A stretch of 64,000 nt of DNA from Octopus vulgaris (taxonomy: Eukaryota): assembly GCA_951406725.2 (NCBI GenBank), contig OX597824.1, positions 74,462,001-74,526,000 of the forward strand, in the 5' to 3' direction. This document shows positions 1-64,000 of the stretch, piece after piece (the first letter of the stretch is position 1; the number at the start of each line of letters is the position of its first letter). A program made the translations under genes and the position numbers. The notes under the pieces were generated by a model. It saw only the letters and a program-made list of their open reading frames with translations, was not told where the DNA came from and did no database searches.

Positions 1-611
1 CGAGACGGCATAACGTCGTCGCTCTAGTAGCTAAAAATATCAGTTAAATTTCTCCTCAAATCGCACCCGACTGTCCTAAAGAAGGAATGATACAAAGTGT
101 TATATATTCCTAGATATACCATGCCCCTGAATAACGTCTTTGATCATGGGACTACGCTCTCGTGTGTGACCTTGTCATTAAAAAAATAACAATACGTTGA
201 CACGAGTCAACAAGGGAAACTCTACGTTTTCAGTCGGCCTGCTAGAAATAGCAGCCGAATCACCCTCGAACTACACGCCAATGTCTTAAAAATGGGCAAG
301 ATATATTAGGTCATGTAGTCCTAGTCGCCTACAAAATGACAATGGTCAAGGTTGGAACTTCTGAACGTAAATCGGCCCAGTCAGGTCTGAAAACAACACT
401 GTTGTAGGAAAGAAAAAAAACATTAACAGATTTTCGTCATCAGTGTGGATAACTACACTGTCAACATAAAAAAAAAAAATCTGGGGGAAAAAATGGAAAT
501 ACTTCAATTTGCTGGAAGAAATTTAAAAAGATCCGAGTCCTAGATAAACAAAATTTAAGATGGGAAAGCAACTTCTAAAACAGTGGTTCTGGGATCCATA
601 TGGTCCCTGAG

Positions 612-3600
612 CAGTGTTGCCAACTTAAAATCAGAATTTTTTGCTTAATTTCAGTAGAAAAAATAGAAAGAAAAAAAAAAGCTAAACATTGCTAAATAAG
701 AAAAAAAAAAAAATCCTCATGAACAACAGGTAAACCCAAATATCCTTTAGCAGAATTTCAAGAAATTCATCTGACAACAAAAAATATGTACAGAGGAAAT
801 TATATCTTTAGTATAGATCCCACCTTATAAAGCTGACAGCTGTTTCATTCAGTGTTGCCAACTTTAAATCACAATTCTATGCTAAATTTCAGTAGAAAAA
901 ATACAAAAAAAAAAAAAATGCTAAATATCAAAAAGCTTAATTTTTATTTACATTTTTATTTACTTTCTTTAATTATATTCAGTATTGAGAAATTATTTCT
1001 TGAATTTCACTGATTTGATCACTTTCAGCTGTGGTGCCTAGGTCTTGACTTCTGTATACATTCAAGGTCACAATTTTGTTAATAATGTGTTTTGGAATAT
1101 CAAAGTTTTTGCAACATTTGCCATATCTTTTCAGGCCTTATTTTATTAACTGTATTGATCTGATCATAGGAAGATGCATTTTGTTCAATTTTGTTCAACC
1201 GTTCAATTTCTGCATTTGAGATTGGCAATGTCAAGAGATTATTGGCAAAATTTGCAACATCTCTAAAAGGATTTCCTCCAGTAGCATCTTTATATTCCAA
1301 GACTTCCAGCCAGAATGCCTCAGTGTTAGATGTATTTGTCCATTTAACTAAACAAATGCTATTAAAGTGAATTTCAATTGAAGCAATTCTTTCTTCATTT
1401 AAAAGCATTGCTTCTAAGACAGGTAAAATTGGTTCTTTGAAATGCTGCAAAATATTCTCTAAGGAAAAACATTTGGTATTCCTCAGTATATTAATATTTT
1501 CTGGTAAACGGTGCTTGAGCTCTTTATAAAGGCAGAGTAAAAATTGTTGTGCACTTTTGTGAATATTGTTTTCTTTGGTGGCTGTTACAGTCTTCTTGGT
1601 AATCATTTCTGCTATCTTTCTCTTGAACCTGTAGCCTAAATTTGGTTTAGGATCCAGAAATTTTTCAGTAGAAGCATCTGGATCAAGAGGATCAATTCTA
1701 CATGTTGGCAACATTATCATATTAGCAACAGATTTGATCAAATTTTGTTGACAGTGTTTGATTCAAACAGTTTATTCACTTCCTGAACATGTTTTAAAAT
1801 TGGATGCAAAAATAAAAGGTAAAGTTCATTCCCAGAATCACAAAACATTTTACGTAACGTTTGTGCTGTAAAGCACTTTTCTTTTGTAGCTGTAGTTTGG
1901 AAGTGAGTTTGCAATTCAAACCATAGGCTTAAAATTCTATTTACAGCTGGTTCTATTGACAGCCACCTAATTATACAAGAATTCACTATCTTCAAAGGCT
2001 CTTTATCATTGATAGCAAGGTAAAGTTGTTTGTAGGCACTTTGTCTTGTTGAAGAATGACAAAACCATTTATAGGTTTCAGATACTAAAAATTCTAAATT
2101 TATGGCAAGCATTCAGCACAAGTGTGGGATACTGCCAACTGTGAAGAATGACATATACATCTAAATAGAAGTAATGATGGAACTTCTTTTAGTTTCTGGA
2201 AAACACCATTGTTGACTCCTATTGTTACTCTAGTATTGTCAGTTCCTATAGCCAGTAAATTTTTTATATCTAATTTCTTTGTCACTAATTCAATTTTTAA
2301 TGCATCTACAATGCCATCTGCATCATATGTTTGTTTCTAAAGATACCATACTGAGATATGTCTGTACCACTTTTTTGTGAGTGTCACTATAATATATGAT
2401 AACAATTCCTAACAATTTGTTTATCGATATATCATTGGATCCATCTAATAACCGGCTAAATTTTGTATTTCCTATATCAGAAATTAAATCTCCATCAACG
2501 TATGGAGCTAGAACATTTCTTATGATATTTGCACATTTTGTACGATGCAACTTCACTTTGGATATAATATCACTATCAGACATAATTCTTACATAACTCT
2601 AAGTGATCGCAGTTATTAAATGATGAGTGGCAACAAATAAACATTGCTAAATTTGCTTCAAGCATAGATATCTTATCATTTTTGGCTTCAATAAAATTGG
2701 TAAGAGGAATCATTTGCTGTGGAGTTGATGCCTTATGTTTCATTGCTTCACAGTGGCTTACTAAAAGAGAATATTTTGCCAACATATTACATCTACAATA
2801 TCTGCAATGTGCTTTAGGTACTTCACTCAACCACTTAGTAAATGCTGGCATCTTAAGCCATTCTTTCAGAATTTTTGCTGGTACAACTTTGTTTTTTCTT
2901 TGCTCATTATAATGTAGTGGGAAGCAAGAAAATAAATTGAATGTTTAATAAAGATATAAAATTGAAAACACGACTTATCAGTTTGCCACTAACAATTCTT
3001 TCATTTGTCATTAACAATTCTTATGTTTGCTACTTACAAATTCTTGAGGTGAAGAATACTGATTCAGGATGCAGAGTGGCCAACTTATAAATGGAAAAGC
3101 AGAATCTTCAGAAATCCTAAAACTGTGTTCTGATATAAACCTGGGAACATCATATTTGCTTCCAATCTTACATTTAATATCTATTGGTAAAACCACAAAT
3201 ATAACTACAATCCTTGAAAAAAAAAAAAAGAAGTAGAAATATAAAAGGGGAGACTCCACCATTCCCGTACATCTATACAAGATATATAATCCAAAACAAG
3301 CATGATAAAATACAGGCCTATTTTAAAACAGTCAAAGTGAAAGTAAATCAGTCAACCTGTCCTGATAAAAACTCATCACTACAGAATAAAGCATTGTTTG
3401 GATGAATTTCCTTGCTTTCATTCTTTGCAACATATTTACATTATTGTGCAGTGAGTTCAGGTGCTGACACAAGTTATCCCCCCACCACACAACACCACCA
3501 CCACTCTGTATCAAAGCCGGCGGGGGGTGGGGTCTGGGAAAGTTCATAACTTGATAAACTTTCTTTTGATAAACTTTCATTTGAAGTTTCAAGAAAGTGA

Positions 3601-3845
3601 AAAAAAATTCAACAATAGCCGATAGTACTAAAATATGGCTATAAAACACATTAACGGAAGTAGAAAAGGAGGACAAAGAAGAAAAAAGGTTAACTATGGT
3701 GGAAATGTCACGATCAGAAAAAAATGCTAAATAAAATTTTAAACTTGCTATTTTCCCTACTGAATGCTAAATTCAAAAATTTTCTGATAAATACAGAAGA
3801 AAAAATGCTAGATATAGTATAAAATATGCTAAATCGGCAACCCTG
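612..3845 (-). mobile_element. hAT-superfamily DNA transposon of about 3.2 kb with a decayed transposase
   Basis: Imperfect TIRs CAGTGTTGCCAACTT and rc CAGGGTTGCCGATTT; 8-bp TSD tccctgag (604-611) / cccctgag (3846-3853); repeated GCTAAAT subterminal motifs at both ends; transposase inside. Confidence 0.9.
1100..2851 (-). pseudogene. Frameshifted hAT transposase
   Basis: Five adjacent minus-strand ORFs give the motifs in order: N-terminal Zn finger (WL..AHCRYC..H...KH), LLDGSNDIS (D1), IGTDN (D2), CICH (CxxH), RWLS, and the hATC dimerisation motif LPISNAEIER. Confidence 0.9.
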
Positions 3846-4593
3846 CCCCTGAGGGTTCATATCAGATTTTTGGGGTCCACGCAACAAATTAGTAAATTGG
3901 GGATCCATAATAGTATTTTAAGGGTCACTGAAAAAAATTTGTATTGGTATTTATTGCAAAAAACAGCTAGGTTTTTTTTCTTGAGTGTTTTACATAGTTC
4001 AACCTACACAAGTCAATGTGTGGAAAATAAAATAAGAATTTTGAAAGAAAGAAGCATCTATAAAACTAGTTTTTAAACATTGAATGGCTGTGGTGGTCCA
4101 CCGGAATCAAATAGTAATCCAAGGGGTTCCATAGACAAAAAAATGGTCAAGAACTCCTGGTCTAAAATGTCGATGGCCACAGGTCCGTCTGCTGGACCTG
4201 AGGTTAGGTTACAACAACATGATTTGTCCAAGAAATACTTTGTCATCAGAGAAAAGAAAAAGTGATTAAAAATTAGATACATTTATTTGATATTTGTTGA
4301 ATGCATGCTGTGGTTTTTCTGGACAGGTTTACCCCACCTCATACATATTAAGCTTATCTTAAGAATTTTATACACGTGCATATATGTATATCTATTATCT
4401 GTTACAGTCTTTAGACAGCAGCCACACTGGGACACTGCCATGAAGAATTTTTAGCTGAATGAACTGATTCCAGTACCAATATTTTTTTCTTTAAGTCTAG
4501 TATTACACCTGTGCCTTATACATACACACATATATTTAAATCACAGTATATGGATTCAAGTAATCCGGTAATACTCATTAAAAAGCTCCTTAA

Positions 4594-4816
4594 CCCTTTC
4601 GTTACCAACCCGGCTGAAACCGGCTCTAGCTCTTTAGTACAAATGTCTTGTTTTCATAAGTTTTGAATTAAAATCTTCCACCAAACCTTAGTCACAATTT
4701 ATGTTCCTAACATTAAGCTTAATGATAACTGAGTTATTTTACTAAATTTCTTGTTATATTTAAAATTAATTGAAAGAAACACAGAGCATCTCAAAATGAA
4801 TACAGTAACAAAAGGG
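4594..4816. mobile_element. piggyBac-type MITE (223 bp)
   Basis: TTAA|CCCTTTCGTTAC ... GTAACAAAAGGG|TTAA; homologous copies at 31037-31479 and 42664-42845. Confidence 0.9.
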
Positions 4817-4953
4817 TTAATGTATCATTCTACAAAACATTTTTTATAGAATACATAGTACAACACAAGGGAAAATGATAAGGAGTCATAAATGACAGAG
4901 AAATAGTTTGATGAAATTTAAGAATAAGGAAATTCTAATATCCTGACTTTATA

Positions 4954-4991
<38 letters not shown>

Positions 4992-5323
4992 CAGTGGAGG
5001 ATCTACTATAAAACTAATGAAGCTTAAGCTTCAGGGGTCCTAATACCAGAGAGGCCCCTCTGATCAAAAACTGTAGGGGGGCATGATTTAAGGCCTATTT
5101 ACCTATTTTCAACTAGAAAGCTGAAATTTCAGATATACTATATCTACATTGCATTGAGTCAGCACACCAAGTTTGGTAAAAACTTGAGCAGGCGTTAATG
5201 AACTCCACTCCTAGAATTTTGCATGATTTAGGTCAAAAGCGGTGATCGATTTCATAAGTTGGGAATGACGTTGTTTTCAAAGGAAGCAAAATAAATGTTG
5301 GTTTCCTGACTTTTATAAAATTA

Positions 5324-5830
5324 CTAGCAGTATCGCCCGGCGTTGCTCGGGTTTGTAAGGGAAATAACTATATAAGCATTTTTAGAGAGTTACTTCCCTT
5401 ATAGATGCCAATTCGGGCTTTCTTAGCCATTTCTGTTTTGGTGTCTTCAAGCCATGAAGTCATTGTTCTAAAAGAACGCTGGTCTCCTTGACAACGCTTT
5501 ACGACGTTGATTTCCTTACACTCCCTTCCCCACAGCTTCACGAGGGAGGGAAGAAGCAAACAGGTGCAGGTGTGACCATGGACGCCAACTCCGCTGCCAT
5601 CGACACACGAAAAATTATGCATTAAAATGGAATAAAAAATGATGTTAAATTATTTTTAAAATCGTAGACTCATCGTAGACACGCGCTAATACTCAGACGG
5701 GCTCGATATGAATCACGACTATAAGATACCCGAATTTGGTTAAACTGCACCGCAAAATGTGGGAGTAGTTAGGAATCTAAATCGAAGGGGACAGACACTC
5801 ACACAACTACAGTTTTATATATATAGAAGA
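5324..5830 (-). mobile_element. Non-autonomous Helitron
   Basis: Minus strand reads A|TC...CTAG|T with the subterminal hairpin CCCGAGCAACGCCGGG about 10 nt before CTAG; no TSD. Confidence 0.85.
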
Positions 5831-5931
5831 TTCATCGAATTACAGTATAGGGTTATTAGGTTGTGAAAAAGTCATAACCCTAATATATATTTGTGTGTGT
5901 GTGTGTATGCATATATGTGTGTGTGTGTATG

Positions 5932-5977
<46 letters not shown>

Positions 5978-6164
5978 CACATGTGTATACTATTTATCTA
6001 TCTATCTATCTATCTATTTATCTATTTGTATATACATAGGCCTGTATATCTGTGTTTGAAAGTTTTATCAGAAATGTGTTCTTTTTTTTGTACGTGAGCA
6101 GGATTCATACATTGTTTTGTATAATGTTATATTGTATTATTATACGCCAGTTCTAATATTCTTT

Positions 6165-6389
6165 TGCTCCTTGACTCTTTTACTTGTTTCAGTCATGTGG
6201 CTGTGACCATGCTGGAGCACTGCCTTTAGTCGAGCAAATTGACCCCAGGACGTATTCTTTGGAAGCCTAGTACTCATTCTATCAGTCTCTTTTGCCGCTA
6301 AGTTACGGGAATGTAAGCACACCAGCATTGCTTGTCAGGCAATGTTGGAGGGGACAAACACAGACACACTAACGTATACACACACAAAC

Positions 6390-6461
<72 letters not shown>

Positions 6462-6619
6462 GACGGGCTTCTTTCAGTCTACCAAATCCACTCAGAAAGC
6501 TTTGGTCGGCCTGAGACTATAGTAGAAGACACTTGCCCAAGGTACCACGCAGTGGGACTGAACCCAGAACCATGTAGTTGGTAAGCAAGTTACTTACCAC
6601 ACAGTCACTCCTGTGCCTA
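6165..6619 (-). mobile_element. Composite tRNA-like SINE (family B) with internal TA/TG microsatellite
   Basis: Head GGAGTGGCTGTGTGGTAAGTAGCTTGC, CORE-like CCTTGGGCAAGTGTCTT, tail CAGCATGGCCGCAGTCAAATGACTGAAACAAGTAAAAGAG (family consensus); more than 10 copies in the window. Confidence 0.85.
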
Positions 6620-6807
6620 TATGTTAGCTTGAAAAAAAAATGTTATATTTCTCAATGTCATTGACTTTTATACATGGTGACTAATTAGAGTGAATTGGGA
6701 CTCCAGAACTCTGATAAGAGACTTGCACTCGTGCAACTTAAGCTTTGAATAGCAGCCAAGTTATTCATCATCATCATCAGTATCTTTATGTGTATGTGTG
6801 TGTATAA

Positions 6808-6838
<31 letters not shown>

Positions 6839-7069
6839 TATATCTACACACACACATACATGAATGTGTGTGTGATAAGAACCAATGCATGAACCTCTTG
6901 GACCCTGTGTCACTCTGTTACTTCTGCTAAATATTAATTAAAAAAAAGATACATATATATGTTTACATATTTGTTTTGCATGATTTTTGATGTGAAATCG
7001 TGCGTTGAAACAGATATTGTTCTATTTGGGGATGATCTATTTTTGACAATTATTTTTGAAAATGACTAG

Positions 7070-7700
7070 TGACCGAGACCTTTGGAAATACACAGTACAT
7101 GAGAAGACCTGGCAAACCAAGTGAGGCCATAACCTGTGGCCTATGCCAGGGTTGTAACCAGCCCACTTATGCATACCTTTCCTTCATTGGACACTAAACT
7201 CTGCAAAGACCTGTTGAGGCAAGTGAAATCGAAATCAAATCAAATTCACAAATTTGATGACTGGCACTCATACCAGTGGAATGCTAAGAGCACCATCCGA
7301 GCATGATCTCTGCCAGAGCAGCTGACTGCCTTCTGGTGGCACGTAAAAAGCACAATCCAAATGTGATTGTTACCAGCATTGCCTTACTGGCACTTGTGCT
7401 GGTGCCATGTGAAAAACATTCGAGCAAGGTCGCTGGATTGGCTCCTGTGCAGGTGGCATGTAAAAAACATCATTTGAGCATGGCCGTTGCCAGTACCGCC
7501 TGATTGGCCCGCATGCCGGTGGCATATAAAAGCATCCACTACACTCTCGGAATGGTTGGCATTAGGAAGGGCATCCAGCTGTATAAACTCTGCCAGATCA
7601 GATTGGATCCTGGTGCAGCTATCTGGTTCGCCAGTCCTTAGTCAAATTGTCCAACCCATGCTAGCATGGAAAGCAGACATTAAACGATGATGATGATGAT
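7070..7700 (+). mobile_element. 3' UTR relic of an RTE-type LINE or derived SINE (family C), ending in (GAT)n
   Basis: Internal GGTGGCACGTAAAAAGCAC repeats, GGAAGGGCATCCAGCTGTA, and CCAACCCATGCTAGCATGGAAA followed by (GAT)n; also at 11215-11770, 13370-13640, 14007-14155, 17320-17600, 28640-28775, 29040-29310 and 53555-54095. Confidence 0.7.
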
Positions 7701-7713
7701 TATGATCCACCTG

Positions 7714-7749
<36 letters not shown>

Positions 7750-8128
7750 TTAGTTTTCACTTCACCTTTATTATTATTCTTACTAAAGTGTTCTTTGTGT
7801 GCAATCTTTTGTCACACATCCTGTGACCTCTTCAACAACTTTCCATCACCCTTTTCTCTTCCTCGTCTGTTTAGCCCATTCTGTCTTACAGGACTAAACA
7901 GAACAGGGGGAGAAATATGGGATGGAGAGTCACTGAAGAGGTTACAAGGTGTTTGATGAAAGAGCTTAGACAAAGGATACTAAAATAATAATAATTATTA
8001 TAAAGCTGAAGTGGAAAACAAATATGTAGTGCATGAGGTTAATTGGCCAAAATATGACCATTCCTAACTATCATCATCCTCATCCTTTAATGTCCATTAT
8101 CCATGCTGAACAATATCCATTGTCCATC

Positions 8129-8165
<37 letters not shown>

Positions 8166-8333
8166 AAAGGGTAATAATTTTTGATTTTCACTCTCGATAA
8201 ATTTATCCCTTTTTTTGTGCCCTTAGCACTTGGCATCCTTATTTAGGAGCTCTTAATTATATTTATATATATATATATATATCACGTGATCACGTGACCG
8301 ACCAGGCTATCAGATGATGCTACACATTGCTGG

Positions 8334-8433
8334 NNNNNNNNNNNNNNNNNNNNNNNNNNNNNNNNNNNNNNNNNNNNNNNNNNNNNNNNNNNNNNNNNNN
8401 NNNNNNNNNNNNNNNNNNNNNNNNNNNNNNNNN
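8334..8433. other. Assembly gap (100 N)
   Basis: Run of n characters. Confidence 1.
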
Positions 8434-8685
8434 CAAAGGGCCATTGCTGACATTTAAGCAATAACAATAGTAAAGAGTTACAAACTAAATGGTCCCTTTC
8501 TTTCTTCCTTCCTTCCTTTCTCTCTTCCTTTATTTATTTAATGGTTTATTTATTTATTTTTATGACTTGATAGCCTCAAATTTTAGAGATTACTGCTCAG
8601 ACTAGAGGTGTGGTACCTTTTCAGTATCACAAAAAATTTCAAATACATAAGAATTTGTTAAGAGTGTATGTGTAATGAGGAAAAC

Positions 8686-9116
8686 GGATCTTTTCGGTTT
8701 GAACAGCAATTTTTAACATAATTTCTAGGTAACTAAAAAATTTTAAACTTCGTATACTGGTAGAATGTGTTTATAAAACATCTTTTTCTCTTGGCTTTAT
8801 TGAGAAAATTCTATAGTTTGTAAGATATTTGTTGGTTTTTTTCTTCAATTTCTGCAATTTCAACCAATCACTGACGTCTATTGAGGTAAAAAAAACATTC
8901 TGTGCCATATGAATATGTCCCTCGTTTAAGAAACAGATTGGGTTTATTTACATTTGTGAAGAAAAAAAGATACCCTTCTTCCCACCCCTTACCCTAACCC
9001 TCACCCTAACCCTAAAACAGATTGAAATGCAATAGATCGATACTAGGGTCATAATTATGGGTGACAATTTCATATGACACCGCTAGAAAACACTGCCATT
9101 CAAACCAAAAAGATCC
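8686..9116. mobile_element. MITE with about 28-bp TIRs, perfect 8-bp TSD and internal telomere-like repeats (Merlin-like)
   Basis: TIRs GGATCTTTTCGGTTTGAACAGCA and rc GGATCTTTTTGGTTTGAATGGCA; TSD aggaaaac at 8678-8685 and 9117-9124; (CCCTAA)-like x5 at 8986-9015. Confidence 0.85.
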
Positions 9117-9309
9117 AGGAAAACATTGGATCTTTGATTATTTTACTAACTCACAACCCCCAGACATGGTTGTATGGCTGCATTGTTCTCTTTGTTACCA
9201 CATGGTCATGAGTTCTATCTCATCGTGTGACACCTTGAGCAAATATCTTCTGTTAATACCTCAGGCCAACCAATGCATTGTGAGTAAAAATAATAAATAA
9301 TAAAATAAA

Positions 9310-9762
9310 TGCGCCCTTTTAAAGCCTAGCCAGGTTCATAGGCCCGGTTTCCCGGTTTCAATGGCATATGTATTCCCCCCAGCTGGACGGGACGCCAGTC
9401 CATCACAGTGTCTGCGCCCTTTTAAAGCCTAGCCAGGCTCATGGGCCCGGTTTCCCGGTTTCAATGGCGTATGTATTCCCCCCAGCTGGACAGGACGCCA
9501 GTCCATCACAGCGTCTGCGCCCTTTTAAAGCCTAGCCAGGCTCATGGGCCCGGTTTCCCAGTTTCAGCGGCGTATGTATTCTCCAGCTGGATGGGACGCC
9601 AGTCCATCGCAGTGTTACTCATTTTTGCCAGCTGAGTGGACTTCAGCAATGTGAAATGAAGTGTTTTGCTCAAGAACACAATACGTTGCCCAGTCCAGGA
9701 ATTGAAACCACAATCTTACGATCATGATGCTGACACCCTAACCACTAAGCTATGCGCCTCCA
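9310..9762 (-). mobile_element. tRNA-headed SINE (CORE-like plus Meta/V-like domain) with a triplicated 103-bp 3' part
   Basis: Minus-strand head TGGAGGCGCATAGCTTAGTGGTTAG with B-box-like GGTTTCAATTCC; units start at 9310, 9413 and 9516. Confidence 0.8.
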
Positions 9763-10109
9763 CCTGAGTAAAGATGGTTGGCAAAAACTATATTGAAGAT
9801 TGTTGTTTGTGCATGCATGTGTTTGTGTGTGTGTATGTGTGTGTGTGTGTGTGTGTTCATATATCATCATCATTTAGTGTCCACTATTTCATGCTTGCAT
9901 GGGTCAAGTATAATTTACTGAGACTGATTTTCTACGGCTGGATGCCCTTCTTGTTGCCAGAAATTCCTGCAGCAGTACTGAAACAATCCCTTAATGACAA
10001 CCCCTGAATCACATGGTCTTGCCAAACACTTGTTTTCTGTGGTCTCCCTCATTTTTCTAATGATGCAAACGAGCTTGTTTCTTCATAAAACTTGAGTATT
10101 CTTTAAACA

Positions 10110-10409
10110 GTGGAGGCACAATGGCCCAGTGGTTAGGGCAGTGGACTCGCGGTCAGAGGATCGCAGTTTCGATTCCCAGACCGGGCGTTGTGTGTGTTTA
10201 TTGAGCGAAAACACCTAAAAGCTCCACGAGGCTCCAGCAGGGGGTGGTGGCAACCCCTGTTGTACTCTTTCGCCCCAACTTTCTCTCACTCTCTCTTCCT
10301 GTTTCTTGAGTAATGCTGCAATGGACTGGCATCCCATCCAGCGGGGGGAACACATACACCACAGAAACCGGGAAACTGGGCTCATGAGACAGGCGCATAA
10401 AACAAAAAA
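10110..10409 (+). mobile_element. tRNA-derived SINE (family D) with Meta/V-like domain
   Basis: A box TGGCCCAGTGG, B box GTTTCGATTCC, GGACTGGCATCCCATCCAG...CAGAAACCGGG; 12-bp TSD attctttaaaca (10098-10109 / 10410-10421); relatives at 13645-13940, 26700-26993 and 55482-55783. Confidence 0.85.
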
Positions 10410-10991
10410 ATTCTTTAAACAACACACTTAAATCTGTTACTATCTTTGGCAATAGCAGAAATAGCAATAGCCAATCCTTCTTTTTTCAATGTGACCACTC
10501 ACTTCCTGAGGCATTCATCAACTTTATGTTGGTTTCCCATGGTTATTAATTCACTACTGTTCAATATGAATCTTCACACTGTTAGGTCAACTTAGCTGGA
10601 GTTTTGCCAGATTTTACTTTTTCAATTTTACACCATACATTCTCTAATTCTGTCCTGCTTGTATTTTTTGCAAATAAAAATTTTCTCTATTATAAATCAT
10701 TTAGTTATTAATCACTTCATACAAAATTTATTGTAAGTAATGAACATACTTTAAAGTATATGCCATTAAAAATCTCATTCAGAAAAATGAAGCAGAAATG
10801 TAAACATCTTTAGATTCCATTTTTGTTCTCTAATTTTGAGAATATATATATATATATATATAAAGGCGGTGCTCCAGCATGGCCGCAGTCAAATGACTGA
10901 AACAAATAAAAGAGTAAAAAGAGTATATATATACGTTTAAATATTTGTTGTGCAAGATTTTTTATGTGAAGTCGTGTGTTAAAACAGATAT

Positions 10992-11116
10992 TGTTATATT
11001 TCGGAATGGTCATTTTGCCAGTGTAGCCAATAATACTGAAGCAAAATAACACCAAATATATAGTGCGTGTTTTTATTGGCTAAACTGGCAAAGTGACCAT
11101 CATTCCGAAATATAAC

Positions 11117-11117
<1 letters not shown>
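10992..11117. repeat. Short fold-back inverted repeat with arms of about 42 bp
   Basis: tgttatatttcggaatggtcattttgccagtgtagccaataa (10992-11033) versus its near reverse complement at 11073-11117. Confidence 0.8.
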
Positions 11118-11206
<89 letters not shown>

Positions 11207-11767
11207 ATATATGTATAACCTTGTGGCCTATGCCAGGGGTGTAACCAGCCCACTTATGCGTACCTTTCTTTCATTGGACACTAAACTCTGCTTGCAAAAA
11301 CCTGTTGAGGCAAGTGAAATTGAAATCAAATTCGATGACTGGCATCTGTGCTAGTGGAGCGCTAAGAGCACCATCCGAGCATGATCGTTGCCAAAGCGGC
11401 TAACTGGCTTCTGTGCTGGTGGCACGTAAAAAGCACCATTTGAGCGTGGTCGTTACCAGCGTCACCTTACTGGCACTTGTGCTGGTGGTACAGGCACGTG
11501 AAAAAAACATTCAGGTGAGGTCATTGCCAGTGCCGCTACACCATTTGAGCATGGCCTTTGCCAGTACCGTGTGACTGGCCCTCATACCGGTGACATGTAA
11601 AAGCACCCACTACACTCTCGGAGTGGTTGGCGTTAGGAAGGGCATCCAGTTGTAGAAACTCTGCCAGAACAGATTGGAGCCTGGTGCAGACATCTGGTTC
11701 ACCAATCCTCAGTCAAATCATCCAACCCATGCTAGCATGGAAAGCAGACGCTAAACAATGATGATAA

Positions 11768-11847
<80 letters not shown>

Positions 11848-11868
11848 TTATATGCTTACATATACATA

Positions 11869-12981
11869 CAAGATGGCATCAAGGTGTTCCCAGATGTTAT
11901 GTTTAATAAAAAATTAACTTATTTACCTAAGTTTTAACACCATCTCCTTCAAAATAGTCCCCTTGAGCAGCAATATACCAGTCCCAGTGTTTCTACCATT
12001 TTTGGAATCTGACCTGGAAGTCATTTTCCATAAGTGAGTTGAGGACATTGTGCAATTCAGTCTGGATCTTGAGGAAGAAATGAAAGTCCACAGGTGCTAA
12101 ATCTGGCATAGAGAGTGACTGCAGAAGTATTACCATATTGTCTATGGTGAGAAACTCATGACTGAGGAGAGCTTGGTGACAGAGTGCATTGTCATTGTGA
12201 AGAACACAATTCTTCACACTCCACAGACCCAGTTGCTTTCTTATTTCCTATTTCTTTACTGCCCACAAGGGGCTACACACAGAGGAGACAAACAAGGACA
12301 GACAAGGGGATTAAGTCGATTATATCGACCCCAGTGCGTAACTGGTACTTAATTAATCAACCCCGAAAGGAAGAAAGGCAAAGTCGACCTCGGTGGAATT
12401 TGAACTCAGAACGTAGCAGCAGACGAAATACAGCTAAGCATTTCGCCTGCCATGCTAACATTTCTTCCAGCTCGCTGCCTTCTTTCATCGAATGTCTTCC
12501 TTCAAACACTTCAAAGCATTTCAGTAGATCTCTTAATGGTCTGGCCCTGGGGGACAAATTCACAATGCACAATACTACATTTTCAAGGGTGATGCTCATG
12601 GCAGGTTTTCCAGATTGCTCATCATCTTCCAGGGATGTTCTACTCTTAAAGTGCCTGTGCCACTTGAAACATTGTGTATGACCCATTGCCTCATCACCAT
12701 AACCTTGCCAAAGCATGCTCAATGTCTTTGCATCAGACTTCCCAAGTTTAATGCAAAATTTCATGTTGGCTCTTTGTTCCTGTCCATGACAAAATTGCAG
12801 ACTAAAGCATACGTATGATCACAAAAATATAAATCTCACAGCTTACAAAGTAAACACAGCAATATCACTTAGCACATCGTCTCATGAATATCACTGCTAG
12901 CTCTCACTGTGCACGCAATGGTATGCTGCCATCTGTTGGCACACTACAAAACTTGTCCGGGAACTTTTTGATACCACTTCA
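11869..12981 (-). mobile_element. Decayed mariner element interrupted by a SINE (12240-12482)
   Basis: TA-flanked degenerate TIRs; HTH region KFCIKLGKS..T..ML...YGDEAM...QCFKW...FK; LHNDNA..H and PDLAPVDF (YSPDLAP-like) catalytic motifs. Confidence 0.85.
12240..12482 (-). mobile_element. SINE family A (Nin/Deu-like domain), monomer
   Basis: Family consensus head AGGCGGTGAGCTGGCAGAAACGTTAGC, GCCTTTCATCCTTTCGGGGTCGATAAATTAAGTACCAG core and AAAGAAATA tail; other monomers at 13005-13238, 23341-23572, 48446-48671 and 56411-56633. Confidence 0.85.
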
Positions 12982-13644
12982 TATGATAAGCTTCTTTCAG
13001 TTTCTTATTTGTTTATTGCCCACAATGGGCTAAACATAGAGGGGACAAACAAGGACAGACAAAGGGATTAAGTCGATTGCATCAACCCCAGTGCATAACA
13101 GGTACTTAATTTATCGACCTTGAAAGGATGAGAGGAAAAGTCAACCTTGGCAGAATTTGAACTCAGAACATAATGGCAGACCAAATACTGCTAAGCATTT
13201 CGCCCGGCATGCTAACGTTTCTGCCAACTCGCCGCCTGAAAGAAAGCTTCTTTCAATTTCTCTCTACTAAGTCCACTCATAAGGCTTTAATCAACCCGGG
13301 GCTATAATAGAAGATACTTGCCTATAGTATTACACAGTGGGACTGAATCGAAGATCACATGGTTCATTTAACATCCATTTTCCATGCTAGCATGTGTTTG
13401 ATGGTTTGACAAAATCTGACAAACCAAAGGACTGTATGAAGCTCTACTGTCTGCTTTGGCAAGGTTTCTATGGCTGGTTGCCCTTCTTAACACCAACCCC
13501 TTCACAGAGTGTATTGAGAGCTTTGTGTTTTGTGGCACTAGCAGTGGTGAGATCACCAAATAACTTGCAAGACCCTCAGATAAGTGGGGATGTAGTCTTG
13601 AGAGAGGTGGCTATATGCCAAGTATTGAGAGGTTATATATGTAT

Positions 13645-13940
13645 ATCACGTGATCACGTGACCGACCAGGCTATCAGATGTTGCTACACATCGCTCATCA
13701 CAATGCGCTTCGCATTGTTTTAGCCTTCAAATGATGCCACCCCGCTGGCTAAGTGAAAGAGTGAGAGAAAGTTGCGGTGAAAGAGTACAGCAGGGATCGC
13801 CAATACCCCCTGCCAGAGCCTCGTAGAGCTTTAAGTGTTTTCGCTCAATAAACACTCACAACGCCCAGTCTGGGAATCAAAACCGCGATCCTACGACCGC
13901 GAGTCTGCTGCCCAAACCACTGGGCCATTGCGCCTCCACA
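13645..13940 (-). mobile_element. SINE with a family D head and an alternative tail ending in (TCACGTGA)2
   Basis: Head nearly identical to 10110-10290; tail matches the fragment at 8281-8333. Confidence 0.8.
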
Positions 13941-13954
13941 TATATGTATGTAAG

Positions 13955-14010
<56 letters not shown>

Positions 14011-15054
14011 CGTTGGGATGGGCATCCAGCTGTAAAAACATTGCCAGATAAGACTGGAGCCTGGTGCAGCCTTCTGGCTTCGCAGATCCCCCGTCGAACC
14101 GTCCAACCCATGCTAGCATGGAGAACGGACGTTAAACGATGATGATGATGATGATATATATATATATATATATATACATATTTATATATATCATATATGA
14201 CTTTATATACATCACAGTAACATCTGAAATCCTAATTGATTACTATTATAAACTGAGATATAAATAGTTCACTGAAATTAATTAATTGCTCCAAATTAAT
14301 TACAATCCATAAAAAATACAATAGTTAGGTTAGTATTAATACATTTAATGTCAAGGCCATTAAAAGTCTAATTAGAAATACATATGCTGTGTGAAAAAGA
14401 AAGTGTTAAATCAATGACTTTTATATCATATTTTCCATCAGTTTATCACACTTGGTGCCATACCATGTTTAACATTTACTTAAATGATGATTTAGCAGAG
14501 GTGGTTTGATGGAAATTTAGCTGTGATTTCATGCGGGTTGGATGACACAGTCTGTCCATAAATTATCTTTACAGCTTCTATAATTTATTGTATTATATTG
14601 TCTTGATGTATTGCATGCAGCCAGTGCTGCCCATGTAGAAATGTTTTGTTGTTTCTAATAAAACTTTATTTGTTTGCCAATAAATTCTGCTGAGTTATCT
14701 TTATTTTTCATTCTTTTCTGAATTTTTTAAATTGTAAAGGTAATTTATGGACACACTGCACAATAATAATTTATCTCAAATCACCCACTCTTTTTAAGTT
14801 ATATTTGCACTACTAGCTCTCACCTCCATAAAACACACACAATCTTGAACCGATAAAGGAGCCTCTATGGATTCACTCAATCTGATAGAAATTGTAGCAA
14901 AATCTTCCTAAAATCCCTGCAGCTTGATAGAATGCTTTGTGCTATTTGTGTCAGTTTTTTGCACTATGAGTTCAAATCCCATTAAAGTCCAATTTTACCT
15001 TTCTTTCTTATGAAGTCAATAACTTGAATAACAGTCCAGTACTGGTGTTGAGTC

Positions 15055-15232
15055 TTCTTCTTCTTCTTCTTCTTCTTCTTCTTCTTCTTCTTCTTCTTCT
15101 TCTTCTTCTTCTTCTTCTTCTTCTTCTTCTTCTTCTTCTTCTTCTTCTTCTTCTTCTTCTTCTTCTTCTTCTTCTTCTTCTTCTTCTTCTTCTTCTTCTT
15201 CTTCTTCTTCTTCTTCTTCTTCTCTTCTTCTT

Positions 15233-15274
<42 letters not shown>

Positions 15275-15275
15275 T
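15055..15275. repeat. (CTT)n of about 180 bp followed by an (ATT)n microsatellite
   Basis: Direct reading. Confidence 0.98.
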
Positions 15276-15478
15276 TTTAAATTTCTCTCACATACTTATT
15301 TTCTGGCAGAAATTGGCAAGAAATTTCAAACCCTCTTCAGTGTCTGCACATTGCCAAAATCTAAATCTCCAAAATCTAAATCTAAGGACAGCTTTTTAAA
15401 TGCCCAAGTCATATCGTATGTGATGCTGATGCTGTTATGACTCCATTGGGAGTTAAGGACCCACCTACCACCAATACC

Positions 15479-15510
<32 letters not shown>

Positions 15511-16570
15511 CAGCAGCAGCAGCAGCAATAACAAAAACTTAATGAGTCTCTCACTATTACTTCTGCAAATTCTAGGAAATCTATGATTTACTGAGGAGAT
15601 CTATTAATACTGAAACATATCTGGAATTACCTACCATGATTGCTGAATTGATTAAAATAATATTAGTCATTAAATTAACGCTGTTGGTTTTTTCCCCCTT
15701 TTCATCATCTGATAATTTATTTTCTGATTAGGTTTCTAATACTCACTGCTTTAATTATGTTAACATTAACTTAAGGATTTGTATTTTCTTACGCTTCACT
15801 CTGAAACTAAAGCTTGCCTAAATAAATAAATATTTTAAGTACTAATTAGTTTTGCTACTGGGTTACATGATTAATTTTACCCATTAATTGCACTAAGTGT
15901 GAATCATCGTTTAATATTGCTTATCCAAGGAACGTTAATTGGTAGAATCTTTGGAGTATCAGGCAAAAAGCCCTGTGTTTTTTAGTTACAGCTTTTTACT
16001 TTCAGAGTTCAAATACTGCTGGAGTCAACTTTTCATTTTATTCTTTCAGGGTCAATAAATTAAAACACATGTCCAGTACTAGGGTTGATATATTTTGATG
16101 TATTTGACAATATCCTGCCCCTAAATTTGAGGACTTATGCCTGTCTTTGAAATCAATATTTATATGAGATGACTATGAAGCAATTTTCCCCAGTTCTAAA
16201 TTCAATGTGTTGTACTTAACATATTTTTTCCTTGATTGAGAATAACTTTACTGTTACAATAAACATTTTCAATAAAATATGCTTATGCCCACATGCACAA
16301 ACTGAGTTAAAGATAGTTGATAGTTTATTATGTTTTTTTAAAGCCAAATTATATCTTCAAAGATAAATACATATTTCTACATATTTCTATCTATTTTTTA
16401 CCTTAAAAATTAAATATTTAACATAATAAATGTGTTGTAGGAAATAATCCTAATGTTTTAAGTTTCTAATTTAGTTAATGCAGTTTTTTCTATAAGAAAA
16501 ATTATTATTTTATTTATCTTAAATAAATATTGTTTAACTCTATTTGCTTATTTATTTAACTATTATCATT

Positions 16571-16670
16571 AACCTGAAGATTGACTATAATTTTAAATCA
16601 AATTTATTTCAATTGAATTTAAACTTAATTGTAATTCGAATTTAATTGTAGCCATGAAACGTACGTAGTT
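16571..16670 (+). ncRNA. Type-I hammerhead ribozyme motif (Penelope-associated type, long stem II)
   Basis: aac|CTGAAGA|T-tgactataatt...aattgtagcca-T|GAAAC|GTAC|GTA|gtt: intact core, palindromic stem III, 3-bp stem I. Confidence 0.7.
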
Positions 16671-16957
16671 TTTTTAATTAATATATTATATATTGATCAT
16701 TCATTTTTAAACGTTTTGAGATCTAGTTATTAGTTATATGTTTTATAAAAATATATATTATTTGTTATTTATGTATTGGTTTATGTCTATCAATGTTTGA
16801 GTTGCATAATAGTGGTTTTATCTCTAATTTATATTTTATATATTTATACTGTGAAATTTGATTTAATACTAAATTGAATTTTTCCCTGTAAGTTTGGAGT
16901 TATACTCTCTAATATTATTATTATTATATATATGAATATATATATATATATATATGT

Positions 16958-17277
16958 AAAATTATAATTTAGGGTATCTAAGAGATACCACCACACTTGA
17001 AATAGCAGCCAAAATTTGACTCTAAAACCACATTAAAAATCCATTAATTTTTTTGCTAGTTTATTTTGTCTTTTTGTCTTCTCTCCTGGTGCTGTATGAA
17101 CTTTTAATATGGTTTTAGAGTCAAATTTTGGCTGCTATTTCAAGCGTGGTGGTATCTCTTAGATACCCTAAATTATAATTTTTAAAATAATTATTACCTT
17201 TGAAGGTTTTTATTCCCATGCTTGCCACTTGATAAGTTCATATCTAAATAACAATCTTATCTTTACTTATATAAATT
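16958..17277. repeat. Fold-back module between TA tracts (arms of about 81 bp); probable Penelope-like terminal repeat relic
   Basis: 16958-17038 is the reverse complement of 17102-17182; flanked by (TA)n. Confidence 0.7.
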
Positions 17278-17604
17278 TATATATATATATACACACACAC
17301 ATATATATATACATATGTAACCCTACCAATGCTGGTACCATGTAGAAAGCATCCAGTCAACAGTCCACACTGGAAATTGGTTGGTATTTGGAAAGGTACC
17401 AAACTGTAAAAAACCATACCAAAATTGACCTCACTTGTGCTGGTGCCACATAAAAAGCACTCAGTCCACTCTGTAAGGTAGTTGGTATTAGGAAGGGCAT
17501 CCAGCCGTAAAAACCATGTTAAAACAGACACAGAAGTCTGGTGCAATCTTCTGCCTAGCCAGCTCCTGTCAAACCATCCAAACCATGTCAGCATGGAAAG
17601 CAAG

Positions 17605-18807
17605 AAACACAGAGGTTTACAATATTATCCACCAGAACATACCGCAATTAAAACAAGACCCCAGAATGAAACAAGCATTCGAAATACACAAAATAATCAA
17701 AAGTAAAAGACAATAAAAGTCCTGCAAAAAATTCCTTACGAGTGCTAAATTACCTTCCACAATTCCTACACCAACAGTCAAAAAATATAGCTGCCCCAAT
17801 TGCGGGACCTGCATCAACCTTACTGAAGACGCAGCATACAAATTCAAATCAGGATTGACTTTTAGCATAAAAAAATCACTTTACATGTTCTTCAAGGAAC
17901 TTAATATACGCTATCAAATGTCAAGGATGTAATGAAGATTACATAGGTCAAACGAAGCTTAATCTAAGAAATAGACTGATCATTCACCAACAACAAATAT
18001 AAGACCCCAGTACTAGACAGATTCCACTGAGTGGTCACATAGACATATGTGCAAAAAATAAGTCCCCTAAATTTAAGGTCTTCCCACTCTACCTATGTTC
18101 AGCGAATACCACAGATGAAGCACAGATAAACAAAGAAAATACGTTCATACAAAAGTACAAAACTATAACAGAATACATATACAAATAACTATTCACACAC
18201 AAAATTCATTCTGCCACTTATCATGAGGAAGCTACATAGCTAACAACCTAAATTGTAGCCTTTGGACAACATACAAATGACTCCAATTCACTCTCTCACC
18301 AGGCAGATTAAATTTGGAGTGCTTTGGTTTTAACTAAATATGTTCACTCAACCGTGTCGGCCTTCTTTTTAGGTGCTTATATACTGTTATATAACACTAA
18401 CACACACAGACATAGCAGGAAACGTATAAAAAGTTATAAATTTAATCATATGTTCATTCTCTACAAATACTTGACAGAAAACATTCAGGGTATTGATTGT
18501 TTCGAATTGTTCAGTCAACTGCGTCAGCCTTAACTTACAACGCAAAACATTATCCCTAGACGGACGTAGCAGGGAACCTACAAAAATTTCTAAAACCAGT
18601 CATGTGACTATCCTCTACCAATCAAATCTTATTCAAAACATATACTAATTTGAACCTATTGTGAGGATGATTTGGTTGTTGACTGAGGATAGAAATCTTC
18701 GAATGACCTGTCCTTGTTTTCTTGTATCGTCTATCTGGATGTTTTGTTGTCCCATTTTTTATCACCTAGTTGTCCGGATGTTTTGCGTTCTTGTCCCATT
18801 TTGTATT

Positions 18808-18810
<3 letters not shown>
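17605..18810 (+). pseudogene. Penelope-like element 3' fragment: GIY-YIG endonuclease (Neptune-like) plus 3' UTR
   Basis: Translation from about 17880: FTCSSRNLIYAIKCQGCNEDYIGQTKLNLRNRLIIHQQQI*...LSGH; upstream Cys cluster SCPNCGTC; ends at (TA)n. Confidence 0.85.
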
Positions 18811-18871
<61 letters not shown>

Positions 18872-18934
18872 GGATAAGATCGTTATTTAAATATCTAACT
18901 TATCAAATGGCCAGCATGGGAATACCTTTGAGGG

Positions 18935-19012
<78 letters not shown>

Positions 19013-19017
19013 CACAC

Positions 19018-19068
<51 letters not shown>

Positions 19069-19879
19069 TATACATACACACATATATACATATAACAATG
19101 ATGTTAATGATATATGTATATGCACTCATACACATATATAGTTATGTATATATGTGCGTGTGTGTGTTTATACATACATACATACATACATACACACACC
19201 TTATTTAAGCAATATTGATAATTTTCCTCTTTTACCGAGATATGAAAGCTATCGCACTCTCTTCTACGAAAGAACATGTCTACTGTTAAATGTGTAATTT
19301 TCCTGATGTCAAAATGTAACCAAAATAGTTTTAATAATTACACATAGTGGATGACCTGTTGACACAAAACAAAAAGAAAAAAAAGATTCATATAATTACC
19401 CCCTATTGCAAATAATTAGGCTGTAATTATTAACTTTAACGAGTTTCAGGCAGTATTTTCTGATCTCATTCCCAGAACTGGAAATATTCAAAAGTTAGGA
19501 TGATATTTCGTTTCTTTTATTTACTTCTGTGTTTATTGTTGTTGATTGCTGTTGTTGATATCGTTGCTGTCCATGTTGTTGTTGTTGTTGTTGTAGCTGT
19601 TGTTGTTGCTGTTCCTCTTTTATCTGCCCATACTCTCATCAGCCTTTCCTTTATCTTTCATCTTGTATCTTTTACTGGTTGCAGTCATTGGATTGCAGCC
19701 ATACTCAGGCATCACCTTGAAGGGTTTTAGCCAAATTCATCAACTCTTTGTTAAGCTTACTACCCATTCTCTCAGTCTCTAATGCCAAACCACTATGTTA
19801 CAAGGACATAAACAAACCAACACTGGCTGTCAAGTGGTGTTGGGCACAAACACAAATACACCCACATACACACGCAATC

Positions 19880-20292
19880 TTTTGTTCTTTTATTCTTTTA
19901 TTTGTTGCAGTCATTTGACTGCAGCCATGCTGGAGCACCATCTTTTGATCAAATAAATTGACCCCAGGACTTATTCTTTGTAAACCTAGTACTTATTCTA
20001 TCGGACTCTTTTGATGAACCGCTAAGTTATGGAGATATAAACACACCAACATCTGTTGTCACGTGATGGTGGGGGACAAATACAGATACAAAAACATATA
20101 CATGTGTGTGCATATAAATATGTATATAAGATGGGCTTCTTTCAGTTTCCATCTACCAAATCCACTCACTAGGTTTTGGTTGGCCTGCAGCTATAGTGGA
20201 AGACACTTGCCCAAGGGGCAATTCAGTGGGACTGAACCCAGAACCATGTGGTTCGGAAGCAAGCTTCTTACCACACGGCCACATCTGCACCT
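19880..20292 (-). mobile_element. SINE family B copy
   Basis: Homologous to 6165-6619. Confidence 0.8.
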
Positions 20293-20631
20293 ATATATAT
20301 ATATATATCAAAGCATCAAAGATCCTTCCAGAACCATAGTCACATAAGGTCAGTTGTCTGGATTCTGTGATATATATACTCTCACTCTGGATGGGATTAC
20401 TCATTTTTGCTGGTTAAGTGGACTGCTGCAATGTAAAATAAAATGTCTTGCACAAGAACACAATGCATTGCCCAGTCCAGGAACTGAAACCACAATCTTA
20501 CGATCATGTGTGCAACACCCTAATCACTTAGCCACATACCTCCAAGATATATATACATACATACATACGACGATGATGATGATGATGATGACATACATAT
20601 ATATATATATACATACATACATACATATATA

Positions 20632-21928
20632 TCTCTTATTATAAAAGGCAGATTTTATCTGCCTCCCTTTGTAAGTTATAGAAATCTACAATATAGGATT
20701 TCTTCAATTACAATTTACCTAGCATTTTTAAGAGTAGAATGCATCGGGTCATGCCAGGTCCAGTTTTTAAAATTTAAACTCCAATTAAGCAAAATTTACA
20801 GAAAACTCACATTCTGGTGTGTATGTCAAATGCTCTTCTTAATGTGGTTTACACCACATGCAAACGCACACACACACAAAGGGAACGAACTGTTTCACTG
20901 ACGCTATCACCCTTCTCCTCCTTTGTCTTTGCAAGTTTGCAGCTATTAAAGTGAAAACAGTGAATCCGACAGTGATAAAGAAAACGAATTGGTACCTGAA
21001 TGGAGTGAAAATTTAAAAACTGTTTCTTTCGGTGATTTTTCTGAAGAAACTGGACCAAGCCACAGACTTTCCCAGAAGAGTAAAGCCTTAAACTATTTCT
21101 ATTTACTTTTTCGAATGAGCCTATTTGAAATCATTACGGCAGAAACAAACCGTTACGCTAAACGTAAACAAAACGAAAGAAAGGATAGTTTGTTATTTCC
21201 CACAACCTTAAATGAAATTAAGGCCTATTTTGCCATAAATATTATTATGGGTATCAGAAAGTTACCCAGAATAACAAATTATATCGTAAAATTTTGTTGT
21301 ATACCCAATTGAATATTAGCTAATAACCCATTTTCTATAGCGATGTTTGAACAAAATTTTAATAATTTTATATATTGTTGAATTTACCTGTATCTACCTG
21401 CAATTAGAGTCACTTTGTGACAAAAATTATAGTATAGAATTGGTTGAGGACATTTCATTAAATTATCTTCCAAAAATCACATTAATATATTGATAAATAA
21501 AAAGTTATTGTTGTTTAATGAAACCAGACTAAATTTATGATTACGTTAGAAAATAATTGAAACACATAAGGGGTGTATTTTGGTCAGAAATATAGTAACG
21601 AAAGGGTTAAGAAAAACCAAACCAGGTATCTTATAGTCGTGAGTCATATCGAGCCCTTCTGGGTATTAGCGCGCGTCTATGATGAGTCTACGATTTAAAA
21701 AAATTTACCATCATATTTTTCCATTTTAATGCATTTTTTTCGCTATTATATAAGGGAAGTAACTCTCTAAAAATATCTACGATGTGTCAACGATTTAAAA
21801 AGAAATTTACCTTAATTTTTTTTCCATTTTTAATGCATTTTTTTCCTATTTTTTGGCTATAACTCTCTAAAAATGCTTATATAGTTATTTCCCTTACAAA
21901 CCCGAGCAACGCCGGGCGATACTGCTAG
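20632..21928 (+). mobile_element. Non-autonomous Helitron (1.3 kb) containing a piggyBac fragment
   Basis: A|TC start; hairpin plus CTAG|T end identical to the other copies; 21615-21928 homologous to 33659-33975. Confidence 0.8.
20989..21312 (+). pseudogene. piggyBac transposase fragment (DDE_Tnp_1_7-like N-terminal part)
   Basis: LNYFYLLF...LFEIITAETNRYA...PTTLNEIKAYFAINIIMGIRKLPRITNY; piggyBac right end GTAACGAAAGGG|TTAA at 21595-21610. Confidence 0.85.
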
Positions 21929-21991
21929 TATATATATATATTAATATATATATATATATATCAAAATAAGCAACAAGGATATCCAGAGGTA

Positions 21992-22080
21992 ATGCAGTAC
22001 GATCGTTTCATGTGACTCCATTTAATTGAACAATGCAAATATTATATCAATTTAAAATGTAGAGCAATCTTCAGCTGCAT
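21992..22080 (-). ncRNA. Type-I hammerhead ribozyme motif
   Basis: Minus strand: ATGCAG|CTGAAGA|T...long AU hairpin...T|GAAAC|GATC|GTA|CTGCAT, with a perfect 6-bp stem I. Confidence 0.8.
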
Positions 22081-22256
22081 AAAAATATACAATTTAGCTA
22101 AATTTGAAGGATTCATTTGTGAAAAAATCTCAGTTACAACTATGATATTGTTGATGAAACATGTTCTTTGTCTATCTACTTATCCTCTTTGTGATTTTGG
22201 ATAATAAGAAAACTATACAAATGAATCCTTCGAATTTAACTAAATTCTATATTTTT

Positions 22257-22345
22257 ATGCAGCTGAAGATTGTTCTACATTTTAAATTGATGTAATATTT
22301 GCATTGTTCAATTAAATGGAGTCGCATGAAACGATCGTAATGCAT
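22257..22345 (+). ncRNA. Type-I hammerhead ribozyme motif (second arm)
   Basis: ATGCAG|CTGAAGA|T...T|GAAAC|GATC|GTA|ATGCAT, with one stem-I mismatch. Confidence 0.72.
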
Positions 22346-22509
22346 TACCTCTGGATATCCTTGTTGCTTATTTTGATTATAATCACCCCATTTTGAATTA
22401 TATGGATAATACCATACTAAATTCTGGTGCCTTTAACTTAAGTACCATATTCAACTGAATCTATATATATATGGGTGGTGGGGTTGAGTGCCCTTCTTTC
22501 ATTTATTCA

Positions 22510-22544
<35 letters not shown>

Positions 22545-22553
22545 AGATATATA

Positions 22554-23720
22554 CAGGGTGTGGTGAATATATTGTCAACTAAATTATGCAACAGTGAAAA
22601 TAACTCTGACATCTCACTTTGACAGATATATTTACCAAAATTACATAAAAATATCTTGAAATACTTAAGAGTAAATTTATTCAATAGAAACGTCATTGGC
22701 TTCAAAAACAGCCTCTAGACGACTTTGTAATCTTCTGCAACTCTTCTGGATGGTCTCCTTGTTTAAGTTGGTGAATGCTGCCATAATCCTTGCCTTCAGT
22801 TCATCTTTAGTGTTACAAGGAGTTTTGTCGGTCTCTCGCACAACTGCCCCACATATAATAATCAAGGGGGTTGCAGTGTGCCAGATGTTAGGGGTAATGT
22901 GGTTGCAGAAATTGTCTGACAGCCATGACTGGGTTTCCCTGCTTGTGTGGCATGGAGAAGTCTTGTTGCCAGAAATAGGGTCTTCCAGCAGCCACCCTCT
23001 TGACCCAGGGCAGCACTACTTCCTCCAGGCACTTGATGTAGGCTTCCATGCTGAGCCTGAGGCCATGTGGGAAGATGAATGAAGGCATAACGTTACCATC
23101 ACTAGTGATCACTTCCATGATGTTGACTGGATGTTTGATTTTTATCACTCTCGATACATGTCCTCAACTGCACTGTCCACAGATTGACACCCAAACACTG
23201 AGGTGTTCATATTGGAGTGCATCCAGTGTTAATGCCAAGCAGTACAGCATGTTGTTTCCAAATTTCTGGCAGAATGAAGGCGGTGAGCTGGCAGAAACGT
23301 TATCTCCTTGAGAACTATGTTAAGGGTAAACATATCTGTAAGGCGGTGAGCTGGCAGAAACGTTAGCACGCCGGGCAAAATGCTTAGTGATATTTTGTCT
23401 GCCGCTACGTTCTAAGTTAAAATTCCACCGAGGCCGACTTTGCCTTTCATCCTTTCAGGGTCGATAAATTAAGTACCAGTTATGCACCGGGGTCGATGTA
23501 ATCAACTTAACCCCTTTGTTTGTCCTTGTTTGTCCCCTCTGTGTTTAGCCCTTTGTGGGCAATAAAGAAATAAGAATGAATTGTGTCATGGTGCTGTTTT
23601 TCTCACAGACGGTGCCTGACTGCCCCTACTATACTGTGTAGTTGACACAATCAAAAACTCAAAATGCGCATATGCAAAATTAAAAATATAAAATGGTGAC
23701 AATTTACCCATCACACCCTG
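22554..23720 (-). mobile_element. Decayed Tc1/mariner-superfamily element (maT/DD37D-like) with an inserted SINE (23279-23572)
   Basis: TA|CAGGGTGTG(G/A)TG TIRs; ITSDG..MP.FIF..GL...EAYIKCLEEVVLPW, WQQD and KTPCNTKDELKARI; SINE TSD agaatgaa. Confidence 0.85.
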
Positions 23721-23964
23721 TATAAAAGTAATGTTTATCGCCACATCAATATGGCTGTTCAATGGTACTACCATTTTAATCCCAGGCAGATCCTCTGCCA
23801 GCTGGTTAATAGTGCAACCTGCACCTTGAAAGCAAGGGAGCAAACACCTGATCAAATTTAATATACATTCCACAGGTTCCCTTCGCAATTAGAGCTTAGA
23901 AATGACCTATGCAGCAGTTCTCATCCTTACACATCACATGACCAAACCAGCACAGTCTGTGTGT

Positions 23965-24310
23965 GTGTGTGTAAAGAGTAAAGACCCCCTCGGTCATGAA
24001 TAACCATGCGATTGCACCTAGAAAGTTTCCTTTCAAGGTACAAGTCTGGGCAAATTTGTTTATGGAAGACCAGCAGTCGCCCATGCATACCAGCCTCCCC
24101 TTTCCATGCCACCGATGTTATCCAAGGGAAAGGCCAATACAGTTTGGCATCAGTGACATCACAACTCATATCTGCAGCTGTGTGAACTGGAGCAACATGA
24201 AATAAAATCTCTTGCTCAAGACCACAACACACAACCCAGTCTAGGAATCAAACTCACTATCTCAAGATTGTGAGCCTGGTGCTCTAACCACTGGATCATG
24301 TGCCTTCAAA
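23965..24310 (-). mobile_element. tRNA/CORE-like SINE with a distinct tail
   Basis: Head and CORE-like part resemble 9620-9762; different 3' half ending GGGGGTCTTTAC. Confidence 0.7.
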
Positions 24311-24397
24311 GAATTCAGATTCTACCAAGACTTGAGCTTAGATTGCTGGATTCATATGGATTCAGAGTCCAGAGTACTAACCATAACACCATAGAAG

Positions 24398-24436
<39 letters not shown>

Positions 24437-24437
<1 letters not shown>

Positions 24438-25332
24438 GTGGTCTGATCAATAAATATCCGGACTGTTGCCATAGTAATGAAACTAAATGACGCAGAGTGA
24501 AGTTGCTTAGCGCAGGTTGACCTTGAACTCTGCTGTGCATGCACATTAAGTTTTAACATTCTAGCTTACTTCTGAAGTTTACAGCACTGCTTGGAAGGAA
24601 GGTGTGTAGCATGTGATCATTGCATTGACCATGATAGAGAAAGTTGAGCTGAGAATCTGCATCAAATGTTGCCAAAAGCTTGGCAATACCTTCCCAGAGG
24701 CCTATGTAAAGTTTTCAAAAATTTTCCATCGTTCTTGTCACAATCAAGGAGATCTTGTGCAACTGAAACCCGAGTGTCGTTTTGGTCAGCTAAAAGCAGC
24801 TTTGGTACAAACTTAGCAGACACGCTTCTCATACCTAAATTGTTAGTGATAATGGACTGAACTGAACCAAAACTAATCTGCACATCCTCTGATAACACAC
24901 AGATGGTGATTCGATGATTTCTCCTCAAAGCTGCACGCACATCTGCAATGTTTTTCTCAGTTCTGCTGGTTATGGGTCTTCCAGAATGTTCGTCAATATC
25001 GACATTTTTTTGGCCATCTTAGAAACGTCTGAACCACTTGTTCACTTGTGTGCAGTTCATACACTCCCTTCCATACACTTTCTGCAACTTTGCACTGGAC
25101 TCTGAGCAGGTATCATCATGACGACTTTCTCTGTCATGTTCAAAGCAACGATCACACACTACACACGTTCCTTCCAAACACTGCTGTAAACAGCAGAAGT
25201 GAGCTAGGACGTTAAAACTTAGTGCACATGCACAGCAGAGTCCACGGTCAATCTCTGCCAAGTGGCTTTACTCTGTGTGTTTTAGCTTCATTACTATGGC
25301 AACAGTCCACATACTTATTGATCAAACTAACA
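24437..25332. mobile_element. Mariner-derived element with two 5' ends in inverted orientation
   Basis: 24437 to about 24640 and the reverse complement of about 25120-25332 both carry TIR, 5'UTR and transposase start; the minus strand encodes RITI..LSEDVQISFGSVQSII...LGMRSVSAKFVPKLL. Confidence 0.85.
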
Positions 25333-25415
<83 letters not shown>

Positions 25416-27379
25416 ACTAAAAAATATATATGGTTCAAAATGGTACAAAGACAAAACAAAAATACAAAAGGCAGAGACAGGCGAAGGAAGAATAAACAAG
25501 GTGTATTAGTTTGGTGCTGAGGAAAAATAGTAGTCTTTGATGTTTTGAGCCTATGCTCTTCTAAGGAAAGGAATGTGGATAGAAAACCGATGGAAAGAGG
25601 AAAAAAAAACAGAGAGCAAGAAAGAAAATGTGTCTGGATTAACAGTTGCAGATGTTGATCTGATCAGAAGGTAGAAACCTGTTGGAGATGAGAGTGACAG
25701 GGGAGACAACAGTAACATGGCTAGAGTGTCTGTGCGTAAGCATGTGCATGTGAGAATAATGTGTGCCTGTGTATGGGCAATCGCATGTGTATGTGTATGT
25801 TTGTGAGTAAAGAAGTACATGCATGTGTGTGGAGTGACATGTATTAATGTATAAAGAGAAAGAACAACTGACAAAGAAGCGTACAATGAAATTTCATACG
25901 TAAAAGGAATGGAAGATCATCATCATCATCGAATCTGATAATTCAGATACGTGGTAGCAGGGTGTGCTAGAAATAACAGCCAAATCTTGCAGGTGAGATA
26001 TGTTGAATGCACTCGGAAAAAATCTATGGAAAAAAATTATTTCACTCCAAGATACGAACGGGTCTTTTTCTTTTACGAAATATTTATCATATCTTTAAAG
26101 TCATTTTCACTTTATCAAAGAGAAGAAGAAAAGCAATAAGCAAATGGAAGTGAGAATCAGAAGTAAAAGTTAAAAAGTGTACAATACCCCCAAAAGATGT
26201 TTGTTCACGCAGTAGGTTCCAGAGAGAATGAAAGCAGAGAAGTGGAATAGAATGACCAGAAGTGGAAGCAGAATCTGAGATGCAATGAGATTAAATGGAT
26301 AAAGATGGAGTGAGAGTGAGAGAGTGAGAGAAAAAGAGAATAAGTTGAAAGAATGAGAAAGAGGGAGAGATGACAGAACGAGAGAGGAAGAAAAAAGAAT
26401 GAAAAGGGAGACAACTAGTGAGTGGGGGGAAGTAAGAGGGGTAATGGGGTGGGGGGGAGATATGAGTGTTTGTGTGTGGTGTAAGAGGGGTGCTTATGCA
26501 CATGGTATTTGTTTCAGAAGATATCATGTAAAAGTTCAGGATATGACCCACTAACCTATGGTATCATTTGGAAGCTAAAAGAATGTGAAATGCATGGTGA
26601 CCAGTGATGCATAATAACGTCCGATATCCTGGTTGATACTGTAATGTCTTATTATATGTTTCCTATCTTCATTTAAAAAAAGATGTTATGTGCCATTTCC
26701 TTCTCGAGCCACGCCTGACTCATAAGGACCGGTTTCCCCGGTTTCCTTGGCGTATATGTTCCCCACCTGGACAGGACAATGGTCCCTCGCAGGTGAGCTG
26801 CTAGATGCAGGAGGAAAGAGTGAGAGAAAATTGTGGTGAAAGAGTCAGCAGAAGTTCGCCATTACCTTCTGCCGGAGCTGTGTGGAGCTTAGGTGTTTCG
26901 CTCATAAACACACACATTGCCGGGTCTGAGATTCGAACCCACGATCCCTCAACCGCAAGTCCGCTGCTCTAATCACTAGGCTATGTGCCTCCATGTGGAG
27001 GTTAAGTGCCATTGGCCATTTTGAGTCTGAAGGGTCGTCCATACAGCTTAGCACTTTATAGGTGTGAAACAAATGGTCATTCTCTGACCAGCAATAACAA
27101 CTACTATGAATTAAGTTCTCCCTGAAATGTGAATACGAACGGAATAAAACAGGTTTTATGTAAATCAGACAAGTGGTTGCTGAGATATTAAGAGTTTCTG
27201 GGGTATAAATGCCCCCCAAACAGTGCATAATGGGAAAATATTCCAAAGGTAACTATCCTGAAAAGGAAGAAATTCTTACCTTTTGATTAGATACAGTCCC
27301 TTGATAGCAAAAAAATATGATTTGATTTTTACAGTAAATGTTTCTATTTTCGCTTTTGTTAAACACAATATTTTAATCA

Positions 27380-27796
27380 TTTACTCTTTACTCTTTTACT
27401 CTTTTACTTGTTTCAGTCATTTGACTGTGGCCATGCTGGAACACCACCTTTAGTTGAGCAAATCGACCCCAGGACTTATTCTTTGTAAGCCTAGTACTTA
27501 TTCTATCAGTCTCTTTTGCCGAACTGCTAAGTTACAGGGATGTAAACACACCTGCATCTGTTGTCAAGTGATGTTGGGGAGGTAAACACAGACATACAAA
27601 CACACACATCATATATATATTTACATATATACGACAGGCTTCTTTCAGTTTCCGTCTACCAAATCCACTCACAAGGCTTTGGTCAGCCCGAGGCTATAGA
27701 AGAAGACACTTGCCCAAGGTGCCATGCAGTAGAACTGAACTCAGAACCATGTGGTTGATAAGCAAGGTACTTACCACACAGCCACTCCTACACCTG
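27380..27796 (-). mobile_element. SINE family B copy
   Basis: Homologous to 6165-6619. Confidence 0.85.
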
Positions 27797-29329
27797 TGTG
27801 AAATAAGAAAACAACATGGAAACCTTGTGACAGTATGGCTTGATTACAGCAAAATAATTTGACTCCATTCCCATCTCATGACTACTGAAGTCAGTACATT
27901 TGTTAAAAGTGCTTGCTGCCTTAGCGACTGCCCTTTAAAAGGGTCATGTTTATGAATCTGGTCCACATATTCTCACTCCTGTAATCGAAAATGGCACTAT
28001 TGTCTCTGATATTGATTTCAAATTTTGGTACAAGGCCAGCAATTTCAGGGGAAGGTGTAAGTCAATTTCATCAACTCCAGTGTTCAACGGGTACTTATTT
28101 CACCAACCCCGAAAGGATGAAAGGCAAAGCTGACCTTTGTGGAATTTGAACTCAGGTCATTAAAATGGATGAAATGCCACTAAGCATTTTACCTGGTGTA
28201 CCAACTACTTTGCCAGCTTGCCACCTTGCTTTTGTCTCTGATATTATATTTCAGTGGGAAAATTCCATGGCAACAGGCAATTCTATGATTCTGTGTATTT
28301 TGTCCCTAAATTCAGTATCATTCCTTTTGCAGAAATCTTCTGGTTATGTCTTAGAGTCTCCAACTACTAATAGCCATAAACACCAATACTGGCTTTAAAT
28401 TTAGGCACAAGGCCAGCAATTGTGTGAAAGGGTACGAGTCAATTACATTGTCCCCACTGCTCAACTGGAACTTATTTTATTGACCCCAAAAGGATGAGAG
28501 GCCAAAGTCAACTTCAGTGGTATTTGAACTCAGAAAGTAAAGTAGGAAGAAATCCTGCTAAGCTCATTTTCCAATGCAATAATGATTCCACCAGCTTGTC
28601 ACCTTCAAGAGAGAAGCATTAATATTACCTGTAATTTCATCATCATCATTGTTTAATATCCACCTTCCATGCTGATATGGGTAGGATGGTTCGACAGGAG
28701 CCGACCAGGCAGAAGCCTGCACCAGACTTCTGTGATTGTTTTTGCTGGATTTTTTAGAGCTGGATGCCCTTCCTAAAATCAAATCTAAAGATCTATGTCT
28801 GAAATATTTACAAATCTGAAAAACAGCTGAACAACATTTTTCTCTGACATAGGAATGGAATTTGGCTAAAACAAATGGTCATATTTAATAGTTGAACATA
28901 GGAAACATTTTCCCCAACCCTAAAATCTTTATATCATAGGTCTCTCCCAAAACTAGTGCTCCAATTATCTAGATATTTATGGAAATATATCATGCAAGTA
29001 CAGTACTTAACGAGTACTATACTTGTTATATAGCATGCCTAGTGCCGCTGGACTGGCTCCTGTGCAGGTGGCATGTAAAAAGCACCATTTGGATGTGGCC
29101 GTTGCCAGTACCACCAAACTGGCCCTTGTGCCGGTGGCACGTAAAAGCACCCACTACACTCTTGGAGTGGTTGGCGTTAGGAAGGGCATCCAGCTGTAGA
29201 AACTCTGCCAGATCAGATTGGAGTCTGGTTCGCCAGACCTCAGTCAAATCGTCCAACCCTTGCTAGCATGGAAAGCAGACGTTAAATGATGATGATGATG
29301 ATGATGATGATTAGCAATTTTGTTGAGTA

Positions 29330-29800
29330 CAGACTTAAAGAGGCAGCAAGACAATAGCTCAAGAGAATGCTCCCACAATGCATTTGAGTACCACTATTAA
29401 TAACAACACTTGGGATACTTGACTGCTCTACAGAGGAAATGTTCCATAGACAATTAAACCCATAATATTGTGACATTAGCTGCAAATCTCTCTAGAAAAC
29501 GTGATAATGACAGACTTTGTCTCGAGAGAAAAGGAGGAAAAAGCTTAAGTTTAGTACAGGCACCCTTCAAGTGCCATATGATATCATTCAGGCAACATCT
29601 ACAAAGCAAAAGCAGTGAAAATAACAATATCATTCAAGTACTCAAAGATGAAGTAAATAACATCCCACAAACCGGTAACGAACTCTTCAAGAAATAGCCA
29701 CTTATTGATGATCTCAGATATGAGCCTAAAAGTGCAGGGCTCATATAGAATACTAAAGAACTAGAACAGTAACACTCTGCATACCAACAAGCACATTATA
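29330..29800 (+). pseudogene. Old non-LTR retrotransposon fragment (R4/Dong-like, post-RT region)
   Basis: DRLCLERKGGKSL resembles the RLYLPRKEGGRGL motif. Confidence 0.45.
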
Positions 29801-30236
29801 CAAATATAGACTGTAAGTGGAACAATAAATATATGCAAGACTTTTCTCAAATTCAAAATATGAATTTGTCTTAGTCATCTACATTCCAATAAGCTTTGTG
29901 TCTTTGTAATAAACCGATTTCTTCATTATAAGAAGACTTCAAATAATCATGAATGGAAGAGAACTTTCACACATGTATACATTCATGTATATACATACAT
30001 TTATGCATACATATATACTCTGGGGTCTTGAATAATTTGCGCCCTACCACCCATTAATTTTTAACCCGAAGTGTTAAGAAAAATATTTATCCACAATATA
30101 TAATAGCCAAAGTTCATGCAGGTGAACTTTCAACATTTTAGGGCATTGATAACCTTCAACCTTAAGAAAATCAATCATTTTGAGACACAACACACCTGCT
30201 TCAGAAGAAATAGAAAACAAGGAAATTGCTGTCAGA

Positions 30237-30652
30237 AGGCGGTGAGCTAGCAGAAACGTTAGCACACCGGGCGAAATGCTTAGTGGTATTTCGTCTGCCA
30301 CTACGTTCTGAGTTCAAATTCCGCTGAGGTCGACTTTGCCTTTCATCCTTTCGGGGTCGATTAAATAAGTACCAGTTACGCTCTGGGGTCAATATAATTG
30401 ACTTAATCCATTTGTCTGTCCTTGTTTGTCCCCTCTGTGTTTGGCCCCATGTGGGTAGTAAAGAAATAGGTATTTCGTCTGCCACTACGTTCTGAGTTCA
30501 AATTCCGCCGAGGTTGACTTTGCCTTTCATCCTTTTGGGGTCGATTAAATAAGTACCAGTTATGCCCTGGGGTCGATATAATCAACTTAATCTGTTTGTC
30601 TGTCCTTGTTTGTCCCCTCTGTGTGCAGCCCCTTGTGAGCAGTAAAGAAATA
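30237..30652 (+). mobile_element. SINE family A dimer
   Basis: Full unit followed by a headless unit, joined at AAAGAAATA-GGTATTTCG (about 30469). Confidence 0.9.
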
Positions 30653-31036
30653 AGAAAGCATGTTTCACAACCAGCCAGAGTTTACAAGAACTTGAGGCTG
30701 GACAACTGCCCCAGTTTGTAACATTTGCATGACTCTACTGCTACTCTACACTGTAGTCTACAAACTTTCATTTTCAATTTCTCTATGGTTTCTCTACTAA
30801 TCACCAACACAAATTCTACGCAAACTAAGAACTTCCATGATGAACTGTTTATCCTTAACAGGATGAGCTTTTTATGGAATAAGGATCTAACAACATCAAC
30901 ATGACTCAAGTAATTTCTCTTTGAACTTTTTTCATAACATCATGGCAGACGTATGGAAATTATTCTATAGAAAAAAGCAAGCATTTGCTATTGTGGTGAA
31001 TAAATAAATGCAAAGAGGAGGAGGATTCTGAATTAA

Positions 31037-31479
31037 CCCTTTCATTACCAACCTGACTGAAACCGGCTCTGGCTTTGTAATATAAATGTCTTATTTATAT
31101 AAGTTCTGAATTAAAATCTTCCTCCAGACCTTACTCACAATTCATGTTCCTAACACTAGCTTAACCCTTTTGTTACCAACCTGGTTGAAACTGGCTCTGG
31201 CTCTTTAGTATAAATGTCTTGTTTTCATAAGTTTTGAATTCAAATCTGCCACCAAATCTTAGTCACAATTTATGTTCCTAACACTAGGTTAATGATAACC
31301 ATGTTATTTTACTAAATTCTTCATTATATTTAAAATAATTGGAAGAAACACAGAGCATCTCAAAATAAATACAGTAACAAAAGGGTTAATGATAAGGTTA
31401 TTTTACTAAATTCTTTGTTATATTTAAAGTAATTGAAAGAAACACAGAGTATCTCAAAATAAGCACAGTAACAAAAGGG
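31037..31479. mobile_element. piggyBac MITE with a second copy (31165-31385) inserted in its internal TTAA
   Basis: Four TTAA-abutting CCCTTT/AAAGGG ends; removing the inner copy restores the sequence seen at 4594-4816. Confidence 0.9.
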
Positions 31480-31669
31480 TTAAAGTGAATGAAAGGAAAA
31501 ACTCATTGGGATGCTAAAAGGAAATGCCATGTCCCGGACATTTGTTTTCCTTGAAATTTAGTCTGTGTCAAAAACTCTTGTCAACTATTTGGTTCTGTTT
31601 TTAAAGCAGCCAAACGCTGCTACGAAAAATATCTGAAAGGTGAACTTAACAGTACTGAAAAAAATCCAA

Positions 31670-31795
31670 AGCAGCATTTCAGAGGTGCTGGAGGAGGTCG
31701 TAAAACAAAAGCACCAGGCGTGAGAGATGCCTTGTTTGAATGCTTTGTGGATGTTAGAACATCGTTTCATATGCGATTATCACAAACTCTTGTAA
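31670..31795 (+). pseudogene. pogo/CENP-B-like HTH transposase fragment
   Basis: FRGAGGGRKTKAPGVRDALFECFVDVR. Confidence 0.45.
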
Positions 31796-32073
31796 TTAAT
31801 TCTTCTGATTCTTCATGTGTACGGATAATTTTTTGTTCTTCAAATATTTAAAATTTGAATATTTTAAAAAATATTAAACTTTTTCTTATTTATTACGTTT
31901 TATATTGTTTTGTTGTAATTAAGAGACCATACATTAAAAAATGGGAAAGACTTCCTCCTGTCCCTAACCCCTGCCACTCATTTTCTTGCAATTTTTTTTT
32001 TTTTTGCTAAAAACACCCGTTTTCGGATATGACTTCCTCCTGTCCCTCCACTCATTTTCTTGCAATTTTTTTT

Positions 32074-32245
32074 TTTTTTCTAAAAACACCCGTTTTCGGA
32101 TATGGAGATTCCGGAGAATTGCCAAAAATTGGCATTTTGAAATTAGGGCGGTTGGGGTGGGGTAATTTCGAAATGCCAATTTTTGCCAATTTCTTTGCAG
32201 ATTCGTATTCTCCATAGCCGAAAACGGGCGTTTGTGTAGAAAAAA
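32074..32245. repeat. Palindromic element with a G-rich loop, preceded by a tandem duplication of about 80 bp (31949-32103)
   Basis: Arms 32074-32145 and 32163-32245 are complementary; loop gggcggttggggtgggg. Confidence 0.8.
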
Positions 32246-32534
32246 CTTAAATAGCGCAGGAGTGGCTGTTTGGTAAGTAGCTTGCTAACCAACCACATGG
32301 TTCCGGGTTCAGTCCCACTGCGTGGCATCTTGGGCAAGTGTCTTCTGCTATAGCCCCGGGTCGACCAATGCCTTGTCCAGCATGGCCGCAGTCAAATGAC
32401 TGAAACAAGTAAAAAGAGTAAAAAAAAAGAGTAAATAAAAAAAAGCGGTGTATTTTGGTGGTGTTCAACAGGAAGATTTGCCAAAAATGTAATCAAAAAT
32501 ACTTATATTTCCTAAATTATTGTGAAAAATGTAC

Positions 32535-32920
32535 GTGGCTGTGTGGTAAGTAGCTTGCTTCAAAACCACATGGTTCCGGGTTCAGTCCCACTGCGTAGCA
32601 CCTTGGGCAAGTATCTCCTACTATAGTCTCAGGCCGACCAAAGCCTTGTGAGTGGAATTGGTAGACGGAAACTGAAAGAAGCCCGTCGTATATATGTATA
32701 TACTTGTGTATCTGTGTTTGTCCCCCCCCCCCCCCAACATCGCTTGACAACCGATGCTGGAGTGTTCACGTCCCCGTAACTTAGCGGTTCGGCAAAACAG
32801 ACCGATAGAATAAGTACTAGGCTTACAAAGAATAAGTCCTGGGGTTCGATTTGCTCGACTAAAGGCGGTGCTCCAGCACGGCCGCAGTCAAAATGACTGA
32901 AACAAGTGAAAGAGTAAGAG
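32535..32920 (+). mobile_element. SINE family B copy (an internally deleted copy lies at 32273-32430)
   Basis: Homologous to the other family B copies. Confidence 0.85.
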
Positions 32921-33356
32921 ATGTACGAATAATTTTTGGTCTGACAGTATATATGTCTGTCTGCACGCGCGCATACACACGCTTTAAGTTCATAAGTCTG
33001 GACAGTCGAGCCGTCCAGTCAGCCAACCGAGCAGCCGGTCAGTTAAGGAAGGAGGAAGAAATACAGTCTACACAATACACTGTCTATATAATTAATTCAT
33101 TGATCCACGTCGTTGCTGTCCCACTCGGGGACATATTCTGCTGGAAGGAGACAGCGCCAGCAATAAGACTGCTTTCGCTAATACGGCTATGACAACAATA
33201 GCGGCAGCAGCCGTAAAGCCAAAACGCGGGAGGCTTCTTTTGCGGTCGGTCGATATGCTAGAAATAGCAGTCATACCGCCCTCTAACGCAGTGGTTTTCA
33301 ACCACTTTTTGCCTACAGACCCCTTTGTTTCCTTTTTCTCTGCTGGACTTTCTATG

Positions 33357-33606
33357 GGTACTACTTAAGAAGAGTGGTCCTGTGCGCGCACTCGTGTACT
33401 CGCGCATCCGCGCTAGCTAGTCGTGACCAGTCGATCCTTACTGTGTGTTTTTGTGTTTTATTTACTTTGTTTAAAAAAAATTATTTATTCTGTGTTTTAT
33501 TTACTTTGCTAGGTAGTCGTTGTAGGATCGACTAGTCACGACTAGCTAGCGCGAATGCGCGAGTACGAGAGTGAGCGCACCGGGACCACTCTTCTTAAGT
33601 AGTACC
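33357..33606. mobile_element. Merlin-like (or Mutator-like) MITE, 250 bp, with CpG-rich TIRs of about 85 bp
   Basis: TIR begins GGTACTACTTAAGAAGAGTGGTCC; perfect 9-bp TSD ctttctatg at 33348-33356 and 33607-33615. Confidence 0.85.
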
Positions 33607-33658
33607 CTTTCTATGTACATATATAAGAAAAACATCCTACTGTATTTTTATAATTAAA

Positions 33659-34052
33659 CTAGCAGTATCGCCCGGCGTTGCTCGGGTTTGTAAGGGAAAT
33701 AACTATATAAGCATTTTTAGAGAGTTATAGCCAAAAAATAGCAAAAAAATGCATTAAAAATGGAAAAAAATTATGGTAAATTTTTTTAAATCGTTGACTC
33801 ATCGTAGACATTTTTAGAGAGTTAATTCCCTTATATAATAGCGAAAAAATGCATTAAAATGGAAAAAATTATGGTAAATTATTTTAAAAATCGTAGACTC
33901 ATCGTAGACGCGCGCTAATACCCAGAAGGGCTCGATATGAATCACGACTATAAGATACCCGGTTTTGGTTAAACTGCACCGCAAAATGTGGGAGTAGTTA
34001 GGAATCTAAATCGTAGGAGACGGACACACAACTTCACTTTTATATATAAAGA
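33659..34052 (-). mobile_element. Non-autonomous Helitron
   Basis: A|TC...hairpin...CTAG|T on the minus strand; homologous to 5324-5830. Confidence 0.88.
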
Positions 34053-34228
34053 TATTATTAGAAATTGTATAAATAAAAATTAAAATTCTTTGTGTGTGAA
34101 GTATTATAAATTTATTGCACATAAATCTTAACAAGAAAATCTTAAATGTACCCTGGTTGTGAACCACTGCTAACCATACTTATCTAAGAGAGAGAGAGAG
34201 TGAGACAGAGGGGAAGAGAGAGCAAATG

Positions 34229-34614
34229 TCTCTCTATATATAAAGCTGAAGTTGTCTGTGTATGGCAGGTTTGGTAGCCTTCAACAAACACTATCTCCTC
34301 CGAGACCCTGCGGCGCAAGTTGACCAAAATTAAGAGTATGATAGAAGAAGGCTTGCTCTTCCTTCCGTAGAAGAAAAAAATTCAAATCGGACCATGTTAA
34401 CACCAAATGTAAATATTACATCAAAAAGGTGCTTTTTTTCTATGAAAATCCCTATTTTTTACGATTTTTCGACTGCTGTGTCGCCACTTTTCGGTGTATC
34501 TCAACCAGAAAAGTGTTCACTTAAAGAAAATAACGACCTACATAATGCAAAATGTTTACTTTTCAAAAATTCCAATTCTAAACAAACCCGAGCAACGCCG
34601 GGCGATACTGCTAG
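34229..34614 (+). mobile_element. Non-autonomous Helitron with a different internal sequence
   Basis: TC-(TA)-AAAG start; identical 32-bp hairpin-CTAG end. Confidence 0.8.
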
Positions 34615-34719
34615 TATAGGAAACACAGGAGTACATATACCGGCCAGATAGATCTCACTCAAACTACGTTTGGACATCTACAAAGGAAACAGAAAAAGAC
34701 AATGTGCATCACAAGATTA

Positions 34720-35231
34720 CCGTAAATCCTCGAGTATAGTCCGCCCTTGAGTATAATACGCAGGTTTTTTTTAGGGGTATGTACCTCTGAAAAACCTAAA
34801 CCTTGTGTATAATACGCACCCCTCCTCTAACTTGAGTCAAGGAGGTCTATATAACGTCCTTGGTTTGTAAAAATGTATACGGCAACGTCCTTTATCATTA
34901 TTGTATATATAACATAATGCAAACGTGTAGCTTTTTTGTGAATTTTGTTTGCAGAAAATAAAGAAATAACAGTAATAACGTTTAATAAATGTTGCTTACT
35001 GCAAGTTATGGATGATTCTTTTGTGACTTCATTGCTTTCAGGCTTAGCTTAAGGTATTTTCACGCCAGACATCACAAAATGTGTCTGAATAAACATTGCC
35101 GGACAACAAATAGAGACTCGGACATTGCTTAGAAAATAATTTTCATTTTTAATCTCGTATATAGTACGCACTAGGGATTTTGACCTATAAATTTTGGGAA
35201 AAACATGCGGATTATACTCGAGGATTTACGG
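34720..35231. mobile_element. Tc2/pogo-like MITE (512 bp)
   Basis: TA|CCGTAAATCCTCGAGTATA.TCCGC ... GCGGATTATACTCGAGGATTTACGG|TA. Confidence 0.85.
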
Positions 35232-35484
35232 TATATCAAAGTGGTCGCTCGGTTTGCTAAAAATAGCTGCCAAATAAATCTCCACTTAATGATTAAAAAA
35301 TAAAGGAAGGGTATATGAACCCACGAGGGAAGTTGCTTTGTAGTCACTCGACCAACTAGAAGAGATAGCCAATTATCACTCGAATCCTTACCGTCTTAAA
35401 GAATAGATAAATAAAAAGGATGTGTTGGATAATATCATCCTGGGTTTCCTGCAAATGAGATGGTCGCGAATGGAATGCTTTCAT

Positions 35485-35743
35485 CAGCTGTCCCCAACAT
35501 TTTTTGTACCACGGACCGGTTTCATTCCAGACGTTTTCTCCACGGACCAGGGGATAATGTGCTTAACACAACACAATAACATGTATAATATATAATTTGA
35601 TTATTACATATACAATACATATATAATGCAAAAACTTGTATATTCTGATAGTCATTAAAATATAGAAATGAAATGGCAAAAATTTATTCTCTCCGCGCGG
35701 CCCGGTACCAAATGATTCATGGACCGGTGGCTTGGGTCGCCTG
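35485..35743. mobile_element. hAT MITE resembling MER1/Charlie3
   Basis: CAGCTGTCCCCAACATTTTTTGTACCACGGACCGGTTTCA start; GGCCCGGTACC..GGACCGGT..TTGGGTCGCCTG end; degenerate TSD gctttcat / tctttgat. Confidence 0.75.
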
Positions 35744-36150
35744 TCTTTGATCAAGGGTTGACCTAAGAATAAAGGTTAACATCGAGGTTGACCTAAGAAT
35801 AAAGGTTGACATACAACAAACAGTATCAACAGGATCGTGGATTTGTCTTTCATAGATGACGCCATTCTCTTGACCATTCCTTGACACACTCCTCCATCGG
35901 GATGTCATTTCCTCTCTACTTCTCTTTCTCTTTCTCTCTGTCGTTTCCGCTCCGTTCTTCTCTCTTTTTGTCTGTCTGTCTGTCTGTCACTCTCTCTCTC
36001 ACTCGAAGTCTTTTTCAGTACATTCTGATCTGTGTCATTGAAAACATTCCCGTTAGTTCCGTTACTTGATTGCTGGGGACTGAGTAAGAACTTTGTAGGA
36101 TAGGTAGGTAACACTTGAAGCATTGATGAAAATATATGAATGCATCTTCA

Positions 36151-36212
<62 letters not shown>

Positions 36213-36557
36213 GCACACACATACAAACACATGTATTAAAATAAATGAACACACACAAGCAGGAGCACGCGCACCTAGAGAGGCCTCTAAATCGGGCATA
36301 GGCAACAATTTTTGGAAAGTGGGTCGCATGAGACTTGGCTCATCATTAATCGGTCCGCAACTTCTAAAAAGTCTTAAATTTTCGTCCGGCGGGACGCACT
36401 GTGCTCCTAACTGTACTAACGACTGCTCTAAGTGATCGATCACCTTGCTAGAAATACCAACCAAACCACTCTCAAAATGTACTTGGGATCTTTTCCGTTT
36501 AGCTTTCACTTTTCAATTCCTTTATTTTTTGATTATTTACATTATTTACATTCAGTT

Positions 36558-36600
36558 CCACAACGTTTCGGCTGATATACCCTCCAGCCTTCTTCGGGTG
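36558..36600 (-). ncRNA. Minimal hammerhead-like motif (mutated core) upstream of and antisense to the Penelope RT
   Basis: Minus strand: cac|CCGAAGA|A|GGCTG..CAGCC|GAAAC|GTT|gtg. Confidence 0.6.
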
Positions 36601-36661
36601 TCTTGGGTTCTCATCCCTAAGGTATTTTTCGATATTATTATTATTATTATCATTATCATCA

Positions 36662-36718
<57 letters not shown>

Positions 36719-36829
36719 TCACTGCTTGGAATCTTGGGGTTAATAGCCCACACTCTTAACCGCTATGCCATATATCGTTTTAAATCTAATATTTTTCTAT
36801 CCTTTGTTAATACCAGTTCCCATATGCTG

Positions 36830-38170
36830 CTCAAGGTGGAAAGTGAGACAGGTACTAGAAAAAGCAAAACCTCCTAAACCAAACATCACTAAGGAAGAAA
36901 AGTTCGCTATCAAAGGACTACAGAGTGACAATTCCATCATAATACTTCCAGCAGACAAGGGAAATGCTACAGTGGTGATGAACAAGTCTGACTACTCCGA
37001 AAAGTTGATAAGTCTTATAACTGATGGTAGCTACAGCAAAGTAAAGAAAGACCCTACTTTGAAAACAGAGAGGAAGTTGTCACAGATCTTGACCAAGAAC
37101 AAGGATCACTTTACACCAATGAAGTACAGACAACTGACTCAACACCATAGTAAACTGTCATGTACGGTTTTCCTAAGATTCACAAGGATGGTATTCCATT
37201 AAGACCTATAGTGAGCTGTAGAGGTTCAGCATGTCATTCGCTGAGCTGCTTCCTTGTGGATATAATCAGTCCATTAGCAGGAAAGTCAACATCGTATGTG
37301 AAGAATTCCACCCACTTCACAGAATTAATCAAGGATACCCCCATTGAATCCAACCAGATGGTGAGCCCAGATGTGATAAGCCTGTTCACCAAAATCCCAA
37401 CTGGTGAAGCACTATTGGTGATACAAGAAAAACTAGTGACAGAAACTCATCTAAAAAAAGAACGCACTAGTATACCAATAAGAAACTTGATGGAAATGTT
37501 GACCTTCTGTGTAGAAACTACCTACTTCAGTATGGACACTGATATATATCGACAAGAGGAGTGTTTAGCTATGGGCTCACCATTATCACCGGTAATAGCT
37601 GATATATACATGGAATACTTTGAGAATTTGACTTTAGGATCAACACTATGGCTACGATATGTTGACACCTTTTTACTCTGGCCCCACCAGGAAGATGTCC
37701 AAGTGCTGTTAGATCATGTGTACTCAATAAGCCATCCATACAGTTCACAATGGAAAAGAAAAAAGACAATCAGCTGGCATTCCTGGACGTATTAATAACA
37801 CACACCAAGTATGGATTTAGGGCATCCGTATACCACAAGCTGACCTTTACCTGATGATACCTCAACTTCAATTCCCACCAACCATACAGTGTAAAGAGAG
37901 GGATTGCTCAGTGCCTAAAACATCGTGCAAAGAATGTAAGTAGCGATTGTGACACACACCATGAAGAAATGATCAAGCTCAATAACGATCTGTTAAGCAA
38001 CAACTACCCCAGAAGTATACTATCCACTCCAATTATGAAGAAGAGAGAGGATGAGGCCAATAAACCGTCCACAGTCTGACGCCACTTCGCAATTATCTCC
38101 TTCGAGTAAAACCACAAATAGAAGAGAATATGACCAAATACTGTGTGTACTCCATCCCATGCGGTTATTT
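36830..38170 (+). pseudogene. Penelope-like retroelement reverse transcriptase (Penelope/Poseidon-like), frameshifted and 5'-truncated
   Basis: PNITKEE..AI..L...IIILPADKGNATVVM, YGFPKIHKDGIPLRPIVS, DVISLFT, AMGSPLSPVIADIYME, WLRYVD, QFTME...LAFLDVLI, YLNFNSH, then CVYSIPC (start of GIY-YIG). Confidence 0.92.
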
Positions 38171-38274
38171 TTCAAAAGTCTTCATTTTGGTGCGCTAAAT
38201 TACAGGAAAATAATACTGTAGAAAATAATTTACTGCAGTGGCTTTTGCTGATTAGAGAATGTATTAATTTAAAT

Positions 38275-38857
38275 TTAAATTTAAAATTAGGGTGAGAAAT
38301 TGGATATTAATTTAATTAAATTAACATCAATTTAACACCAGTGGTCTAGCATATAAAATCTAAAGGTTCAGTAAAGTGTATTATACAAATGAGAGGGATG
38401 ACCACTATGTGGACAACCCTTATGCTAGAAGTAGATCCGCTTGTATCTAGGTAAAACTAGATACAAGTTTGCCTCGAGCAGACATCTCCGTATATAGTTC
38501 TGCAAATTATATTTGTATAGACGATCACACTGAGGATCTATGGACAAATTGCATAAGTAAAAATTATGTAATATGTTAATAGTGAAACATGTATGTGAAT
38601 AATCTATATTTTGTTACTTTTCATTTGTCTTGCTCGCTTATGTTCTGGTGTTTGCTAAATTTTTCTTGAGAGCATTTCTTAGTGGTAAGACCACAGCAAA
38701 TCTACTTCTAGCATAAGGGTTGTCCACATAGTGGTCATCCCTCTCATTTGTATATAATACGCTTTACTGAACCTTCAGATTTTATATGCTAGACTACTGG
38801 TGTTAAATTGATGTTAATTAAATTAATATCCAATTTCTCACCCTCATTTTAAATTTA
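38275..38857. repeat. Fold-back module (arms of about 160 bp) with a hammerhead motif in the spacer; probable Penelope-like terminal repeat relic
   Basis: About 38275-38436 is the near reverse complement of about 38700-38857; followed by (TA)n. Confidence 0.88.
38525..38598 (+). ncRNA. Type-I hammerhead ribozyme motif
   Basis: TCACA|CTGAGGA|T-ctat..attgcataa(loop)ttatgtaat..atag-T|GAAAC|AT|GTA|TGTGA, with a perfect 5-bp stem I and ACATGT palindrome. Confidence 0.8.
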
Positions 38858-40703
38858 TATATATGTATATATATATGTGTGTGTGTGTGTGTATGTATAT
38901 GTGTCTGTGTTTGTCCCCTACTACTACTTGAGAAACTGGTGCTAGTGTGTTATCATCTCTGTAACTTAGTGGTTTGGCAAAAGAGACCTATAGAATAAGT
39001 ACCAAGCTTTAAAAAAAACAGTTAGTACTAGGCTAATTAATTTGACTAAAAGTTCTTCAAGGCAGTGCCCCAGCATGGCCTCATGGCCTGAAAGAAAGTA
39101 AAAGATAAAAGATCAATGTTTAATGATGCAAATCTGTGAAAGTCGTCAAATATTTTATAAATACATATTCAAAGCCTCTGACCATTGTCCAATTTCTCTA
39201 GAAAAGGAACAAGAATAAATATCTTTTCTACTCTAGGAACAAGGCCTGAAATTTTGGGACAGGTGGGGGCCAGTCAATTAGATCAACCCCAGTACGCAAC
39301 TGGTACTTAAATTATCGACCCCGAAAGGATGAAAGGCAAAGTTGACCTCGGCAGAATTTGAACTCAGAACGTAAAGACAGACTAAATACTGCTAAGCATT
39401 TCACCCAGCATGCTAACATTTCTTATTTCTTTATTGCCCACATGTGCATTTATGCAGCACTGGCACAGATGCGTTAATACATCACCAGCATGGGTGCTTT
39501 TTAAGTGGCACCAGCACTTGAAAATTATTAGAAATGGTAAATGTATATGAATAGAATTACAACGATTCAGCTTGTGGACCTGCACAGAAATTTGTTGGTG
39601 ACAGTTCTTCATTTCTGCTCTCAGTTTGAGCCTCTAAATTTATACACTATCTTTCAAAGAGGTTTTATTAAAGAATTTGTACATTGTGGAAGAGAAACAA
39701 TAATCACTTTACAGAAAGTACAGGGTGCATTTGGTCATGGCACCAGCATTGAAGAGGTTGTAATGTCCTTGGCAGGATTAGAGGGTCTTCTCAGTCTCAC
39801 ATTTTACAGAGAATACTGGGTACATTTTATCTAACCCTATAATCTGAAAAAATGAGAATTTCTAGGAAAAATAAATTTAGGTGACTTGTTTGTGAGCCCA
39901 GCTTAAAATATTTAACCTTTTGAAGAGAATTCGGTGAATATTTCATTGTTCAGGTAGATGTTCACCAGAGATCTTTTCTGAATCCATTTCTCTTCAGTGC
40001 AGTTCTTGAGACATTAGTGCAATATGTTAGGACAGGATGCCATTTGGAACTTTGTATGCTTGTGCCTTTGTTCTGGAGAGGTCAAAGAGTCCAACAATCT
40101 TGTGAGGAAATGTCTACTTGACATATGGTTTCTTGACCTACTGGAATACTAGGTGCAGTATGGCTGAGTGGTTAGGAAGTTTGCTTTGAAATTACAAGGT
40201 CTTTGGTTCAATCTCATTGCATGGTGTCTTGAGCAAGTGTTTTTTTTATTGATTGTCTCCGGCCAATCCTAAGCCTTGTAAGTGAAATTAGGAAGATGGA
40301 AACTGTGGAAAGCCACTGTATGGATTGCATAATGATGGTGGTGGTGATGATGATGATGATGATGAAAAGGTGTGTGCAATTTGAGGGAGATTTAACTGTT
40401 ATTTCTAACAAGACCAATGACCTTGTAGATGATGGTTTCCCCATCCTTGTATTGCTATTGTTTAACTTCAGGGTGATCCTGATCAAGCAAACCTTTGATC
40501 AAAGACATTCCAAGTTATGTGACCTTCCCATCAGTTATTTTAAGGGTGTATTACCTTCATTGCCTCGTGCAATCTGCCTTTCTTTTTGCTTTCAAGACAA
40601 CAGTGCAGTGTGGTATGATTTGAGGGAGAGTTAGTAGCTATTTCCAGCAGGATGAGTGGCCACATAGAGCCTTAGTCATTGTATATGTCTGTGTGTAAGT
40701 ATA

Positions 40704-40766
<63 letters not shown>

Positions 40767-41099
40767 CTGTGTGTATGTATGTGTGTAATAGATAGCATTT
40801 AAAGCTAGATGGTTTTGGTGAGGTGGAGTTTGCTCTTAGGAAGGGCACTTAAGGCCTCTAATTGAACTTGAGTGACAGATAAGTCTCTTCCTGGTTCTGT
40901 TCTAAGTTTAGTGAATTCCACTTAGAAAACAGGACACAACACACAGCAACCTTTTCGAGTTTCATGTCATTCAATACAATTCAAGGTTATTGGTGTTGTT
41001 GTTGTTGTAACTGTTGTAGTTATTGTGGTTGCTGTTGTCGTTATTATTCTTTTCTATTATAGGCACAAGGCCTGAAGTTTGTTATTATTATTATTATTA

Positions 41100-41182
41100 T
41101 TCTATGTTTGACTTTTGCTTTATGTCTGTACAAGTTGGCTCCAAGTCTCACCCAGAGACCTCAAGAGACAACAGGTTAGAAG
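41100..41182 (-). mobile_element. Short 3' end of an R4/Dong-like element next to (TAA)n
   Basis: Minus strand TGAGGTCTCTGGGTGAGACTTG resembles 62314-62335; ends in (TAA)n. Confidence 0.5.
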
Positions 41183-41346
<164 letters not shown>

Positions 41347-41488
41347 TTAATTCCGTCAAGGTTGACTTTGCCTTTCATCCTTTCGGGGTCAATAAATTAA
41401 GTACCAGTTACGCGTAATCGACTTAATCCATTTGTCTGTCCTTGTTTGTCCCCTCTGTGTTTAGCCCCTTGTGGGTAGTAAAGAAATA

Positions 41489-41540
<52 letters not shown>

Positions 41541-42663
41541 ATTGTTATTGTTACTGATGTTGTTGTTGTTGTTGTTACTGTTGCTGGTGCAGATGTTGAT
41601 ATTGTCGATGTTTGCTGTTGTTGATGTTGTTGCTATTTCTGTTGCAAATATTACTTACCACACAGCCACTCCTGCGCCTATAAATAATTTGTATTATTTT
41701 TTGTAATTTGTATTCATACAAAGCAGTCACCAATAAAAGTTTTTTGGTTTCAAATAGAAAGAAAGTTCATTCAATACTTTCTCCAAGTGTTTCTTTAATA
41801 TAACAATATTTAGCAGTTATCCCGAAAAATATTTATAGAAAACAATATCTGGTACTCGACTTGCGCGAATTTCGAATTGCGCGTCCCCCAATTACTCGCG
41901 CAAGTCGAGGAATCCCTGTATTATATTTGACAGAATAATCTGAATGCGAAAGGGTTAAAAAATGAACTCTGGCTGACTGCACAACCATAGCCTGAGACAA
42001 AAATCAATGGAGGAAGATAGACCATGTATGCAAAGTCCCTGACCCTTAACGCTAAAGATGGGAACAGACAAGACAAAGCAACAGACACAAGGCCAGGCAT
42101 TTTGAGGAGATGGATCAGTTGATAAAATCAGCCCCAGTACTTGACTCGTCTGTTATTTTATGAACCCTTAAAGTGGCTAAAAGGCAAAGTCAAGCCTTGG
42201 TAGGATTTGAACTCAGTACTTAAAAGAGCTAGAATAAATACTACAAAGTATTTTGTCAGAGACTCTAATGGTTCTAGGAATTCACATTACCTTGTTAATG
42301 ACAAAACAAAATACAGGTTTAAAATTTTGGCACAAGGCCAGCAGTTTTGGTGGAGGGGTAAGTTGATTGCATCAACCCCAGTGCTTAATTGATACTTATT
42401 TTATCGACCCCAAAAGATAAAGAACTAAGTTGACCTTGGTAGGATTTGAACCCAGAACATAAAGACAAATGAAAAGTTGCTGAGTATTTGGCCCATCAAA
42501 TTAACGACTCTGCCATATACGAACGGCTGCCGACTGGTCGAGCCCCCGCTCGCCAATGGAGGACATCATCTTCGGGCTGCCGATTCCGCTTCTTCTCTGC
42601 CAGCTCACCATCTTATGACAAAAGAAAATATTATTTTCATTTATGTAATTCTTCTTTGTTTAA

Positions 42664-42845
42664 CCCTTTTGATACAAACCAGGCTGAAAGTTTTGAATTA
42701 AAATCTTCCATCCAACCTTTGTAACAATTTATGTTCCTAACATCAGCTTAATGATAACTAAGTTACTTTACTAAATTCTTCGTTATATTTAAAATTAATT
42801 GAAAGAAACACACAGTATCTCAAAATAAGTATGGTAACAAAAGGG
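42664..42845. mobile_element. piggyBac MITE, internally deleted
   Basis: TTAA-flanked CCCTTT/AAAGGG ends; homologous to 4594-4816. Confidence 0.85.
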
Positions 42846-43238
42846 TTAACATGATGTTGGACAAAAGTTTAAATGTCTGCTCCATGCCTTTTTTCAATCC
42901 TCATAGTCCTTTGTACGTGAAACATTGTCTGATTTAATTACAACAAAAACGTTATCATATATCACATCTGATACAATTCTATACTCTTTCTTCTCAGTTT
43001 TTCATATTCAAGTGTCAGCATATTGTTTCACAGACATAACTGCTGACCTGGTTGTATCTGTGGACACATCCTGTCTTTGCTAACACAAGCTATTGGTGTC
43101 ATCAGTTGGTTGTTTGTGCTGACTGCATGGTTTAAAGTTAATTTACATTCTGTAGTCGTTTTCTGATTAACCTTCTCAAACTTGAGCCTCAGATTTTGCT
43201 CTCCACCAGCTCCTATACAAAAAAAAATAATAATAATT

Positions 43239-43652
43239 AGGCGTTAGAGTGGCTGTGTGGTAAGTAGCTTGCTTACCAACCACATGGTTCCGGGTTCAGT
43301 CCCACTGCATGGCACCTTGGGCAAGTGTCTTCTACTATAACCTCGGGCCGACCAAAGCCTTGTGAGTGGATTTGGTAGACGGAAGCTGAAAAATAGCCCA
43401 TCGTATATATGTATATATATATATGTATGTGTATGTGTATATGTTTGTGTGACTGTGTTTGTCCCCCCAACATTGCTTGACAACCGATGCTGGCGTGATT
43501 ACGTCCCCGTAACTTAGCGGTTCGGCAAAAGAGACCAATAGAATAAGTACTAGGCTTCCAAAGAATAAGTCCTGGGGTCGATTTGCTTGACTAAAAGGCG
43601 GTGCTCCAGCATGGCCGCAGTCAAATGACTGAAACAAGTAAAAGAGTAAAAG
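43239..43652 (+). mobile_element. SINE family B copy
   Basis: Homologous to the other family B copies. Confidence 0.88.
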
Positions 43653-43930
43653 AGAGATACATATGCAGCTCAAGAGTAATGATTTCAGGCAAGCTAATGG
43701 AGAGAATCAGCTATTTCTTCTTTTTCTACTTGTGTTGTTCATTACTGCTTTACCAGGAACCCAGCAGAGATGATATTTGTGCTGTTCCTGCTATAGCAGG
43801 AACATGGCTTGGCAGGGTTAATGATTGATCCTGCGCAACTCAAATCAGACCTTTTGTTTTGCAATAGTCAGAACTTTTGAGTCATTACTGGATTTCACCC
43901 AGGCTTTCCTCTCCCCCATCAGGTTATCAC

Positions 43931-44957
43931 TGTAGTGAGGCACAAGACGCCAGCGCCATTTTGAACTTGATCTTACCTGCAACCATGCATGAAACAATGA
44001 GATTCTTGCTGGCAACCAGTATTTAAGCAAGAAACAATGATATTCACTCTCTCATTTCTTCTTATGCTTCCACCAAGAAACACTGCATAACCAGCAGCTC
44101 GCAGCGGACTCTTGTCCCGCTCTGACTCCACATGTTTATCCCCAGAGGTAATGAACCTCATGTGTACAGAGTTAAGACAAACCACCGTTGACCACAAACC
44201 ACCTTTGACCACACCATCACCTACACCTCCACCTTCGTTGCCACAACCTAACACAAACAAACCTTATGTCACCAGGACAGTCCGTACTGTGCATTGGCCC
44301 CAAAAATTTACCAGAACTATTTATATCTGACAACCTCTTTTGTGTTTCCTGTGACAGACAATTGCCTTCTTGTGTTACTGAACAATTCCAATGCTTTGCC
44401 ATTGAACATTTTGTCATAATTTTGTGCTTGCCCATTTATATTTCTTGTAATTATTTTCTTTTGACTTGTCATATTTTGTACCATATCTCGTTTGCGATCA
44501 GTTACCATCTTTGCTCTTTTCTTGTGCCTGCTCCAGTTATTCTCTATTTTCCCACTAACATTCTCAGGGGGTAGCCCCTGCAGCAAGGCACAAGAAGCTA
44601 GTGCCATTTTGAATGAGATCTCACCTGCAACCATTTGCCATGCACAAGACAACGAGATTCTCACCAGCAACTGGTATTTAAGCAAGAAACGACATTCACT
44701 CTCTCATTTCTTCTCACGCTTACACGGAGAAACACTGCATAGCCATCATCTCATAGTGGACTCTTGTCCTGCTCTGATTCCACATGCTTATCACCAGAGG
44801 TAATGAACCTCACATGTACGGAGTTAAGACACACCACGTGCTGCTATAAAGATGGTCACTGAGAGCGAACCACATGAATGAGAACTCTGTAAATAAATGG
44901 CTATTGAATTATACTCCGCTTGTGAACTTCTTTGTGTTCCAGATCCTTGAAACTACA
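43931..44957 (+). mobile_element. Internally deleted Gypsy-like LTR retrotransposon (partial 5' LTR 43931-44185, full 3' LTR 44579-44957)
   Basis: Diverged direct repeat of about 255 bp; TG...CA ends (tgtag/ctaca); AATAAA at about 44892; G-rich PPT-like tract before 44579; internal peptide PYVTRTVRTVHWP resembles a Gypsy Pol C-terminus. Confidence 0.75.
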
Positions 44958-45406
44958 AAAATAATTATAATGAGAGGAGATACTCCACAGGTAACATAAA
45001 CTTTCCATTCCATTATATCACCATCATAACCAGAGGCATTGTTGTTGTTATATCTACGTTTCTATACTTACATGGGTTAGAAGGGTCCTTTATAATACCA
45101 CACTGTTCAATACCAACAATAGCTTGTTTGGGTCCTTCACGACACTATGGTGTTATAAAAGACCCAGGCAAGCTATCTGTCAAGTCCATTGTCAGATTCA
45201 CCATCCTGAGCTCAACTTTTACTACTACTGTCCCTGCCTTTCTGGGACCTCCTCTTCCGCAGTTTCCTTCCACTTGGGTTTCCTGGTACTTCTTTACCAT
45301 TCATACACATTAACTCTTTTATTACCATATTTCTGTTGAAATACACTAACTTTCATTCAATTAATTCTGAAAAATAATAAAAAATTTAGTAAAATAACAT
45401 TATCAT

Positions 45407-45808
45407 TCTCTTTACTTGTTTCAGTCATTTGATTGTGGCCATGGTGGAGCACCGCCTTTAGTCGAACAAATCGACCCCAGGACTTATTCTTTGTAAGCCT
45501 AGTACTTATTCTATCATTCTCTTTTGCTAAACTGTTAAGTTACGGGGATGCAAACACACCAGCATCGGTTCTCAAACGATGTTGGTGGGACAAACACAGA
45601 CGCAAAAAAAATAAACACACACATGCATATATATATATATATATATATACGATGGGCTTCTTTCAGTTTCCATCTACCAAATCCACTCACAAGGCTTTGG
45701 TCGGCCCGAGGCTATAGAAGAACACACTTGTCCAATGTGCCACGCAGTGGGACTGAACCTGGAACCATGTGGTTCATAAGCAAGCTACTTACCACACAGC
45801 CACTCCTA
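45407..45808 (-). mobile_element. SINE family B copy inserted in an old TTAA MITE (about 45314-45938)
   Basis: SINE homology; flanks resemble the piggyBac MITE in reverse orientation. Confidence 0.75.
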
Positions 45809-46084
45809 TTGTTAATTTGAAATTTGGAACATAAACTAATGTGAAATTTTGATGCAATATTTATATATTTATCACTTTAAAACAGGAAGTTTATGTCATA
45901 GAACCAAATGCAATTTCAAGGGATTGGTATCAAAAGTGTTAAATATCTTCGTCCATGCAGTTGGCTCCCTTGAACACTATACTTGATTCCTTTTGTACCC
46001 AGTTCATCTTTCAACTCATTTGTATCATATCATCCCTGCACACAGACATTACCTATTCAGCAGAGCATACTTACTTCATTTCTT

Positions 46085-46747
46085 ATTTCTTTACTGCCCA
46101 AAAGGGGCTACACACAGAGGAGACAAACAAGGACAGACAAAGGGATTAAGTCGATTATATCGACCCCAGTGCGTGACTGGTACTTATTTTATCAACCCCG
46201 AAAAGATGAAATGTAAAGTCGACCGCGGCAGAATTTAAACTCAGAACGTAGCGGCAGGCGAAATACCGCTAAGCATTTCGCCCAGCATGCTAACATTTCT
46301 TCCAGCTTGCCGCCTTTTGACGAAATACCTATTTCTTTACTGCCTACAAGGGGCTAAACACAGAGAGGAAAAACAAGGACAGACAAACGGATTAAGTCGA
46401 TTATATCGACACCAGTGCGTGACTGGTACTTATTTAATCGACCCCGAAATAAATGAAAGGTAAAGTTGACCTCGGCAGAATTTGAACTCAGAACATAGCG
46501 GCAGACGAAATACCTATTTCTTTACTACCTACAAGGGGCTAAACACAGAGGGGACAAACAAGGACAGACAAACGGATTAAGTCGATTATATCAACCCCAG
46601 TGCAGGACTGGTAGTTATTTAATCGACCCCGAAAGGATGAAAGGCAAAGTTGACCTTGGCGGAATTTGAACTCAGAACGTAGCGGCAGATGAAATACCAC
46701 TAAGGATTTCGCCTGGCATGCTAACGCTTCTGCCAGCTCGCTGCCTT
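46085..46747 (-). mobile_element. SINE family A trimer within one TSD
   Basis: TSD at(a/g)cttacttcatttctt at 46067-46084 and 46748-46765. Confidence 0.9.
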
Positions 46748-47091
46748 ATGCTTACTTCATTTCTTGATATTTTTCTAACCTTTGCTCATATCCACATCTA
46801 CTATCCATGCAGCATCATGCTTTATATACCAGCAACCTACAAAAAAAAAAAATTTTTAACATCCTGTTCCTTTTCTGGTTTCTATACTTCGAGAGCACAC
46901 ATCCCTGCTGCTGATTAGTAAATAGAGAAGGGGGCTTATCTCCCAATTTTTAACCCCTTTAGTATAATTTTGAAGTTCCAGTTTGATATTTGCCTTGTTA
47001 TTTTTGTTTTTTTTGAAACTTTTTCTTCAATGTAATTAACCTACAATTTGTAGTTTATTGTTTCTTAGTACACACACACAACACAACCATG

Positions 47092-47129
<38 letters not shown>

Positions 47130-47482
47130 TTGATTTCTTTATGTTTCCTTATTACACTAATAAGCATCCCTTTGCTCTCTCCTAAGTGTTTTGCCAGATC
47201 CACTTCATTATTTTATAGCAATTCTCTATTCGCATCAAGCCCCTTCCTCCCTGTCTACATGGTAGATAAATCTTGTTCATATCTTAGTCAGGATAGCTGG
47301 TAGGTCTAGAATGCATTGAGTCATTTTCTAGATTTTCTATCTGAGCCCTTCAGTTCAATTAATTTCCAATTTGTTTATGTTGTAACTGTAATTTATGACA
47401 TATTTCTAGCACTGACTTAAGTCTGATTCTTTTGTAGTATATACATATCAATACATACATACATACATGCATACATACAAAC

Positions 47483-47526
<44 letters not shown>

Positions 47527-47532
<6 letters not shown>

Positions 47533-47730
47533 ACCGTTAGCTCCTACACGCATTTTTTTCTCTCCTTGTTTCTCTCCTTGTTTCTTTTCTGTGTATCTTT
47601 CTGTCAAAGAGCGTAGGCTCGAAACGTAAAAGACTTGTTCTATTTCTATTCCTGAGCGCCATACTAATACATTTGTTTGTTTGTACTCCACCTGCCTTCG
47701 TCTTTTGTTTATTTTCATAAACCTTCCCGT
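47527..47730 (+). mobile_element. Module of about 200 bp in (TA)n with a minimal hammerhead-like motif at 47596-47633
   Basis: TCTTT|CTGTCAA|A|GAGC-gtag-GCTC|GAAAC|GTA|AAAGA; decayed antisense relatives at about 25412-25645 and 50245-50440. Confidence 0.6.
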
Positions 47731-47736
47731 TATATA

Positions 47737-47774
<38 letters not shown>

Positions 47775-47776
<2 letters not shown>

Positions 47777-48800
47777 TTCTTTTATTCTTTTATTTGTTTC
47801 AGTCATTTGACTGGGCATACTAGAGGACCACTGTTAGTCGAACAAATAAACCCCAGGACTTATTCTTCGTAAGCCTAGTACTTATTCTATCGGTCTCTTT
47901 TACTGAACTGCTAAGTTACAGGGTCGTAAACACACCAACATTGGTTGTCAAGTCATGGTGGTGAAGGGACAAACATATGCACATATACATACATACACAT
48001 ATACATATATATACATACATTCATACATACATACACACATATATATGTACGACAGGCTTCTTTCAGTTTCCATCTACCAAATCCATTCACAAGGCTTTGG
48101 TCAGCCTGAGGCTACAGTAGAAGACACTTGCCCAATGTGCCACCTAGTGTGATTGAACCTGGAACCATGTGGTTGATAAGCAAACTCCTTACCAATCGGC
48201 TGTATTTTCTACTATGGCCTCGGCTGACCAAAACCTTGTGAGTGCATGTGGTAGACGGAAACTGAAAGAAGCCCATCATACAGATAGACAGACAGACAGA
48301 TGCATGTATGTATGTATTTATGTGTGTGTGTCTTTGTGTCTGTGTTTGTGCCCCCACCATCGCTTGACAAGAGATGTTGGTGTGTTTACATCCCCATAAC
48401 TTAGCAGTTCAGCAAAAAAGACCGATAGAATAAGTACTAGACTAAGGGCGGTGAGCTGGCAGAATCGTTAGCATGCCGGGCAAAACGCTTAACAGTATTT
48501 CGTCTGCCATTATGTTCTGAGTTCAAACTCCGCCGAGGTCGACTTTGCCTTTCATCCTTTCGGGGTCAATTAAATAAGTACTAGTTATGCACTGGGGTCG
48601 CTGTAATCGACTTAATCCCTTTGTTTGCCCCCCACCTCTATGTTTAGCCCCCTGTGGGCAATAAAAAAATAAATAAGTACTTGACTAACAAAGAAAAATC
48701 CTGGGGTCAATTTCTTCGACTAAAAACCCTTTAAGGCAATGCTCCGGCATGGCTGCAGTGAAATGACTGAAACAAGTATAAGAATAAAAGAATAAAGGAA
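47775..48800. mobile_element. Two divergently oriented family B SINEs, the second containing a family A SINE (48446-48671)
   Basis: Homology; 17-bp TSD aataagtact(a/t)gactaa. Confidence 0.85.
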
Positions 48801-48833
48801 TTAAAGAATACAAGAATAAAAGAATACATTTGC

Positions 48834-49019
48834 TCATTCATTTCCTCTTTTATTTCTCACTATGTCTTGCACCTTATCAGTTTCATCTACTCCTAAGTAC
48901 TTGCATGGGTGGTGCTGTTTGAATTCTCTGATTTCGTAGTCTGTATCTAATCTAACGGTCTCAGTTTTAATTAATTTGCCTCTTCTCGGAGTAGTTTTGG
49001 CACGTTTCTCTAGATCCAT
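48834..49019 (-). pseudogene. R4/Dong-like RT C-terminal fragment
   Basis: DLEKRAKTTPRRGKLI...CKYLGV resembles GLDKCAK..F.RGK...YKYLG. Confidence 0.55.
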
Positions 49020-49487
49020 AGTAATTGTGTTTTTGTAATATTTTTAATATTTTTAATATTTTTAATATTCTGACTGAATTCTCCATGAACAGTATTAAGT
49101 GATACATTTATAGAAGTAGGTGTAGTATGTCTGAATCTGTTATCTTTTATCTTTTATCTTTTATTATTTTCTCTTACTTGTTTCAGTTGTTGGATTGTGG
49201 CCATGCTGGGGTACTACTTTCGAAGGGTTTTTAGTCAAACAAATCAAGCCCAGGACTTATTCTACAAGTCTCTTTTGCCAAACCTTTTAGTTACAGGGAT
49301 GTAAATAATCCAGCACTAGTTGTCAGGGGACAAACACAACACAAATACACACACACACACACACACACATACACACACATACACGTACACCATACACATA
49401 TGCACGCACACACGCACTCATACGCACACACACTACACACACACATCTTTGCCTTACCTTAATGCTTGTAGTCCTCTTTAACAATTA

Positions 49488-49499
49488 TATGTATGTATG

Positions 49500-49531
<32 letters not shown>

Positions 49532-49643
49532 CATGTATGTATGTATGCATGCATGTATATATGTATGTATGTATGTATGTATGCATGTATGTTTGTATGT
49601 ATGTATGCATGTATGTATGTATGCATGCATGTATGCATGCATG

Positions 49644-49677
<34 letters not shown>

Positions 49678-50242
49678 TGTATGTATGTATGTATGTATGT
49701 ATGTATGTATGTATGTATGCATGTATGTATGTATGTATGTATGTTTGTATGTATGTATGCATGTACGTATGTATGCATGTACGTATGTATGCATGTATGT
49801 ATGTATGCATGTATGTATGTATGTATGTATGCATGTATGCATGTATGTATGCATGTACGTATGTATGCATGTACGTATGTATGTATGTATGTATGTATGC
49901 ATGTATGTATGTATGTATGTATGTATGTATGTATGTATGTATGTATGTATGTATGTATGCATGTATGTATATATGTATGTATGCATGTATGTATGTATGT
50001 ATGTATGTATGCATGCATGCATGTATGTATGTATGTATGTATGCATGCATGCATGCATGTATGTATGTATGTATGTATGTATGTATGTATGTATGTATGT
50101 ATGTATGTATGCATGTATGTTTGTATGTATGTATGTATATATGTATGTTTGTATGTATGTATGTATGCATGTATGTATGTATGTATGTATGTATGTATGT
50201 ATGTATGTATGTATGTATGTATGTATGTATGTATGTATGTAT
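49488..50242. repeat. (TATG)n tetranucleotide array of about 750 bp with CATG variants
   Basis: Direct reading; explains the six long ORFs here. Confidence 0.98.
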
Positions 50243-50514
50243 AGTTCGAATTTATAGAAAGCAAAAACCAGATATAAATGAGGGAACAACAAACAGGTGT
50301 ATTAGTTTGATGCTTGAGAAAAATGGAAAAGTCTGTGGTGTTTTGAGTCTATGCTCTTTGACAAAAAGGATTGAGAGGGGAAAAAAATGGAGAGAGAACA
50401 AAAAATACAGAGAGAGAAAACAAATGTGTAGGAATTAACGGTTTAATACAATGAAATGGTCAGAAGAAAGAGGCTGAGTGGAAGGGAGATAATAACCATG
50501 ATCTGGCTGAACTA

Positions 50515-51036
50515 AGGTGTGCAAGTGTGTGTGTGTGTGTGTGTGTGAGTGTGTATGTGAGAATGGTGTGTGTGAGTGTGTGTGTGTGAAAGAGGGCAAG
50601 TGTGTGTGAATGTATGTGTGAAAGAGGGTGAGTGCATGTGAATGTATGTGTGGGCGAGCTTAAAATTATGTGGGCATGTGTGTACATGTGGGAGCATGTG
50701 TTTGTATGTGTATAAGTAACTTAGGGCATGCATTTTGCGGGGTGATGTGCATTTCGTGTATTTGTTTGTGTGTGTGTGTGTATGGGAGCATGTGTGTGTA
50801 TGTGTATAAGTAACCTAGTGTGTGTGTTGTGTGGTGTGATGTGTGTTTCATGTATGTGTGTGTGTGTGTAGACATGTGTATAAGGGTGTGAGGCTGTGTA
50901 TAGTGTGTGTGTATGTGTACAAATGCATGGGCCTGTGTGTGCGTTGTGTGTAGTGATGTGCATTTTATGTATTTGTGTGTGTGTTTGTGCATGTGGATGT
51001 GTGCATATGTGTGTGAGGCTGTGTATATACTTGTAT

Positions 51037-51114
<78 letters not shown>

Positions 51115-51120
51115 ATATAA
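50515..51120. repeat. Degenerate (TG)n tract with a higher-order repeat
   Basis: gggagcatgtgt..gtatgtgtataagtaac recurs at about 50690 and 50783. Confidence 0.8.
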
Positions 51121-51739
51121 TTACAAGTATATATACAGAGAGAGTGAAAGAAATTGAGAGATAGATAGATAGACAGATTGAGAATTACTCCCAGAATTTT
51201 CTCTTGTACAATGAATTAAACGAGAAATCATCCAATTGAAAATAGTTACACACCTCACCCTTCATCTTCATTCCATCTCGTTCCCTCACCATCATCTATC
51301 CTCTCCCCAAATGCAGTATACCGATAAACTCAGAGAACTTTCTGGAAATGTAAATATTCCGATTTTGACATTCAGGAAGTTAATATATCCTAGTTGACCT
51401 CGTATAACATTCACAAAATTTAATAAACCTCAGCTGACCTCATATGACATTCAGGAAGTTAATAAACATCATGAGACTTCCATTCATTTTTTGAGGTTTT
51501 TTTTCTTTAAATATATTTTATTTTAATTTCATTAATTTGTCATTGTAAGTGCTGGCATATCTGTGTTTAAGAAGCTTGCCTTGCAACCATGCAGTTTCAG
51601 GTTCAGTCCCATTGTATGGCACCTCAAGCAATTGCCTTCTGCTATATCTCTGGGCCAATCTAGAGATATGGTAAAAGACACTTGCTCAAGGTGTCTTCTT
51701 TATGCAGCTGTCTTCATCTATATGGTATGCACTGGTATG

Positions 51740-52590
51740 GCCATGTGACCATACCAGTACAGTTTTCTCTCTTGCACACTACATCTGATGCCTCTTACAT
51801 TCAATTTTTCTTTTAAAATACTTACATTCCATCGTATATACACACTGACATTACACACCCAGCAAAGCATGCAAACTTAATTTCTTTCAAGCCTTCACAC
51901 ATCCTCTGTAGTCACAGCTCATTTTCACTGTCATAGAGCAAGGCTGTTTGTATATAAACATCATACACTTTGCCTTTCACTCTGAGGGAGAGGCCTTTCT
52001 TCTGCCAGCAAAAGTAGTAGCTCTCTAAACTTTGCCCTGCCAATCCTTATTCTAGCAACTATGCTCCCAGAGCATCTTCCTTCACTGCTAACTTTGTTGC
52101 CTAGGTAATGGAAGTTATCTACTACTTTTAAGGGTTTTCTCAGCATTTGAGAAAGTCTATTTTCTGTACGCTCTTAATGTTTATTGTACCTGTACATCTC
52201 CCACTCCCAAATACTGCTTTCCCTGTTAACCTTCCTGATGACACCAGCGCATTTCTTGTGTGTCCATAGCTTGCATTAGGTATACCTTATAGAATTTCTA
52301 CCTACACCTTTGCTACATATTGAGCAGGGACTTCTCCTTGAAGGGATTAGTAATTTGTCTGTTTTCCTACTTTTTAGAACTTTGGTCTTTGTTAAAATTA
52401 AGTCTAAGACTCTTTGATTGCAGACCTTTCTTCTCTGTCTAGTAGTAATTCAGCTATAAGAACAAGGTCATCGATATAGAGGAGTTCCCAGGAGCAGCCA
52501 GTTTTAAATTCCTCTGTTATAACCTGGAGGACTGTGATAAACAAAAGGGGACTTAAGGGGACTGAAACCTGATCCGTGATAAACTCCTAC
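51740..52590 (-). pseudogene. RTE-clade LINE reverse transcriptase relic
   Basis: LSPLLFITVLQ.ITEEFKTGCSWELLYIDDLVL, then a Cys-rich insert, then VVDNFHYLG.KVS..G.C...IVARIRIG.AKFREL. Confidence 0.85.
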
Positions 52591-52598
52591 TTATATAT

Positions 52599-52638
<40 letters not shown>

Positions 52639-52990
52639 ATAGATAGATCATAAGTCCCTTCAATGAGATGGCCATGCTCAATATATGGAGTTTATTTTGA
52701 AAAGAACATGACTTTTATGCAAAGGGAATGATCATACACAGACCGAAGTTTAAGTCCAGCAAATTTCTTGAAATTTGCTGGACCTTTGTAGGATTCAATA
52801 AAATTTTTTGGGTTCTGGTTTTTTTTTTTGGGGGGGGTCACCCTGTAAAAAAGATGAAAATAATGGATATATTTACCCCCATAGCATTTAAACTGACTAT
52901 ATCCACTCCAATATTCTATTTGCTTTATGTTTAAACTGGCTAGATCCTGCTTCTCACACCTACTCTCAAATGTTGTTTTAAAAATAAACA

Positions 52991-53498
52991 AGCAGGAGTG
53001 GCTGTGTGGTAAGTAGCTTGCTTACCAACCACATGGTTCTGGGTTCATTCCCACTGCGTGACACCTTGGGCAAGTGTCTTCTACTATAGCCTCGGACTGA
53101 CTAAAGCCTTGTGAGTGGATTTGGTAGACGAAAACTGAAAGAAGCCCATCGTATATATGTATATATATGTGTGTGTGTGTGTTTGTCTGTCTGTGTTTGT
53201 CCCATCCCCCAACATCACTTGACAACTGATGCTGGTGTGTTTACGTCCCCGTATATATATATGTATATGCATGTGTGTGTGTATATGTTTGTGAGTCTGT
53301 GTTTGTCCCCCTCCAACATCGCTTGACAACCGATGCTGGTGTGTTTATGTCCCCGTAACTTAGCGGTTCGGCAAAAGAGACCGATAAAATAAGTACTAGG
53401 CTTACAAAGAATAAGTCATGGGGTCGATTTGCTCGACTAAAGGCGGTGCTCCAGCATGGCCGCAGTCAAATGACTGAAACAAGTAAAAGAGTAAAAGA
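52991..53498 (+). mobile_element. SINE family B copy with an internal tandem duplication of about 100 bp
   Basis: Microsatellite plus gtgtttgtccc...gtccccgta segment occurs twice (about 53148-53251 and 53252-53356). Confidence 0.85.
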
Positions 53499-54907
53499 AT
53501 CACATCATTGAAAACTCAAAGCTACGAGATAATGCATGGTTAAATCAAAACAATCATCATCATCATCCTTTAACGTCCGTTTTCCATGCTAGCCTGGGAT
53601 GGAAGGTTCAACCGGGGTCTGGGAAGCCAGGAGGCTGCACCAGGCTCCAGTCTGATCTGGCAGTTTTGTACAGCTGGATGCCCTTCCTAACGCCAACCAC
53701 TCCGTGAGTGCTTTTTACGTGCCACAAGCACAGGTGCCAGGGGAGGCTGGCAACGGCCATGATTGGTTGGTGATTTTCATGTGCCACCGCCACAGAAGCC
53801 AGTCAAGGCGGTGCTGGCATTGGTCACGTTCGGATGGTGCTTTTTACATGCCACCGGCACAGGTATCACAAATACAATTTCCATTTGATTTTTTGATGTT
53901 GATGTACTTGACTCAATAGATCTCCTCAACCACAGCAGACTGTCCTGTAATCCAAGGCACTTTGGATGGGTTGGGGCATCTATGTAAAACTGGTGCAGGA
54001 AACAGCCATGAACTCACGTTATTTGTCGGGTCTTCACAGTCACAGCATATCTCCAGAGGTCTCGTTCTTTCGCCATTGCTTGTGTGAGACCCAACAATGT
54101 GAATAAATAAGCATTATATTTGACAGAATATTCTGAATGCTAAAGGGTTCAAAAATTCAAAATAACGAAGAATTCATTAAAATACCTGCTGCAGAAGAAT
54201 TGTGTCAATGACCAGGCTGCAGATAGTGTGATGAAAATTTTGACATCAAATGGTAAATGTTTAAGTAAAGTTAACAATCTCTGTATGTTTTTGAATGGCT
54301 AATATGAGTCACTCATGCTGAATTTGCTTTAGTTACAACATGTGCTCTCAGATCAAATCAGTTGCCAGACAACTACATCTCTGAAATTTTATTTAAATGA
54401 CTTTGTCCTTATTAAGCTGGTGTTTTAGAACATAAATTATCATAAAATTTTGATGGAAGGATTTAATGAAGATAATTTCAAAATGGGAAGTTTGTATAGG
54501 TGCAGGAATGGCTGTGTGGTAAGTAGCTTGCTTACCAACTACATGGTTCTGTGTTCAGTCCCACTGCGTGGCACCTAGGGTAAATGTCTTCTACTATAGC
54601 CTCCGGCCGACCAAAGCCTTGTGAGTGGATTTGGAGCGTGTGTGTGTGTGTGTGTGTGCGTGTGCATGTATGTGTACATATAAATATGTAGCGAACCACT
54701 ACAGAATACCTAAGATAAGATTCCTGAGCGAATCGGAATTCTTCAACATTGTCAGACAAGTCCTCAGCCCATTGTTTTAACCTTTCTGCCCTGAGTGATT
54801 AATGAGAATAAACTGACCTCTTAGAACTTTTTCGAGGCATTCTTGAGGCAAACCTGATAGTGTAGAATCCCGTTGTTCTTGGTTGACCTAATTAAATTTA
54901 TAAATAT

Positions 54908-55325
54908 AGGCGTAGGAGTGGCTGTGTGACAAGTAGCTTGCTTACAAACAACATGGTTTCAGGTTCAGTCCCACTGCATGGCACCTTGGACAAGTGTCTT
55001 CTACTATAGCCTTGGGCCAACCAAAGCCTTGTGAGTGGATTTGGTAGATGGAAACTGAAAGAAGCCTGTCGTATATATGTATATATATATATACATTTGT
55101 GTGTGTGTTTGTGCGTCTGTGTTTGCCCCCCCAACATCGCTTGACAACTGATGCTGGTGTGTTTATGTCACCATAACTTAGCGGTTCGGCAAAAGAGACT
55201 GATAGAATAAGTACAAGGCTTACAAAGAATAAGTCCTGGGGTCGATTTGCTTGACTAAAGGCGATGCTCCAGCATGGCCGCAGTCAAATGACTGAAACAA
55301 GTAAAAGAGAAAGAGTAAAAAGAGT
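54908..55325 (+). mobile_element. SINE family B copy
   Basis: Homologous to the other family B copies. Confidence 0.88.
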
Positions 55326-55481
55326 ATAACAGAACCAGGGATATGTTCAGGTGACTTGGTACCAAACGAGTTAATTATACTGGGGGTTGATATAATTTAT
55401 GTTTTTCCTTCCCTTCCACCACCTTCAATATAACTGGTTAGCCATTGATGGATACACCTGACCATCAAAAGTTCATGGGAT

Positions 55482-55783
55482 GGTTGTTCGTTCTCGAGCC
55501 ATGCCTGGCTCATAAGGGCCGGTTTCCCAGTTTCTTGGCGTATAGGTTCCCCACCTGGACGGTATGCCAGTCCGTTGCAGGTGAGCTGCAAGATGCAGGA
55601 GGAAAGAGTGAGAGAAAGTTGTGGCGAAAGAGTCAGCAGAAGTTTCGCCATTACCTTCTGCCCGGAGCTGCGTGGAGCTTAGGTGTTTCGCTCATAAACA
55701 CACACATCGCCCGGTCTGAGATTCGAACCCGCGATCTCTCGACCGCGAGTCCGCTGCTCAAACCACTAGGCCATGTGCCTCCA
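55482..55783 (-). mobile_element. tRNA-derived SINE (family D relative)
   Basis: A and B boxes TGGCCTAGTGG and GGTTCGAATCT; TSD caaaagttca(t/a)gggat at 55466-55481 and 55784-55799. Confidence 0.88.
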
Positions 55784-55837
55784 CAAAAGTTCAAGGGATA
55801 GGATCTGTTTGTCTGAACTGATGCTTATGATAAATGA

Positions 55838-55907
55838 ATATCATCATCATCATAATCATCATCATCATAATCATCATCATCATCACCACCACCACCACCA
55901 CCATCAC

Positions 55908-55943
<36 letters not shown>

Positions 55944-56177
55944 AATCATCATCATAATAATCATCACCATCATCATCACCACCACCACCACCACCATCAC
56001 CATCACCACCACCATCACCATCATCATCATCATCATCATCATCACCATCTCCTATCATCATAATCATCATCATCAATATCATCACCATCATCATCATCAT
56101 CATCATCATCACCCCCACCACCACCACCACCATCACCATCACCACCACCATCATCATCATCATCATTATCATCATCA
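55838..56177. repeat. (CAT/CAC)n microsatellite
   Basis: Direct reading. Confidence 0.97.
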
Positions 56178-56179
56178 AG

Positions 56180-56895
56180 AACCCTTAACCGATGCAGCCA
56201 TTCGTTGAGGTGCCCTTTTTTGCTGCTTTCATAGTCAGCCATCCCTCACTGGTCTCAGTTCTCTGTCATGCATAGCATGTTTGCTGTGTTGTAACCTTTC
56301 CAATCCTTGTTGTTATCAAACCAGGATTTGCCACTCTTTTGTCCTCCCTCAACTGTTTCCTGAAGAACAGTAGTTTTAGACAGAGAGTTGGGGTGGGATA
56401 CATGACTACCTATTTCTTTATTACCCACAAGGGGCTAAACACAGAGGGGACAAACAAGGACAGACATAGGTATTAAGTCAATTACATTGACCCCAGTGCG
56501 TAACTGGTACTTAATTTATTGACCCCGAAAGGATGAAAGGCAAAGTCGACCTCGGCAGTATTTGAACTCACAACGTAACGCAGACGAAATACCGTTAGGC
56601 ATTTCGCCCGGCGTGCTAACGTTTCTGCCAGCTTGACTACCAGGCAAGCTTCCGTCTTTTTTACTTGCACAAGGAGTGCTTCCTGTCATCCAGCGTATTT
56701 GTTGATCTGCTGCCTGACAAAGCTGTTTATTTTGTACTTTGTGTATGAGATGTGTAGCAGCCTTCTGAAGCACTTGAGCTTAAATGCCTGGATCCTTTGC
56801 TCCATGTCAGCTGTAAGAGTTCAGCTTTCACACTCATACACAAGGATTGAAATCACCAGATTCTTGTATGCTCTGAATCTTATTTCTGCTGTGTA
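56180..56895 (-). pseudogene. RTE LINE 3' relic split by a family A SINE (56411-56633, TSD tgactacc)
   Basis: YKNLVISILVYECES*TLTADMEQRIQAF..KCFRRLL.I and SLSKT.VLQETVEGG...KSWFDN. Confidence 0.8.
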
Positions 56896-58094
56896 ATTAG
56901 TGAACTATGAACACGAAACTATTTAACTGTTCTCTTTTGCATCTTCTAGGGGATAATACTAAAAAAAAAGTCATGCCTGCTAAGCATATTTGTGGATTCA
57001 AAGTGTAAAATATTGGCTGAACTGGTAGAGCAGTAGTGTATAAAATGTCTTGCAGTGTTTAGCTGCATGCCGTTACATTCTGAGTTCAAACACCATTGAG
57101 GTCAACTTTGATTTTTCAGCCCTCATGGGGCCATTAAGAGAAGTACCTGCCAAGTACTGGGGGCAATATAATTGGCTTTTACTCTTTCCCTTTATTGATT
57201 GATTTCTCTAAGGTATTTTACCTTTTTGTACTGTATGATCTGAGTTCAAATTTCACTGAGGCCAACTTTACCTTTTAACTTTCTGGGGCCTATTAACCCT
57301 TTAGCATTTAAACTATATAATCAACTGTTGTTCTCTCCCCACCAAATTAATGGCTTTGTACCTATGTAACAGCCAATATTTAATGAAGTGTAGATTCTTT
57401 TTTTGTTTTTGCACTGTGTGGCATGAGTTCAAATCCCACCAAAGTTGCCTATACCATTTCTCCTTCTGGTGTTGATAAAATATAATAGCAATCATATAAT
57501 TGATTTTATCAACCCCACCCAACTTCTAGCTGTCTGTCAATCACACTTACATGTTTTGAGAAAGGAAAGTATGTAGGTACAGGCATGGCTGTGTGGTTAA
57601 GAAGCTTGCTTTGCAATCATATGATTTCAAGTTCAGTTCCACCGTGTGACGCTTTGGCCAAATGTCTTTTACTATAGTCCTGGGCCAACCAATGCTTGGT
57701 TGATGGAAACTGTGTTGAAGCTCATTGTGTAAATATATATATGTGTGTATCTATGTATATGTGTGTGTATAAGTACGTATGTATGTATGTATGTATGTAT
57801 CTATGTATGTATGTATTAATGCATGTATGCATGTGTGTGTGTCTTTTTGTTTGTGTTTGTCTCTTCCCATTCACCTCTTGACAGCTGGTGTTAGTTTGTT
57901 TATATTCTCATAACTTAGTAGTTCAGCCTAAGAGGCTGATGAAATAAGTACTGGGTTTGATTTCTTCGACTAAACCCTTCAAGGCAGTGCCCCAGTATGG
58001 CCTCAGTCCAATGACCAAAACATGTAAAAGACAAATCTCCAAGAGGCTATATCATGGTGAAGAGGTATCCATGTGGTATGTTTATGCAGATCTC

Positions 58095-58523
58095 TTTACT
58101 CTTTTACTCTTTTACTTGTTTCAGTCATTTGACTGCGGCCATGCTGGAGCACCACCTTTAGTCGAGCAAATCGACCCCAGGACTTATTCTTTGTAAGCCT
58201 AGTCCTTATTTTATCGGTCTCTTTTGCCGAACCGCTAAGTGACGGGGACATAAGCACACCAGCATCGGTTGTCAAGTGATGTTGGTGGGGACAAACACAG
58301 ACACACAAACATACACACACGCACACACACATATATATATATATATATATACATATATACGACAGGCTTCTTTCAGTTTCCGCTTACCAAATCCACTCAC
58401 AAGGCTTTGGTTGGCCCAAGGCTATAGCAGAAGACACTTGCCCAAGGTGCCACACAGTGGGACTGAACCCGGAACCATGTGGTTGGTAAGCCAGCTACTT
58501 ACCACACAGCCACTCCTGAGCCT
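58095..58523 (-). mobile_element. SINE family B copy (an older plus-strand copy lies at 57576-58030)
   Basis: Homologous to the other family B copies. Confidence 0.88.
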
Positions 58524-59164
58524 ATATCTGTGTAGAAATTTTTTTTTTACAGGAAGATTAGCTGATGGTGAAGCATGTCAGTCACTTCTTCTACACCCTT
58601 GATAATATCCAAGGGAATGGCTGTCAACACTAAGTGATACGACTTGCATTAGTGTCTCTGTAAGCAGTGGTGTGGCTAGAGTGTTTGCTGCTGTGAGTTT
58701 GCTGCACTTCCCACACTCTTCCCCCCTGTCCCCAATAGAGGCTTATACAACAGACTCAAAAGTGCTTCTCCCATAAAAGTGTCACTTGGGGCAAACCACT
58801 TCAATACCCCACCACACCCTAGCTATGCTATTGTCCATAGGTTTTGTTGTCAGAAACCAAAGAACTAGAATATATACAGATACAGCAAAACAGCTTACTC
58901 AACACTCTGACTATTTCGCTAATACACTGTTGAGAATTGGTACTTTTTTTTATTGACCTTGAAATGATAAAACGCAAAGTTCACCTCAGTGGGATTTGAA
59001 CTCAGAGTGTACAGAATGAAAACAAATATAGTGAAGCCTTTCTATCCAATGTTTTCATAATTCTGCCAATTTGCCATCTTAAGCAACACCACTAGCAGCA
59101 ACAGAATTATTCTTCATTTAGCTGAATAAGCAGCATCAATACCAACTATACTATTGCAGTTTTA

Positions 59165-60680
59165 TTACTAACACCACTGCCACCACCATTAATAGCAAAA
59201 ACTACCACCACCACCACTAGTACTTCCCACCACAGCCAACCAGCACCACTGACCACTGCCATCATCACCAACACCACTAGCACCTCCCACCATCACCAGC
59301 CAGCACCACTGACCACTACCATCGCCACTACAACCAACCAGCACCACTGACCACTACCATCACCACCACCAACAACAACAAAAACCACCACCGCCAACCA
59401 GCACTACTGACCGCTGCCATCACCACCACCAAAAACAACAACAACCACCACCAACCAACACCACTGACCACTGCCATCACCTCTACTATCACCAATACTA
59501 CCATCGTCGTCTCTACTAACGTCATAACATTATTGACACCGTGACATCCGTTGCATCGTTACCACAACTAAGTAACACCACCCCTGTTACTAGTGCCACA
59601 ACCACTTCCACTAACACCACCATCACCACGACCACCACAACCACCACTACCACTACCACCACTACAAGCACTACTACCACCACTACAAGCACTACCACCA
59701 CCTACAACACTACCACCACCAACACAACAACAGCAACCACTGTGACTATTAGCAATATCTCCACCACCACCACCACCACCACTACCACTACCACCACTGC
59801 TGCCACTACCACTGCTATCACCACAACAACAATTAATATTATCACTTTCACTACCACCACCACTACCACCATCATCACCACCACCACCACCACCACCACT
59901 ACTACTACTACTAATTCCACAACAATATCACTGTTATGAGGGGGGGGGATTTAACTGATTAAATATAAAATAAAAACAAAACAAAACAAATAAAACCAAA
60001 AAAAACCCAACCACTTCTTCAAACTAGGATGTCACAACATCCGCCACCTACAGCAGATAACATCTAAATGGTGGTACAGGTTCTAGTGATGGTGGTGGTG
60101 GTGGTGGTGGATGGTGGTGGTGGTGGTGATGGTAGTGGTGGTGGTGGTGGTGATGGCTATAGTTGTGATGGTGGTGGTGGTGGTGGTGGTGATAGTAGTT
60201 GTGGTGGTTGTATGGGCAACGGTGGTGGTGATGGTGGTTGTAATGGTGGTGGTGGTGGATGGTGGTAGTTGTGGTGGTGATGGTGATGGTGGTTGTAATG
60301 GCGCTGGTGGAGGGTGGTAGTTGTGGTGGTGATGGTAGTGATGGTGATGGTGATGGCTATAGTTGTGCTGGTGGTGGTGGTGATGGTTATGGTGATGGTG
60401 ATGGTAGTGGTAGTAGTTGTGAAGGTTGTATGGAGTAATGGTGGTAGTGCTGCTGCTGGTTGTGGTTGTGGTTGTGGTTGTGGTGGTGATAATAATAATT
60501 ATAATTATAATGATAATAATAATGATGATAATAATAATAATAATAATGATGATAATAATAATGATAATAATAATGATGATAATAATAATGATAATAATAA
60601 TGATGATAATAATAATGATAATAATAATGATGATAATAATAATAATGATGATAATAATAATAATGATGATAATAATAAAA
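59165..60680. repeat. Low-complexity block: (CAC)-rich tract with a minisatellite of about 60 bp, (GGT)-rich tract, and (AAT/GAT)n
   Basis: Direct reading; ccagcaccactgaccact.ccatc recurs from 59240 to 59480. Confidence 0.92.
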
Positions 60681-62390
60681 GACCAGGGAGTATCATGGAG
60701 GTGGCTCAGCAAGGATGACCTTAAAAAGAAGACTGAAAGCTTAATCGTTATTGCCCAGGACCAGGCGTTGAATACCAACTCAGTGAAAAGGGATGGATAT
60801 ACACTATACAAGTGCAACAGACCTTTGTAGAATGTGTGGGCAGAAAGGCGGCGAGCTGGCAGAATCGTTAGCACGCCGGGCGAAATGCGTTGCCATATTT
60901 CGTCCGCCGTTACGTTCTGAGTTCAAATTCCGCCGAGTTTGACTTTGCCTTTCATCCTTTCGGGGTCGATTAAATAAGTACTAGTTATGCACTGGGGTCG
61001 ATATAATCAACTTAATCCATCTGTCTGTCCTTGTTTGTCTCCTCTGTGTTTAGCCCCTTGTGGGTGGTAAAGAAATTGGTATTTCGTCTGTCGCTACGTT
61101 CTGAGTTCAAATTCCACCGAGCTCGACTTTGCCTTTCATCCTTTCGGGGTCGATAAATTAAGTACTAGTTATGCACTGGGGTCGATATAATCAACTTAAT
61201 CCATCTGTCTGTCCTTGTTTGTCTCCTCTGTGTTTAGCCCCTTGTGGGTGGTAAAGAAATTGGTATTTCGTCTGCCGCTACGTTCTGAGTTCAAATTCCG
61301 CCAAGGTCGACTTTGCCTTTCATCCAAGGCTGCGAGCTGGCAGAATCGTTAGCATGCCAGACGAAATGCTTAGCGGTATTTCATCTGCCGCTACGTTCTG
61401 TGTTCAAATTCTGCTGAGGTCGACTTTGCCTTTCATCCTTTCGGGGTCGATTAAATAAGTACCAGTTACGCACTGGGGTCGATATAATCGATTCAATCCG
61501 TTTATCTGTCCTTGTTTGTCCTCTCTGTGTTTAGCCCCCTTGTGGGTAGTAAAGAAATATGTATAGGCGGTGAGCTGGCAGAAACGTTAGCACGCCAGGC
61601 GAAATGCTTAGCAGTATTTCGTCTGCCGCTACGTTCTGAGTTCAAATTCTGCCGAGGTCGACTTTGCCTTTCATCCTTTCGGGGTCGATTAAATAAGTAC
61701 CAGTTGCACACTGGGGTCAATGTAATCGACTTAAACCCTTTGTCTGTCCTTGTTTGTCGCCTCTGTGTGTAGCCCTTTGTGGGTAGTAAAGAAATAAAAA
61801 TGTGTGGGAAGAAGGTCAAAAACGTAACTCACATTATTGGTGCTTGTGGAAGACTTGCACAGAAAGAGCACAAGCGCAGACACGACAAGGTAGCCCCAAA
61901 CCTTCACTGGCTATTATGTTTGAAGTACGGATAGGAGGTAACAAGTGTTTGGTACCAACATACACCGGAAAAGGTAATGGACGAAAACGGGAAGGCAAAA
62001 TCTTCTGGAACTTTGTCTTCCAGACAGACAAGGAGTAGTAACCTTTAGAAGGGACAAACAAAAGTGCCTAATAATCGACGTGGCAGTGCCAGGAGATCAA
62101 CATATTATCAGGTAAGAAAAAGAAAAGGTTGGTAAATATGGAAACCTGAGAATTGAGCTCACCAAGATGTGGCAATTGCGAGAGTCAAACATAAATATTG
62201 TTACTGTTATTATCGGAACACTAAGTTCAATACCGCCCGACCAGAAGACACATCTATTGCAAAACTCAACTTTACTTGGAACGGCACGCATATTGCACAA
62301 AGCACTGTCTGTCTGAGGTCCTTGGTGTAACTTGACAGACTGTGCAAATCTCCAGTAGACACAATGTCTTCAATCTGCAACATTACGGAT
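60680..62390 (+). pseudogene. R4/Dong-clade non-LTR retrotransposon 3' fragment (zinc knuckle plus restriction-like endonuclease), split by a SINE concatemer
   Basis: SWRWL..DDLKKKTESLI..AQDQALNT; reconstructed CRMCGKKVKNVTHIIGAC; KRRHDKVA; WY.H.P; IFWNF..QTD; LIIDVAVP..KEKEK..KY..L; LLGTARIL; flanked by (TAA)n on both sides. Confidence 0.88.
60846..61798 (+). mobile_element. SINE family A concatemer (about 5 units) within one TSD
   Basis: TSD aatgtgtggg(c/a)agaa at 60831-60845 and 61799-61813; 184-bp period between junctions at 61078 and 61262. Confidence 0.9.
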
Positions 62391-62408
62391 AATAATAATA
62401 ATAATAAC

Positions 62409-62455
<47 letters not shown>

Positions 62456-62469
62456 TAATTATTATTATT

Positions 62470-62981
62470 ATAAATGTCCTGATGCAGTACAAGGCAGTGG
62501 CTCTCATGGCTTCTGATTGGAAGTGTTATCGTGTATTGGAACAGTAAATATTCTGCCCAATATCACAGATTTGCTTGTCAGCTGCTTGACCTTAACCAGT
62601 TGAGTATGTTTTATAGTGTGCATCTCTGATCACAAGCAGAAGTAGTGAGGGAGCATCATAGCCATGTGCTGAGAGGAATTCTTTGGGGTTTGAATAATTC
62701 ACCTCTGGAAACATGGGTGTTTCGATCAACGTCCTTAAACAATCCTTATTCAGGGACCTTTTGAGCAGGATGGGTTACTCGACCTGAAGAAAATTCTAAC
62801 TGGGCCCCACCTTCAAGGTCATGTGCTGTTTATTTTGATATGAGATTACCATGTCGCGCACATATGGTTGTGATGCATGTGCCTAGTGTACCCTTATCAG
62901 ACGGGTAGTCATGATGGGTATACTGGGCTTCATATATTTTACCCCAGTGTCACTTTGATGGCATGCACTGCTCTCTCACTC

Positions 62982-62982
<1 letters not shown>
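62470..62982. mobile_element. Non-coding segment of about 510 bp embedded in (TAA)n; candidate Dong-dependent non-autonomous element
   Basis: Complex sequence bounded on both sides by (TAA)n, with no ORF. Confidence 0.45.
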
Positions 62983-63029
<47 letters not shown>

Positions 63030-63099
63030 TATAATAATCCTCTCAACTAAAGGCACAAGGCCTGAAAAAAAACACGGTGGGCGCGATCCTCATAATGAA

Positions 63100-64000
63100 C
63101 TCGGCCAAATACCGGATTCGTCCCGTAAGCGATAACAGCTGTTCAACATATCTCCACAAGTCAGCCATACTTGGTTAGTTTAGTCTGGCCGTCATCCCGG
63201 ACGCCTCAATGACTCCACGCAAGCACACCATCCATCACGGTCCCCCATGCATGTTCTTAATCCATCAACATTTGCCATTCTACTGCCCTGGAGCAAGTTG
63301 TCCACATAGGTTAGACGTTTTCTTTCCCCTGTTGATTCTTCCTTCAACCGACTGCCATCAGACCAGTTGACACACACGTTCTTCTGGATGCCAGATGCAA
63401 TGATCAGTAATTCTCATTCTTCTCTGCTGAATCGTCTCAATCGCTTTGGATAGATCTCGCTAAAACTGCTCGTTGGTTAAATGACTTCTCCACGTAACAT
63501 TCAGAGCCATTCTTAACATTCAAGGTGGCGAGCTGGCAGAAACGTTAGCACGCCTGGCGAAATGTGTAGCCGTATTTCGTCTGCCGTTACGTTCTGAGTT
63601 CAAATTCCGCCGAGGTCAACTTTGCCTTTCATCCTTTCGGGGTCGATAAATAAAGTATCAGTTACACACTGGGATCGATGTAATCGACTTAATGCGTTTG
63701 TCTGTCCTCTCTGTGTTTAGCCCCTCGTGGGTAGTAAAGAAATAGGTATTTCGTCTGTCGTTATGTTCTGAGTTCAAATTCCGCCGAGGTCGACTTTGCC
63801 TTTCATCCTTTCATGGTCGATAAATCGCACTGGGGTCGATGTAATCGACTTAATCGACTTTGTTCCCTCTGTGTTTAGCCCCTTGTGGGCAGTAAAGAAA
63901 TATATTCTTAACATTCTTGGGTAGCAGCCGCCAATTTGTTTTTCAAAGCTTTTTCGTGAGAGTTAAGTTTCAGTACTGCACAATAAAACTGACTCTACTG
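63100..64000 (-). pseudogene. RTE-like LINE 3' relic split by a SINE dimer (63522-63903)
   Basis: VESVLL...GCYPRMLRMALNVTW..HLTNEQ...LTYVDNL...CMGDRDGW; 13-bp TSD attcttaacattc at 63509-63521 and 63904-63916. Confidence 0.8.

Follow-up and report, generated by a model that had tools for sequence, protein, structure and literature searches.

Candidate type I hammerhead ribozymes with an unusually long stem II in Penelope-like retrotransposon repeats of Octopus vulgaris

Among the hammerhead motifs closest to those described here are the minimal ones of Penelope-like elements (PLEs), for which the study of Cervera & de la Pena (2014, PMC4209133) gives a consensus with a bulged base after A9, a G10.1-C11.1 pair and a stem II of 7-8 bp, reports poor cleavage in vitro, and uses a search descriptor in which the two halves of the core may be no more than about 26 nt apart; its Fig. 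S3 includes a Hydra magnipapillata motif with a U..U closure and the triplet GUA. Among the Hydra-clade families compiled in Craig et al. (2021, PMC8557442), stem II is closed by U·U in 14 of 25, A17 occurs in 11 of 25 and an unbulged G-C in 7 of 25. Natural U·U hammerheads are also on record elsewhere (Perreault 2011), and a type I motif of the axolotl is active: 22% of the monomer is cleaved within 1 h, and the dimer performs better (PMC7229834). Retrozymes, which these sources propose to be non-autonomous PLE derivatives (PMC7229834; Li et al. 2026, bioRxiv 10.64898/2026.07.22.740005), are described there as tandemly arrayed units of 220-390 bp whose hammerheads have loop-loop contacts and a stem II that is short. 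In PLE termini, Craig et al. also list core halves separated by 35-55 nt, for PLE-X1_sMoe/sTam and as 'HHR_half_core' in Naiad, one half-core case being an octopus Naiad; these belong to other clades, and that paper flags them as deviating or incomplete and names no long-stem-II class. The 'long helix II' of chrysovirus is 6 bp.

In the window, a 64-kb stretch of the O. vulgaris genome, a descriptor scan of both strands recovered exactly three motifs, with the positions, core and shared architecture that an earlier note on this DNA had claimed. Each reads CUGA(A/G)GA, U, an arm, U, GAAAC, a palindrome (GUAC in A, GAUC in B, AU in C) and GUA, and all three conform to the type I core C3-U4-G5-A6-N7-G8-A9, G12-A13-A14, A15.1-U16.1 and H17, with U·U in place of the usual, though not obligatory, G10.1-C11.1. 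Specifically, hammerhead A (16571-16670, plus strand) has a stem I that is weak throughout its family (2-3 bp; here 3 bp, 16571-16573 with 16668-16670), the core at 16574-16580, stem II at 16581-16655, GAAAC at 16656-16660 and a predicted cut after 16667; hammerhead B (21992-22080, minus strand) has a 6-bp stem I and a predicted cut after 21998; and hammerhead C (38525-38598, plus strand) has a 2-nt loop III, a 5-bp stem I with a further helix past an internal loop, and a predicted cut after 38593. Counting both U, stem II spans 75, 58 and 47 nt, respectively. The mirror of B that the earlier note had listed on the plus strand (22257-22345) is present, but position 22340 is A instead of the C found in nearly all other copies, which disrupts the first pair of stem I; on its sequence this copy is likely inactive. 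It is the counterpart of the inverted-arm motif within one two-armed family B insertion; being antisense to its partner, it cannot be the partner's dimer mate, and we rejected it both as a dimer partner and as an independent example.

When the descriptor was run on shuffled DNA, the comparison that the earlier note had set as its refutation test, the strict form gave 0 matches over 300 local dinucleotide shuffles and a looser form a mean of 0.013 per shuffle. As whole motifs, A and B folded no better than shuffled sequence (z +0.67, +0.43 and +0.33), and only C stood out (z -2.87); the hammerhead fold lay above the minimum-energy fold by 5.2 (A), 4.5 (B) and 0.4 (C) kcal/mol. Structural support for the motifs is covariation, rather than fold stability. 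No Rfam hammerhead model was among the 150 of 167 matches listed for the window, matched at 21900-22450 or matched in any of 8 loci, including two with short-arm Hydra-type motifs.

The U·U long-arm pattern had 6,957 matches in the genome against 121 for the reversed control, and a second reversed-pattern comparison gave 8,963 against 1,424. About 14,000 matches above control have arms beyond the limit of the descriptor of PMC4209133, which cannot find the octopus long arms because it allows only ~26 nt between the core halves; a short-arm pattern gave about 53,000 matches (matches, not copies). The triplet GUA dominates yet is not exclusive, since the U·U pattern with GUC/GUU had 1,471 matches against 192, many of them GUA motifs re-read, and we rejected GUA specificity. 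In this genome long arms are also closed by G-C, G·U and A·C, so that the U·U closure and the arm length can be separated as traits; a single alignable lineage contained 5 G-C and 7 U·U closures.

We found that, in 46 clusters derived from 266 pattern hits in which pairing was not imposed, stem I positions 1-3 were paired in 83, 89 and 72% against 38-42% with shuffled partners, and stem II positions 10.2-10.5 in 83, 83, 72 and 63% against 36-41%. The covariation of stem I seen earlier in the three loci is upheld across clusters, stem I being weak in family A. Of the four-base loops III of the same set, 22 of 33 are exact palindromes against about 2 expected. The earlier note's reading as PLE hammerheads of type I with a dimer-suited palindromic stem III is supported. 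In the alignment of lineage B (17 sequences), 91% of cells were paired, 39 with two-sided changes, and slid controls all reached 48% or less; the distal hairpin had two-sided change in only 1 of 7 pairs, and two of five whole-structure measures failed to beat shuffles (93/500 and 151/500). RNAalifold mispaired the core in lineage B and returned no consensus structure for the indel-rich alignment of lineage A. Three helices open at stem I are backed by covariation.

Each motif lies in a member of a repeat family with 1,808-2,472 first-look genome candidates (families A, B and C). The three loci are unrelated, as had been stated, only in local alignment: each is a repeat-family copy, and A and B share one PLE clade. 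The family A copy (16301..16848, plus strand) would be a 5'-truncated 3' end (pLTR) of a Hydra-clade PLE; family A copies have a common 3' end near 16848, some reaching ~16955, followed by (TA)n. The family B insertion consists of an inverted arm (21955..22120, minus strand), which adjoins (TA)n and starts 42 nt past the cut site, as at +41/+42 in most family B copies possessing such an arm, and a direct arm (22118..22466, plus strand), a putative Hydra-clade pLTR with (TA)n at its end. In family C, the inverted arm (38160..38441, minus strand) contains a tail-to-head junction of a ~535-nt unit, and the direct arm (38448..38876, plus strand), with (TA)n at its end, belongs to the same ORF-less, retrozyme-like unit. 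Across 30 family C loci the period was ~535 nt, the junction occurred in 10 and the unit start was reached in 18; two same-sense motifs were present in few loci, and a search of the 30 for a Hydra-type ORF gave no match, the partner ORF not being found. As a short, non-coding, head-to-tail unit with a type I hammerhead, family C is retrozyme-like. In L153, another long-arm family is present as a 4-unit 594-bp array. The insertions in the window are truncated and, as elements, probably dead. Contigs from runs presumed to be RNA cover families B and C but show no ends, and we gave them no weight as evidence.

The window also contains a broken reverse-transcriptase (RT) remnant of the DKG type (Penelope/Poseidon-like; 36747..38159, plus strand), interrupted by family C. 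Its hammerhead (36562..36597, minus strand), with a bulged A, G10.1-C11.1 and a 21-nt stem II, is of the classical short minimal type of PMC4209133, unlike A, B and C, with which it contrasts within the window; U4 is changed to C in this copy. We rejected the RT at 36747-37795 as the partner of family C, since it matches none of the other 89 loci, its family bears the short classical motif and it has no match to the Hydra-type profile; by sequence, the remnant is not the partner of A or B either.

To judge from motifs and a profile, families A and B are terminal repeats of PLEs of the Hydra clade. The diagnostics of this clade are DKT, RWK and CxCX5C (Craig et al. 2021, PMC8557442), and on that definition we rejected an assignment of the ORFs to Neptune. 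RWK and DKT occur in the N-terminal RT region of L203, L205 (an RW-A variant), the B-linked L248 and L155, and SDKT occurs in the RT fragment that L267 has on the 5' side of family A sequence. Diagnostics were found both in ORFs flanked by long-arm hammerheads (L203 and L205) and in ORFs linked to A, B or another U·U family (L259, L279, L232, L248 and L155). A C-terminal GIY-YIG domain with the CxCX5C linker, CxxC and CxH is present, and CCHH is absent from the L203 and L205 proteins as read; a profile of DKT-type relatives matches the host ORFs and not the DKG-type RT. Longer family A copies (L259, L279 and L273) have the CxCX5C/GIY-YIG endonuclease end ~2 kb upstream in the same orientation, placing the family A hammerhead at the 3' end of the ORF. 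In L232 and L233 a decayed full-length ORF precedes the family B repeat by 1.3-1.5 kb, and in L237 the repeat abuts the ORF start; the endonuclease fragment that L019/L201 carry close to family B was rejected as a partner, being a separate insertion. Hammerheads are in the pLTRs at both ORF ends in L152, L203, L204, L208 and L210, and intact elements combine both pLTRs with open frames of 842-984 aa. For example, in L204 motifs at 2589 and 7239 surround a 984-aa ORF, a hammerhead-to-hammerhead distance of 4,650 bp that exceeds the typical Hydra-clade length of under 3 kb. The insertions have (TA)n targets, fixed 3' ends, 5' truncation with variable 5' ends and an inverted 5' arm.

In comparison with the data of Craig et al. 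(2021), the octopus motifs resemble Hydra-clade hammerheads in being of type I, in their pLTR location, palindromic stem III, closure by U·U or an unbulged G-C, and A17, and in host ORFs with RWK, DKT and CxCX5C and (TA)n targets. They differ in stem II (47-75 nt in the window and 38-82 nt in a pattern-bounded genome sample, against 12-26 nt), in long 3' UTRs of 1.3-2 kb, with which the elements reach about 4.6 kb instead of under 3 kb, in a loop III of 2 or 4 nt, in their thousands of copies and in having an ORF-less derivative. With the minimal PLE hammerheads of PMC4209133 they share the pLTR location, the palindromic 15.2-16.2 plus loop III, the dimer model and opposite-strand pairs 100-700 bp apart. 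The axolotl HHR_Amex2 (PMC7229834) likewise has U·U closing stem II, and its 2-bp stem III ends in a tetraloop. Family C is like the animal non-LTR retrozymes of the literature in its short ORF-less head-to-tail unit and type I hammerhead, and unlike them in its ~535-nt length, dispersed copies mostly under two units long, inverted arms and 46-nt arm. Beside marine metagenome relatives, 51 motifs had a stem II of 10-31 nt, with U·U in 22 and GUA in 32. The arm exceeds that of the published examples two- to fourfold, and in the literature compared we found no earlier description of animal PLEs with a stem II of 40-80 nt. The suggestion of an under-described variant misplaced the novelty: U·U and GUA are on record as the commonest Hydra-clade states in these sources, and only the arm length looks undescribed.

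We consider it probable that A and B are type I hammerheads in Hydra-clade pLTRs and that C is an ORF-less unit likely borrowing the enzymes of these elements; cleavage is predicted after GUA. A single copy could not stably form stem III, whereas two same-sense copies carried by the same transcript, either as its 5' and 3' pLTRs or as units in tandem, would pair their palindromes into a stem III of 6-8 bp; the calculated energies are +2.4 kcal/mol as a hairpin and -9.8, -10.0 and -4.6 kcal/mol as two-copy duplexes. Cleavage would then free a unit-length RNA, which may be circularised and copied through target-primed reverse transcription, possibly with the element protein helping. U·U may be a tolerated, clade-wide closure, and the long arm an extension that arose in the octopus lineage past the 3-5 pairs nearest the core, its pairing kept and its sequence and length free.

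Alternatively, the long arm may be a functional module, in which the part of loop II in the stem I/II tertiary contact is taken by an internal loop lying 3-5 pairs away from the core, or the arm binds the RT-endonuclease, gating cleavage. This is possible but doubtful. Pairing in the 46 clusters dips to background at 10.6 (41% against 37%) and recovers at 10.8 (70% against 40%), pairing is retained while the arm sequence turns over, every sampled Hydra-type ORF of the genome with a hammerhead in place has the long type, and in a Poseidon element cleavage needed protein (PMC11167929). However, clusters 14 and 44 have uninterrupted proximal stems of 11-12 bp, arm length within lineage A spans 44 to 77 nt, no shared arm motif was seen, and marine relatives have the 10-31-nt arms noted above. 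That Hydra-clade PLEs of this host lineage rebuilt stem II into a structured 40-80-nt docking or protein-binding arm, with cleavage gated by the RT-endonuclease or an internal-loop tertiary contact, seems to us rather unlikely.

Retention of the motifs for their fold, for example as an RT handle, with no appreciable cleavage in vivo, is improbable. In its favour, copies run through the cut site in 24 of 39 cases in B, 11 of 27 in C and 5 of 29 in A, so templates were often uncut or re-ligated. For a Poseidon element, insertion in vitro did not depend on cleavage, uncut RNA served as the main substrate and read ends were lacking at the cut site (PMC11167929); the poor in vitro cleavage of minimal PLE hammerheads and the weak stem I of family A point the same way. 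Against this, the catalytic positions stay intact in diverged clusters numbering in the dozens, and inside families they change less often than stem II does (pooled, 24/1,343 against 278/6,560 cells, the copies not being independent); three of 40 family B copies begin at 0/+1 of the cut, and the U·U axolotl hammerhead cleaves. In the comparison of genomic 5' ends, six of 40 family B ends, the three just named among them, fall at -2..+5 against 9 at -40..-7. When the query was placed further downstream, 4 of 39 ends were at -2..+2 and 6 at +11..+18, both clusters on short palindromes. In family A, 7 of 29 ends are at +5..+9, inside a TA-like stretch, and in family C 3 of 27 are at +5..+7 (two representing one duplicated region), with none between -102 and +4. 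A splice acceptor before C3 was also considered and dropped, as AG is present in family B and the L203 family, absent in A and C, and no splice joint backed it. Chance matching in AT-rich repetitive DNA, to which the unexceptional folding of A and B and the lack of an Rfam match might point, is virtually negligible, being refuted by the reversed-pattern, partner-shuffle and sequence-shuffle controls, the covariation of lineage B and the motifs in both pLTRs of intact elements.

Standard searches undercount hammerheads in this genome, with ~14,000 above-control matches too long for the published descriptor and the long-arm motifs missed by Rfam. The long-arm set links a hammerhead subtype to one PLE clade, the intact elements with both pLTRs are material for testing the role of PLE ribozymes, and the Naiad 'half-core' cases may merit re-reading with a long-arm descriptor. 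If the docking-arm reading were true, the roughly 14,000 motifs of the genome, spread over dozens of families, would form a class, and the G-C, U·U, G·U and A·C closures would represent a natural mutagenesis series of the 10.1-11.1 pair.

The three hammerheads described in the earlier note, together with the mirror copy of the second, are all present in the sequence as stated there. A scan of both strands of the 64 kb for a hammerhead core with at least three stem I pairs and a stem II of 8-150 nt returned three matches and no more: hammerhead A (16571-16670, plus strand), hammerhead B (21992-22080, minus strand) and hammerhead C (38525-38598, plus strand), each with U·U at positions 10.1/11.1 (the closing pair of stem II), a palindromic stem III and a GUA before the predicted cut. 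The mirror, a plus-strand copy of B at 22257-22345, was missed because base 22340 is A, which is C in other copies. A strict descriptor gave 0 matches in 300 windows with local dinucleotide shuffling, the control that the note had proposed. No hammerhead was found among the Rfam matches listed for the window (150 of 167), at 21900-22450, or in eight loci. Folding of the whole motif was good for C and unremarkable for A and B, the hammerhead fold lying 5.2 (A), 4.5 (B) and 0.4 (C) kcal/mol above the minimum. Judged from sequence, these motifs are genuine type-I hammerheads, not chance matches, and belong to Hydra-clade Penelope-like elements (PLEs) and to a non-autonomous relative.

Each locus belongs to a repeat family, with 1,808-2,472 first-look candidates, 40 of which were scored per family; the copies end alike in (TA)n on the 3' side, begin at scattered 5' positions and often carry inverted arms. 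Genome-wide, the U·U pattern with the long stem II arm (CTGARGAT-N35-80-TGAAAC-N0-4-GTA) had 6,957 matches versus 121 in the reversed control, the long-arm pattern in which neither closing position is T 8,963 versus 1,424, and short-arm cores 56,301 versus 3,120; these are matches rather than copies, some being counted twice, and families with N7 = T escape both long-arm patterns. Another U·U motif, with a stem II of just 12 nt and a 1-nt loop III, frequently occurs as close inverted pairs (loci L159:3778-3840 and L205:7104-7131, and several short-arm matches), with a stem I that was not convincing at the sites inspected.

Covariation was assessed in 266 pattern matches from fetched loci, grouped into 46 clusters without imposing pairing; the loci included 40 regions chosen for diversity from the first 100 U·U and non-T matches listed, and probable chance matches were kept. 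Stem I positions 1-3 were paired in 83, 89 and 72% of the clusters (shuffled partners, 38-42%), bearing out the stem I covariation claimed earlier, and stem II positions 10.2-10.5 in 83, 83, 72 and 63% (shuffled partners, 36-41%). Positions 10.1/11.1 were paired in just 35%, their states being U·U 16, G-C 11, A·C 6, A-U 3, G·A 3, G·U 2, C·A 2 and other 3, a mix biased by the two search patterns. Exact palindromes occupied 22 of 33 four-base loops, with about two expected. In lineage B (17 sequences), 91% of cells in the named structure were paired, with two-sided changes in 9 of 23 pairs, and pairing far exceeded slid controls; two of five measures were not better than letter shuffles, and the distal hairpin had little covariation. 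The lineage A alignment, for which RNAalifold gave no consensus structure, unites G-C-closed (5/12) and U·U-closed (7/12) families. Within families, core positions were less variable than stem II, a weak sign, at the sequence level, of selection on the source elements.

In regions selected around paired pattern matches, long-arm hammerheads were found on both sides of open frames as long as 984 aa, one per terminal repeat (L152, L203, L204, L208 and L210). The ORFs contain RW(K/A), DKT, a CxCX5C linker, a C-terminal GIY-YIG domain and CxxC/CxH; features of the RWK/DKT/CxCX5C/GIY-YIG type are Hydra-clade diagnostics in section 11 of Craig et al. (2021, PMC8557442), and the nearest named protein relatives are from Argonauta. 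Apparently young Hydra-type families (L203-L210, L172-L181) have uninterrupted 842-984-aa frames and terminal-repeat hammerheads about 4.6 kb apart, with stem II closed by G·U in one and A·C in another. For family B, sampled at 20 loci where an RT fragment directly adjoins a B copy, a decayed full-length ORF was followed 1.3-1.5 kb on by a B repeat in L232 and L233, a B repeat stood at the start of the ORF in L237, and B-like repeats lay downstream of the ORF in L240, L244 and L248; no B match occurred within 9 kb in 8 of the 20. Walking upstream from family A led through an AT-rich 3' UTR of about 2 kb to a CxCX5C/GIY-YIG end (L259, L279, L273), and another U·U family adjoins an RT-endonuclease remnant in L155. 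Immediately 5' of C3, family B (window 22248-22262) and the L203 family (L204:2575-2588) have a pyrimidine-rich run ending in AG, resembling the splice acceptor of Drosophila Penelope, which is missing in families A and C.

Family C had no ORF match among 30 loci; the unit start was reached in 18, with a tail-to-head junction in 10 of these, and the period is about 535 nt. The RT remnant adjoining C (36747-38159, plus strand) is of a DKG-type PLE with its own hammerhead, a classical short minimal motif in inverted orientation (36562-36597, minus strand), which was the commonest motif in the short-arm genome matches listed first. This remnant scores nothing against a profile built from DKT-type relatives, which does match the A- and B-linked frames. 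Among C copies (L477-L506), 16 of 27 5' junctions fell at +5 to +58 of the predicted cut and 0 of 27 between -102 and +4, a distribution that base composition or structure may explain. Long-arm hammerheads were also seen in tandem arrays: L153:1775-3640 holds four 594-bp units with G-C closure and GUC, L157:2730-3407 a pair of 593-bp units, and L154:2902-3673 a pair of 680-bp units whose closure is U·U.

The B pair of the window is a single two-armed insertion. Of 30 family B copies, 28 were scoreable; in these, the majority of the inverted arms begin 41-42 nt beyond the cut site, and the ends of the direct arms lie at +119 to +152. Such two-armed arrangements are on record for PLEs (Cervera & de la Pena 2014, PMC4209133; Craig et al. 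2021, PMC8557442), and in a Poseidon element two measured RT start sites bound a 'tail' (PMC11167929). The two B copies are mutually antisense and cannot form a dimer within one transcript. Genomic 5' ends of family B show a small, equivocal excess at the predicted cut, which includes 3 of 40 copies beginning at 0/+1, with like clusters on nearby palindromes, and many genomic copies continue through the site. Stem III has an energy of +2.4 kcal/mol as a hairpin, and a two-copy duplex gains 4.6-10 kcal/mol. Linked Hydra-type ORFs, palindromic loops and these duplex energies uphold the proposal of PLE type-I hammerheads with a dimer-suited stem III; they would most likely cut as dimers, perhaps aided by protein.

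Elsewhere in the window are DNA transposase remnants that are hAT-like (1100-2944, minus strand; weak, E 0.07), mariner-like (12357-12818, minus strand; HTH_48) and piggyBac-like (20950-21312, plus strand; DDE_Tnp_1_7). A tRNA-like stretch (24317-24398, minus strand; 34.4 bits, over the Rfam gathering score), with no ARAGORN call, is likely a SINE head.

The suggestion that a long stem II closed by U·U, with GUA, may be an under-described variant did not hold as far as U·U and GUA are concerned. Cervera & de la Pena (2014, PMC4209133), whose account of PLE hammerheads introduced the dimer model and gave a consensus having a bulged base and G10.1-C11.1, already include in their Fig. S3 a motif from Hydra magnipapillata that has U..U and GUA; a natural stem II starting U10.1-U11.1 appears in Perreault et al. 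(2011, PMC3088659), and the U·U axolotl HHR_Amex2 reaches 22% cleavage in one hour when monomeric and cleaves better when dimeric (PMC7229834, section 15). Among the 25 Hydra families tabulated in File S2 of Craig et al. (2021, PMC8557442), we counted U·U 14, G-C 7, G·U 2, U·C 1 and ambiguous 1, with A17 (the A of GUA) in 11 and stem II spans of 12-26 nt. An independent comparison of 96 metagenome/MAG loci with relatives' ORFs gave motifs in 61; the 51 distinct sense motifs, a few belonging to adjacent elements (shuffles, 0-2 per pass), comprised 22 with U·U and 32 with A17, and stem II spanned 10-31 nt in all. At L359:2400, a Hydra-type ORF is followed by a motif with U·U closure whose core is the U3-A8 variant UUGAAAA, and contigs in bacterial genome bins bearing Hydra-type animal ORFs and hammerheads (L398-L416) are likely host DNA swept into the bins. 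The descriptor in Cervera & de la Pena (2014) allowed a stem II region of up to about 26 nt, partial precedents in Craig et al. (2021) are the PLE-X motifs of plants and the 'half cores' of Naiad elements, and the literature surveyed described no 40-80-nt stem II for animal PLEs in the portions covered. What looks new in these hammerheads is arm length and abundance, not U·U and GUA, and it is rather doubtful that the long arm is a functional module. Since U·U and GUA are common in both published Hydra families and metagenome relatives, they are traits of the clade, and the long arm is the distinction of the Hydra-type families in this genome.
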